A stretch of 64,000 nucleotides of DNA from Gracilinanus agilis (Eukaryota). The stretch spans positions 112,060,184 through 112,124,183 of the forward strand of contig NC_058133.1 of assembly GCF_016433145.1 (NCBI RefSeq), read 5' to 3'. The translations under genes were made by a program, and so were the position numbers. Below, in pieces: positions 1 through 64,000 of the stretch (the first letter of the stretch is position 1; each line of letters opens with the position of its first letter). The notes under the pieces are model-generated. The model was not told where the DNA came from, searched no databases, and worked only from the letters and a program-made list of their open reading frames with translations.

Positions 1-133
1 CAAGGATGTGAGTTGGCAGTAGGAAGAAAGCTGTCAAAATGAGGGACAGTAAAAGAGTTGTGGGGAGAGGAAGAGAGGAAGAAAAAAAAGAGGGAGAGAG
101 ACTAGGAAAGGGAGGAGAGGGAAGAGAGAGGAG

Positions 134-138
<5 letters not shown>

Positions 139-198
<60 letters not shown>
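139..198. repeat. (AG)n microsatellite, ~30 units
   Basis: Direct reading; source of the RE/SL-repeat ORFs at 34-255. Confidence 0.97.
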
Positions 199-203
<5 letters not shown>

Positions 204-1518
204 AGAAATGCCAAGTTGACTGGTTTCTAGTTTTTTGACTCATTCTTGCCCTCAACCATTTTTAAAAGATAAAAACATTTGCCTTTTTCCAATTATTAGT
301 GAATAACCATACATTTGTTGAATATATACTTTTTCAGTCTGTATACACTTTCTCTGAAATCTAGTGAGTAAAAAACCTAAGGGTAACATATCACAGCCCT
401 AAAATGAGATCTTGTTGAAAGGGAAAAAAATAGAAAACCATTAAGAAATACTAAAGATCAATTTCAAGATAGCCATCATTTAGACCAATATAGCGCTGGG
501 CGCTATAGGGAATTCAAAGAGGTTTAAGATATTGTCCCTGCATTTAATAAATTTGCAAGCCCACTTTCTGGAAAATAATAGTTCATGATTCTAAAAGAGC
601 ACTCTTTAAATACCTTGGGATGAATGTCATCATTTCCCATTCATCTCAAATGTTTCCTTTATTTCTTTCAGAATTTTAATTTGACTTTTTCATCTTCCAT
701 TGCAACCAGGATTTGTTTTGGTCAACCACTCCCAGTATAGCATATTGGATAGAGTGAGTACAGCATCCACCAGCAGAAAACCTAGATTAAAATTTTGCCT
801 CAGCTGCTTACTTTGTACATGATCATGGGCACAACTCGACTACTAAATAAGGATAAAATGCTTGTTTTCTAGAGTTGTAATAAGGACAATGTTTTGTGAA
901 CAATAAAATGGTATAAAAATAGCTGGTACTCTAAACATTTTTGTTCTTTTAAATAAATTTAAATTTAAATAAATACACTTAATATTTTCTAAGCACTGTG
1001 CTAAACACAAGGGATACAAATATCAAAGCAAAAGCAGTCTCTACCCTCAAGGAGCTTACATTCAAATAGAGACAACACACATAGTAGAATGGTGGCATGG
1101 GGCAGGGACTTCCGTTCCTAATGTTACAGGGATAGTGGCCAGGATGAGAGACCCTAAATAAATATTTGTTTATATATATATATATATAACCAAATTAAAC
1201 CATTTGGGGGAAGGGCAAGGAGAAGATACACAGCAGTTGCTGGTGAGGCTGCCCAAAAGACGGCCTGTGAATAGGGAGTGAAATGAAGCATGGCTGGAAT
1301 CTTCCTAAAATAGTGGGCCAGGTGAGGTTGTCACCAGTCAGAACATCAGGAACTCCAAGACTGAAATTCTGGAGATAAGAAGGTTAAAACCTCCAGGGCA
1401 TGGTTTCTAGTCTAGGCAATGAGATAGCTAGCTGTCCAGACTGTTGAGAAGATGGCTGGAAGTGAAATGTGTGCGACATGGATAGGGTAATGTGTTTTAT
1501 TAATGAACATGTATTTTT

Positions 1519-1711
1519 GTTTGTTTGTTTTTTTTAAACCCTTAACTTCTGTGTATTGGCTCCTTGGTGGAAGAGTGGTAAGGGTGGGCAATGGGGGTCA
1601 AGTGACTTGCCCAGGGTCACACAGCTAGGAAGTGTCTGAGGCCAGGTTTGAACCTAGGACCTCCCATCTCTAGGCCTGACTCTCAATCCACTGAGCTACC
1701 CAGCTGCCCCA
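1519..1711 (-). mobile_element. Young SINE1_Mdo-type SINE
   Basis: tRNA-like head (GGGGCAGCTGGGTAGCTCAGTGGATTGAGAG, GGTTCAAAC B-box), A-rich tail; perfect 14-bp TSD GAACATGTATTTTT (1505-18/1712-25). Confidence 0.92.
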
Positions 1712-2717
1712 GAACATGTATTTTTCACCCATTAAAAATGACAAAACTGAGGTCACATTTGAATCCAGGATCTCTTGTCTCCAGACCTGCCACTTTATCC
1801 ACTGAGCCACCTAGCTTCCCTTCTTGCACTGATTTTGACATATTCATGGAAACACCTATTGAATTTGGAACATTTAAAGTGACATGTTGCCTTATTACAT
1901 TAAATAAATGCCTTTCTCAAAAATCAAGGAAAAAATGTCAAAAAATAGGATTCTTAGTCACAGACAAATTTAGAAAGGTCCTTTTGTAACTTCTTCTGCT
2001 TTGCTTAATTTAGAAGCCAAACACTGGTACCACCAAACAGGCAAGATTCCAGGGCTTCATCTGGAATTGAAATCCCACAGTCAGAAGAAAGTAATGTTCC
2101 ATTTTCTTTAAAGCAGGGAACAATCGCACCTGCAAACAGCAGTTATCATCTAATGGTGAAGTCTAAATTGTAAGGTGAGATATTCCTAGGCCTCCCAAAT
2201 AGTTATCAATGATTGATCTAAGAAAAAAACATCTTCTGACATTCTACCTTCAGCTATAGAGTTCCTGAGGACTGATTTTTAAGAGAGTATCTTTTGTCAG
2301 AAAACAACATACTAAACCAACATTTAAACACAATTTGCAGCAGTTTTAAAAGGGCTTTGTCCTTTGTCACAGTCCCTTCATATTCTTTGTATAATGAGTC
2401 AGCAAAGCTTTTTTTTTAACCCTTACCTTATCTTTAAATCAATATGTGTACTGATTCCGAGGCAGTAGAGTAGTAAGGGCTCTGACATGGGAGTTAATTG
2501 ACTTGCCCAGAGTCACACAGTCTGGGCTCAGATTTGAACCCAGGATCTCCCATCTCTAGGCCTAGTTCTCAATCCACTGAGCCACCTAGCTGCTCTCCCC
2601 CCAACCCAAAGCTATGCTTTTAAACAAAAATATTTTTTCAACTCTATCTCCCTTCCTTGTTGGATTTCAAGGAAATATATTTTGGGGATATTTCAAACAA
2701 TTCTAAGAGATCTAAGA

Positions 2718-3000
2718 TTTTTTTTTTTAGACTAGGTCTCCCTACCTGTCTCAGGCTGAAAACTCATTGGGCTGATCCAACTGGGATGGGCATAGGGACT
2801 TTGACCTGCTCCATTCCTGACTTGGACCAGTTTGACCCTCCTTAGACAGTCTGGTGCCCTCCCATTTGTGAGCCCTTAACCTATCGGTGCTGGACTTAGG
2901 GTGGACACCTGATCAGCTTTAGCCCCCAGCAGTGGGGAACTCCCTGGACTCAAGTGATCTAAAGAGCACAGCCTCCTAAGAAGTAGAGATTACAGGCTGC
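2718..3000 (-). pseudogene. 7SL (SRP) RNA retrocopy with poly(A) tail
   Basis: Reverse complement follows 7SL throughout: GCCTGTAATC..GGAGGCTG..GATCACTTGAGTCCAGG..GGTGTCC..CTAAG..CTAAGGAGGG..CCAAGTCAGGAATGGAGCAGGTCAAA..CAGCCTG..GAGACC..A11. Many substitutions, so non-functional. Confidence 0.85.
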
Positions 3001-4354
3001 TGTCTCATCTCACTGAAACAGGTATATGCCCCAACTCATAGAATCTCTTGCTATGAGGGAAAAGTATAACTATTTGAGATATAAAATCTACAGAAGATCT
3101 CAAGCTTACAGCTTTCAAGTAGGAGTCACAGCAATGTTTTAAGTATGGTGGTTCCTAGTCTTTGGTTATGCATTTAAAAAAGGGAAGAGACTAGATATCT
3201 GAAGTCCAGCAGATAATAGCAGAGGCAACTCAGAGAAGAGATCCCATCCTTTGAAATGCTCCATCCTAATGCTTACTACTTGATTCACTTTCTTGTTATT
3301 ATCTTGTGACTCATCTAGCTCAGAGATTCCTAAGATGGAGGTTTGGAATTATTTTTTGGGCTAGAGAGGGACCCACTTGGATATGAGGAAACCAGGTGTG
3401 ACTGAGGAGTGATGGTAGGAAGCTACATACTGAATCTTTTTATTTTTAAAATTGTGTCACTATCAATCAATTAATTCCCATTTCAGAACCCTTACCACTC
3501 TACTGCCTTGATTAAAATTTGCTAACTCCACCTAGCTAGGTCCATTAAACATCTTAAGGTCTATTATTCAGTCTGAAACTGCTAGTCTGAGATTCCCTTC
3601 AAATGGTTTCTCATGGGAACAAGGACAAGCTTTGGGGTCTCCATCTTTCAAGCTGACAAAACTTGGGGGTCTACAGATCCCACATTGCTACAAGTTTGTG
3701 GTTTCTAGATTCCACGTTGATAATAGCTATAATAAAAACTAGCACATATATAGTACCTACTATGTTCTAGCTGGGTTAAATACTTTATGATTATCACCTC
3801 ATTTGCTATTGTTATTCCCATTTTACAAATGAGAAAACTGAGGCAAGCAACAGTTAAGTGACTTGCTCAGGGTCATGCAATTAATAAGAATCCAAGGCCA
3901 GATTTGAAATCGGGTCTTCCTGTCTCAAATCCTGTCATTCTATCCACTGTACTGACTAGGTTTTTATTTGTATTTGTATCCCCAATGCTTAGTGCAGTGC
4001 CTGGCATATATTAGATGCTTATTGTTTATTGACTGATAGAAAGACCACAAGACTAGTGAAAACAAAACAATGGAAAGCTGTGATGTGATAAATGGCAGAG
4101 ATAATGCTTAAGCTGGAGAGAAGAGAGGCAATACCCAGAAGAGAATGGTAGAGGGCAGTACAACGACATCACTGGAAGGGTGAGTTGCCCCTACCATAGC
4201 TGCCTACTAGTCACCTATCCCCATGCATAAACTTTGGCCACATGGATTTAATGTGTTTGTCTAGGCATATATTTCCCTTAGATACCTGTACTCCCTCTGG
4301 GTATTCCACAGAGGCACACTCCATGACAGAATGTTGTCCTGTGTGTGTGCCTAC

Positions 4355-4394
4355 CCTTTTGGAAGCCCTGATGATTTCTAGAAGAGTGTACTCC
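4355..4394 (-). CDS. Candidate 40-nt exon 5 of minus-strand gene (EYTLLEIIRASKR)
   Basis: Acceptor tctctctcatacag, donor AGG|GTAGGC, phase 2-0, continues the frame. Confidence 0.4.
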
Positions 4395-4687
4395 CTGTAT
4401 GAGAGAGACTTTTCTCATCACTTCTTCACTTTGTTATTTATAAATTTTTTTTGTATTAAACTAATGTGTTCTCAAGTGACTAATAAAACCAAATACATTG
4501 GTGAGGGCTCATAAGCTACAGTTTTGACCAGATGCTAAATTACAAAGTACTTCCAATCTACAGTAGCTTTTCTGGCCACCCCTGGGAAAGAAATTCCACA
4601 ATTGGAAGATAATTGTTTTGGTTTCAGGTTTTGTACCTTGTAAATGTTACCTTCTCTTAATTGATTTAAACTTTATCAGTTGTTTAC

Positions 4688-4732
4688 CTCAGAATATGAA
4701 TGAATTTATCAGATCTTTCCCTAAGAAAAGTT
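4688..4732 (-). CDS. Candidate 45-nt exon 4 of minus-strand gene (TFLRERSDKFIHILR)
   Basis: Strong acceptor tttcctttcctcttttcag, donor GAG|GTAAAC; only the phase 2-2 frame is stop-free. Confidence 0.4.
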
Positions 4733-6153
4733 CTGAAAAGAGGAAAGGAAATCCACAAGGAAGTCCTGAACAAGAAAACTGCATCCTTCCCAATTTTGAT
4801 TAGAATTACCCTGGTTATGTGTACAGATACATTATAAAATATTTTAGTTTCTGATACCAAAATATATTTCAATTCTAAAGGCTATAATATCATATAATTT
4901 GATCCTTTCAATACTTGGTAAAAGTATCAAATTATTTAAGAAAGTAATACATACAATGACAATTATAAAAGAGAATTCTTGGTTCTCTTTGCCTACTTGG
5001 AGTTAACACTTTGGTTGGCAATAACTCTGAATCAACACAAGCTTGAACTAGGTGGGAGAAGCTTGAAAACCACTTAGTGAATTCACACCCTACCTAGTGT
5101 TAGGTGAGAAGCCAAATACTTGGAGAGTTCCACTCTTTTTCTCCAAACTCAAACAGCCAGAAACTTTTGAAGAGTTCACATACCCAGAAAGGTGTGAATC
5201 CAAAGGTGACAACTCAGACAATTTGGAAATTGTGATTGGCCCCCATGAAAAGGGGCAGGGACAGGAAACTACCATAAAAGCCATTAAAATCCCTGAGCAG
5301 TCTGGTGAAGGAGGCTAGTAGAGAGTGAACTCCAAGAAGAAAGTCACTCCAAGAAGGACGTTGGCTTCAAGAATGGTCTCAGGGTGATTTTAACCTATCA
5401 TGACCTATAAAGTTTAAAACTGCCCTAAGACTTATGACAAAAAATGCTACTTACCTCCAGAGAATGAACTATTTGAATCAAAATGCAGATCAAAGCATAT
5501 GATTTTTTCATATTTTTTCACTTTAGTTTATTTGGGTTTTTATTTGGGGGTTTTGGCTTTATATTATTATTCTCTTTCAAAAATTAAAAATATGGAGATA
5601 TGTTTTGCATGATAATACATGTATAAGCCAGTTCGTGTTCCTTGCCAGTTCTGGAAAGAGGTGGGGAGAAAATTTGGGTCATATAACTTTGGAAAACCTA
5701 TGTAGAAATGTATTACATGTAATTGATAAAACATTTTTACCAAAAAAAAAAAAAAAAAAAAGACTGTCGTAAGGATACTCTGTATATCTCTTTTGTACCC
5801 AGTTGTTTATATATGTGTATATATATATAGTTCCTCCATTAGAATGTGAGACCTTGACAGCAGGAATTGTCTTTTGCATTTTTTGGTATTCCCAAAGTCC
5901 TCAGCACAGTGCTTGACACATAGTAGGCATTTAATAAATTCTTGATAACTTGATCTAATGACTCAGAATGAGAAGGCTGGTGTGATTTACAGTAACATTA
6001 CACTGATCCATAGAAATATTAATCTGCAATTTAAGCCCTATGAGAAAATGTTTTAGTCAGCTGTCCTAAGAAAATATAAACACTAATTAATTGTTTTCCT
6101 TTAACTTTAAAACAAATAATTTTTGTTCTAGTAACAAATACAATAGTTCTTAC

Positions 6154-6178
6154 TGCTCATCATGTATTACTAGTCTAC
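6154..6178 (-). CDS. Candidate 25-nt exon 3 of minus-strand gene (GRLVIHDEQ)
   Basis: Acceptor gtctcttcttaag, donor GTAAGA, phase 1-2, open only in the required frame context. Confidence 0.35.
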
Positions 6179-6366
6179 CTTAAGAAGAGACTAAAAGTGA
6201 AACAAAGGCTCCATCAATCAATAAACAAAGGCTGAGGATAAAATAAAAGAAGCAAAAGACAATCCCTGCCCTCAAAGAACTTACAATCTAATAGGAGGGA
6301 CAACATGAAAGCAATTAAGTTTCTGGAGAGGGGGATACCTATGATAGGATCACTGTGCCCTGTCAC

Positions 6367-6668
6367 CTCCACCAGGAGGATGTAACCTTAAAAATTAGTA
6401 TCTAATATCTCCAAGTATTATATTTAATAAGATTTATTAATAATAACTTGAAGTAAAGGAAAATAAAAAGCTAGAGTAAAGAGGGAGCTAACTCAGCCAC
6501 AGTGGTGAGAGAAGAGTGAGAAAAAGTGGGGATACAGCCAACTTATTCATCAAACGTGAGGATGCAACGTGGATGAAGGGAAAAGGATTCTGAGAGATGA
6601 AGTCCAAGGGTTCAAGAAGGATAAAGCCAGTGTACAGTAAGACCTTGTGGTGTACTTGGCTATGCAAC
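6367..6668 (-). CDS. Candidate exon 2 of minus-strand gene, interrupted by TG...CA element 6381-6536
   Basis: Acceptor tgtgcttcctacag; 132 nt open in the phase left by exon 1 (WLHSQVHHKVLLYTGFILLEPLDFISQNPFPFIHVASSRLMNKL). Removing 6381-6536 joins in frame to APPGG and donor GAG|GTGACA. Confidence 0.35.
6381..6536 (-). mobile_element. Short TG...CA LTR-derived remnant
   Basis: First ~100 nt align to the 30632 and 53752 LTRs (tgtaa..aaaattagtatctaata..ccaagtattatattt..); no TSD. Confidence 0.6.
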
Positions 6669-7489
6669 CTGTAGGAAGCACATTACAATGTGATATTCTA
6701 AGGTGAGACTTTACTGCAAGGACTTTAGTATCTGCGGCATTTCCATATGAATTACTGAACCAAAGCAAAGTTTTTTATAAGAAACTGTGGATCTATATAC
6801 AGAGTGTAGGACCTCTTTTTGTTTTTAAATATGTAATACATTTAAAATGTAGCCTTCAAAGCTATCCTGCTGGTCTATGATTCCTTCTGGATTTCTTTCT
6901 ATTAACTTTCCTTTTTGAGGAGCTTTCCTATTCTCTCACCTCCCTCCTACCCTAATGAAAAATGTTCATTTTGTTTAGTGTTTGCTAAATTCCAAACAAA
7001 ATTAAGTGAAGCAGTGGGAATGCATGACCTCTGAGGTCCATTCTACTGCTAGAATATGCTCCTATACTTCTCTGAAAAAATACAGAAACATGTCATCATA
7101 CAAAGAATATGAAAGGCAACTGAACAGAAATTTTGACCTGTTTTGTGGTTTAGTTAATATTTCAAATTTAACATAGTAGATCTAACAATCTAACACTTTT
7201 TGGCTTTACTATATCTCTTGAACATCTTTTGGCTCTCATCTATTGATTCTTTAATCATGTGTAGATATTCTTTTCTTTTTTGATAACAAATTGCACAAAT
7301 GCATACCCACGTTGGCCCTATCTAAAGATGTATGTCATTCTGCACCTTGGGTTCACTGCATATTCTGCAGATGAGGAAACTGAAGCCCAGGGAGGGAAAG
7401 TGACTTGACCAAGGTAAGTATGTAGTTGGATTTCAACTTCTGACTCCAGAGCCAGTGCTCTATTAAATTCATGACATAGAGATATTGAT

Positions 7490-7550
7490 AAATGGATGGA
7501 TGGATGGATGGATGGGTGGGTGGGTGGTTAGATGGATGGAAACATGGGTA
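7490..7550. repeat. (TGGA)n/(TGGG)n tetranucleotide repeat
   Basis: Direct reading. Confidence 0.9.
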
Positions 7551-7787
7551 GATGAATAGATAAATGAAGTTACATGGATAGATGGATAGAGACAGAAATA
7601 GATGCATGTATACATACATATATACATATATACAGAGATAAATAAGTAGATTGACAGACTAATGTTTGGCCATTAGCAATAAATATATATTTTTAATTTA
7701 TATAATGTATTACATATATATTAATATATTATTTTATTTTATTTATTTATATTTATTATTGCTACTCAGTAATAAAGGCTACCTTAC

Positions 7788-7882
7788 CATTTGCTGAGGG
7801 AATTTTGGATGTCTTCAAGAAATCTGGTCGAAGTTGTAAGTAGCTCAGTGCCTCTGTATCTCTGGGTCGCCCTCCTGTTCAT
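7788..7882 (-). CDS. Candidate first coding exon of an unrecognised minus-strand gene (MNRRATQRYRGTELLTTSTRFLEDIQNSLSK..)
   Basis: ATG with A at -3 and an in-frame stop upstream; strong donor ATG|GTAAGG; locally CpG-enriched; X-box just upstream. No homolog recognised. Confidence 0.45.
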
Positions 7883-7893
7883 TATGTAGTCTG

Positions 7894-7907
7894 GTTGCGT
7901 TGGCAAC
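7894..7907. promoter_or_regulatory. RFX X-box-like palindrome GTTGCGTTGGCAAC
   Basis: One mismatch to the GTYRCC-N2-RGYAAC consensus (minus strand GTTGCC-AA-CGCAAC); about 11 nt upstream of the candidate minus-strand ATG. Confidence 0.55.
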
Positions 7908-10484
7908 TGAGATTATCTACAACAGCTCTGCCCTCTAGAGGATAAAGAGCAGTACGGGCAGGAGCTAAGTAGCTTCCCTAAATGCTTCATTTCAGGCAAG
8001 GCCCCCTTCTCTTTGCCCACAGAAACGTGCTGAGATCTTTCTCGGGCGCAGGCAGTTCTGTCCCGTATAGAGGAGCCCTCCCTGAGATCACTCAGTTGTC
8101 AGTGCAGGACCTGGGGACTAGCTGAATCCCCAACAAAAGGACTGCTGGATCTCTCCGCTTGTGCTGAGCCTCTGTGCCCCATTTAAATTCCTTTCTTGTT
8201 GGCACCATAGTGTAGAGCTTCTGCAAGGTGCCCACCTCTATGGAAGATCCACAGAACATACAATCAAGTGCATGACTAAATGTTCTCCTGGGAGGTTAAT
8301 AATTCCCTTTTTTTAATGGATGATAGAACTTGGAGCTCATGAACAATAACACCACAAAGAAACAAAAACATGCTTTATCTCTTGCTGTTGTCACCCTGAC
8401 TGATTGTTAACTTTGGGTAAAATGTCACACCTGACCAAATGATCAGGATTAAAAGAAAATGGAGTTTTTGAGAAACTGAAGGAAAAAAAAATAGTGTGTC
8501 AGGAAAGAAGAAACAAACTAAAAACAGAAGCCACAGCCCTTCTGACAACGAGACAGTTAATAACAGCCTTTCACACATCCGGGCCTTAATAAATTGAATT
8601 TAATAACTGAATATAATTGAATTAAATACTACAAGAATAGTATACTGAGCGGTTGTTTAAAAGCTTTATTAGTCTTGCCCAGTGAAACCTCCCAGCTTTC
8701 TTTGAAGAGAGTTAAGGCATTAGAATCTTTAATGTTCTTTTTAGACAAAAGAAAACTGGCATGCAGATGGGAAGTAAATTGAATTATGTCATCTATAAGG
8801 CAGAGGAGATGAGATGAGAACCCTGGAAGAAATTGGAATTGGAACCTATTTTCAGATTGTGTATTAATGTCACTGACTCCTCTCCATGCATGGAATACAC
8901 TTCTTCACTCCTACCTCATATAAACCAATTCTTTTGAAATTCAGCTCAGGCACGAGCTTCTGTGAAAGCTTTTTTCTGAACCCCACAGCTGTTTAGTGCC
9001 TTCCTCACGCTAAATTCCCTTGTATTAATTTTGCTTATATTTTCTATTTGCCTATATGGGTATGTACTGTTTCCCCTGAAACTCCTTGAGAACAGGGGTT
9101 ATTTACTTTTTTTCTTTGAATTCCCAAGGCTTATCATAGTGCCTAATAAATAGGGAGTAGATATGTAAGACATTCTTGTTGATAGACTCAAAATACTCCA
9201 TTTTCTTTGTAAACTGAGACGACAGCCCTAATTTTATATAGCTCTAAGGGTTTTTTTTTTTAACTTTCAGAAATGTCAAGAGAAAAGAAACATTTCATGA
9301 ATATTTGTGCTTTCAAATTTTGTAAGTGAACATTTTTAAAGTTCCATTTGGATATTCCCTCTGCCAGCACAGATTCCAATCCCTCTACCTGTTAGTAGAT
9401 GTTCAATCCTCCTCCCTCTCTTTTCAGTTTCCTTTTGTATATGATAGTTTCCCATTAAGCTCCAGGGTCTATTTTTCTTTTTCTTAGCTGTATCCCCAGG
9501 ACTTAACATAGTACCTGGCATGTAGTAGGTCCTTAATAAATATTTGTTGACTGATCTATGATCACATAGCTAAGTAAAAAGTGAACATGAGGTCTCCTAA
9601 CTGCAAGTCCAACTGGTTGTTGGGTTTTTTTGTTGTTTTTTCAGGACTACAGATGCCTCATTTGCGGGTGTATAACCGTTTAAGTGACTTGCCCTGAGTC
9701 ACACAGATAAGGCAGCAGTTCTAGGATTAGAAACTAGCTCCCCTGCCTCTAGGTCCCTTTATCTTTTCATTGCAGAGAGTCCTCACTTTATATAAGTGGA
9801 TCATTCTATGGATCTCTACATAAATCGATTTTTATGTAAAGAAAATTTGCCCTTACCTACCTACCACTTCACTTAACCTATATAGCAAAAGTATATAAAA
9901 ATAATATTTTATGCAAATATACCAAAATGCTGACATATAGAAATATCATACTTTGACAATAAATAGAATTATGAAATCAAAAGTCAAGTTAATGATAAAG
10001 TATGTGTAGTACTATACAGTAACGCTCACATACATGTGTAGTATATTACCTCTGCTCCATTCACTGTACCTACTAGTTGACTACACAACTTTTTTTACAA
10101 AATTATTAAGAGATGTTAAGATAGTATCTCTTTTCTTCCCCTCGTATATCTGCATATAAAAATCTTGAAGCATTTGGATCTGTTTTTTTTTTTTTCAGTA
10201 CAAGAAAAACTTCACCCAAATGATGAAATGCTTCTGCCAACTGATTTGTTGCAAACTTTGTGGTTTGACTTCTGGGTTTAAAGCTTTCCATTCTTATGAA
10301 TCTTTGAAGCTAACAACTCCATCAGATCTTCATTCAGAATCTTCATTCAGATTTCTTTCATTATTCTTTACATGAAGTCAAATTTGTATAATGTGAATTT
10401 ATATACAGCAAGAACTGTCTGTATTCCACATTGCCTCTCAAGAAAGGCATTTTTGGACAAGAATAGCTTAAAAGCTGACCTGTT

Positions 10485-10682
10485 GGGGCTGCAAAGTGGC
10501 TCAGTGAATTGAGAACCAGGTCTGAAAATGGGAGGTCCTCGGTTTAAATCAGGCCTCAGACACTTCTTGCTGTGTGACCCTGGACATGTCACTCAAATGC
10601 CATTGACTAACCTTTGCCACATCTTTGCCTTGGAACCATTACATAGTACTGATTCTAAGACAGAAGGTAAGGGTTTAAAAAA
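10485..10682 (+). mobile_element. SINE1_Mdo-related SINE (long-tail variant)
   Basis: Same head, tail ...CAGAAGGTAAGGGTTT(A)n; ~15-bp TSD AAAAGCTGACCTGTT/AAAAACTGACCTGTT. Confidence 0.85.
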
Positions 10683-13570
10683 AAAAACTGACCTGTTTTC
10701 AAAAAGACCAGAACAAGAGAATAGATAAAAAAAAAAAATAAACCTCCTTCCTCATGGCTAAGAGGTGAGCAACTACAAAGGTAGAATATGATATACTTTG
10801 CTATTTTTGTTGCTTTGTCAATATAAAGGAGGGCTCAATTTATGGATGGTATTTTTCTTTCATTAATAACAGAGATGTAAAAACAAAAGGTATCAATAAA
10901 ATGCATTTTTTGAAATTGAATGTTATGGTATTTCTTAAACTTAATTTCTTATCTGTGGTAATGTTTCACAATCTCCTTCCTGAAAGGGTGAAAGGGCTGT
11001 CTTGTCATACTACATAAAGTTGCTTGGGAATCTACAAGAGTTGGTGAGTTGCATTGTTTTGTAATTTCCTGAGGTATTTATCTAGAAACCAGAGGATGCT
11101 GATAGAATTGAGAAATTTTTTAAGATATTTAAAGATTTCTCTCATTCCACTTCACCCTCTCTTCCCAACTAATGTGATATTTTTTTTCCAGGAAGCCTTC
11201 CAAGATCCCCCAATAGTGTCAGATTATTCAAAAGTGAAGAAAGGAGGCCCCACAAGAGAAAAAAGGCTATTGCATTTGAGGCTTAGGATGTTCACTGGAG
11301 ACCTCTGAATCTAATAGAATGATAAGGATGAAAGTCAAATCACATGGGTAGAGAGTGGAAGGTGAAAAGTTGTCAAGTAGAGGAATCTTTTGGAAATATT
11401 TTGATCTTGAAGGGGAGGAGAGAAATAGTAAATAACTGCATTTTATAGAAATAGGTAATGAAAAGATACTTTTTTAAAAGGTTGAGGAGATCTAAGAATT
11501 TTTATTTTTATCAGATGGGAAGGAGTTGGGAAGAAGAGATTTAAGACATATGGGGGGAAAGGCATGAGAACTGGAATCTTAGAGGAAGCAAGAGGGAATG
11601 GGACTAAGGACACAGATGGATAAGCACTAACAAAAAGTTTGGCAGAGGAAAGAGTGAGTGATAATTCTGAAAAGTTCGAAAGATTGGCCTAAGGCAGATA
11701 AGGGAGTTTATATGAGACAGGCTCAATAATTCAGTGAAATAAAAGCCTAAAGTCATGTGGGGGAAGGCAGGTGAAGGTGGTGTCTGTGGCTTGAGGAGAA
11801 AGGGATGAAATCACATCTCCTTCAAAGGATCAAAGTAAATTACTAGGTAAAACTTTTCCTTTTTTGTAGTGATGAGCCTTTCCATTTTTACTTTTATTTT
11901 TACCTTATTTCCTTGGTAGGAGTCATTTTTAAGAATTCAAGACTTTTGTGAGTTTGGAAAGGGAAAGAAAGGATTCTTCCTCACCCTGGTTAAAGAGAGG
12001 TGGTAAAAAATAAAAATAAAAATAAAGAGAGGTGGTAAGTCTATCTGTGGGCAGTATGTGGCTTGGCAGTGAAAAGAAAGCTACCCAAACTAGGGAGTAG
12101 TCAAAGAGGTCAGAGAAAGGAGAAAGAGTAGAAATGCCCAGGGAGTGACTGTACAGAAACAATTAAGGACATCCCAGAAACTGTGTCATTTCACCCTCCC
12201 CCATCTCCATGGTTACAACTACTCAAGGAGTGAAGTAATTCTTTTATTTGTTCTAAAAGAACAAGGTCTTTGAAGTCAGAATACTAGCTCAGTTATTTCC
12301 TCTACCCATGACCTTAGAAAAATCATTTCCTTTTTCTGGTTCAGTTCCCCCAAAGGCTTTCTTGCTTGCTTTAGTGTGCTGAGGTTTGATGAATGAACCT
12401 CACTATGCTATCTTCAGTGCTTTCAGAATGAAACTGCTCATCATTTTAATGTTTTTATGGCATCATTTTAAGTACCTATCTCTGAACTTTCTATAATATC
12501 ACAGAAGGTCTAGAAAACAAACTTAACATAGTATATTCCAGGTGCTATATCAGAATAGTACTATTAGAATTAGAAACTGAGGGGATATCTATCAAGTAGG
12601 GAACAGATGAAAAAGTTGTGGTAAATGATTATGATGGAATATTATTGTTCTGTAAGAAAAGATAACAGAGATGTTTTCTGAAAAACCTGGGAAGACAGGT
12701 ATGAACTGGTGCAAAGTGAAGTGACCAAGGCAACAATCTATCTGGGTAATGTTGTAAAGATAATGAAATGTAAAAGATTTACCAGTTCTGACCAATACAA
12801 TGATCCACAACAGCTCCAAAGGATTCATGAAGTAAAATGCTATCTACTTCCAGAAAGGGAATTACAGACTCAGAATACAGAATGAAGCATATTTTTTCTT
12901 TATTTTTCTTGCATTCTTTTTCAGAACATAACTAATGTGGAAATTCGCTTTGCATGATTCCATTTGTGCAGCGGGTACTGTATTCCTTGCCTTCTTAATG
13001 GGTAGGGGGAGAGAAGAAATAGGGAGAATATGGAACTAAAAATAAAAATCAAATTAAAAAAACATAATAATGCTATGATAGTCTCTCTTTTCTTTCTTGA
13101 TATAACCCAACATTTTATTGACTTTACTAATTAGACAAATGGCAGCTTGGACTGTGGTCCTTAGGAAAGAGTACATAATTAAATGGAGTGTCTTTTCTGT
13201 GCTATAATTGATAGTTCAGTGCCCCTCATCCTACAACAACACTTTAATAATTTAACTATTTAATTTTTTTATATAAGGGCACCTACTTCCCTGGAAAAAT
13301 CTTACCTCCACATGGAGCCAATACCAAATTTTATTTACATTGGGGGAGGGGCCGGTGAGATTTGAAAATCGGATTTCTGACTCTAATTGATTGTGAAACT
13401 CTGTGAGTTTGTGTATGTGCTTTCTCTTATTTGCCAGTAAAAATCTTTTGGGGCTAAGGGAAAGTCAGGAAGAAATAAATAAAGTATTCTCTGGTTTCAG
13501 TGAGAGAGTTTTATAGAGAGAAAAAAAGAATGAAACCCACACCCCAACAGCAAGGTAGCATGTTATAGGA

Positions 13571-14589
13571 CAGTGATGGTGAACCTTTTAAAGATGACTC
13601 CTGGGCCCTTCCCCCATTCCACCCCTGCGCCCTCCTCTCACCCCAGACAAGGGAGGGAGGATGTGCTCCTATTGGCTGTTGGGCAGAGGGGCAAGGGGAA
13701 GTGTGATAAATAGATCAAATTTACCTTGCCCATTCTTAAATCTAATCACCAAAAGTGTAAACAACTTCACTTAATTCTCAAGTGGGAAGGTCTGTGACCC
13801 ACGTGTGCAAAAATGGGTGACAAATCAGAATTGACTGACTGCCCCCTAGGCAGTCCTAAGAAAAGCATCTGTTGTGATTGGACACATAAACTAAGAAGAA
13901 GGCACAGGAAGTAATGAAAGAAATGGCCTGGATAAATTAAGAGAACTTCTGGGGCTCAGCCTTTTTGTTTCTTCTTGTTCATGTCTTGGATCTGAAGGAC
14001 CTCTTCTTGTTCATGACTTGGTCCTGGAGGAGCACTGGACCTGGGACCCTGAGACCTTGGTGAGACTGTTTTTAAATCTTAGAATTACATGTGGTGAGTG
14101 AAGAAGGCTGACTACCTTAGCCTCTGGAGGGGCCCTTGAGTGGGAGAAGCCCTCATGACTAAACCCCTTGTTAATTGACTTTTAGGCTCTCTGACTGGGC
14201 CTCTAGAGCCCTGCTGGAGCAAAGCCCAGACTTGAATACAAATCTAGTTTGTTAAATTAGATCTCTTACTCTACCCTCTTCTCATCTCTCTACTTCTACC
14301 CTCTCCTATATTTTGTAAATACATTACTAAAATCATTTTAGGAATTGGTATTTATTCAGTTCCTTGGTGACCACACCTTTAAATATTAATATATTCAATC
14401 AAAAAAACCCTTTTCCCTCTTACAGAAATGAGGAATGTCCCCAGGCGCACAGAGACAGGGAGGGGAACAGCCCTGTCCCAGTCCCTCTGGCTTTCTAGTA
14501 ACAAATTCAGGGGGGAACTGCAGGCATGCCCTCAGAGAGGGCTCTATGTGCCCTTTCTTGGCATGCGTGCCATAGGTTCATCATCATGG
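13571..14589. mobile_element. Non-autonomous hAT DNA transposon (MITE) copy 1, split by solo LTR
   Basis: TIR CAGTGATGGTGAACCT...AGGTTCATCATCATGG; 8-bp TSD TTATAGGA (13563-70)/TTATAGGG (14590-97). Confidence 0.85.
13704..14424 (+). mobile_element. Solo ERV LTR (721 bp) inserted into hAT MITE
   Basis: TG...CA ends; 6-bp TSD GAAGTG (13698-703)/GAAATG (14425-30); MITE sequence resumes on both sides. Confidence 0.8.
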
Positions 14590-15609
14590 TTATAGGGGAA
14601 AGACAAATGGAAGGAGTTAGAAGATATTGATTAGAATCCTAACTCTGCAATTAACTGTGTAAATAAGTAATTTCTCTCTAAGACTCAGTTTTCCTATTTG
14701 AAAAAATGGTGTGGGGACGGGAGGAAAACTGGATAGTTTCGAAGATCCTTTCCAGCTGGTATGATATATTACACATAGTAGACATTCAATTGATTGATAA
14801 AGAAATACCAGCTAATAACTGAATTTATAGACTAAGCAAAGGTACTTAGGAGTTTATGTTAGCCCCTGCCTTCCTAGATGAGGTAGGCAGCTCATCTACT
14901 CACACTCTCTCCTGAAATGAATGAGATTTCCATTCTAACACTGAAATTCTACTGAACTTTTATTTCATTAATGGCACTTAGCATAGTCTATTATTTTCTG
15001 TATTTTTCCTCTGCCTTCTGTTGGACTGTGAGATTCAGTAATATTTATCCTTTTGTCTCCTGCAGGAATTGAAAGCAATAATTCCCTTCTATTCAAAGTC
15101 ATTTTATTTTCAAGTCAATACACTCCTCACAGGTCTGATGTCAAACTGACTAGTCTCTAATTTCTGGGGACATTCTTATCCTCTACCATTATTTAAAGTT
15201 AAAATCTGTCCTTTTCCAGTTTTTAGTGAATAATCATTTACTAAAGGAGTATATATTACTTTGACTTGAATTTTTGGTCACAATTTCCTTCATCTCTGGT
15301 GAGTTAAAGCTTGAGGGCAGCTTATTCTTGATATTTTCAGTGGCTGTCTGATTTTTTTCCTGTTGATTGGCTGTTATCAACAGGCAGATGAGACCAGGAA
15401 CTCAGGGCATGGCAGCACCCTCCAGACCACTGGTCTTGCTACCAGACCAGTCCTCATAGCTTTCATCAGGAGAAGCAACTCCTATGAAAAAGGGGTTAGA
15501 CACCCCCATCAAATGGTACCCATAAGGCAGACAAACCAGCTGGGAGGTAAAAGACAGGAGGCTACATGTATGGAGCACATCTGGCCACCATCTCTGCCTT
15601 GACACGATC

Positions 15610-15884
15610 TCCCCTCAGACCTTGGTGGAAATAAACCAGAACTCTGAACCCAACAGCATTGGAAAGAGCTATGCTTGCAGCCCATTGCCCTCAGTCATCA
15701 CCCTGGGAAGCAATCTCTGTTGAGGAGCAGCCTAGCAACTATTCCTATAGATGCTACAGCCATAATTAACAAAGATCCATAAAAGATAACTCTTGCCATC
15801 AAAGTCCTTGACACTGTCAAATGGTTCACCATCAGAAACTGATATGATTTTATCAGTGGAAATAGCATTGAAGAAGAGGCATTT
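15610..15884 (+). pseudogene. Decayed processed pseudogene fragment of a Y-box cold-shock-domain gene (best resembles YBX3)
   Basis: 15792-15884 reads LAIKVLDTVKWFTIRN*YDFISGNSIEEEAF versus Y-box [31 protein letters not shown]. In-frame TGA; no introns. Upstream ~180 nt only weakly resembles the Ala/Pro-rich N-terminus. Confidence 0.8.
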
Positions 15885-17321
15885 TCATCTGCTTTGCCCC
15901 TGTATCTTAAGAACTTGGAGTATTCCACCCGACTTGTAGTTAAAACCTTCCCTAAGTGTTGTCTCCCCTATTAGAATGGGAGTTTCTTGAGAGCAGGGGC
16001 TGTCTGACTTATTCATTATTTATATTATTTATTTATATTTATACTTATGTTATTCATTATTTGTATCCCCAGCAATTTCTATAGTGCTTTGCCCACCATA
16101 GGCACTTACTAAATACTTCACTTCTTTCCTTCACTGTCCTAGATACTGTGAGGATCAAAGAAGTCAATATTGCCCCTGCCTTTAAGGAATGTATAATCTA
16201 CTTTCTCACAAATAATGATTCATTACTAAGTTGTCATGCAGTCTTTAGTCCTGTTCTGACTTAGCAAGGATACTCAAGTGGTTTGCCATTTCTTTCTCCA
16301 GTGGATTCTGTGAAAAGTTAATATTAATCAGTAGCCCTTTTTGGCACCCCAAGACAACCTTTGAATTTTAAAGGAGAAAACGTTTGATTTTAAGACTGAA
16401 GCTATCAATTTGCTTCTTCCCCCTTGCTGAAGCAAGGTGGAGACAAGTTATTTTTTTATTTGCACACAAGCCTCTGGGGTAGTGAAGCAATTAAATAAGA
16501 TAGAGCCATGGGGATGAGAAGAGTACATGTGAACTGATGGTGACTCCTGATGTCCAGAAGCTTCTAGTCTGGACTGAGGTAAGAGTCCTACAATCAAAGA
16601 GGCTTGGGAAAGTGACATCCCAAAGAGCACAAATTGGCGGAAGGGAAGGAAATTGTCCTTTCCTTGGAATCCTGAACCAAGGAAGCATGTGGTCTAGCTC
16701 AGGGATGGTGAGGGGGAGACAGCTAAGAGAGTAGCCAATCACACATAGCTAGTTCCTTTTCTTTCTGGCTTGTTTTATTATTATTTAATTAATAAAATGT
16801 ATAAAAAGTATAAATAAATACATTTATTTTAGAATTTATTGTATGAATTTATTGTATTTAATGAGTTATAAATTTGATAAACCGCTTTATAAATTTATTG
16901 AATTTATTTTACAAATGTATTATATATTTACAAATAAATTTAATAAATAATTATAAATTAAGATATGGTTTCCAGAGAATTTTAGTCATAACAATCCAGT
17001 AGATCCTCAGAGGTAAAGTGACTTGCCAGGGGTCACATAGCTAGGAAGTATCTGAGGTCATATTTGAACTCAGGCCTTCCTGACTCCAAGCTCAGTACTC
17101 TATCCATTGAGCCACTTAGCTGCCTCCTAGGTATACAGAGGTTAAGTGACTTGCCCAGGGAGGCTGGATTTGAACTTGAGTCTCCCTGATTCTAGGAACT
17201 CTAACCACTAAGCCCCAGCTACCACTATCCTGATTTAAAGTAGCACCTTTTAAATACCATGGGGCAAATGTCATTAGTCCCTATTGATTTTGTGTGTTTC
17301 CTCAATTTCTTTTTGTATTTT

Positions 17322-17518
17322 TTTAATTTATTTTTTATTTTAAACCCTTAACTTCTGTGTATTGACTTATAGGTGGAAGAGTGGTAAGGGTAGGCAATGG
17401 GGGTCAAGTGACTTGTCCAGGGTCACACAGCTGGGAAGTGTCTGAGGCCAGATTTGAACCTAGGGCCTCCTATCTCTAGGCCTGGTTCTCAATCCACTGA
17501 GCTACCCAGCTGCCCCCC
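17322..17518 (-). mobile_element. Young SINE1_Mdo-type SINE
   Basis: Near-identical to 1519-1711; 14-bp TSD TCTTTTTGTATTTT (17308-21/17519-32). Confidence 0.92.
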
Positions 17519-20500
17519 TCTTTTTGTATTTTAAATTGGCTTTTTCAGTCTTTCCTAGCAACCAGGACTTTCTTTAGTCTTTTGAACATTTTGGATTACT
17601 TGATGAATAACAACTGCTTCAATAGGGCCAAAGATGCCAGTCTCCACCCTTTTTTTTGCATTTTGCCTTTAGTTGTTATCATCTATTCCAGGTTATATGG
17701 CAGAAGATGGGAACCTAAAAAGGAGAAGCAATGGAGGAGAAGAGACAGAGGAACCACATACTTATCCAGTTGTCCTGTCTTGGCCTGGGCTTTCCTGGGC
17801 AATGGATCCAGGCAAGCAAAGATAGAATGCATATTCCTTCAATCAGAAGGCAAGATGTTTTTCCTAAGCCACACTAACAATGATTCACCAGGATCAAAAA
17901 AGATGTTTAGACCAAAAACTAGGACAGGGGGCTCCAAGAAGTGCTTCTCTGTGTCAGACTGGTTGGAGATAGAACACTAGCTTTTTCTAACTCCTTAATT
18001 CTAGTTCCTTCTCTTTTTTAATTATTTGCCATTTATCCTGTATATAACTTGTTTATACATATTGTTTTCTTCTCTCCCATTGGAGTGTGCATTTCTTGAG
18101 GACAGGGATTGTCTTTCACCTTGTTTGATTTTTTTTAACACCCTCTCTTCCCCCTTCCCCAAGATGCAACAAATTCCTGGAACCTAGTGGGCACTTAATA
18201 AATGTTTATTGTCTGACGAGGACACAAACAAAAGTAGTTGGTTGTTATAAAATTTTTCCCCTAAGCAATCTTAAACTGTTAATCATTCTTGAAGTTTTAT
18301 GAAAATAGGAGTTTCTGCATGTGTCAAAGGGAAAGCCAAGATAGAAATTGAATAAATTTCAATCTACAGGGTTAAAAACACATTGAATCATCCAATAGGA
18401 AAGGATACTACTTTTAAAAGGAAAGCAAATTCCCAAGTATGTCAAGGGCATCTGCAAAAAATATCTCATTTGCTGTAAGTACTTCCATCCATTTCTTCAC
18501 TGCATACTTATTGTAGGCTAACCCTCTGGTGCTCTTACATTAGCGTTTCTTTCAATAGTAATGCCTTTTTCGATGGGAGTTTGAAAATTCTGCTTTGTTC
18601 ATGATAGAAGAGAAAAATAAGAAGATGGTATAAAGGAAACTCTTTTGGATTTTCAATCCTTTAGCAAATTCTTTCTTGAGAAGAGTTTGAAAGATTCCTA
18701 AATTCGTAATTTTAGTCTGATGCCATCCCAACTGTCAAAAGAAGTTTCTAATGATTATATAAAGGGACAGCAAGGTAGTATAACAGATAAAACACTAGCC
18801 CCAGAGCAGGGTCTGGAGGACCTGGGTTCAAATCTGACCTCAGATATTTCCTATACTTCCTATTTGTGTGACCCTGAGTAAGTAGCTTAATCCTAACTGC
18901 CTAGCCCATGTCAATTTGTTTTAATTTCCCCACTAAATTCAACAGATCCAGGGCATCAGAAAAACACAGTTTTTAAGATTATTTTATATACTGATAGGCC
19001 AAGGTTCTTAAAGGCTTAAAATACCTTCAGTATGAGGTCTTCCTAGAATAAATGTCTATAACTCATATTTCCTTGTTTATTTAAAGATTACGGTGTTATG
19101 TTGCTATGATGCTAGTTACTAGATGTTATCATCCTATTAGAGACACAGTTCAATGAACATTACTTTGAAAGGGCTCTTTTGCCTTTGATTTTCAAATGAA
19201 GAGAGAAGTAAATTTCAAGAAGTTAGATAAAGAATCAGAACATTATGAAGCTATATTAACAAATTATTGAAGGTTGTAAGTAGGTTTTCTATTCAGTTTT
19301 CAGAGCCTATTCCTCATGGATGATAGATCATAAGAATTCAAGCTAAAAGAACCTCAGAGATCTCATGGAATTTTATCCCTGTATTTTACAGATGAAGAAA
19401 GTTGGGCTCAGAGAGATGAAGTGACAAAGGTCACTTGTAGAGAGCCATAAATAAGCAGTTTAATCTGTAAATCCTATCAGATCCAGCAAAAGCTGATGAT
19501 TATAACTAATTGATGGCTCCTTTCATTATTAAAAGTTTTCCTGTGTAATAAATAATTTTAATTTAAAGGGGGAAATATGTGGGAAGCCAATAAGAGAATA
19601 GATAAAAATCTGAGACTCCTCTTTTGACCCCTTTTTTGATCCTTGTGATTTCTTGTTGAAAAGTATTGTGGCCTTATTGAAAAGCTTTAAGTTCCTAGCA
19701 AACCAGAACATTCTTCCCCTTTTGGTCAGGAATGCAGCCAAGGCCGAAACCTTAGTTTAGCTGGGGCATTTGCCCCTGAGAAAAGTATTCTCAGACTTGG
19801 CTTGGTGATAACAAATATAGCTGAATGCCCAGCCTAGTTCTTATCTTCACCTTGAAGCTTCTAAGCCAATTGTATTATCTATGTTAAAAATGCGGCTCTG
19901 CCCAGCTGTGGGAAACTTTCCTTGTGCTTTTGGGTGAAAGGGAGTTTGAATTTCTTATATAATAAACTTGTGACTCAATGGCACTTCGGAGAAGCAGCTA
20001 TGAGTTAACAGTCAAGATCATCTCCCGGGTCCAGTTATTTCCTTGTCAACTTTATCAGATTATCGGAGATGATAGATCTTGAGAGTCACAGAGCACATAT
20101 CTCAGTCAGGACTTGAACTGAGACATTTTTGACTCCTGTTATCAATATCTTCTATGCCAGCTATTTTCAAAGTGTAGTCTGGGAAATCCTTGAAGTCCCT
20201 GAGGTCCTTTCAGGGGATCTATGAGGTCAAAATTCTTTTCATAACAATATTAAGACATTTTAATTTCTAATATGATAAATATCAAGCTATAATCCATAGA
20301 GACAAGAGCTCTTTGGGGGAGAGGCGTGGTGCACAATAATTTAAGAACATAAAGGAATCTTATGACCAAAAAGACTGAGAACTGCTATTCTACACCATGC
20401 TACTGCCAAGTAGTAGACAAAGATTAGCATGGGAATTAACTTGACACTAAGCAATATCTGCATTTCTAATATACCCACATATTTCATTACATTGACAAGG

Positions 20501-21994
20501 TTTGTTGATACTTGCTCTTCATCTCTCATCCTTCTGTTTATTTCTGGGGTGAGCTCCTTGTCCACTGGCAATACCTATCCAAGGACAACTGAATGGCTAT
20601 CTGTTGTAATCTGAACAACATTCATTATTAATCCATTTGTTTTTTACTAGGGGAATTGCTAAGTGAGATTGACATTAATCCATTTATCACTACATAGGGT
20701 CTAGCCATTCAGTCAGTTGTGAATTCACCTTTTTGATCCTTACCAAGTTCACATTTCCTCACCTTATTCATGAGGATTTTGTGAAAGCCTTTTGTGAAAG
20801 AATTTTGTAAAAAAAACTTTACTGAAATCCAGAGAAATTATGTGATAGGAGCTATACTAACAAGGATATCTTCCACATGGACTAAACAAGTTTTTTTTTT
20901 CCTTAAAAATGTAGGAAAAATACACAGTAGTTATTGTCCATAGCAACTTGGTGTTTGATCTGCCCAAAGATCCAAGATCTGGGGGAAAGAACTCATTATT
21001 TGATTAAAAAAAAAAAAAAACTCTGGGAAAACTGGAAAACTATAACAGAAACTAGGCATAGATCAATATACCACATATCAGAAAAAAGTAAAAATGGATA
21101 CTTGATCTAGAAATAAAGGATGACAACATAAACAAATTAGGGGTACATGAAAACGTTTACCTGTCAGACTTATGGATAAGAGAAGAATTTAAAACCAAAC
21201 AAAATTTAGAGAACATTACAAAAAATTAAATGGATAATTTTCATTACAAAAGTTAGGGAAGCTATTTCTGAGACTTAATTGGTTTAAAGGACTAAAACTC
21301 AAAATGATGATATAGCTTCTTGGATATTTGGGGCACAAAAAAGTGAACCCACAGAGTCAGTGCCCCTCAGACTGGAAGGCTATTCCACTGCCATTCTAGT
21401 AACTATACCCATTTGACATGTTGACCTTCTGATTTTTTTTAAAACCCTTACCTTCTGTCTGAGGATAGATACTAAGTATCAGTTATAAAACAAGAATTAT
21501 AAGGACTAGGCAACTGGGATTAAGTGACTTGCCCAGGGTCACACAGCTAGAAAGTGTCTAAATTGAGATTAGAACCCAGGACCTCCTGTCTCCAGGCCTG
21601 ACTTTCTATCCACTGAGTCACTGTGTTGCCCTAACCAAATACATTTCTATGCATCTATGGAGATAAGAGGGGCTGTATCTACCTAAACTGGTACTAGTTC
21701 CTTGCTAAGTATCCTTCCCAAAAGAAGAAAATGTCATTGCCCAGTGAAAGGTACTTATAAAGACAGCTAGAAGGCACCATAGTACACAGAGCACTAGGCC
21801 TAGAGTCAGGAAGATGAGTTCAAGTCCAGCCTCAGACACGTATTAGCTATATGACCTTGAGCAAGTCACTTAACTTCTGTTTGCCTCACTTTCCTCAACT
21901 GTAAAATTGGGATCATAATAGTACCTACCTTCTGGGATTATTGTGAGGATCAAATGAGATAAGAACTAGCACAAACTAAATGCTACATAAGTGT

Positions 21995-21996
21995 TA

Positions 21997-22037
<41 letters not shown>
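21995..22037. repeat. (TTA)n microsatellite at SINE tail
   Basis: Direct reading; source of the poly-N tail of ORF 21997-22305. Confidence 0.93.
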
Positions 22038-22038
<1 letters not shown>

Positions 22039-23676
22039 AAGTAGGGAAACTGTTCCTGTTCCTGAGGACCCTGTAGTCCATCCCCAGAAGACAAGTATAC
22101 ACACGAGATAGAAAGCAAGCTCTATTTGTGGGCGCACATTAGCAGTATGCATGATCAGTAAGGGCGTCTGAATTGAACTTTGAAGGAAACTAGAGATTTT
22201 AGAGACAGAGGTAAGGAAGGAGGACATTTCAGGCAGGGATACCATATCTTTATCATTAAATCTTTTTGAATAATCTTCAGAGCCATATTTATCTTCCAAC
22301 ATCATTCAGTTTTAATTCTGAATGTTTTAATTTATCTAGGATTCTCACAGTCTTGTTATAAATTATTGGAATATAGCCTCCACATGAAGATACTTCTCAT
22401 TTATTAAAGCTGTCTGAAATCTGTTAGGTTATTAACCTGTTATTCATATTAGGCTTCAAAGCAAACACAACCCTCCCATACACACACATGCATACATACA
22501 CACACCTCTAGACAGCCTATAATGTTCTGTGACTGATTTACTCACCAACTAAAGAAGAGATTACAAACCTCAAAAATACTAAGAGCAAAAAGGTTTAATG
22601 GCATGCATTAACATTTTTGGAGAAAAATAAATATGTTAAATTTATTTTTAGGAGGCAGCTAGGGGGCTCAGTGGAGAGAGAGCTGGACCTGGAGTCTAGA
22701 AGACCTAATTGAGTTGGATTCCATTCTCAGACACTTATCTGTGCAAGTCACTTTACCTCTCCCTGCCTTAATCTACTGGAGAAGGAAACGGCAAAACACT
22801 CTGGTTATCTGCCAGGAAGACTCCATGGACAGTATAGTCCACAGAGTCACAAAAGATCAGACACAATGAATGACTGATGAACAATTAAAATCTATTTCAG
22901 GTACTGAATGGTGCTTGCCAAGCTACAGCTGATGGCTGCCTATTGTAGAGAGGGTCTGATCTTCATTGGTACATGGAGTGTTCGCAGGTCCAGCCCAAAG
23001 AGAAAAATAAATTCTCCAGTGCCTAGCACAATGCTCTATGCAGGTTTATGATAAGCTTTTCATTAATGGCTGCTGAAATAGAATATTAGAGATGAATTGT
23101 AGTTTTTTTTTTTGATTCAAGATATGATTTCTGCCCATTATTTTGTAAATCAGAAGAGTACATAAATTTGTTGTCAGTTCTACCCTTTGTAACATGTCAT
23201 GGCTATGGCTCTCTTTCTCTCCTCTAAGTGTTGGAGGCTGAATTCCAACTCAGGTCTTCCTGACTCCAGGCCCAGTGCTCAACCCACTGAACCACTTAAC
23301 TGCCCCTGCACATTACTTATGTACTTCCAAATTAATTTTTCAAAAGTACTGTTTCAGCAATCCATGCTCTATCTCTGTCACTTCTCCATTTAAAGAGGTC
23401 CTTTGTCTAAAGACTAAAATCTGAACACCTGAGGCTAGCATATAACACCCCTCAATAATCTTATTTCAACCTTATTTTTCAACCTCAAATCTTCTGTTCA
23501 AACCAGGCTGTTTTTCTTAGTATATCACAAATATCCCTTATTCTTTTCATTTTATGCCCCCACATTTACGCTCCCTATGATCCAAACTATGGTTTCCTGA
23601 TATTACTCTGAAGGCTCTCCTGGCATTTGGGTGGGTCATTCTGTGCCTGGAACATACTCCCTCCATATCTCTTCCG

Positions 23677-23738
23677 ATGATCTCTCATCCTTTAAGGCCT
23701 AACCCAAATGATCTCTCATCCTTTAAGGCCCAGCCCAG
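23677..23738. repeat. 31-bp tandem duplication
   Basis: ATGATCTCTCATCCTTTAAGGCCTAACCCAA / ATGATCTCTCATCCTTTAAGGCCCAGCCCAG (3 mismatches). Confidence 0.9.
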
Positions 23739-24599
23739 ATTTGACCGGCTCCAGACAGCCATCCCTTATTTTCCTCACATGAAAAAAAGCTGTCCTAAAA
23801 TTTCTTAGAGTACTTTTAGTTCCTTCCTTTGCCATTATCACATTCTGCATAAAAAAATAATTTGCTATCTCAATATATGTATAACTCAGATCAAATTGCT
23901 TACCAGCTCTGGGAAGGGGGAGGGAAAAGGAAAGAGACAATTTGGATTGATAACTTCAGAAAAATTATGTGGAAAATTGTTTATATGTAACTGATAAAAT
24001 TAAAATAGCTTCACAAAAGAATACAAAAAGTTTGTTATCTCTAAGTAAGTTAGTACACCATTTCCGCATTTTAATCCCTTTCCAATTTAGACTTAATCCC
24101 AGTCCCTACCCTTCTCGGGATCTCTCTTTCCACTGTCTGCATCTTTTACTTTATCATGAATGAACTCTTAAGTCATGATCTCTCTCATCCCTGACTCCCC
24201 TTTTTTTAGCCTGACAGGATTTAAAATTTTTTAATTTGAATTTACAAGCATTTGTCTCTTCTCTCAGATTCTCTCATGTTTTCTCACTTTCTTTCTCCTC
24301 ACTTCTACCTCCTCTTAATTTTCTACTAGGGAGGGAAGAAGGGGAACATGAAAAAAAGCCCCTTTTAACGAATATCCATAGCCAGATAAAAGAAATTCCC
24401 ATATTGACCATATCTAAAAATGTGAGTCAGCTTGCATATTGAGTCTATCACTTCTCTGTCAGGAGGCAAGTAGTATTTTTCATCATTCGTCCTCTGGAAT
24501 CATGGCTGATCATTGCCTCAGTCAGGGTTAAATGTCTCACAGTCATTTGCTATGGTAGTCACAGACATCTAACTTTTTCCAATATAGACTACTCCTTTT

Positions 24600-25560
24600 C
24601 TCACACTTCCCTTTCCTACCCAAAACACTGAGCCAGGAAAATCCAGTATACTTCTTGTTCTCCACTGCCACTTCCAGACCCCGCTTCCTCTGTGGCTGTT
24701 TGCTTAAGAACCTTCTCTCTTTTGAGGTTTATTCTCTCAGTCCATATCAACCAGTCCAAATTCTTGTTGCTGCCATCTACCTGGCTCTAGTTTACATTTT
24801 TCTCAAGGACTTCATTGCTAGGCTCATAATCTTCCCTTTCCACTCCAAGTCCTGTCTCCAAACTTTGGACCATCAGTATTTATACTGCTGTCCCTTTAAA
24901 CCCCTTGGCATCTCAGTTCATCAGTGTTAGCTCCCATGATTTTCCCATGATTTCTCCCCACAGAAGTGGTAATATCTTAGACCTCACTAACACAGAATAT
25001 TGTTTAGCCTTGATGATGTTAAACTATGACATTCCTGCCTCTAATCAAAATCTCTTGTCCTTCTCCCTCTCTCTGTACTTTCCAAACCCTTTTCTGGCCT
25101 TCACTATAATCTCTAGGCCTTCCATCCCTCCCTCTTGTCTGGGTCCATCACCTTTGCTCTGGCCTCACTCTCCTCCCTTCATATTCGTAACCCTGTAGTC
25201 AAGTTTAAATATGTACTAATTAATCTCTACCCTTAAATTCCTTGTTCCCTTGTACACAAGCTGTTCAAAACTGGGTAGTGCTCTGGGTCAACACTGACTG
25301 GTCCTTCTTGCTAAGGTTAACTTGTGTCTTTGATCACATCCTCCCTACATGTTCAGATCTACTTGATGCTTTAAAAAATCATTTAACCATGATACCCCAC
25401 CAAGTTACTGTCCTTTATCTTTCCTTTTCACTGTTAAGTTCCTAGAAATAGTTGTCTACATTTTGTCTTTATTTCCTTTCCCTACATTTCTCAAATTCTT
25501 GAAATTGAGCTTCTGATTCTGTCACTCTAATGAAACCACTTGCTTCCAAATCTCTAATTA
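24600..25560 (+). mobile_element. Degraded L2 LINE fragment
   Basis: PHRSGNILDL endonuclease motif in ORF 24905-25198, followed by L2 RT-like text. Confidence 0.65.
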
Positions 25561-28547
25561 ATTAATTCAAGAGGCTGTTCTCAGGCCTTTTCAGATGGCC
25601 CAGAGGGATGACATGACTTGAATGCGACATGAGATTACAGTGGTAGTACAGAGGCAGGTTTTGAACTTGGGTCTTATTGGTTCCAAAGGCCATTCTGTGT
25701 CCATTGCTTTTGGAGTCTGGAAGCTTGTGAAAACGTGACCTTGAGTCCTATTGTTATCATTTACCAGAATTTAAAAAAAAAAAAAAACTTGCTAATTACC
25801 TTGCTGAACCTGTTTTATAAAGTTGTTTTTAATATCATTTTAGTTATTGGTGGGGATATATGATTTCAGTATTGTCAGGAACTCCTAATGTGGATGGTCA
25901 ATTCAATAATCATTTGTTAAGAGAGCCTCTGATATGCTAGGGAGGGATATTAGAATGTATTTATGATCTCAATTATTTTGTGAGTTCCTTCCAATTATGC
26001 AGATTGAAACTTATCCATACTTTCCCATCCAATGAGATTCTGGTCCATAACCTCCAACAGGGGCCTTCCTCAATATTTGTGACATCTTGAATTTATTAAT
26101 GTAGTTAATAATAATCTGGATATGGACCTGGCATAACTAAATAACCAGCTCATCCCCATCTTCTTTCTTTCATCCTTTTCTTTCCTCCTGCTATTCTTTG
26201 GAATTCCTTGTTGGTTATATGCCCCATCTCCCCATATGTCATTCCATTGCCCTGTGGGTGATGCTTACCTCTGAGTCTTTGGAAGAAGTGGTATTCTAGA
26301 ATCTTAGTGACACAAAGACAGAAATGAAACAAATAGCCCCTGATCTCAAGGAGCTTATTATGTTTTAATAGGTGTCCTTGCTTTAAGTCTCTCTCCATTC
26401 TGCACAATTGCCAATTTTATTATTCTAAATCATATGTGTGACCTCTTGCTCATTAAGCTCCTGTGTACCTTATTTGAACCAGGTTCAAAGAGAAAGTCTT
26501 TTGGCATTCAAAGTCCTTCATAATTTAATGTCCTCCTACATTTCCAGTCTTTTTGTACTTGTTCTCCTTCTTGCATTTTATGATCTTGTTATTCTGGCTT
26601 ATCATATTCCTGAATATAGCAGTCATTTCTGAACTTGGTGCCTTTGCACTATCTGACTCCTAGGCCTCAAATTCTCTGTGCCCTCCCCTATGCTTCTTAG
26701 TCACCAAACTTTTCTTCCCCTGTTCCAATTACCTTCCATTTACTCTAAATATATCTTGTATGGAACTAATGGTTCATATGCTACCTCCCCCTTTAGAATG
26801 CATGTTCCATGAAGGCAAGAATTAATTTTACTTTTATTTTTTAACTTCTAGTAAGGTATCTGTGGAACATAGTAAGCATGTGACTACTGAGGAGAAAGAA
26901 ATCCTTTCTTTGTGATCTTACACAATCAACCAGGTTATAAATGTAAAATAAATACAAAATAAAACCAGTAAATCACCTGTAATTGTTACAGAGTAGCTGG
27001 GGACAGTGAAAGGCTAAGTGATTTGTTCATGGTCAACACCTTTGGTATTGGCTGCCCTACCTACCTAGCAGGTCTAACAGGAACAAAGCATACTTCTTAC
27101 AATGTTAACGAGTTATGCAGAAAGGAAGATAAGAACACCTGTAGATCCTACCTCACAGGGTAGCTTCGAGGGAGACAATTATTCTGTCTACTCTAACCAT
27201 TCAGTTCCTTAACCTACTACTCACTTCCCATAACCTATTATACCACCTCATTCATACACAAAGATGGTCATACATTTGACTTTGCCACAAATGTACCACC
27301 TCCATAATAATAATTACTCTGAATAATTCCAATCAATAATCCTAAAATTCTCTTATTTTACCATAATCTATTGACTTTCTACCTCTTCCTCTGCTTTTCC
27401 TTACCAATCCCAACTCTTCCTTCACATTTTCTCTCTTCAGCAGCCCAATGGAAGCACTTCCCCTGTCCGGAGGAAGACAGAGGGGCTCCCATTCAGCCTG
27501 AGGGTTGCAGTTTGGGCATTCAGTCTCTGAAAGGTTTGCCATCAGTGATCTAAGACATTTGTATAAGAAACCATAAAGCCAAACAGGAAGGACTTCACCA
27601 AGTCATCAAAGACTCCTAATATGGCTTAATATTCTCTTTGTTCTCCCTTCCATTGTCCATTAGATTTCTTTCAACACACATACCTGAGCTAGATATAGAA
27701 TTTGGCCTTTTTATTTTCCCCTGGGAATTCTAGTGGTACCTACAAGAGGCACAAAAGGAATAAGCTAGGTCTCACAGCTAACTAAATTACACTTTAACAG
27801 CTAACTCATTCCAACTCAGTTGTGTTTTATTTTGTTAGGAGGTTTAATATAATTGCTGATTAATTTGGACATTTGCACCAAATTGCCCAGAGTATTCTTT
27901 AATTTTTTTTGTAAATTACCATGTATTCAATATCTATGAAGAACTGTAGAATGTAATTAATTTTTAATCTGATGTCAGAAGAATTTGGGAAAGAATTGTG
28001 GAGCCTGATAATTTTTATGCATAAAGTTGTAACAGGACATAGTTGTATTCAATCCTAAATATGACTGGAGAGAACTGCCATTTGGGGTTAAACTGTATGA
28101 GCATGTAATTAGGAGAAATGCTATGGAACAAATTGATCTATGATCTCAGTACCTCCGTGGGGTGTCTCCTGGCATATAGTTCTCCTGCATGTACAGTTCT
28201 GTATCATGGGAAAGCTCTGTTGGCTTTCCTGGAAAGAAACTTATTTTATACCTAGCACATATTATACATGGCTATATATCATGGCCAACTTCTACCTGGC
28301 TTAATTAATACTCCAAATGAGGAAGCCCTTTTCCCTTATTTTAGCTATATCTCTCTTTTTTCCTGTTATGTCAAGTTTTCTATAATCATGAAAGGTAATA
28401 TAGTTCTAGATAGGCAATGCTGAGACATATGGGAACTGAAGATGCAGGTATGTAGAATTTTAGTTATTCAAACAATCACTAGAAAAGAATGACCTACGAT
28501 CCTATTCCCTCAAAAAGAAATCCAATCACTTGGATGTGGTGTTTAAA

Positions 28548-28700
28548 NNNNNNNNNNNNNNNNNNNNNNNNNNNNNNNNNNNNNNNNNNNNNNNNNNNNN
28601 NNNNNNNNNNNNNNNNNNNNNNNNNNNNNNNNNNNNNNNNNNNNNNNNNNNNNNNNNNNNNNNNNNNNNNNNNNNNNNNNNNNNNNNNNNNNNNNNNNNN
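28548..28700. other. Assembly gap (153 N)
   Basis: Run of N; true length unknown, so distances across it are unreliable. Confidence 0.99.
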
Positions 28701-29654
28701 AGAATTCAAGGGAACTGAAATAAACCTGAAATAATGGTTAATGTGAGTGAACTGTCCAATCCATTTGAACATGATTATGGTTATTAAATAAAGTAAGTTA
28801 AAAGATGTTGTTTTTAGATTCTCAGCATCTTGTTCTCCAGAAGGGGAAAATAAGAATGCTGAATTAGCATCTCATCCTTTACATGAGGAAGTAAGAAATT
28901 TGAACTTAGTTTTTGAATTTAATTTTTAATTTTGAGAATTTTGAATTTAACTTTAAAATGGTTTTGAAACTGAAATTGTCATCTGGAATTGATAATCTGA
29001 TATATGCTTGAGCAGAGACATCTAAAAAAATGTTGTTTTGGTTTTATAAGAGGATACTCAGGATTTTTATTTGTATTAGCTGGTATTTCTTTTTATTTTT
29101 TCCACAAATAGCAATTTGTATTATTTCCAGGTTTACAAATCTTGATAAACCTGTGTTGTTTTTTTTAATTTTATGTTTATTTCTAAAGTTCAGTATATAT
29201 CTATTTTTATTTAATGTTGCTTTTACTATGCAATTACTTGTTGTGTTTTCTTAGTATTTTAGTATTTTCTTAGGCTCATATATTTCTATTTATTATAAGT
29301 AGATTTTAATAGAATTGTAATAAGATGTTAAAAGCTAACTAAAGAGGTTACTTTTTAATATTGTTCTAAGCACCAATATCAAATAACTTTTAAGGACCAT
29401 TAGAACATTATAATAAATCCAAATTACTGAAATCTACTTTGGCTGACAGCAGAATTCAGTCCTCTATATACTCATGAGCAAATATCTGAAGAGTTAATCA
29501 GTTCCTATTTGAGAATTTGGTTATGGATTTCCCATGTTTTCTTTTCTAGCAATGAAATTGTCCGAGAACCTTATTGCAAAGAAGCCCCCTACAAAAAAGA
29601 AGAAAGTTATTGGAGTATACCTCAGACCTTTAGTACTTGAAAGATGTGATAGAC

Positions 29655-30093
29655 CAATGATGGTGAACCTTTTAGAGGAGTGCCAGGTCCTCCCCACCCC
29701 AACCTGGCCCCTCGCTCCCCACCCTACCTTACCCCAGACAGGGGAGAGAGGAAAGGCTCCCATTTGGCTGCTGGTGGAAGGGTGGAGAAAGTGAAAAAAA
29801 TGTCCTCAGGGTGGGTGAAGAGGGGGAGGGGAGTGGCCCTAGCACTCTACTTCCCTCCAGGTTTGATACCTGTGAGCTGCTCACCTAACCCACTGTGCGC
29901 TCCTATAAGGGCTGCTGGGCAGAGGGGTGGGGATGTGAAAAAATGTCATCAGTTTGGTAGAGAGAGAGAAAGGACCAACTCTACACCTCTGCCTTTCTAG
30001 TAAGGAACTGGGAGAGAAGGGGCAGCTTGCATGCCCACAGAGAATGCTCTGTGTGCCATCTTTGGCACCCATGCCATAGGTTCATCATCATTG
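29655..30093. mobile_element. hAT MITE copy 2
   Basis: 16-bp TIR CAATGATGGTGAACCT/AGGTTCATCATCATTG (15/16); 8-bp TSD TGATAGAC (29647-54)/TGATAGAA (30094-101). Confidence 0.9.
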
Positions 30094-30631
30094 TGATAGA
30101 ATGTGGGAAATGGGGTAGTTTTTTTTTTTTTTCTGTTAAGATCTTGCAGAAGCAAGAGTGCCTATGTTCTGGCAGTCAATGAATCTCTGCTAATGGGGAG
30201 CCAACCCCAGAAGTCAAATGTCCCATGATTAAGCTTCTTGTCTCCCCTTCCACCTTTGGTAAAGGACAGCTAGACTGTCCTAGGCACATTGCCTTGCCCT
30301 TTGACCTGCCATTCTTGATTCTTGGCTGGTCCTGTCTCTCCTTCAACCCAGTGTGTGTGCTGTTGTGAGGAAGATTACATAGTCTTCCTCACAACAGTAC
30401 CCACAAACCATTAGGACACATTTACATCCCTGGTGCCACCACTTTTTTTACAGTCCCTTGTTATGGTCAGTGGTGGAACTGCTATGACCAGGCTTGGAAA
30501 ATGACAACCTTTTTTTTTTTTTTTTTTTTTTAATGAAAACTCGAAATTTATCCTTCTCCCTTAGAAACTTGCCTTCAAGAAAGTTACTGACTGACCCTTG
30601 CTCCAGACTGAAAAATTGGCCACCAAACATA

Positions 30632-30930
30632 TGTAAGATTAAAATTAATATCTAATAATTCCAAGTATTATATTTTATAAGGTTTATTAGTAATCACTTG
30701 AAATAGAAAGAAAATAAACTAAAAGAAATAGAAATTTAAACCTAATTATCTAACAAAAATTAAACCACTTGTGTAGATTCTCCTGCCTAGCATAAAGCCA
30801 GCTTTCCCAACCACAAAGCTAGAGGCAGGGCTACACAAAACTTATATCCTCCCCACCTTAGCACTTAACGTGAGAAGGAACATGGGAAGCTGGGAAAGAG
30901 AGCTCTAGGGTTCAAAATTCTAATTACACA
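30632..30930 (-). mobile_element. Solo LTR (299 bp) ~1.5 kb upstream of the ATG
   Basis: TGTAAG...TACACA ends; TSD CATA/CATG; extensive identity to 53752-54040. Confidence 0.78.
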
Positions 30931-31476
30931 CATGCTTTGAACACTGAATAGAAGTGGTGGAATTATGAGTCATAGGTATTCGTTTATAATTATAAGTATG
31001 CTTTTTGTCTTCTTGGTTTCTCATTGTATTTTGGCCTCTCCCAGATACCCTAGCTTCAAGGCTATCACTACTATTCACTATTCTTTTCAGAGCTTCTGTG
31101 TAAGCTAGTCAGTTGTCCTTCATTTCATATATTCCCTAAGGTATAAATATTACTCTAAGTTCAAAGGAAATTCCCATCCTTGCTGTTCTTCTGGGAGACA
31201 GTGTTTCCAGAGTCTTGGAGCTGAGTGATTCTGTGTGGTGTGTGTATATGACTCTGTATGGAGGCCAGCCATAAGAGAATTAAATCCCTTGTCCTGATTA
31301 GAGACCTGTTCTTTGGTAACTGCTTTATTGGTTCAATGTTTTTTCAAGTTGAAACTTCAGACTTATCTTTTACTTATTTTTGGATACCTAGGGCTTAGCA
31401 CAGTGCCTGGCCCATTGTAGGTGCTTAATAAATGCTTATTAAGTGACTACAAATAAATGGGAGATATTATTATCTT

Positions 31477-31725
31477 GGGGACAACTAATTGGCGCAGTGG
31501 ATAGAGTACTGCACCCGGATTCACCAGGCCCTGAGTTCAAATTATGCCCCGCACACTTAACTGGGTGATCTTGGGCAAGTCCTTTAACCTGTTTTCCTCA
31601 GTTTCCTCTGCTGCAAAATGGGCAGCCAGGAGAAGGAAATGCTAAACCACTTCCATATCTTCGCCTAGAAAATCCCATAAAAACGGGGTCAGGAAGAATC
31701 CAAAACGACTTAACAATAACAACAA
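31477..31725 (+). mobile_element. MAR1-type (core/RTE-tail) marsupial SINE
   Basis: Core-SINE body plus GGAGAAGGAAATG..AAACCAC..CAT tail; related copies at ~22650-22885 and ~46945-47170. Confidence 0.75.
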
Positions 31726-31979
31726 AAATAATTACCCTTATAATGCACCCAAGGGATACAGGGCTAAGATGCTCCTCTTCGGTTTTCCTGAGGGATGTCA
31801 AGGCTCTGGCCCTTGGAAATTCTAATTAATTTTCCTATTATCATTTCTCCTTTAGGCAATCAGGGTCAGGCACCAACCGCAGGGCTCAAACTTCCTAGCC
31901 TGGGGGCGGTTTGCATGAGAAAGAGAAATGAAAATAATTAGGGCGGTAGGAGGGGGCATTGCCTGAGGGGGGCTCCAGA

Positions 31980-32880
31980 AACAACTACAACAAACTCCTA
32001 CAAGCCTGTGGGAAGCCTCCCATCTGAAGCAGGGCGTGTCCTGCGAGGCAGATTCTGGAGCCATTCAGGCTTCCGGTCTGCCAATTGGAGGGGGGTTCGG
32101 GAACCAGCGGAAGTGCCTTTCCCACTCCCCCGTACCTTCCGGTTCTTCTCTCTCCTCCGCTTCACCCCGCCCCCGACAGTCTCAGGAGGCGGAGCAGCGT
32201 TACAGTCAAAGTTAGGGCGGCGCCGCCTCCTTCCAGGAAACGCTTCCCTTTTCCCTCTTACCCAGCCCCTTACAGCACCCTCCCTAAGAGGGGGGTCCTA
32301 CCCAGAGCCAGCTCCTGGCCCTGCCAGTTAACGGGGAGCGGACACGCCTGGTAGGGAGAGAAGCCAGTGCCCTTGCTCCGGCCTCCGCGTGCGTCTTCTA
32401 CGGGTGCCGGATCGCCGTCTTGGTCTTTGGCCGGGTTCGCCTCGCAGCCATGGGGGCGTGTCCCCGCCGCGGGGCCTGGCTCCTCTGGGCGTTGGCGCTG
32501 CTCGGCCTGCCGCGGGTCCGCGGTGAGGAGGGCTTGAGGAGGACGGGGGGGGGGGGAAGGTGCTGAGGGAGGGATGCGGTGGGGACGGCCACCTACCCTT
32601 TGCCCACCCCACCGGCCCCTCAACTTCCCGCCTAATGGGGTGCGCACCAGGCTCCCTTCCTGTGGCTAATAACTCCAGTCTTTTAGATGAGGTTGTAATG
32701 ACCCACGCTTTGGGGGATTCTGGCTTTCCAAAATGCTCACAATCGCACTGTGGATTTATGGAAATGGATTCCAAGTCTTTCCATGAATCTGGCGTCTATC
32801 GATCACCAGCTGTGTGTCGGGCTCTCCGGACCACAGGCTGAGAATGAAGATAAAAACGAGGCCTTTTGCCGGCCTCAATC
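31980..32880. promoter_or_regulatory. CpG island / TATA-less promoter of the CD55/CD46-like gene
   Basis: Only strongly CpG/GC-rich stretch in the window. ETS/GABP-type sites CTTCCGG (32070-76, 32136-42) and CGGAAGTG (32108-15), CCAAT (32081-85), GC boxes CCCCGCCCCC (32165-74) and GGGCGG (32215-20). Sites are motif matches only. Confidence 0.85.
32450..32522 (+). CDS. CD55/CD46-like: Exon 1: signal peptide MGACPRRGAWLLWALALLGLPRVR(G)
   Basis: ATG in strong Kozak context (gcagccATGG) inside CpG island; hydrophobic leader ending LGLPRVRG/NC, like human CD55 LCLPAVWG/DC; donor G|GTGAGG at 32523, phase 1. Confidence 0.93.
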
Positions 32881-34402
32881 TAATCAATTCGGGGGATAAT
32901 CGAGCTTGGTAAATTGTCTAAGGGGGTTACTGGAAAGAAGGAAGACCAGGATTTTTTGGATAGCCTTTAAAGACCAAGGGGGAGTGGGTTTCGCGGCAAC
33001 CCACCTCGCCCCAATTTTTGTTTGTTTTTTATTTTTGTCTAGAGAAAGAAACCTTAGAATAACCGAATAGCCTCACTGAATGAATTTTTTTTTTAAACCC
33101 TTACCTTCCAGCTTAGAATCAATACTGTATTAAAAAAAACAAAGACTCATGTTCTGTCTTAGAATTGATCATTTTGTTTTGGTTCCTAGGCAGAAGAAAG
33201 GATTAGAAAATGGGGGTTAAGTGACTTGCGCCAGGATCACTCAGCTAGGAAGTGTCTGAGGCTACATTGGAACCTAACACCTCTTATCTCTAAACCTGGC
33301 CCTCAATCCACCTAGCTGGCCCCAGGGGTGACTACCATACTAGAACGAAAGAAGTTACCCATCCAAAGAATTTCTAGGTGGTGGCGTTTTTGATCACAGA
33401 GAGAATGGATAGATGAGGTATCTTTGTTTTAAGTTGCCTAAGAAAGTTGTGTTATTGTGACCTGTATCTGGGGTTAATATGGGGGACAAATAAAGGCGGG
33501 GATGGTTTGCACTAATGCTGATTTGAGCAAACAATACTGAAAGAGTATGGAACGCCCCACTTGTAATACTATCTTATACAGCTCTTAAGTTGGAAGAAAC
33601 GCTCTTCAAATCCTAATATTAGTGTAGAATTATTGTGTGTGCTTTTTTTTAAGTTATAACTGAATCATTAGTCCAATTTGAAGTTGACTGAATCAAAAAG
33701 AAGGAATGAAAAAAAGGGTATTCAGAGTTGACTGCCATTCCATATATGCCCTTCCTTTCTAAAATTACTTGAAAATAATCATTTCACTGGTGGGTTTAGG
33801 GCTCTACAGGGAGAATTGTTTTATAGTAATAATTCATACTTTGTTAGAGCAGTTGAAAGCTCAAATCTTGGAGCTGTTTCTATTGATGTAGGACTAGAAA
33901 GGGAACTAGAGATTGTTCAATGAGGTTTCAAAATCAAATCTTTGATTAACACAATGCCTCCCTAAAACATAAATTCGTGCTGGTAATTTTTGTTAGTAAT
34001 TTTAACTGTGATATGACCCAAATCATACCAAACTTTTTCTATAAATATATATATACCAAGCATAAAAAGAAACCTGTTTTTGTAGTTGAAAAGGAGGAGA
34101 AAGGAATCAGCTTTTCTATAGTGCCACTCTATGCCAGAAACTGTGCTAAGCACTTTACAAATATTAACTCATTCCATGCTTTAAAATAACCCTCACAATA
34201 ACCCTATTGCTGTTATCCTCATTTTTCAGTTGAGGAAACTCAGGCAAAGAATTTAAGTGACTTTCCTAGGGTCTTACAGCTAGTGACCATCTGAGGCTGG
34301 ATTTGAAAATATGCTTAGAAAAAATAAGATTCTTTTCATGAATAACTCTCCATTCTCGATGGAATTGGGTATGGTTTGTAATTGTATAATCACTTTTTTT
34401 AG

Positions 34403-34591
34403 GTAATTGTAGTACTCCTCCAACAATTCCTTATGCTCATCCAGAAGAAAGCTATGATGCTGATAAAACCTTTGGTGATGGAGACACCATAACTTACAAA
34501 TGTGATACTGGTTATGCTAAAATACCTGGAAAATCAAACTCAGTTACTTGCCAGGGTGCGGAATGGTCAAAAATCCCACAATTTTGTAATC
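34403..34591 (+). CDS. CD55/CD46-like: Exon 2: CCP1 (CD55 CCP1-like)
   Basis: ttttttttag acceptor, GTAAGT donor, 189 nt, phase 1-1; TITYKC...KIPGKSNSVTC...WSKIPQFCN resembles CD55 VITYKC...KIPGEKDSVIC...WSDIEEFCN. Missed by ORF track. Confidence 0.95.
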
Positions 34592-36000
34592 GTAAGTTGT
34601 TAACTTATGTTTATTTTTAAGGTAAATAGTTTGCTTGTTAAATACTAAGTACATAAACTGGATAAAGGCAGCATGGCCTGATGGATAAGACACTGGACAC
34701 AGTCTGGGTCCATATTGTGTCTCGGAGAGTTAAATAATTTTTCTGTGCCATATTTTCCTTATCTGTAAAATGAGGAGATTAGACTTAATGCCCTCTAAGG
34801 TCAAAACCAGCTCTAAATCTAGAATTCTTTGAATTTTAACATTGTAAGTAACCCTAACAGCTTATTTCTTTTTCCTATCTCCCAGTCTTTATCATTTCTC
34901 CATGTTTATTATATTTTCTTTTTCTTTCTGTAGGACCAGTTTGAAGGATATATAATGTTAAAGTTGCTTAATTTGCATTTCTTTGATCTATACTGAGGTT
35001 GAAATTTTTTTTCAAGTTATTACTGATAGGGTGCTTTTACTTATAAATTGTCCTTTTATGCAAAGTGAATTTAGACTTATCCTTTAATATTTGCTAGTTC
35101 CCTATTTTAGATGCTGAGTTGTCATATAATTTTTGATATAATATTTCTATTGTGTCTTATACATAGTAAACCTTAATATTTGTTTTATTGAATTATTGGA
35201 TGTTTTTTGTTTATAATTTTATTCTGTTGAATTAGTATGACTTGCTCTATAATTTCTTGTATTCCTTTAATAATTTTATATGCCCATCACAACTGAGATA
35301 AAACATTCTCCTTTTAATTTTTAATGATTATGTTTTCATGTTTAAGTCTATAATATAGATACCACTTTTTATGTATAAGTTGCTTAAGTTTTGTTTTTTG
35401 TCATATTGCTCTCTGGTTTTCCAAAAAATATTTGTTAAATAATCCTTAGTCTAACTTTTATTTTCCACAAAATTGATCAAACCATATACACATACATATG
35501 AATATGTGCGGATCTGTTTCTATGATCTTTATTCCACTCCATTGGTCTTCTCCCCCCTCCCCTCCCACACAAATGAAATAATTTTGGTAATCAGCACCAC
35601 TCAGTTCAAAATTTATAGGGAGACTTAGACAGGAATTGAACAGGATTAAGAGGGTGGGGGTGTTACATTCTGCAATGTTGGAAGGAGCACTCATATTCAG
35701 TAAGATATTTTCTGACTCATACTTCACTTATTTAAAGGCACTTAGCAAGCAGCCTCCATGAGGTAGTATACAGCAAAGAACCAAAAGTAAACAAACATAG
35801 GCCTCTTAAGAGGCCAAAATAGATATGATGAAGTCTTGACAGTAATGGTTCTTGTATTTTAGGGATGATACTTTCCTCATAGGTTAATCTATTTTACACA
35901 TTTCTAAGTTTGTTAGCTATCTGATTTCAAAGCCCATGCTAAGTTAGAAAGCAACAAATTATAGAATCCCAAAATCTGAATTGGAAGGGACCTTATAGGT

Positions 36001-36525
36001 CAATGATAGCGAACCTTTTAGAGATGGAAGATGGAATGCCAGGCCCTGTCCCCACCCACCTCTACCACCCCTAGACCAAGTGTCAGGCTTGCCCCTCCAG
36101 AGACTGCATACTGTGCCCCTTCCCTCTACCACATGCTGGGTATGCGGGGGGCGGGGAGGCTCCCCTCAAACTGTTTCCATTGGGCTGCTGGATGGAGAGG
36201 TAGGTGAAGTGAGGAATGTCTTCAGTAAGTATAGAGAGGGGGAAGGGAGTGGCCTGAGCTCTCCTCTCCCCTTCAGTTTTGCCACCTGTGAGCTGTCCAC
36301 CTTACCCCCTGTGCATTCCCATTGGGCTGCTGAGTGGAGGGTCAGGGATGTGAAAAAATGTCATCAGGCATGGTGAAGAGGGGGAGGGGAACAACTCTGC
36401 TTGAGTCCCTCTGCCTTTCTAGTAATGAACTCTGTGGGGTAGAGTGGGAAGGGAGGGTGGCCATATGCCCACAGAGAGTACTCTGCTTGCCATCTTTGGC
36501 ACCCGTGCCATAGGTTCGCCATCAC
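36001..36525. mobile_element. hAT MITE copy 3 (intron 2)
   Basis: CAATGATAGCGAACCTTTT...CCATAGGTTCGCCATCAC; internal sequence matches copies 1-2; right terminal bases and TSD lost. Confidence 0.85.
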
Positions 36526-36529
36526 ATAT

Positions 36530-38900
36530 ACCCTAACCATCCTTGAATAAGAACATCATCTACAACATAATTGGTAAATAGTAATCCAGCCTTTGTTTTA
36601 AGACCTACATAGGTTGGGAGCAGAATAATTCACTTTATCCTAAAATAGCCCATCACTTTTCATAGTTATTATTAGGAAGATTTTCCATATATTAAACTTA
36701 GATTTGCCTCTCTTTCTCTAATATTTATTCCATTGCTCTTAATTTTATTTTCTGAAACTTAAGTAGAATAAGTTAAACTCTTTAAATACTTGAAAATGGC
36801 TATTGTGTTTCCTCTAATTCTTTGTCAAACTAATAAGTTCTTGTTTCTTTCCACTTGTTCTAATACAGCTAATTTCAGTGCTCATCACAGTCCTTGGCCA
36901 TCCTTTTCCTGTATATTTTCCTGTTAAAGGAAAGGGTTGGCCTGAATTTCCTCTTAAGTCCCTTCTACCTGCAAATCTACATTCCAGTGATCCTTCTTAA
37001 AAGGTGGCACATTGAACTTTACCTGTTTTCCTGTGTGTTCTGGCAGTGGTTCTCTAATGCAGCCTTGGGCTCCATCAATCACAGTGTCATTTTATATTGT
37101 TGATTCATCAAACTGTTAGTCTGCTAAAACCTGCAATTTTTTTCAAAAAGACTTTTATTATAAACTTCTTTCTGATCATATACTTGAAAAGTGTGTTTTT
37201 TTGACAAAAAGTATGAGAATTTAAATTTAACAGGGATAAATATAATCTCATTAGATTTTAGCTCAACATTCTAGTCATTTGAGATCCTTTTGGATTTTTG
37301 ACCCTGTCCACTCTGTTAACTATTTCTATCCTAAACTTCAGATCATCTGCAGCTTTGATGAGCATTTTGTTGATTAAAATATGTTAAGAATGAGAGACAC
37401 ACCTGGGACATATTACTGGAAATGTCTTCCTAAGTTGACAGGCTATTAATAAGACTACTTTTGGGGCCTGGCAGAGAGGCAGTTTGAAATCCACAAAATC
37501 TACCTTTTCATCTTGTCAAAATGCTTTTTAAAAATTTAGGTAAATTTATATGTATAATATTTGCTTGAACTACCAACCAGGGAATTATTGGGTTCTCTTG
37601 GCTTGCTGCCCTCCTCTCTGCCAGAGCTAATTCCTTCTTGAATCCACAGTTGGCTCTTTTCTCTGCTGCCATACTCCTTTGAGCTATTTCCACTGATTCT
37701 CTGTTCCCTGCTGAATTTAGTGTCTTCTATTGGACCAGTAGACAAGATGCTATGGACAATTAAGGCTGAAAATATAATCCAACTCACTCCTACCCTCAAT
37801 CCTTGCTTTGTGCTCTGGTAACCGAGAATGGATGTTATGCTCCACCAGTGTGCTTTTTGACTTGGCTTTCTCTCTTTTTCCTCTGTTTACTACATAAAAC
37901 AGAGTAACCCTGTTAACAAAAGAAAATAAGGTTAGTCTAGCAAAACTTGTTTTTGATGAAACCAAGTAGACTTCTGATGTCCAGATCCTTTTTCTAGATA
38001 TTCATTAATCATTCCAAACTTTGCCAGGAATTAGTCAAACTTACTGAACTCTTTAAAAATTTACTGATCACTCCTTGCATTTTAAGAAATTGAAACATAG
38101 GCCCTTTTCTAGTGCTTTGAACATCTCTTACCTTTCCAACAGCATTTCATTTATTTCAATGCCTTCTCAGTGATATCCTTTACATTGAAATACAGGTTCT
38201 GTCTGTATTTTTGTAAAAATGAAAATTTTATCAAGTTGCTTTTTGTTCCCTATAGGAAAGTGACTTCAGCCATTCATTCTTAAATCCTTAAAAACCGGGT
38301 CTGAAACTCTTCCTTTTAACAAAGAAAAATGTTTACACAAAGCCAACTTGATAAAATTGCATCTGGCAGCATTCCAATTGTCTCTTCTCAGAGGAAAATG
38401 ATTTTTCAGGATAAGTTTTCCAGGATTGAGGTTGTTCATTAAAATGCATTGATTTCACTGCCTTTTAGTGTTATTGTAGTCATTGTTGGAACATTTTTTT
38501 AAAAAATTCAAATTAGTGAATGGTTAGATTCCCTGCCTACCTACATAGTTCTTTAAACAACTTCCTCTTTTTTCCCCACCTGAATGATTTCCCTATGGCT
38601 TTAGAATTTCCTTTTTGAGCTTCTCATTTTTTTCTGGGATAACTTTCTCTGTAGAAATTTTAGGCCCTTCTTTTCTCTGAAGGAGAAATCTGTTTTTCTA
38701 AAATCTAGGGGGTATGCTGGTCTGTTTCCATCTTTCTCAATCATGAATTCTAAAGTTAAGTAGTAAGTACAAGTACCTTGTAGTTCTACTCCACCAATTC
38801 TTTCTTGTTAGAATCAGGTCTGAAATAGTTGGTCCTCTTTGTGTTTTTTCTATTACCCTTTGCAGGACAATTTTGTTTTATTTATTTTTTTGGCAATTTT
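36530..38900 (-). mobile_element. Degraded CR1/L3-type LINE in intron 2
   Basis: Antisense RT-region remnants (agatcatctgcagc, ttcatcaaactgttag, ccagatcc); assignment from memory of consensus. Confidence 0.5.
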
Positions 38901-41504
38901 ATTTTTGATAAAAGAAAGTGGTTTTTAAAAGAGGCTGAAGCAACAGTTGGCAATCTGTAAATGGAATATAGGATTCAGATTTAACAATCAACTACAAGAA
39001 CTAAAAGGTAAATCTAGGGATGTTTAGCACTAGGACAAAGAACCTTACACATCCCAAGTGCCTTGAGGGAGAAATGTAAGTATCTATGTGGGTGTGGCAG
39101 AGTTAGCCTATAACCAATCATACCCCCTCCAGCTAGTTGATGCCATAATAAAAGGGGCCTATAACATGTTTTAAATAAAGCACAAAGACTTGTTTATACC
39201 TTATTACCTTTTTAAAAAATATGCAGTTTCACTGCTAGACTTGGCAAGGCAGCTTACGATTGACTGGCAAAAAGTTGGTCACATTCCTGGTGGCTTTTCA
39301 AAAGCTAAACCTGCCAATCCTGGAGATAGCCCCATTCATTCACTCCTTTATTCATTTTTTTGTGTCCTGCAGCAGATTGACTCACCCAGGGGAAATCCAT
39401 TTTGTATAGGGAGCATAGAGGGCCAGGAAACAGATTGTGGAGTGTGACCCCTACACTCTACCAGAGCACATAGCAAGAGGTTGATAATGGTTTGGGGTGA
39501 GGTGTTTTATTGCCCTCAGCCCCACTGTCCACAGCATCTTCCCAACTGGTCAAGTAGGAGACCCGGAATCCAGCAAAGAACACAGAATCAGTGGAAATAG
39601 CTCTGCAGAGAGAAGAGAACCAACTATAGATTTAAGAAGGAACTAGTGCCACACTGAGGAGAGGAGCAGGCCACAGGAACCTAGCTTGAGCCACCTGCTC
39701 AACAGTTGCCCTCAGATGGTGCGGACTGATGACACTTAAGAAAAGAAAGGACATTAAGCCCTGTGATACTAGAGACATTAGTTACTTAGGTCACATATCT
39801 TTCCTGCATGCTCCCTTCACTATCAGTGTATTCTTTGTTTAACCTCACTCTTAACTGATGCTTTGTGTATCTGGGGTTAGAATGTACCCCAAGTTTATGG
39901 TGGTGGCAGCGCGAGATAGTAGAAATGTTGTTTGGCTACTGTTACCATCCTGTCTTAGAAAATGTCTTTTCCTTGAGCTCATATCTATAGGCTAACTATT
40001 AAAAAGATAAACATGCTGGTTGGAACTTGTGAGCTATAATTTTAGGAGTTTGAACCCACGAAATTACTTTGAACCCTGGAGGTAATGGTTTTTCACTTTT
40101 GGGACCCAACTTAAATCATCTGAATGCTAGGTTTAGAGGAAGGTGCTACATGAAGGTGCTATAAAAAAAAAAAGATTATTCTACATGGTATTATGAATAC
40201 TTAATGGTAGTTGATATTTTTAATGGTGACACTAGATTACCAAAACAAATGAAATTATATTCAGCATATTTGTTAAGGAGGCAAAGAAATCTAAATTAAT
40301 ACTTTTGAATTTTATTCAAAAACCTTTTTTAAAAAAATTAAACTATTTTGGTGTTTAGGAGGGTAATCTATTTACACAGGAAATGTATTCATGTGGAATA
40401 GCCCATTTCCAAAGAAATAGAAATGATGCTATATTTTAGATATGTTCTAATATACCATCAGTTTAAAGTATGAAGTACTTTTAAATTCAATATTTCTTGA
40501 GCACTTACTAGTTTACTTCATGTTTACATTTCTTGGGTAAAATACTATGCTCATGAGACACAAGAGAATGTAGAAAACAAATCCCTGCCCTGCAATATAT
40601 TAATCTTTATAAGAAGACCTGACTGGTAAATAATTAAGGAATATTTACAATGCCATTTGTCAGTTGCATTGAACTTAGTACAGACTAATCAATCTAGTAG
40701 AGACCTGGAACTCTACCTTCTCCCCATGTTAATCCACTAATCTGAATTGAAGATATCCTGATTACTTGTTGAATGAGTTAAAACTCACTTACCTTAACCT
40801 TTATGATTCTCTGGCTCCAGACTGCTATTTAACCTTTCATTTAGCCATCTATAAGAAAACCAGGGCCTGTTCAGCTCAAGCATCTTGTGACCTACCCTGC
40901 CACTAAGAATATTCTCACTTCCTCATGATCCTTTTCCCTTTTAGCTTGCCTTAGGAAAAGGAGTCATCAGTGATAACATTGCTATTAGAATAGATATAAC
41001 AATTGTTTGGGAATTCCTGTAACTTCCTTCTGCAGACCAAAACTCCCTTGCCTGACTCTAATTTATGCATGTTATTTCCCTCACTAGAAATAAACTTCTT
41101 GGAGAAAGCTGTACCACTTTAGTAAATGTAACCCTGCTACCTAGCAGATAGATGTACCTGTTATATAGTAGGTACTTAATAAGTTCTTTTTCATTCATTT
41201 GATTATCAAGAGATTTCTAGAAGAAATGAGTCTTAAAGGTGATGAGTGATAATATGTAATAAAATATAAAATGACATCATCTCTATTGCCTGTACCATTG
41301 AACTCATTCTCATTCAAAGACTAAAGAATATTTTTGATATATAGAGTACCAATTATGAGGTTTTTTTCTTTGTAAGCTTTTTGTAGAAAATATTTTGATC
41401 AACTATTCAAAATATTTTTCCTTTTGCTAGTCTTCTTGACATGTATCTGTTTTTAATGATGACTGAATTCCTTTATTTCTTATTCTTTTTTCTTTTATTC
41501 CCAG

Positions 41505-41696
41505 GGAGCTGTGATCAGCCACCCCGGTATAATACTATGCAACCAGATAGTGCATTCATAAATAAAAATTATTTTCCTATTAATAGCACTGTGACTTTTG
41601 TATGCCGGCCTGGACATTCTCTCAGTAAATTAGGTCCACTCGTCAGTACTTGTCAGGATGATGGAACGTGGTCACCCATCTCAGAGTCTTGTAAAA
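41505..41696 (+). CDS. CD55/CD46-like: Exon 3: CCP2 (CD55 CCP2-like)
   Basis: Long pyrimidine tract + cccag, GTGAGT donor, 192 nt, phase 1-1; NYFPINSTVTFVCRPG resembles CD55 NYFPVGTVVEYECRPG. Confidence 0.95.
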
Positions 41697-42149
41697 GTGA
41701 GTAATTCTATCATTATATTGTATCTTACTAGGGTTTTTGGGAATTTTTCATTTATTTATGTTGAACTTTCAAAACCATATTTTTTTCCTATGATGCATTT
41801 TTCATACTTAAGCTGGCATCAACTTTCCAAAGAATCTTTATAGTGTTAATTTTATTTTTAGTAATAATTTTCATTGATGCCTTCTGTTTTTATATCAGTA
41901 ATTTCTGAATATAGTTCTCTCCCATTCTCCCACTCAGTGATCCTTCCTTGTAAAAAAGGAAAAAACTACTATGTTGATGACATCTAACAATTTGCATCAT
42001 TTTACACTCATAGTTTCCCACTTCTCTACCAAAAAAGGGAAATTGATTTCTGCATCTCCTTTGGTGGAAATTTAATGATTAAGATTTCTTAGCAGTTGGC
42101 TTCATTTTAGGACCTTTTCTTTTACTATAGTTAAGTATATCATCCTATT

Positions 42150-43740
42150 TCGTTTGTGCCATTAGTTCATAGAAATCTTGAAATGTGTTTCTGCTCATCA
42201 ATTTTTTTCAAAAGAATTGCAAACTTATCAACAGCCATATGAAAGACTTTGCTAAATCATTAAAAAGAAATGCAAATTTAATACAACTCTTAAAGGGCAA
42301 TGATAAAAACAGGCACTTTAATGCACTTTTGTTGGAGCTATGAATTGATGTGACAGTCTGAAAAACAGTTCAGAATTAGGTGAGAAAAGTAATCAAACTC
42401 ATCAGAATCTTTGAGCACAATGAGGAAAAGAATGAATTACTTAATATTCACGTGGCATTCATATATTTTGTTTGTTTGGCCATTCCATGAGCAGTGGGTA
42501 CCCTTTCCCAGTTTTTTGCTGCCACAAATTTAGTGCTATGAATCTTTTGGAATTGAAACAAAAGGAGATATTTATTTGGGCATTCAGTATTTAGCTCTAG
42601 CAGAACATTGAGGAATTTTTAGGTTGGTTCAGTTAAGCAAAACTACTCTGTCTGAGATGCCTATGATGATCCACCAGCTAAGCTGCAAAGTTCACTGAAG
42701 AACCTCTTAAGGCAATGAGGAAGTGCCATCAACAGCCTGAACTTTTGGACCCCCAAGCTAATAACCAAGTCTTGAAAACAGCTTCAGTACTTCTTAAGAG
42801 GGAAATTTGCCTCTCTTAAGTGAGTTGTAGGGTTAAGACTTTGCTTCCTTCACATACCATATACCACAAATATGCATGTGCAACCTGGATATTAAAAGAT
42901 CAGACCATAAAAATTTAGAAAAGATCTAGATCCAGTATTTCAAAACTTTCAAAACTATGACTAGAGGGAATATTCTTTAAATAAGGCCAAATGAGAGATG
43001 ATCACAAAAAGCAAAAATAATTTTAGTTTACATGAAATTAAAAAGGTTTTGCATGATCAGTGCAATTAGGAAAGGAAGGGATGCTATTAATTAGGAGAAA
43101 AATCTTTGTATAATAAGTGTGATGAGGTTTGCTATCCAAATAAGGAACCATTTTCTAGTAGATCAGTAGTTAAAGGATATGAACAAACAGTTCTCAAAAG
43201 AATTGCAAACTAACCCTATGAAAGATTGCTCAATGTACAAATCAAAGCAATTTGGAGATATCATCTCACAGCGAATTGGCAAAGATAACTAAAGATAGGC
43301 ATAGTCATCTTTGGAGAGGCTATAAGAGATTACACTACTAGCCATACCCAAAAGTGGTCAAAGAAATAAAGGTCTTATTCATTAAAATATTCATAAAACA
43401 TGGTAGCAAAGATGTATTTTTATTAGGGAATGGTTAAGCAAAATGTGATACGTGGATGCAATGAGATATTATTGTGCCATTAAGAAACAACATGAAGAAT
43501 TCAGTGAGTTGTGAGAAAATTTATATGAGTTTATATGGAGGAAAATAGGTACAACCAAGAAAACAATGTAGTAATTTGGCTATGTAAGAGGTAAAGAAAT
43601 AAAAAATGAGACTGACCAAGATTAGCCCCAAATAATAGATGATAAAATGTACAACTTTTCTTCTAGATAGGGGGAAATAGGAGTGTGAAACATGAACTAT
43701 CAGAAAAAACTAATATGTTGGTTAGTTGATTAAATTTTTT
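42150..43740 (+). mobile_element. Degraded L1 3' fragments in intron 3
   Basis: L1 ORF2 3'/UTR motifs (gatatgaacaaacagttctcaaaagaa, agatatcatctcaca, ggttaagcaaaatgtgata). Confidence 0.7.
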
Positions 43741-44264
43741 TCTCTCTTTTAAAATTTATTAAAATGATTGGTAAAATTCCTAGCATATAATAGGCATTTA
43801 ATAAATAAATCGAATAAAAGCTTGTTGGTTGGTTGGTTTGTGCTACATTCAGTACTCTCAACAACATTAATATGCTTCTGTTATTTGAGGTGCTGAATTT
43901 GAAGGCAGGAAATGTAAGATTAAAGCATATCTCTGACACTTAGTAGCTGGGTAAGCATAGTCAAGTTACCTAGCCCTTTTTGGCCTCAATTTCCTAATTT
44001 TAAAAATGGAGATAATAATACCTACTATGTCTTCCACATTGAGTTACTCTGGAGTGCAAATTAGGTGTTTTATAGATAGATCTTTGAACCTTCAGTGTCT
44101 TGTATAACATGTGCATAGTAAGCATTTAATTAATAGCTATCTATAAAAATGCCAATTTGAGGTATATCTGTATCTCTCTCTAGATCTACCTGATTATATT
44201 CATGTGTGTGAATAGCTTTTAAAACTTTACAATATTATATAAATGTCAACTTTTTTTTTACTAG

Positions 44265-44364
44265 AAAAACCATGCCCAACTCCAGAAGCACTAGATAATG
44301 GTCGAATTATAACACCAACTGATCTCCTATTTGGTTCAGAAATTGAATATTTTTGTAATGAAGG
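44265..44364 (+). CDS. CD55/CD46-like: Exon 4: CCP3 first half
   Basis: tttttactag acceptor, GG|GTAAGT donor, 100 nt, phase 1-2; KKPCPTPEALDNGRIITPTDLLFGSEIEYFCNEG. Confidence 0.95.
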
Positions 44365-44479
44365 GTAAGTTATTTCTTAAGCAAGTGGAGCATGAATTAA
44401 CTCATTTAGTTTTGTTATTTTGTTTTTCTGTTTTTAGGGCTAGTAAAACATTCATTAAAACTGTACATAGGCATCCTTC

Positions 44480-45480
44480 TCTGGTTGATGGTAACTCAGT
44501 AATAGTTTTAAAACACTTCTCTGTCATGGTGTGGAAGTAACTATTGGAAGGCAATGTCTTTGTTAGTACAGACTCTGCAGATCCTATTAATGTGGAATGG
44601 CATTGGGATATGACCCAGTGATGGCCTGGTAGAGCAAGGGTCCAGGGACAAGTCTTTAACAGTGTGGAGGTGGCATCACTTGACTGACTTTATGATGATA
44701 AATGTTTTTGACCATAACTCTCAGACATTCTTTATTAAGTTGTAGGAGGAGGAGGGATCATCCACACTAATGAAATCATAGCTCTCTGAGGCATTTTAAT
44801 ATTTATTTGTAACTTCATTTCATTACACTGATAACATGAATATATTACAATAAAACTACCCTTCATATTTCCTTTTATTTGCAATTTTTTCTCACCGACC
44901 CAAGAAAAATGAGAGGCTATTAGTTGGGAAATATTTTGTTGGAGGAGAAAGTTACTTCATCTGAGAGGTCCAGTCTGTATCCTTTTTATCTTGTTGACTG
45001 TCATAACTATAAATATACTGCAAATATCTAGTTTAATACTGGTCATTAAAGATTACCACCATCAGATCAGATACCACCAACTCGGCCTGTTGAAGGGGCA
45101 ATTCTTAGTCATGGTTAACTTGAGCTTCATCTCAAGAAGCATTCCCATAAGTGTTTATAAAGATGTTTGCTACCTTTTTAGAGAAGATACACTCTTCCAA
45201 TTGCTGAAGAAAGCTGATGGCATAAGACCTCAGTGGTATGCACCTGCCTCCTCTCTCTTCTGGAATTGTCCATAATGAGCCATGAGCAAGGTGTTCTGTC
45301 AGCAATTGACAGCCTGAATGGCCATCATGTATTTGATTGTGATCAACTCGTCTATCAGACTACTACAAGTCAAATGGTACTATGGTCCTATGAATCCCAA
45401 GCATTTAGGCACTGCTTATTTTCTCTTCAGGATAATGCCAAAGCAAACATTGGAAAGAAAAGCACTCTCTTCAAGAAATC
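44480..45480 (-). mobile_element. Degraded RTE-type LINE 3' fragment in intron 4
   Basis: Minus-strand frame with stops weakly resembles the RTE RT C-terminus (KR*QTSL*TL ~ KRYKDTLK); RTE-like 3' tail near 44570-44620. Confidence 0.5.
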
Positions 45481-45926
45481 ATAGCACATTTCATTGTAAT
45501 TCAGTACATTTCATTCAACAAATACTGGTAGATGTCTATGTCTACGATGCACATGTTATACAAGACACTGGAGGTACAAAGATGAAAATGAAATAGTTGT
45601 GGTCCTCTTCCAAATTAGTAATATGGGGAAAGAAATGGGCATGTAGAAATAGATCGAGATGTACAGTATTTTCATTAATTATCTTTCCTTTAGATACCTT
45701 TGCCTCAATCTGAGTTAATAGCTGTAACTAAATAAATATACTCTGTAGAGTACACACACACACACAAGATGTGGTCCCTGCCTTCAAGTAGTTATCAGTC
45801 TAGTTGTAGATATGTTATAGACATATCAGAATAGGCTTGTATGATAGCAATACATAAAATAAACATGATAAATGCAAATAGGTAGTACTATAGTTTCTGG
45901 AGATTACTATGGGTTGAGATGACAAC

Positions 45927-46839
45927 TGTTATGAGCAGTAAGGGGGCTCAGGAATGCTAGTAATGGTTGCTCAAAAGGGAAGAGAGAGACCCTAACCACA
46001 GCTTGATGTGAGTATAGGATTTGTTCCCACACCAGCTGGGCTAAGCCTCAAGATTCTTTGCTAAACCACAAGCCTTAGAAGCCAATCCAGCCAGGCAATT
46101 GGTAGAAGTATCCAGGAAGTAGAATGTAGGTTCCTGAAACCTTAGGTTGAAATGAAGGATTACCACTGCCTTGGAAATGATTATAGCCAGTTACCTGGAT
46201 CTGACTACATGAAACTAGTTACTGTTTCTAAGGTAAGAAATTGGCTTTCAAAGATTATTTAGGCTTTAGGATCAAACTGGGTTTATTGATATCAAACTGA
46301 GGATAGGTAAGAGGGAGAAGGAAAGTGGGTAAAGGTACCCTAAATGATCTTGCCTAAGTATTTAAGACTAAGATAAATATTGAAACACAAGTTGTTCCTA
46401 AGGTTCAGAGTATGGAAAGACCTTGGGGTCTCTCCCCAATTCTGTTGCTATTTGTTGCTGAGCCCAGAGGCAAACAAGCCCCTGGGTCAGATGCTGTTGT
46501 TTTCTTGAAGTTAGATGTTCACTCTTGTTTGATTTAAAGGTTGTTGGCTATGCCCATAAGGTATTGATTTGGCTAGCATTAAAGGTTGTCCCTACCTGCC
46601 TACCTAATCCAGTCTCCCAAACCTCCCGGTGCCCAGTTTGCCACCACCTCCTCCCTAACCCAAGGATATGAGAGAAAGAAGAGAAGTCCCAGGGGTTTGT
46701 GGACCTTAATTTATACCCTGTCCTTAACTGTCACCTTGGCACATGCCCTGGGGTGGTGCTTTGCCAGGTTCTGTGTTCCAAAGTGGCAAACTGCTATTTT
46801 GTACCTACAGAAAATGGCTGCCCATTTCTGCATATCACA
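45927..46839 (-). mobile_element. LTR-like sequence (possibly two nested elements) in intron 4
   Basis: TG...CA ends, TTTATT (minus-strand AATAAA) at ~46282, LTR-like composition; no TSD confirmed. Confidence 0.45.
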
Positions 46840-47487
46840 CAGGAGAGATTTTGTAAATGAGATGACTATCCCTGGAATGACGTGAAAAATTAGGTAGAAA
46901 GGATGGGGAAAGGTATGCAAGTTCAGGTAAAAAGTATGTAATGCAGTGCCTCCAGCACTATGCCTGAAGTTAGGAAGCCCTGAGTTCAAATCCTTTTTTA
47001 GATACTTGCCAGCTGTGTGTGAGCAAATTGCTTAATTCTGTTGACCTCAGTTTCCTCATTTATAAAATGAGCTTAAGAATGAAATGATAAACCACTCTGG
47101 TATCTTTGCCAAGAAAATCCCGAGAGGGATCACAATGAGTCAGATAGAACTGATCAGCAACAAAACAATATAAGTTAAACGTTGAGATTTTAAAAATTAG
47201 TTGAGGAAACATTGAGTAAAACTGTCCAGCAAGGTCAGAAGCTTCAAGATTCTTGTTGACTTTTAATTCTTATAGTCTAATATTAAGTCTATCTAAAGGT
47301 TGGGCATAGTGGCACTTATAGGTGTCTTTGTGTGATTAAATTGCAAAGTTTCAGTTGCCATTTCCATGATATACTTTTTGAACCTTTATCAAAGCTTTGA
47401 TGTAACTATAGTTTATCAAGATGGAGTTACATACCAATCTCTTATATTATCCTAGAAGTCATATAACATATAACATTTTCTCTTCAG

Positions 47488-47573
47488 CTATCGTTTAATA
47501 GGTGATGCTGTTAGGCTCTGTGCCATTTCTAACAACCAAGTTTTATGGAGTGGTGAACCTCCGTTTTGTGAAA
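47488..47573 (+). CDS. CD55/CD46-like: Exon 5: CCP3 second half
   Basis: ttttctcttcag acceptor, GTAAGT donor, 86 nt, phase 2-1; YRLIGDAVRLCAISNNQVLWSGEPPFCE. Confidence 0.95.
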
Positions 47574-50278
47574 GTAAGTAAATGATTGATTAATAAATTT
47601 AAGTAGCCTTTGGATATGAACTTGTAAGTTGCATGATGTTCATCTTTTAATTTTATCTGTTATTCAAAATGTAAATTGAAATCCATACTGAAGTGTTAAT
47701 AATCTCCAAATGACCTGGGATGGTGTGCCGGTAAATGCCCGTAATCCCCAATTTATAAATTATTTATATTTCAAGCATTAATTTCTAAACTGTAACAGTG
47801 TCCTAGGTTAGCTCACAGAAATATATTTAATCATGATGTAACTGACTTATACTAATAATACTAGCCTGAGTTCTTTGTCTTAAATGTTTAGAAGAAAGAG
47901 AGTATCATTTCTTGGGGAAAGGACAAACATGAAGCAAAATTTAGCAACAGGCCATATTTCCTTTTTACATCTTCCCATCTCTTAGTTACCTTCATGCTGC
48001 CCCAAAACTCTTGACACTTTGCATCCAGATCCACTTCCAGAATACTCTACTCTGAAATGATCCACTTGCTCTTCTTTCCTTTTCTGCAATCAGATATTCT
48101 ATTCCTTGTATGTTGCCATCTTAGCTAGGAACAAAAACAGTTGGAACGAATTCATACTGAATGTTTCAGCTCAATAATACAAGCATTTATGAAGGGCCAG
48201 CAGTGCTAAGCACCACAGATATAAAGACCTTTGACTGGGGGTATTGTTTAAGAGGAAGATGAGATATAGCTTTAAGGAACTATAAGATGGGTTGAAGAGT
48301 GAGAAGGCCCTAGCAACTAGGAGAATCAGGAAAAGCTTTCTACTGTTAGAGAGGGAAGAATGGTACTTGAGTCAGACTTTGAAGAAAATCTAAACATTTT
48401 TGGTAGTAAAGAAGATGGGTATTCCAGATATAAGGGAAACCCTAAGGTATAGAGGCAAGACATGGAATTTAGGGTTCAGGGAACAGCAAGTAAGCCAGTT
48501 TAGCTGAAACCTAGAATTATAAAGGGAGTTTTTGAAATAAGTCTCGAAACGCAGGCTGGAGCCGGACTGTGAAAGGATTTAAGTGTAAAGCTAAGGAGTT
48601 CGTATTATCTTGATATTTAAGATACTACAGAGCTATTAAGGATTCTTGTGCAAGATAGTTAAGTGACTGACCTGTGATTTAGGAGGATTATTTTGGCAAC
48701 TCAGTGAAGGGTTGATTGGAATAGAGAAACTAGAAGCAAAGAGGTCAGATATTTGAAGATTATAACAATAATCTAGGTAAGAGATGGTAAATACTTGTAT
48801 TAGAGTGACCATATGGATAGAGAGAAGAGGTTTGAAATAGAATTAACTCACTGGAGACAGAGGAAGGAGGAGAATGAAGAGTCAGGATGACAGACTTGGA
48901 TGGTTAGAAAGATAGTTGGAGGTACTGGGTTCATATTTTGCCTCAGATATTTCTTAGCTGTGTAACCCTGGGCAAGTCACTTAGTCCCATTTGCTTAGCC
49001 CTTATTGCTATTGATTCTAAGACAGAAGGTAAGGGTTTAAAAAAAGTAATTATACTATGTTAAATTTCAGGCTTTTTAAAAACATAATGAATTGGGAAAA
49101 AGTTTGGAAAGATTACTTTGAATAGAGAGACAAAGAGTCTAGTTAGGCTTTGTTCTCTTCAGTTTATTCCTAATTTTAGGGAAACGAATATTTATTAAAT
49201 ACATATTATGTGCAAAGTCAAAAACATGACATCAAGACAAAAATGAAATAATCCCTGCCCTCTAGATTTTGTGTTGTATGCTTGACAGCATGTGAATCCA
49301 GAAAAGTGATCATTTGAGGAAGAAGAGCAAACTAACAACTTTGGGATCAGGGAAGGAATCCTAGAGGAGGTAGCACCTGAAGGGGATCTTAAATGAATAG
49401 AAGGAATCTAAGAGATGTGGGTGGGAGAGAGAAGAGTGAGAGCTGCAGAAGGGATTTCATGCACAAGGGTCAGACTATACAAAAGCACACCAAGAGTGAC
49501 AATAGGTAAAAGATTATTGGCCATCTGAATGCAGAAAAGAGAATGAATGTCAAAGAAGTAGAATTGTCAGGCCTTGGAAAGTCACCAGATATGGGGCAGG
49601 GGTTTGGGAGAAGGACAGGTTAAAGGCCAATTCCAGGGTTGTAAACCTGGGTACTTGAGAGAATGGTGGTACCCACAATAAGAATTAGGAGGCTTCACAG
49701 CTCCTGCTCTTCCTCTGCTTCTAGAGCTGCACTTTTTAAAGACTCACTTCCCCTTCTTCCCCCTCCTGATTTCGTTAAGCCTATGTAGTTTTTTCTTGGA
49801 GATGACATTCACTGTACATAGTAGATAAAGTGTCCTAAGGCCTAACATGCATGACTCCATACCATCTCTTCCACAGTCTCTTCTGTTGGCTGGATCCTTT
49901 TCTGAAACAAAACTTGGGTTTTACTTATTCACCAAAAAAGGTATCCCAGGATGGTGCTTATAGTGCTCTCACCTAGGAGTCTGGCACAAGCTGTTTATAG
50001 GGCATGAAAAATGAGTGTCATCTCCCTGCCAAGCAGATTTCAGTAATAATAATAAAACTGGCTTGACACCCTGGGATGAAGACTGTTTTTGGCTTTCTCT
50101 CAACATACTCCTTTACCACCCCCTTCATGTAAGGGCTTCAAACTCTTTGGGCCAGTATAACCCTAGATGGAGTTTCAGCTAAATGATTAAGGTTTCCTGG
50201 CCCCTTGATTGTAATATTTTTGGTTCAGCAAGTGAATAAAAGAAAATTCTTATATTTAATTTTTTTCTTTCCCATAAG

Positions 50279-50473
50279 TTGTTTCTTGTTTACCACCTCC
50301 AAATATCGACAATGGGAAGCACAATGGTGGCCACGAGAATGTCTTTACCTATGGTGAGGCAGTGACTTATCAGTGTGATTTACGTGCTCAAGATAAATTT
50401 TCGCTTATTGGAGAAGCCACCATTACTTGTGCTGAAAATGGAGACTGGAATAAGCCACCTCCTGAATGTAAAG
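50279..50473 (+). CDS. CD55/CD46-like: Exon 6: CCP4 (CD46 CCP3-like)
   Basis: tttcccataag acceptor, G|GTGATG donor, 195 nt, phase 1-1; CLPPPNIDNGKH...AVTYQC...DKFSLIGEATITC...PECK resembles CD46 CTPPPKIKNGKH...AVTYSC...DPFSLIGESTIYC...PECK. Confidence 0.95.
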
Positions 50474-50899
50474 GTGATGGATTTCTTTAGGATTTTTTCC
50501 TTCTTGATCTATAAATAGTAAAACACTATTTTGAAAATAATCATAATGGGTTTAGCAATTTGTAGGAGTAGAAATAATATTCTTGTCCTATGTTTCTTTT
50601 AAATTTTTTCTTTTAACTTAATTTGGTTTGGCTGGTACAAATTAAAATTTGATTCTGTTCTGGAAATGTTACATATTCCTAAGTCTTGAGATGATATAGC
50701 ATATGCTTTTTGAGGTCTAACCTTTTACCAAATGCCTTTGATTCAAGATCTTTCAAAAAGTAATTTGTATTTCTTTCCACAGACCACTCTATCTTGACAC
50801 TTAAAATTATAGAGAAACTTTATATTTTAAAACAAACAGTAATTTCATTACAAAATTTTATTCTTTTAATTAATAGTAGGGATTTATCATAAATTATGT

Positions 50900-52760
50900 A
50901 AATGGTTTCATTGACCCATCAACTCGGCATGAAAAAAAGTTTCCATGAACAAAACTATATTCAACTCGTTACTGTTCATTTATTGAACACTTAAGTCAAT
51001 AGGGCTAAGTCCCAGAGGCTAAACAACCCAGGAAATAAAGAGATAAGTGAATAGGAAAACTAACAATAAGATGGCATTTGTCGATATGAATCAGAGCTCC
51101 AAAAAATTATTTTATAGAGCTAGAAAAATAGTGAAACTCATCTGAAGGAACAAAAGATCAAGAATATCAAGGGAATAAAATAAAAGTAAAAGAAGGCAGC
51201 CTTATAGCACCAGATCTCAAACTATACCACAAAGTAGTATTAATCAAAACTGTCTGGTACTGGATTAAAAAATAGATATACAGTGGGCAGCTGGGTGTCT
51301 CAGTGGATTGAGGGCCAGGCCTAGAGATGGGAGGTCCTAGGTTCAAATCTGGTCTCAGACATTTCTCAGCTGTGTGACCCTGGACAAGTCACTTAACCCC
51401 TATTGCCTAGCCCTTACCACTCTTCTGCCTTGGAGTCAATACACAGTATTGACTCCAAAATGGAAGGTAAGGGTTAAAAATAATAATAATAAAATGAAAA
51501 ATAGATATACAGAAAGAAATGGCTATAGTAACTTAGTGTTTGATGAACCCAAGTTCCAAGCTATTGACTTGTGAACTCTATTTGACAAACTGCTGGGAAA
51601 AATAGAAAGCAGTGCAGCAGAAACTAGGCATAGACAAACTTCTCATGCCATATACCAAGATAAGCTCAAAATGTATACTATATAAGTAAAGAATTTATCA
51701 GATCCCTGAATAATGATGGAGTTCATGATTGCAAGAGATGGCAAGAATCATAGAACATAAAATAGGTAATTTTTAATTATGTTAAAGTTTTTGCACAAAA
51801 AAAACCAATGTAACCAAAGTTAGGATACCAGGAGGTAGGGAAGATTTTCCAACAAATTTCTCTGATAAAGATTTCATTTTTCAACTATATAAGGAACAAA
51901 GTCTAATTTACAAAAATAAGAATTATTCCTCAGTTGACCAAATGATAAAGAATGTGAAAAGACAGTTTTCAGAAGAAGAAATCAAAGCTTTCAATAGTTA
52001 TATTGATAACATGTTCTAAATCACTACTGATTAGAGAAATGCCCATTAAAACAGCTCTTGAGATACCATCTCACATCTATCAGATAGGTTAACATGACAT
52101 AAAAGGAAAATGATATGCTGGAGGGGGGTGTGGAAAAATAGGGACACTAATGCACCATTAGTGGAGTTCTGAACTGGTCCAGCTATTGTGGGGAACAATT
52201 TGGAACTGTGCTCAAAAGGCTATAAAACTGTACATAGTCTTTGAACCAGCAATATTGCTGCTAGGTCTGTACCCCAAAGAGATAAAGGAAAAGGACCCAT
52301 ATATGCAAAAATGTAAGACCTTTTTGTGGTGGCAAAGAAATGGAAATTGAAAAAGACACTCATTGATTGGGGAATTGCTGAAGAAGTTGTGGTATATGTT
52401 TATGGTGGAAAAACAATTGTGCTACAAGAATGATGAATGGGATGGTTTCAGAAAATCTGGGAAGATTTATATGAACTGGTACAAAGGGAAATGTGCAAAA
52501 CCATCTGTACAATAACAGCAATATTGTAATAAGGATCAGCTGTGAATAACTTACTCTTTTTGATTAAATCAGTGATCTTTAACAATCCCAAAGGATTCAT
52601 GATCCTCCAGAAAGAGAATTGAACTTTGAGTGCACATTGGAGCATATATTCTTTCACATTATTTTTGTTGTCATTTCTTGCAACATGGTTAATGTGGAAA
52701 TATGCTTTGTATGACTTCATCTGTATAATATGTTTCTTATTTGTGGAGGAAGAGCTGATG
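50900..52760 (+). mobile_element. Old 5'-truncated L1 (ORF2 C-terminal part and 3' UTR), with SINE inserted
   Basis: Degenerate ORF2 motifs (gcaccagatctcaaactataccacaaag = PDLKLY.K; tgctggaggggg..tgtggaaaaatagggacactaatgcac = CW.GCG..GTL.H). Confidence 0.85.
51284..51496 (+). mobile_element. SINE1_Mdo-related SINE inserted into old L1
   Basis: 16-bp TSD AAAAATAGATATACAG (51268-83/51497-512). Further related copies at ~2410-2595, ~21430-21630, ~33090-33325, ~48905-49045, ~62120-62300. Confidence 0.9.
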
Positions 52761-53259
52761 GAGACTTCAGAAATGAAAGATTTTTTTAATGGTATTTGTT
52801 CCTGAAATAAGAATTGATTGCATTATGGAATTCAAGACTTGAAGGAACAATGGATATCACTTAATCTAAACTCTTATTTTATAGATGAGAAAACTTAAGT
52901 CTCAGTGAAGGGAGGTGGTATATCCAAACCCACACGAGGTTTAATAGGAGGAGAGAAGGAATGTAAAGTATCCTTTACTCCTAATCCTAAATTCCTTACT
53001 TCAAATCCAATGATCCAGATCCAGTGATCTTTCTGTTGCATCATGAGTTTTTTGGAATCTAATATATCTGGAATCAAAATGTTATTTACTTTATTTTAAT
53101 CATGCTCATCATTTATTTTGTTGCTTTTTGCTGTTGTGAATAGTTTCCTATTTCTGCTTTTTCTGTCCTCAAGGTACCATTACACATATACCAACTACTG
53201 CTCTATTCCTACCTCTTCATAACAAACTTTTCAAGAACTTTCTAAATTTTCTTTTTTAG

Positions 53260-53442
53260 TGGTCAAATGTACAACTCCATACGTTCCCAACGCAGTCCAG
53301 ATATCAGGATTTGGATCCTCTCATACTTATAAGGACACAATTTTTTTTGAATGTAAAGAGGGTTATATCTTACAGAATAATAGCAAGATTACCTGTGAAG
53401 CTGATAATAAGTGGAAGCCTGCACTGCCAATTTGTACTAAAG
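53260..53442 (+). CDS. CD55/CD46-like: Exon 7: CCP5 (CD46 CCP4 / C4BPA CCP4-like)
   Basis: cttttttag acceptor, G|GTATAA donor, 183 nt, phase 1-1; VVKC...QISGFG...YKDTIFFECKEG resembles CD46 VVKC...QISGFG...YKATVMFECDKG. Confidence 0.95.
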
Positions 53443-53751
53443 GTATAAAAATAAGTCTTTTTTTCACTTCTTTCCACTTTGTTATTTCTAATATGAGTAA
53501 TAACACATAGTAACTATAGAAATAATTATTTTTCACTTGTGCAACTTGTACCCATTTACTGTTGTTGTTATACATTTGCCAGTGTAACCTGATTTAATTC
53601 TTAATATTTTTCAAGGCTCAACTCAACTTCTATTTATTATTTGAGGTTATTTTATTCTCCTGGTTTTAGTGTTTGCCTTCACTCCCCTACAATAAGACTT
53701 TCTATTTCCATTTATGTTTATATGTTTTGTGTTAATTAAGTGCATTGAAGC

Positions 53752-54040
53752 TGTAAGATTAAAATTAATATCCAATAACTCTTAAGTATTTTATAAAATT
53801 TATTAATAATCACTTGAAGTAGAAGAAATAAAAAGAACAAAAGTAAAAGCCTGAGGGAAAAAAACATGTGGGTAAAATTTCTTGCCAAGCTCTCACCTTC
53901 AGCCTCCACAGCCTCGTTCCCAGAAGAGCACAAGGAGGGGAGCTACACAAAACTTATATCCTCCCATGTTAGCACTTAACATGAGAAGGAACATGGGAAG
54001 CTGGGATTTAGAGTCCTAGGGAACAAGTTCTAATTATACA
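53752..54040 (-). mobile_element. Solo LTR (289 bp) downstream of exon 7
   Basis: TGTAAG...TATACA ends; perfect 4-bp TSD AAGC (53748-51/54041-44); same family as 30632-30930. Confidence 0.8.
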
Positions 54041-54049
54041 AAGCAGATG

Positions 54050-56584
54050 TTTCATATGTAGGTGGGACTTGGACCTAGATTTTCCCAGTGTTTAGACCAG
54101 ATTTCTGTCCATTCCAGTGATTCTTTGTCCCTACCTGTCATTAAAACTGTTTTCTGTACACCATTGGCCATTTCCTTATTCCTATCAATCTCCCTTATTC
54201 TGTTCACCACCTTAATGCCCATTCCATTCAAGATCTACCTCCCCCTCCTACTGTGCTCTTAAAATACTAGTAAGGTAAGACTCTTGCTTTTATCTTAAAC
54301 TTTTTCTCTCTCCTTCCGTCTTTGAAACTGGCTCCCTTCTGGTCACAACCTCTGGTTTTACTTTCATTCATACCCTCCATCATGGTCATGGTGGGGGAAT
54401 TTGGGATCCCCCTTGCTTTTCTATTGCCTCTTTTGGCTATCACTTTGCCACCACCATTCATTCAGTAACCTCTCCTCCTTTAAAGTTCACTCACTCCATA
54501 TATATTAATTAAGATCCTGCTAGCAGTTTTCTACCAACATCTAGAACATTCTTCTTTTCTCACTGAGTTCATTGTCAGGCTCAAGTTCTTTCCACTCCCC
54601 AACTCCTACCCCATACTATGGGACTCCAGCACTCTCACTGATAGTCTCTTAAAAGCTCTCCTCTCTACTTTCTTCAGCATATGTTTTTGCTGTGTCCTGA
54701 TTCTCTACTCTATATCAGCTACACCTCGAGACAGCCATACCCCTGATCTTCCCTTCACTTAAGTATTTCACCATCAGGCCCATCATTTCCCTCTGTGATC
54801 CCAATTTGTGTCATTCTACCTCTCCCTCTTGTCACAGCCTCAGACTTTATTCTTTGTTCATACCATAGCCTCCAATCCTTCCACTTCTCCGTTCTTATGG
54901 GTCATCACCCATACATTGTCTACTTGCCCCCCCTGCCCAGCTGTTAATGTATTGGTGAGTTAATTCAGCACTGTACTGGTCTCTTTTCTTGGGGCTCTTA
55001 TGCCCTTTCTAGTCTTCCTCTGCTAGACTTCAGACTTAGGTTGTTATCATTGTCTGTTGCCTTTTGTTCTGCTCACGTGCTGAAATAAAGCTGGAAAAAC
55101 TCATGAAACTGTGCTAAGTAGGCCCTCTACAGATTTATGTTCTATAATCCTGTGGTGAAAATTTATCACACCAATACAGGACTCCAAGCTAAATAATAGG
55201 TTTATTGAGAGGAGGCCCACTTCACAATAAAGCTGGACCCTGGTCCCATCAGAACCAGAGACCCTGAGCCTTAGGACATGGCCTTTTTTATAGAGAGAAA
55301 TCTTAGGACATTGTGACAGTGATACAAAAATAGAAAAAGATGCTAAAATCTTTCAGTTAGGTGGTACTTAATTAGTGATACACCTTCTGATTAAGCAAGT
55401 GATTGTAAAAGATCACTTTGGGTGATGAGGCTATTATTTATTATTGCTGACCTTTTAAAGGTCCTTACACTCTTGGTGTCTCTTACTGACAATAATTAGG
55501 AGTCAGCAATTTAGAGAAACAAGAGGGGCCCTCTGCCTGTGTGACCATCTTGTGCTTGCACCCAAGCAGGGTGTGGTGAGCTTGGTAGTGACTTTTGGTT
55601 ATAAGCCTAAGCTGAAAAGGATGTAAACAAGATTTGATACCACCCTAAACTGTATCTTTCTTAGCTAATCCTTATAATTTTTATAAAGCAAATATGTCAC
55701 TTTGGCTATTCACTCAAAACTAATGATTATGTTATTAAAATAATCATAAGGGCTAATACTACTATAATCATAAAAGTGTGTAGGGGGTTTCACACTCACA
55801 CTCTCAAATGGGCCTTCACTCCTGCAAGACATTTCTTTTATGCCTCCCTAAGCAATCACTATTCACTCACCACAGCAGCTTTTCCAGATCTTTTTATCCC
55901 TCCTAAAACTTGTTACTTCCTTTCCCCTTACTCTCCAAGCTGAGAACTTTGCCCCATATTTACCAAGAACTCCCTCTTATTCCTTTAAAAATCTTATATC
56001 CCCTGTACCCCTTCTCTTTCTCTCTCCTTCTTTACTTTTATCTTTCATGAGGAGTTTGCTCTTCTTGAAGGTTGACCCTTTTATCCAGACTTAATCATTA
56101 ATCTTCATTTCACCCTGCTTACTGGCTGCTTTCCTAATGCCTTCAAATATGGTCATGTCTCCCCCTTCCTCCAAAAATCCTTATTTAATTTGTTCATTCT
56201 TCCTAGCTATTATCCCACACCTCTTCCATTTTGTGGCTAAATTCCCCTCAAGACAATCTACAGTTGGTGCTCCACATTACTGCCAAGTTCATCAAGCTGC
56301 AGGCTAGGAGTCATCCTCTACTCCTTGCTCATTTCTTATTCCCTCATTTCCAATATGTTACCCAATCCTGTTTTTATATCTTTAAACATTTTTTGTAAAA
56401 GACACTACTATTCCTCTATTATTACTACTTCCTCTAGTACTCTTTACTTTATATCCTAGACTTGCAATAGTGTGCTGGTTGGTCTCCCTGCCTCAAGTCT
56501 TTCTCCAGCACACTGTCAAATTGATCTTCCTTAATTGCAGGTCTAATCATGTTGCTCTCCCCCTCTCCCCCTTCATTTAACTCT
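54050..56584 (+). mobile_element. Degraded L2 LINE, left part (continues after the L1 at ~60864-61310)
   Basis: Endonuclease-like remnant (acacctcgagacagccatacccctgatctt, T-H-x-x-G-H-T-L-D-L-like); L2 3' motifs (ctccctgcctcaagtct..., gatccaatataaagtcctctg) split across the L1. Confidence 0.7.
55150..55791 (-). mobile_element. LTR-like element inserted in L2
   Basis: TGTGGTGAAA...TTTCACA ends with flanking L2 sequence continuing; AATAAA-like signal on minus strand; no clear TSD. Confidence 0.55.
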
Positions 56585-59500
56585 TAAAAAAATTTTTTTT
56601 CACTTTATTTTTAAACATTTTCCCATTTTTACAAGATTTATTTTCTTTCCCTCCATTCTTCCCTCCCCCCTCCCAGAGCCAACTAGCCATTCCACTGGAT
56701 TGTACAAATGATACCCATTTCCATATTATTCATTTTTACTATAGAGTGATTTTTTTAAGGCCTAAACCCCAAATCACATACCCATATATCATGTGATAAG
56801 TGATGTCATTTGTTTTGCTTTTGCATTTCTACTCCCACAGTTCTTTCTCTCAATGCGGATAACATTCTTTTACATAAGTCCCTCAGGAGTGTCCTTGTTT
56901 GTTGCATTGCTACTGGTAGCAAAGTCCATTACAATGGATTTTTCCACAATGTTTTACTTTCTATATACAGTTCTTCTGGTTTTGCTCATTTCATTCTGCA
57001 TCAGTTCATTGAAATTCTCCCACTTCATATGGAAAGCTTCCAGATCATCAATCCTTACAGCACAATAGTATTTCCTCACCATCATATACCACAATTTGTT
57101 CAGCCATTCCCCAATTGAGGGACACTCCCTCATTTTCTAATTTTGTTGCCACCACAAAGAGCGCAGCTATGAATATTTTTGTACATGTATTTTTCTCTAT
57201 TATCTCTTTGGGATACAAACCCAGCAATGGTATTGCTGGATTAAAGGGCAAGCAGTCTTTTAAAGTCCTTTGGGCATAATTCCATATTGCCTCCCAGAAT
57301 GGCTGGATTAATTCACAACTCTACCAGCGATGCATTAGTGTCCCGATTTTGCCACATCCCCTCCAATATTTGTTATTTTCCTTTACTGTCATATTGGCCA
57401 ATCTGCTAGGTGTGAGGTGATAGACCTGAGTATTGTTTTGATTTGCTTTTCTCTAATTATGAGAGATTTAGAATACTTTTTCATGTGCTTATTGATAGTT
57501 TTGATTTCTTTATCTGAAAACTGCCTATTCATGTCCCTTGACCATTTGTCAACTGGGGAATGGCTTGATTTTTTGTACAATTTACTTACTCCTTATAAAT
57601 TTGAGAAATGAAACCTTTGTCAGAGGTTTTTGTTATAAAGATTTTTTTCCCCAATTTGTTGCTTCCCTTCTAATTTTGGTTGCATAGGTCTTATTTGTAG
57701 AGAAACTTTAATTTAATATAATCAAAATTATTAGTTTTACATTTTGTATCTCCTGCTTGGTCTGAAATTCCTTCCTTTCCCATAGATCTGACAGATATAC
57801 TATTCTATGTTCACCTAATTTGTTTATGATTTCCCTCTTAAGTTATTTCCCACTCTGAGTTAATCTTGGTATAGGGTGTAAGATGTTGATCTAAGCTTAA
57901 TTTTGTCATATTGTTTTCCAATTCTTCCAGCAGTTTTTGTCAAATAGTGGGTTCTTGTCTCAAAAGCTGGGATCTTTGGGTTTATCGAACTCTATCTTAC
58001 TACTGTCATTTACTCCAAGTCTATTCCATTGATCCATCCTTCTATCTCTAAGCCAGTACTGTAGTTTTGATGATCACTGCTTTATGGTATTATTTGAGAT
58101 CTGGTAAAGCTAGGCCTCCATCCTTCACATTTTTTTTCATTATTTCCCTTTGATATTCTTGATCTTTTTATACTTCCAGATAAACTTTGTAATAATTTTT
58201 TCTAATTCTATGAAAAAAAGTGTTTTGGTAGTTTGATAGGTATAGCACTGAATAAGTAAATTAATTTTGGTAGGATTGTCACTTTTATTATATTAGCTCA
58301 TCCTACCCATGAACAATTGATGTTTTTTCAATTGTTTATATCTAGTTTTATTTGTATGAAGAGTGTTTTGTAGTTATGTTCATATAATTCTTGAATTTCT
58401 TTTGGCAAGTAGATTCCCAGGTATTTTATCTTGTCTAGAGTAATTTTAAATGGAGTCTCTCTTTCTCTTGCTGATGGGTTTTGTTGGAAACATAGGAGTG
58501 CTGATGATTTTTTTATGTGGGTTTATTTTGTACCCTGAAACTTTGCTAAAGTTAATGATTATTTCTACTAGTTTTTTTAGTTGATTTTATTGGATTTTCT
58601 AGGTATACTATCATGTCATCTGCAAAGAGTGATAATTTAGTTTCCTCATTGTCTACTTTGATCCCTTCAATTTTTTTTCTTCTCTAATTGCTACTGATAG
58701 CATTTCTAGTACAATATTAAATGGTAGTGGTGATAATGGGCATTCCCTGATTCATTCCTGGTCTTATTGGGAAGGCATCTGACTTATCCTCATTGTAGAT
58801 GATATTTACTGATGGTTTTAAATAAATACTATTTATTATTTTAAGTAAAGACCCTTCTATTTCTATGTTTTCTAGTGTTTTCAATAGGAATGGGTGCTAT
58901 ATTTTGTCAAAGGTCTTTTCTGCATCTATTGAGATAATAATGTGATTTCTATTAGTTTGGTTGTTGATATGGTCAATTATGTATGTGGATGGTTTTCCTA
59001 ATATTAAACCATTTTTGATACCATAATCTCTGCCTATTGAATAATACTTTTATCTACTATGATAATGAAAACAATTTTTAAGAGTTATAGATATCATTTT
59101 TCCATATAGGAATATAATCAGTTTGACCTTACTGAAGCCCTTAAAATTTTCCCCTCCTTTTTCTCATTTACCTTTTTTCTTGTTTTCTTGAATTTTGTAT
59201 TTGGACATCAAATTTTCCATTTAGTTCTGGTCTTTTCTTTAGGAATGCTTGGAAATCTTCTATTTTGTTAAGTGCCCATACTTTCCTCTGAAAGTATATA
59301 GTCAGTTTTGATGGGTAGGTGATTCTTGGTTGTAGACCCAATTCTCTTGCCTTCTTGAATATTATATTCCAAGCCTTGCGGTCCTTTAGTTTGGAGACTG
59401 CCAGATTCTGTGTAATCCTGACTGGACCTCCTTGACATATGAATTGTCTCTTTCTGGCTGTTTGAAATATTTTCTCCTTGGCCTGGAAGGTTTTGAATTT

Positions 59501-60845
59501 GGATATACCATTCCTGGGTGTCATCTTTTGGGGATTTATTGTAGGGGGTGCTCTATGGAGTCTTTCAATGTTTATTTTGCCCTCTTGTTCAAGAATATCG
59601 GGGCAGTTTTCTTGGATCATTTCTTTAATATGATGTCAAGGATTTTATTTTGTTCTAGGCTTTCAGGTAGACCAATAATTCTCAAATTGTCTCACCTGGA
59701 TCTGTTTTCCAGGTCATTTTTCTTTTCAATGAGATATTTCATGTTTCCTCCTATTTTTTCATTCTTTTGATTTTGCTTTATTAATTCTTGCTGTCTTGTG
59801 AGGTCATTAGCTTCTTCTTACCCAATTCTAGTCTTTAAAGACTGATTTTCAGCCTATGATCTTTAGATTTTCCTTTTTGGTTTGATCTGTCCTGCTTTTC
59901 ATGGCTTCCAGCAGGTCAATTCTGGTCTCCAATTTGTTTATTTGATTTCTGTGTCTCTTTTTCCATATAGGTAATTTTGTTTTTTAAGCTGTTATTTTCT
60001 TTTTGTATTACTTTAATTTCTTTTTCCCACTTTTCATCCCATTTTTCTTCTAGCTTTCTTGCTTGGTTCTTGAATTCCTTTTTTAGTTCCTCGAGAGCTT
60101 GTGACAAATTTCCATTTTGGGGGGAAAGTTTGGATGTGTTTGCTTGTTTTTTTCACTCTCTGCTGTTGCTTCTGTATTTTGCTCTTTTTCTCCATAGAAA
60201 TTTTTCAGGGTCGAGTTTTTTTTGCTGTTGCTTATTTCTTTTGCCACTAGAGGATTAGAGTTCTTGCATGTTGGTGGTCATTGTTTTCTTAGCTTCTGTC
60301 TTGCACAGCTTCGCCTTGGTAGTATCTTCCCTTCCCTGTCAGAAGTCTGAATGAGGGCAGGTAAATCTGTGATTTTTTTTGTGTGTAGCAAGCTTTAAAG
60401 TGTTTTGCCCTAAGGCTATCTTTCCAGCCCCTGCTGCCTCAGCTGTGGCCAGCCTCGCTTCTGCCCAAGCTCAGCATTCTGCTGCCCAGGCTCTGCTCCC
60501 TTCAGCCTTGGGTCCCAAGTCTCGCTGCCAAGGCCTTCCCACTGTCCTTATGGTTAAGTCTTTTGTGCCTTCAGCCGCCCCCAAGAATTTAGAGATTGCC
60601 CTGACCCTCGCTCTGACTCTGGTGCAGTAGATGGTATGGGGGAAGAGTGATCAGCTTGCCAATTGATAAGTGTATTTTCTCCCCCTTATAGCATGGGGAT
60701 CCCCAAACACTGCCTACCTTTAAGGCTGCATCCAGTGGGAGAGCCCCTTTATTTGTCTGATTTTGATTTCTGTCCTTTTTAGACATTTTGTAATCAGTTG
60801 GAAGGAGATTCAGAAGGCTCCTCCTTCTATGCTGCCATCTTAGTT
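56585..60845 (-). mobile_element. L1 with 5' end and ORF1 but internally deleted ORF2, antisense in intron 7
   Basis: 5' start AACTAAGATGGCAGC; ORF1p C-terminus (59168-59620, ...RITYPSKLTI...) and coiled-coil fragments; ORF2 resumes at WFNIRK near 59012; L1 3' UTR and A-rich tail; 18-bp TSD CCCCCTTCATTTAACTCT (56567-84)/CCCCCTTCATTCAGCTCT (60846-63). Confidence 0.93.
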
Positions 60846-61327
60846 CCCCCTTCATTCAGCTCTAATGCCCTCTTTATCAACTGCAAGATCCAATATAAAG
60901 TCCTCTGTTTAATGTTCAAAATCTTTCATAACTTGAGCCTCTTTTACTTTTCAGACTTCTTAAATACACTCTCCTACTCTCTTGTGTACTCCCATGATCC
61001 AATGGCACTGACCCCCTTTGCTTTGCCTCCCACAAGATACTCCATCTCCTAACTTGAGGGATTTTACTTACTGTCCTCTATACCTGACTTATCTCTGTGT
61101 TCTGGCTTCCATTGAGACTGAGCCAAAATTCTAAGTACAAGAAAACTTTTCCTATTCCCCTAAATCCTAGTTTCTTCCCTCTGTTGGTTATTTCTAATTT
61201 GTCTCACACATATGTATGTATATGTATGCATGCATTTACACACATACCTTGTTTGAACAAAGTTGTTTATATGTTGTCTCCCCCATTTGATTGTGAGCAC
61301 CTTGAGAACTCAGAGTTTCCTTAAAGG

Positions 61328-61645
61328 TGTGCAGTTTAAAAATGTTCTCCCAGGACTCTACCACAGCTTCCTCAGACACATCCCACTTCCTTTGTGGGAT
61401 GTGTCTGAGAAAGTATAAGAGAGAGAGGCGCCGGTGCTTTTGGCTCCTTTTTCCACCAGAAGCGCCTTTTTTTGAGAATCGAGGAGAGCCTTGGTCCCCT
61501 TGGAGATCTAATTCCTTGCCTTCTCCCTTACCTAACTTTTTCTAATCTAAATAAACCCAGCTTTTCTATCCCTAAAGTTGTAGCCTGATTTTTGTTGAGC
61601 TCCTATGGGTTTGGGTCAATTTCCCACCAGAGCTCGGGACTACCA
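61328..61645 (+). mobile_element. LTR-like element containing a perfect 16-bp hairpin
   Basis: Starts TG; TATA-like GTATAAG and AATAAA (~61550); ends approximate. Confidence 0.5.
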
Positions 61646-61930
61646 GCTCATCTACCTTCCTCCTATTCCCTTTACCTTCATTTCCCTTCCTTCTCCTACC
61701 TTCCTACCTCACTCCCTTCTTTCAACTCACAAAATTTTTCTTTTTTTTTTGGTCTTTCTTTGTATTCCTAGCTCTTAACATAGTCCCTGGCACTTATAAT
61801 GAAGAACTTACAATGAAGAAAAATTGCAGGAATTTTTATTTATGGAAAAGATAGAACTCTTACTTTATATTAAGATCAGTGACTCTTAAGCTTTTTAAAA
61901 ATAATCTACTTTCCTTTTTTGAATTTCTAG

Positions 61931-61978
61931 CACCTGTTCTTCCTTCCAGTCAAGCACCACCTGCCACAAGTAGTCCAG
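61931..61978 (+). CDS. CD55/CD46-like: Exon 8: STP mini-exon 1 (APVLPSSQAPPATSSP)
   Basis: gaatttctag acceptor, 48 nt, phase 1-1, resembles CD46 STP-A VLPPSSTKPPALSHS; donor CAG|GTTCAG is non-consensus. Confidence 0.8.
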
Positions 61979-63505
61979 GTTCAGTAATTCCTCATTTAAT
62001 ATATATTTTTAAAGAATCTTATAGTACTTTGGGTTATCATTCATTCACTATTTTCATTGAATGCAAAATGCAGTGGTGATACAAATGAAATAAGATGTGT
62101 AGTAAAAAGAGAAAAGAGAAGGGCAGCTAGGTAGCACAGTGGGCAGAGTGCCAGGCCTGGAGAATCTGGGTTTAAATTTGGCCTCAGACACTTACTATTT
62201 GTGTAACTCTGGGTAAGTGAACCCCAGTTGCCTAGCCCTCACTGTTCCCCTGCTTTAGAATAAATACTTGATATTAATTTTAAGACCAAAAGTAAGTTTT
62301 AAAGAAAGAAAAGGGAAGAAAGAAAGGCCAAGATTCAATTCTTCCCACCTCCATCCCCTCCAGTGTTTATTTCCAATGGTATTTAGTGACTTGCTCACTT
62401 ATCTTCCATAAGCTAACATGGTGGTGCCTTTTGTGGAATTCATCATAATTTTTCAGAATTCACTCTGTTTATTGTGTTCTGAACTGTGGAGGTGTTCTAG
62501 GTCTGAGAACTGTTCTCACATGACCAGTGCAGTATCACAAGCACTCACCTAATACTTTCTCCTGTTCTTGCTCTGAACCTATTGCTGGGAGAAGGAATTG
62601 GGATATTGGTCCACTTCTTCAAATGATACCTGGACATTTCATTCAGTCATAGAAGCATAGCTAGAAGGGACCATGGAAACTATTTAGTTCAGTCCCCTCA
62701 TTTTATAGATGAGGAAATGAGGCCTAAGAAAGATGTGGTCCCAAAGTTGAAGGGATTAAAACTCCCTTGAAGTACTCTTCTGCTTGGAACCAATACACAG
62801 TATTGATTCCAAGACAGAAGGTAAGAGTTTAAAAAAAATGCTTTAAAAAATGTTATTTTTTGTCAACAGTGATAAAAAATATATCATGATATTTTTTGCT
62901 CCTGAGCAAGCTATAAAATATCTGAGCTAGGAGTTATTCCTATGTGTTGATATATACTGCAATTGAATGAATCTTCTGACTAAGATTCCCAAATGGGATA
63001 TGGATATGGTAATATCCCATAAATATATTCTACTTATAGATGTGTGTACACACACACACACACATATATATATAGCATTTGTTTATATATATGTATATAT
63101 AACACAGCTATGTTTTATAAGGATTCATTTTATTTTATTATCACTTTTACTTTTTAGCAGTTCATCTATACTCTTGTGTCCATTGTGAACTCATGATTGT
63201 ATTTCACGCTATCAAGCAATCTATTATGTATTTAATTTGATTTTTGCAGTTTTTCATAGGAGCTGAGCACTTAATATAGGTTTGTAAAGTTTCCATGGCA
63301 ATGGAGTTAAAAATTATTAAATAGAAAAGAATAGCAAATGGTCAATAATAATTCAAGTTTATTAGGCAAAGAGAAATTGGAGTTTTTGTTTCTGGAGATT
63401 AAAAGAACAAAACTTTTAATATCTATACTGATGAAATTAGAGTAGTGGTTCCTAAAATTTTTTTTTAAATTATTAAATATGCCTTTCTTTTGGGGACTTT
63501 TCTAG

Positions 63506-63553
63506 GAACAACTGTTACTTCTCAAACAAAGCCACCTGTCTCAAGACAACCAG
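63506..63553 (+). CDS. CD55/CD46-like: Exon 9: STP mini-exon 2 (GTTVTSQTKPPVSRQP)
   Basis: cttttctag acceptor, 48 nt, phase 1-1, shares KPPVS with CD46 STP-C (GPRPTYKPPVSNYP); same GTTCAG donor as exon 8. Confidence 0.8.
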
Positions 63554-64000
63554 GTTCAGTAATTCTTCATTTAGCATTTTTTGTATAAATCTTACTTTGT
63601 TATGATGCTATTCACCCACCATCTTTTATACCCCTAAGCATTAGAACAATAGAAGTGATAGTATTAAGATAAAAATTGGGAGTCTGGCTGGAGGTTTATT
63701 ATGGTTTATTGTTAGAAAGTAACAATTGAGAGCTGAGAGACTGAGAAGCTGAAGGTAGGTTGATCTTAAAGAAAGCTTACCCTAAATATGGCGTTTCCAT
63801 TTAGCTAACTTCCCCAGCAGCAATGAGGGCCAAACTTTGAAGTAAAGAGAGAGCTTGTGCTTCCTGGATCAAGACTAATATAATCCCCTAACTTCTCCCT
63901 CCATAGTGACATTGCATGCTGAAGGTCAGGCTAATGCCAAATGCTTAGGTTGGAGGTGAGGGGTGGAGGTAATTTTCCTCACACAATCCTAATACCCACC

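What the first reader, a model, noticed from the sequence alone, without database searches (positions are those of the whole stretch)
32450..63553. Five-CCP complement regulator combining a CD55 (DAF) N-terminus with a CD46 (MCP) C-terminus
Seen in sequence: a clean nine-exon ORF encoding leader + 5 CCPs + 2 STP exons. Established: eutherian CD55 and CD46 each have 4 CCPs, and CD55 CCP2-4 are homologous to CD46 CCP1-3. Here the leader, CCP1 and CCP2 match CD55, including the FCN|RSC junction with its N-glycosylation sequon across the splice site. CCP4, CCP5 and the STP exons match CD46 (FSLIGE, VVKC..QISGFG, VLPSS..PPA, KPPVS). From memory, exon sizes 192/100/86 equal CD55 exons 3-5 and 183 equals the CD46 CCP4 exon. 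Inference: either a retained ancestral therian regulator (CD55 = loss of CCP5, CD46 = loss of CCP1) or a marsupial fusion or conversion product. The 5-CCP chicken regulator Cremp, recalled as a DAF/MCP-like hybrid, is the obvious comparison. I cannot confirm whether this marsupial architecture is already published.
Basis: partly seen in the sequence, partly recalled or inferred. Interest (0 to 1): 0.85.

Follow-up and report, generated by a model that had tools for sequence, protein, structure and literature searches.

The report
Marsupial CD46 keeps a fifth domain
This is the agile gracile opossum's copy of the complement regulator CD46, already predicted in public annotation, and it carries one extra DAF-like module at its front that placental CD46 lacks, most likely an ancestral leftover and not a CD55-CD46 fusion.

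Summary
Nine + strand exons (32450-63553) have AG/GT borders and consistent phases. They encode a leader, five CCP modules (the third split 100/86 bp) and two STP exons. The spliced 371 aa are 100% identical to NCBI's predicted 'membrane cofactor protein-like' of Gracilinanus agilis (433 aa). That protein continues past the window into a transmembrane helix and a cytoplasmic tail.

Only CCP1 is DAF-type. The leader resembles placental CD46 leaders. CCP2-4 group with placental CD46 CCP1-3 (99/94). Both alternative cytoplasmic tails align with CD46 tails. Marsupials also have a separate four-CCP CD55, so a CD55-CD46 fusion is very unlikely.

The CCP order 1-2-3-4-5 also occurs in salamanders, a caecilian and platypus, and the platypus protein sits in the CD55 clade. 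Retention of an ancestral five-CCP layout is therefore favoured (about 0.6). Secondary capture of the CCP1 exon cannot be excluded, because the CCP1 tree is unresolved.

CCP5 is a caveat: it sits nearer C4BPA CCP4 than placental CD46 CCP4.

Orthologues are annotated in about 12 marsupials, some with predicted CCP1-skipped isoforms. I found no paper describing this architecture. I could not obtain transcript junction evidence. Interest is moderate.

The parts
32450..32522 (+). Exon 1, coding part: start codon and signal peptide (24 aa plus 1 base). It lies in the most GC-rich 2 kb of the window.
   Evidence: ATG at 32450 and GT donor after 32522. GC is 0.485 in 32001-34000. The leader resembles placental CD46 leaders, not CD55 leaders.
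34403..34591 (+). Exon 2: CCP1, the DAF/CD55 CCP1 type. Placental CD46 lacks this module.
   Evidence: AG/GT borders, phase 1-1, 189 bp. Pfam Sushi 6.7e-9. The best single-domain PDB match is CD55 CCP1. It falls in the c1 clade. Mean identity among 11 marsupials is 71.6%.
41505..41696 (+). Exon 3: CCP2, homologous to placental CD46 CCP1 and CD55 CCP2.
   Evidence: AG/GT borders, phase 1-1, 192 bp. It groups with CD46 CCP1 at 98/94 and SH-aLRT 90.
44265..44364 (+). Exon 4: first half of CCP3 (100 bp, phase 1 to 2).
   Evidence: The split CCP is the same type as CD46 CCP2 and CD55 CCP3.
47488..47573 (+). Exon 5: second half of CCP3 (86 bp, phase 2 to 1).
50279..50473 (+). Exon 6: CCP4, homologous to placental CD46 CCP3.
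   Evidence: It groups with CD46 CCP3 (SH-aLRT 89). Mean identity is 45% to CD46 CCP3 against 38% to CD55 CCP4.
53260..53442 (+). Exon 7: CCP5, the c5 type shared by CD46 CCP4, C4BPA CCP4 and platypus c5.
   Evidence: The CKVVKC junction occurs in 117/120 placental CD46 clusters and 0/16 CD55 proteins. In trees it sits nearer C4BPA CCP4 than placental CD46 CCP4.
61931..61978 (+). Exon 8: first Ser/Thr/Pro-rich exon (48 bp, phase 1-1).
   Evidence: It is absent from Monodelphis isoform X6.
63506..63553 (+). Exon 9: second Ser/Thr/Pro-rich exon (48 bp, phase 1-1). The gene continues beyond the window end.
   Evidence: Residues 372-433 of P0182 (segment, TM helix, tail) are not in the window. The gene spans 47.7 kb.

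Best explanation
This is the Gracilinanus agilis orthologue of CD46 (membrane cofactor protein). It is a type I membrane glycoprotein with a signal peptide, five CCP modules, two STP exons, a short proline-rich segment, one transmembrane helix and a cytoplasmic tail.

CCP2-5 correspond to CCP1-4 of placental CD46. By orthology (inferred, not shown) they should bind C3b and C4b on the animal's own cells and act as cofactor for factor I cleavage.

The extra N-terminal CCP1 is the same module type as CD55 CCP1. The most likely history is this. The stem-mammal regulator had the module order 1-2-3-4-5. It duplicated into a CD55 lineage and a CD46 lineage before monotremes and therians split. Therian CD55 then lost module 5, placental CD46 lost module 1, and marsupial CD46 kept all five.

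Because every CCP exon is phase 1-1, exon 2 can be skipped in frame. Predicted isoforms in three other marsupials do exactly that and give a placental-style four-CCP CD46.

Sub-confidences: CD46 orthologue about 0.9; retention of CCP1 rather than later capture about 0.65.
For: - Gene model: canonical splice sites and phases. The spliced protein is 100% identical to P0182, 'membrane cofactor protein-like [Gracilinanus agilis]'. Pfam finds five Sushi repeats.
- C-terminal end: P0182 ends in a 23-residue hydrophobic helix followed by QYKKKGK and a tail.
- Trees: marsupial CCP2-4 plus placental CD46 CCP1-3 form a clade, 93/84 with 40 rows and 99/94 with 61 rows. Joining them to CD55 costs 17.6 lnL, p-AU 0.027.
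- Leader: it resembles CD46 leaders.
- Tails: both alternative marsupial tails align with placental CD46 tails. TY(I/V)TDEIHKE...MKERF matches camel AYLTDESHRE...MKERF (E=4e-10). KKKGKNATIP..ASY matches cheetah KKKGKTEVSASY (E=1e-8).
- Separate marsupial CD55: a 1-2-3-4 protein with a mucin-like region exists in Sarcophilus and wallaby. It forms a 100/99 clade with placental CD55 and platypus.
- Ancestral order: 1-2-3-4-5 occurs in axolotl, newt, a caecilian and platypus, and the platypus protein is in the CD55 clade.
- Placental CD46: none of 120 clusters has a type-1 module, and 106 are 2-3-4-5.
- Age and constraint of CCP1: marsupial CCP1 is about as far from mammalian CD55 CCP1 (40-48%) as from turtle and amphibian CCP1 (42%), whereas CD55 CCP1s are 53-58% alike among themselves. 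CCP1 is as conserved among 11 marsupials as the other CCPs, 71.6% against 62.6-71.9%.
- Exon skipping: isoforms joining the same leader directly to CCP2 are predicted in Monodelphis, Trichosurus and koala.
Against: - The CCP1-only tree (66 columns) is a polytomy. AU tests reject neither 'sister of marsupial CD55 CCP1' (p=0.34) nor 'outside all mammalian CD55 CCP1' (p=0.38).
- Identity of CCP1 is somewhat higher to marsupial CD55 CCP1 (47.7%) than to placental CD55 CCP1 (40.4%).
- For CCP4-5 the marsupial gene groups with C4BPA CCP3-4 (89/77), placental CD46 groups with platypus (96/92), and holding marsupial plus placental CD46 together is borderline rejected (p-AU 0.041). Unequal rates may explain this: CCP5 is 48% identical to marsupial C4BPA and 46% to placental C4BPA, against 40% to placental CD46.
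- Fine-scale synteny (next to CD34?) could not be read.
- There is no transcript junction evidence for this species. Two small runs of the same organism hold the CCP4 exon but were not listed as holders of the CCP1 exon.
- No function was assayed.
Confidence: 0.62

Rival explanations
1. CD46 orthologue that gained CCP1 secondarily. The therian CD46 ancestor already had four CCPs (2-3-4-5). In the marsupial stem a copy of the CD55 CCP1 exon (phase 1-1) was inserted into CD46 intron 1 by exon duplication or unequal exchange within the RCA cluster.
For: Marsupial CCP1 is more like marsupial CD55 CCP1 (47.7%; 52% for the window against Sarcophilus) than placental CD55 CCP1 (40-42%). The AU test does not reject a clade of the two marsupial CCP1 types (p=0.34). 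Separate 1-2-3-4 and 2-3-4-5 modules are common in reptile RCA proteins, and C4BPA also starts at type 2. The RCA cluster shows other module shuffling, such as the dasyurid 1-2-3-4-5-4-5 and koala 1-2-5 proteins.
Against: The ML tree does not join the two marsupial CCP1 types. Marsupial CD55 CCP1 is closer to every other group as well, which points to a slow rate. The divergence of this CCP1 from all CD55 CCP1s is as deep as from turtle and amphibian CCP1. A CD55-clade protein with 1-2-3-4-5 in platypus implies a five-CCP ancestor at the time of duplication.
Confidence: 0.27
2. The 5' part of CD55 (promoter, leader, CCP1, CCP2) was fused or converted onto the 3' part of CD46 in marsupials.
For: CCP1 is DAF-type. 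The FCN[RK][ST]C junction, NYFP in CCP2 and the CKKK linker are frequent in CD55 (15/16, 14/16, 12/16) and rare in placental CD46 (0/120, 0/120, 8/120). NCBI names orthologues 'DAF-like' in some species.
Against: The leader is CD46-type. CCP2 groups with CD46 CCP1 at 98/94. CCP2-4 with CD55 is rejected at p=0.027. NYFP-like strings also occur in platypus, turtle and axolotl, so they are ancestral. CCP2 is only 37% identical to Sarcophilus CD55 CCP2, so there was no recent conversion. A complete separate CD55 persists in marsupials.
Confidence: 0.04
3. The five-CCP form is a minor or annotation-driven product. In vivo, exon 2 is mostly skipped and the working protein is an ordinary four-CCP CD46. 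This rival concerns usage, not ancestry, and can hold together with either history above.
For: Isoforms without CCP1 are predicted in three marsupials. Runs X2 and X3 of the same organism hold 0.83 of the sampled words of the CCP4 exon but were not listed among holders of the CCP1 exon stretch.
Against: CCP1 is intact and as conserved as the other CCPs in 11 species from all major marsupial orders, and it is 95% identical between the two didelphids. Runs guessed to be RNA from a related organism hold 0.42-0.48 of the words of the exon-2 stretch, about the exon's own share. Most predicted isoforms include CCP1. The kind of run X2/X3 is unknown, and 5' exons are often under-covered.
Confidence: 0.15

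Closest known systems
Placental CD46 / membrane cofactor protein (MCP)
   Same: The leader type is the same, and CCP2-4 form a clade with CD46 CCP1-3 (99/94). It shares the CKVVKC junction into the last CCP, short phase 1-1 STP exons that can be skipped, a single TM helix with a KKKG stop-transfer, and two alternative cytoplasmic tails that align with CD46 tails.
   Different: It has an extra N-terminal DAF-type CCP (five CCPs, not four). CCP5 is nearer C4BPA CCP4 than placental CD46 CCP4 in trees. Cofactor activity is untested.
CD55 / decay-accelerating factor (DAF)
   Same: CCP1 is the same module type, and the N-glycan sequon across the CCP1/CCP2 junction is shared. CCP2-4 are homologous module types.
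   Different: It is a separate gene in marsupials. CD55 has a different leader, no c5-type CCP, a long mucin-like region and no CD46-type TM helix or tails. The window's CCP2-4 lie outside the CD55 clade.
Non-mammalian and monotreme RCA membrane proteins with the module order 1-2-3-4-5 (axolotl 'DAF-like', newt, caecilian 'CR1-like', platypus 'DAF, GPI-anchored/CR1'); chicken CREM/Cremp as recalled and as cited in PMC7963485
   Same: They share the colinear order of the five module types, and some are membrane-bound. The literature already notes that CD46 homologues vary from four to six or more CCPs (PMC7963485).
   Different: Those proteins carry further CCPs after module 5, and in the CCP2-4 tree they fall in their own class-specific clades or, for platypus, in the CD55 clade. 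No chicken CREM sequence was retrieved, so that comparison rests on the paper and on memory.
C4b-binding protein alpha chain (C4BPA)
   Same: Its CCP1-4 are module types 2-3-4-5. Monodelphis C4BPA is 46% identical to the window protein over CCP2-5, and CCP5 is closest to its CCP4.
   Different: C4BPA is a secreted eight-CCP protein with an oligomerisation domain (PF18453), without an STP region, TM helix or tail. It serves as the outgroup in the CCP2-4 trees.

Membership tests
CD46 / MCP | Four contiguous CCPs orthologous to CD46 CCP1-4 | tested here: inconclusive
   CCP2-4 form a clade with placental CD46 CCP1-3 (93/84; 99/94). For CCP4-5, monophyly with CD46 CCP3-4 is borderline rejected (p=0.041). 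Unequal rates are a possible cause.
CD46 / MCP | Type I membrane protein with an STP region followed by one TM helix | tested here: met
   There are two STP exons in the window. P0182 continues with a 23-residue hydrophobic helix and a basic stop-transfer.
CD46 / MCP | Two alternative cytoplasmic tails (CYT-1-like and CYT-2-like) | tested here: met
   Marsupial orthologues carry either the TY(I/V)TDEIHKE.. tail or the KGKNATIP..ASY.. tail. Both align with placental CD46 tails. The G. agilis model uses the second tail.
CD46 / MCP | CD46-type signal peptide exon | tested here: met
   MGACPRRGAW.. compares with horse MTASCARRGAPL.., while CD55 leaders are MSPA..-type from turtle to mammals. The comparison is a visual alignment of short, fast-evolving sequence.
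CD46 / MCP | Position in the RCA cluster between CR1L and CD34 | not testable with these tools
   The contig is too large for DNA retrieval and no neighbours were listed. Other orthologues were not on record. Only chromosome-level co-location with C4BPA or CD55 can be inferred, from equal contig lengths.
CD46 / MCP | Factor I cofactor activity for C3b and C4b | not testable with these tools
   Inferred from orthology only.
CD55 / DAF | CCP1-4 orthologous to CD55 CCP1-4 | tested here: not met
   Only CCP1 is the CD55 CCP1 type. Placing CCP2-4 with the CD55 clade is rejected (p=0.027), and that clade (100/99) holds a different marsupial gene.
CD55 / DAF | GPI anchor signal at the C-terminus | tested here: not met
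   P0182 has a TM helix followed by a 26-residue cytoplasmic tail.
CD55 / DAF | Decay-accelerating activity | not testable with these tools
   No assay was possible. The motif matrices of PMC6683126 are not given in its text.
Chicken CREM / Cremp | Sequence orthology to the chicken membrane RCA protein | not tested
   No chicken CREM sequence was retrieved. Bird proteins in hand (Ammospiza, Motacilla 1-2-3-4; Nothoprocta ?-3-4-5-4-5) fall in sauropsid clades or are unresolved.

The most novel reading that the evidence does not exclude
Marsupial CD46 may be a living intermediate. Optional skipping of the CCP1 exon would give both a five-CCP and a four-CCP protein from one gene, the state from which placentals later deleted the exon. 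The five-CCP form would combine a DAF-like N-terminal surface (decay acceleration or binding of the CD55 ligand CD97) with factor I cofactor activity in one membrane protein, as mouse Crry does by function.
Probability: 0.2. Interest if true: 0.6.

Novelty: new variant of a known kind. Interest (0 to 1): 0.4.

Why it matters
If retention is right, marsupials preserve the five-module layout from which both mammalian membrane regulators, CD55 and CD46, were trimmed in opposite directions. That gives a concrete, testable history for the RCA cluster. It also offers a natural experiment on what a DAF-type CCP1 adds to a cofactor protein.

It is a practical warning for annotation too. The same gene is called 'MCP-like', 'DAF-like' or 'CR1-like' in different marsupials, and opossum expression studies use the labels CD46 and CD55 without regard to this architecture.

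It is not a new kind of system. The protein is already in RefSeq, and variation in CCP number among CD46 homologues is acknowledged in the literature (PMC7963485).

Tried and rejected
- Transcript evidence. The second (34200-34900) showed no depth at all over 34320-34750, even in the DNA-like run of the same organism, which is a filter effect and no finding.
- Synteny. The look-up of encoding contigs gave no DNA or neighbours for P0182 because the contig is too large. The Petaurus and Vombatus isoforms were not on record.
- Upstream region. ORFs in 1-32000 show nothing CCP-like or obviously coding.
- CR1/C4BP-like long protein. Rejected, because STP, TM helix and tail follow CCP5 and no other STP-like phase 1-1 exon lies in 53443-64000.
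- Lepore-type CD55-CD46 deletion fusion. Considered after the first tree, then rejected once a separate marsupial CD55 and the CD46-type leader were seen.
- Recent gene conversion of CCP5 from marsupial C4BPA. Rejected, because identity is the same to marsupial and placental C4BPA (48% against 46%).
- Whole-chain PDB E-values. They are inflated by multi-CCP chains, so I used them only for single-domain chains.
- Exon sizes of human CD46. PMC2118878 is held as abstract only.
- Regulatory motif test of PMC6683126. The motif matrices are not in the text.
- Literature searches for a marsupial CD46/CD55 architecture paper found none.
Full report
**What is in the sequence**

A six-frame scan for the CCP cysteine/tryptophan pattern finds complete modules only on the + strand, at 34390-34617, 41399-41701, 50278-50487 and 53223-53507. 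A half module lies at 47474-47578. Nothing CCP-like lies in 1-32000.

Reading the borders gives nine exons, each with an AG acceptor and a GT donor and with mutually consistent phases:

| Exon | Content | Coordinates | Length |
|---|---|---|---|
| 1 | leader | 32450-32522 | 73 bp coding |
| 2 | CCP1 | 34403-34591 | 189 bp |
| 3 | CCP2 | 41505-41696 | 192 bp |
| 4 | CCP3, first half | 44265-44364 | 100 bp |
| 5 | CCP3, second half | 47488-47573 | 86 bp |
| 6 | CCP4 | 50279-50473 | 195 bp |
| 7 | CCP5 | 53260-53442 | 183 bp |
| 8 | STP | 61931-61978 | 48 bp |
| 9 | STP | 63506-63553 | 48 bp |

Exon 1 sits in the most GC-rich part of the window.

**Identity of the gene**

A search of protein-cluster representatives with CCP1 led to an Antechinus protein that is 63% identical over all five CCPs. 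A homologue search with that protein listed orthologues in about a dozen marsupials. NCBI names them 'membrane cofactor protein-like', 'complement decay-accelerating factor-like' or 'CR1-like'.

One of them, P0182, 'membrane cofactor protein-like [Gracilinanus agilis]' (433 aa), is 100% identical to my spliced 371 aa. The window is thus from G. agilis (GCA_016433145.1), and the gene model already exists in RefSeq. The gene spans 47.7 kb, so about 16 kb lie beyond the window.

The missing 62 residues are a proline-rich segment, a 23-residue hydrophobic helix, a KKKG stop-transfer and a short tail. Pfam finds five Sushi repeats.

**Which known gene each part belongs to**

Single-domain PDB chains gave first leads. 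CCP1 matches CD55 CCP1. CCP2 is ambiguous between CD55 CCP2 and MCP CCP1. CCP4 fits MCP CCP3 better than CD55 CCP4. CCP5 matches MCP CCP4, Crry CCP4 and CR1 CCP4.

I then collected nine placental CD55, nine placental CD46, marsupial, monotreme, sauropsid and amphibian proteins and cut them into CCPs with an HMM. A tree of 140 single CCPs sorts them into five module types. I call these types c1-c5 from here on.

- The window's CCP1 falls in the c1 clade with CD55 CCP1.
- Its CCP2 is sister to placental CD46 CCP1.
- Its CCP4 is sister to CD46 CCP3.

A careful tree of the three-module block CCP2-4 gives marsupial gene plus placental CD46 at 93/84 with 40 rows and 99/94 with 61 rows. Forcing the marsupial gene into the CD55 clade costs 17.6 log-likelihood units (p-AU 0.027).

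The leader (MGACPRRGAW...) resembles placental CD46 leaders such as horse MTASCARRGAPL.... It does not resemble the CD55 leader MSPA..., which is conserved from turtle to mammals.

The marsupial orthologues carry two alternative cytoplasmic tails, and both align with placental CD46 tails, E=4e-10 and 1e-8 in single comparisons.

They also occur in platypus, turtle and axolotl. They are therefore shared ancestral characters that were lost on the long placental CD46 branch.

**Marsupials also have a real CD55**

Two representative clusters from the CCP1 search turned out to be 'CD55 molecule [Sarcophilus harrisii]' and an uncharacterised wallaby protein. They have the CD55 leader, modules 1-2-3-4 and a mucin-like region of about 350 residues. 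With platypus and placental CD55 they form a 100/99 clade.

An opossum uterus study likewise reports separate CD46 and CD55 transcripts with different regulation (PMC5012577).

A deletion-type CD55-CD46 fusion, which I considered after the first tree, is therefore out.

**Retention or capture of CCP1**

Typing every CCP against five module HMMs shows the colinear order 1-2-3-4-5 in axolotl, newt, a caecilian and platypus. The platypus protein belongs to the CD55 clade yet keeps c5-type modules. None of 120 placental CD46 clusters has a type-1 module, and 106 are 2-3-4-5.

The simplest history has four steps:
1. A five-module stem-mammal gene duplicated before monotremes and therians split.
2. 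Therian CD55 lost module 5.
3. Placental CD46 lost module 1.
4. Marsupial CD46 kept all five.

Two further observations agree with this. Marsupial CCP1 is as distant from mammalian CD55 CCP1 (40-48%) as from turtle and amphibian CCP1 (about 42%), while CD55 CCP1s are 53-58% alike among themselves. CCP1 is also as conserved among 11 marsupials as the other modules, so it is a constrained domain that was present in the marsupial common ancestor.

The CCP1-only tree is a polytomy, however, and AU tests reject neither placement (p=0.34 and 0.38). Identity is also slightly higher to marsupial CD55 CCP1. I put retention at about 0.65 and secondary exon capture at about 0.27.

**A caveat on CCP5**

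In a CCP4-5 tree the marsupial gene groups with C4BPA CCP3-4 (89/77). Placental CD46 groups with platypus (96/92). Holding marsupial and placental CD46 together is borderline rejected (p=0.041).

Identity of CCP5 is 48% to marsupial C4BPA and 46% to placental C4BPA, against 40% to placental CD46. This is not a recent marsupial conversion. Slow evolution of CCP5 and C4BPA against a fast placental CD46 branch is a plausible cause, but module exchange in the cluster cannot be excluded.

**Alternative splicing and expression**

Predicted isoforms in Monodelphis (X6), Trichosurus (X10) and koala (X5) join the same leader directly to CCP2. This is possible because all CCP exons are phase 1-1. Monodelphis X6 also skips both STP exons.

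I could not see junctions.

Index look-ups give only hints. Two small runs of the same organism hold the CCP4 exon but were not listed for the CCP1 exon stretch. Runs guessed to be RNA from a related organism hold about the exon's share of that stretch.

**Mechanism**

Shown: the domain layout, the membrane topology, and the relationships above.

Inferred from orthology: CCP2-5 bind C3b and C4b and recruit factor I, as placental CD46 CCP1-4 do. The STP exons form an O-glycosylated stalk. The tails give isoform-specific signalling or sorting.

What CCP1 adds is unknown. A spacer role, a contribution to convertase decay, or CD97 binding (as for CD55) are all speculation. I did not test it.

**Novelty**

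The protein is in RefSeq for many marsupials, and the literature already states that CD46 homologues vary in CCP number (PMC7963485). I found no paper describing a five-CCP marsupial CD46 with a DAF-type first module.

I rate it a new variant of a known kind, of moderate interest.

Noticed in passing
P0276 (Monodelphis domestica, not in the window): The 'ZP3R-like' protein has a CD55-type leader (MSPAA..), module types 2-3-4-5, a long Ser/Gly/Thr run and a hydrophobic C-end without a tail, which looks GPI-like. It may be a third membrane RCA gene in opossums. Its place in the CCP2-4 tree is unresolved.
   Followed up: partly
P0171, P0023, P0172, P0170 (Antechinus, Sarcophilus): Dasyurid orthologues have 6-8 CCPs through repeats of modules 4 and 5 (1-2-3-4-5-4-5, 1-2-3-4-5-5, 1-2-3-5-4-5). 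The Sarcophilus 'CR1L' protein reads 1-2-3-5-2-3-4-5, which is either a tandem duplicate or a merged model.
   Followed up: partly
P0047 (koala): A second koala copy with nearly the same leader has modules 1-2-5 plus a TM helix. It is only 48% identical to the window protein over CCP1-2.
   Followed up: no
P0073, P0095 (Sarcophilus, wallaby CD55): Marsupial CD55 carries a mucin-like region of about 350 residues made of repeated PAT/TNAPA units, far longer than in the placental CD55 proteins seen here.
   Followed up: no
P0230, P0096, P0151 (platypus): The platypus protein belongs to the CD55 clade for CCP2-4 (100/99) but keeps one to four extra c4/c5-type modules. Its isoforms are named both 'CR1' and 'DAF, GPI-anchored'.
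   Followed up: partly
window 34303-34691 and 50279-50473: Small runs X2 and X3 of the same organism hold 0.83 of the CCP4 exon's words but are not listed as holders of the CCP1 exon stretch. This could mean exon skipping, poor 5' coverage or index noise.
   Followed up: partly
window 59171-59620, minus strand: A fragment of an L1 ORF1 (Transposase_22 RBD-like and dsRBD-like domains) lies in the 8.5 kb intron between CCP5 and the first STP exon.
   Followed up: yes
window 28548-28700: A run of 153 N lies 3.7 kb upstream of the start codon. I left it untouched.
   Followed up: no
window 1-32000: There are no CCP exons or long convincing ORFs on either strand upstream of the gene.
   Followed up: no
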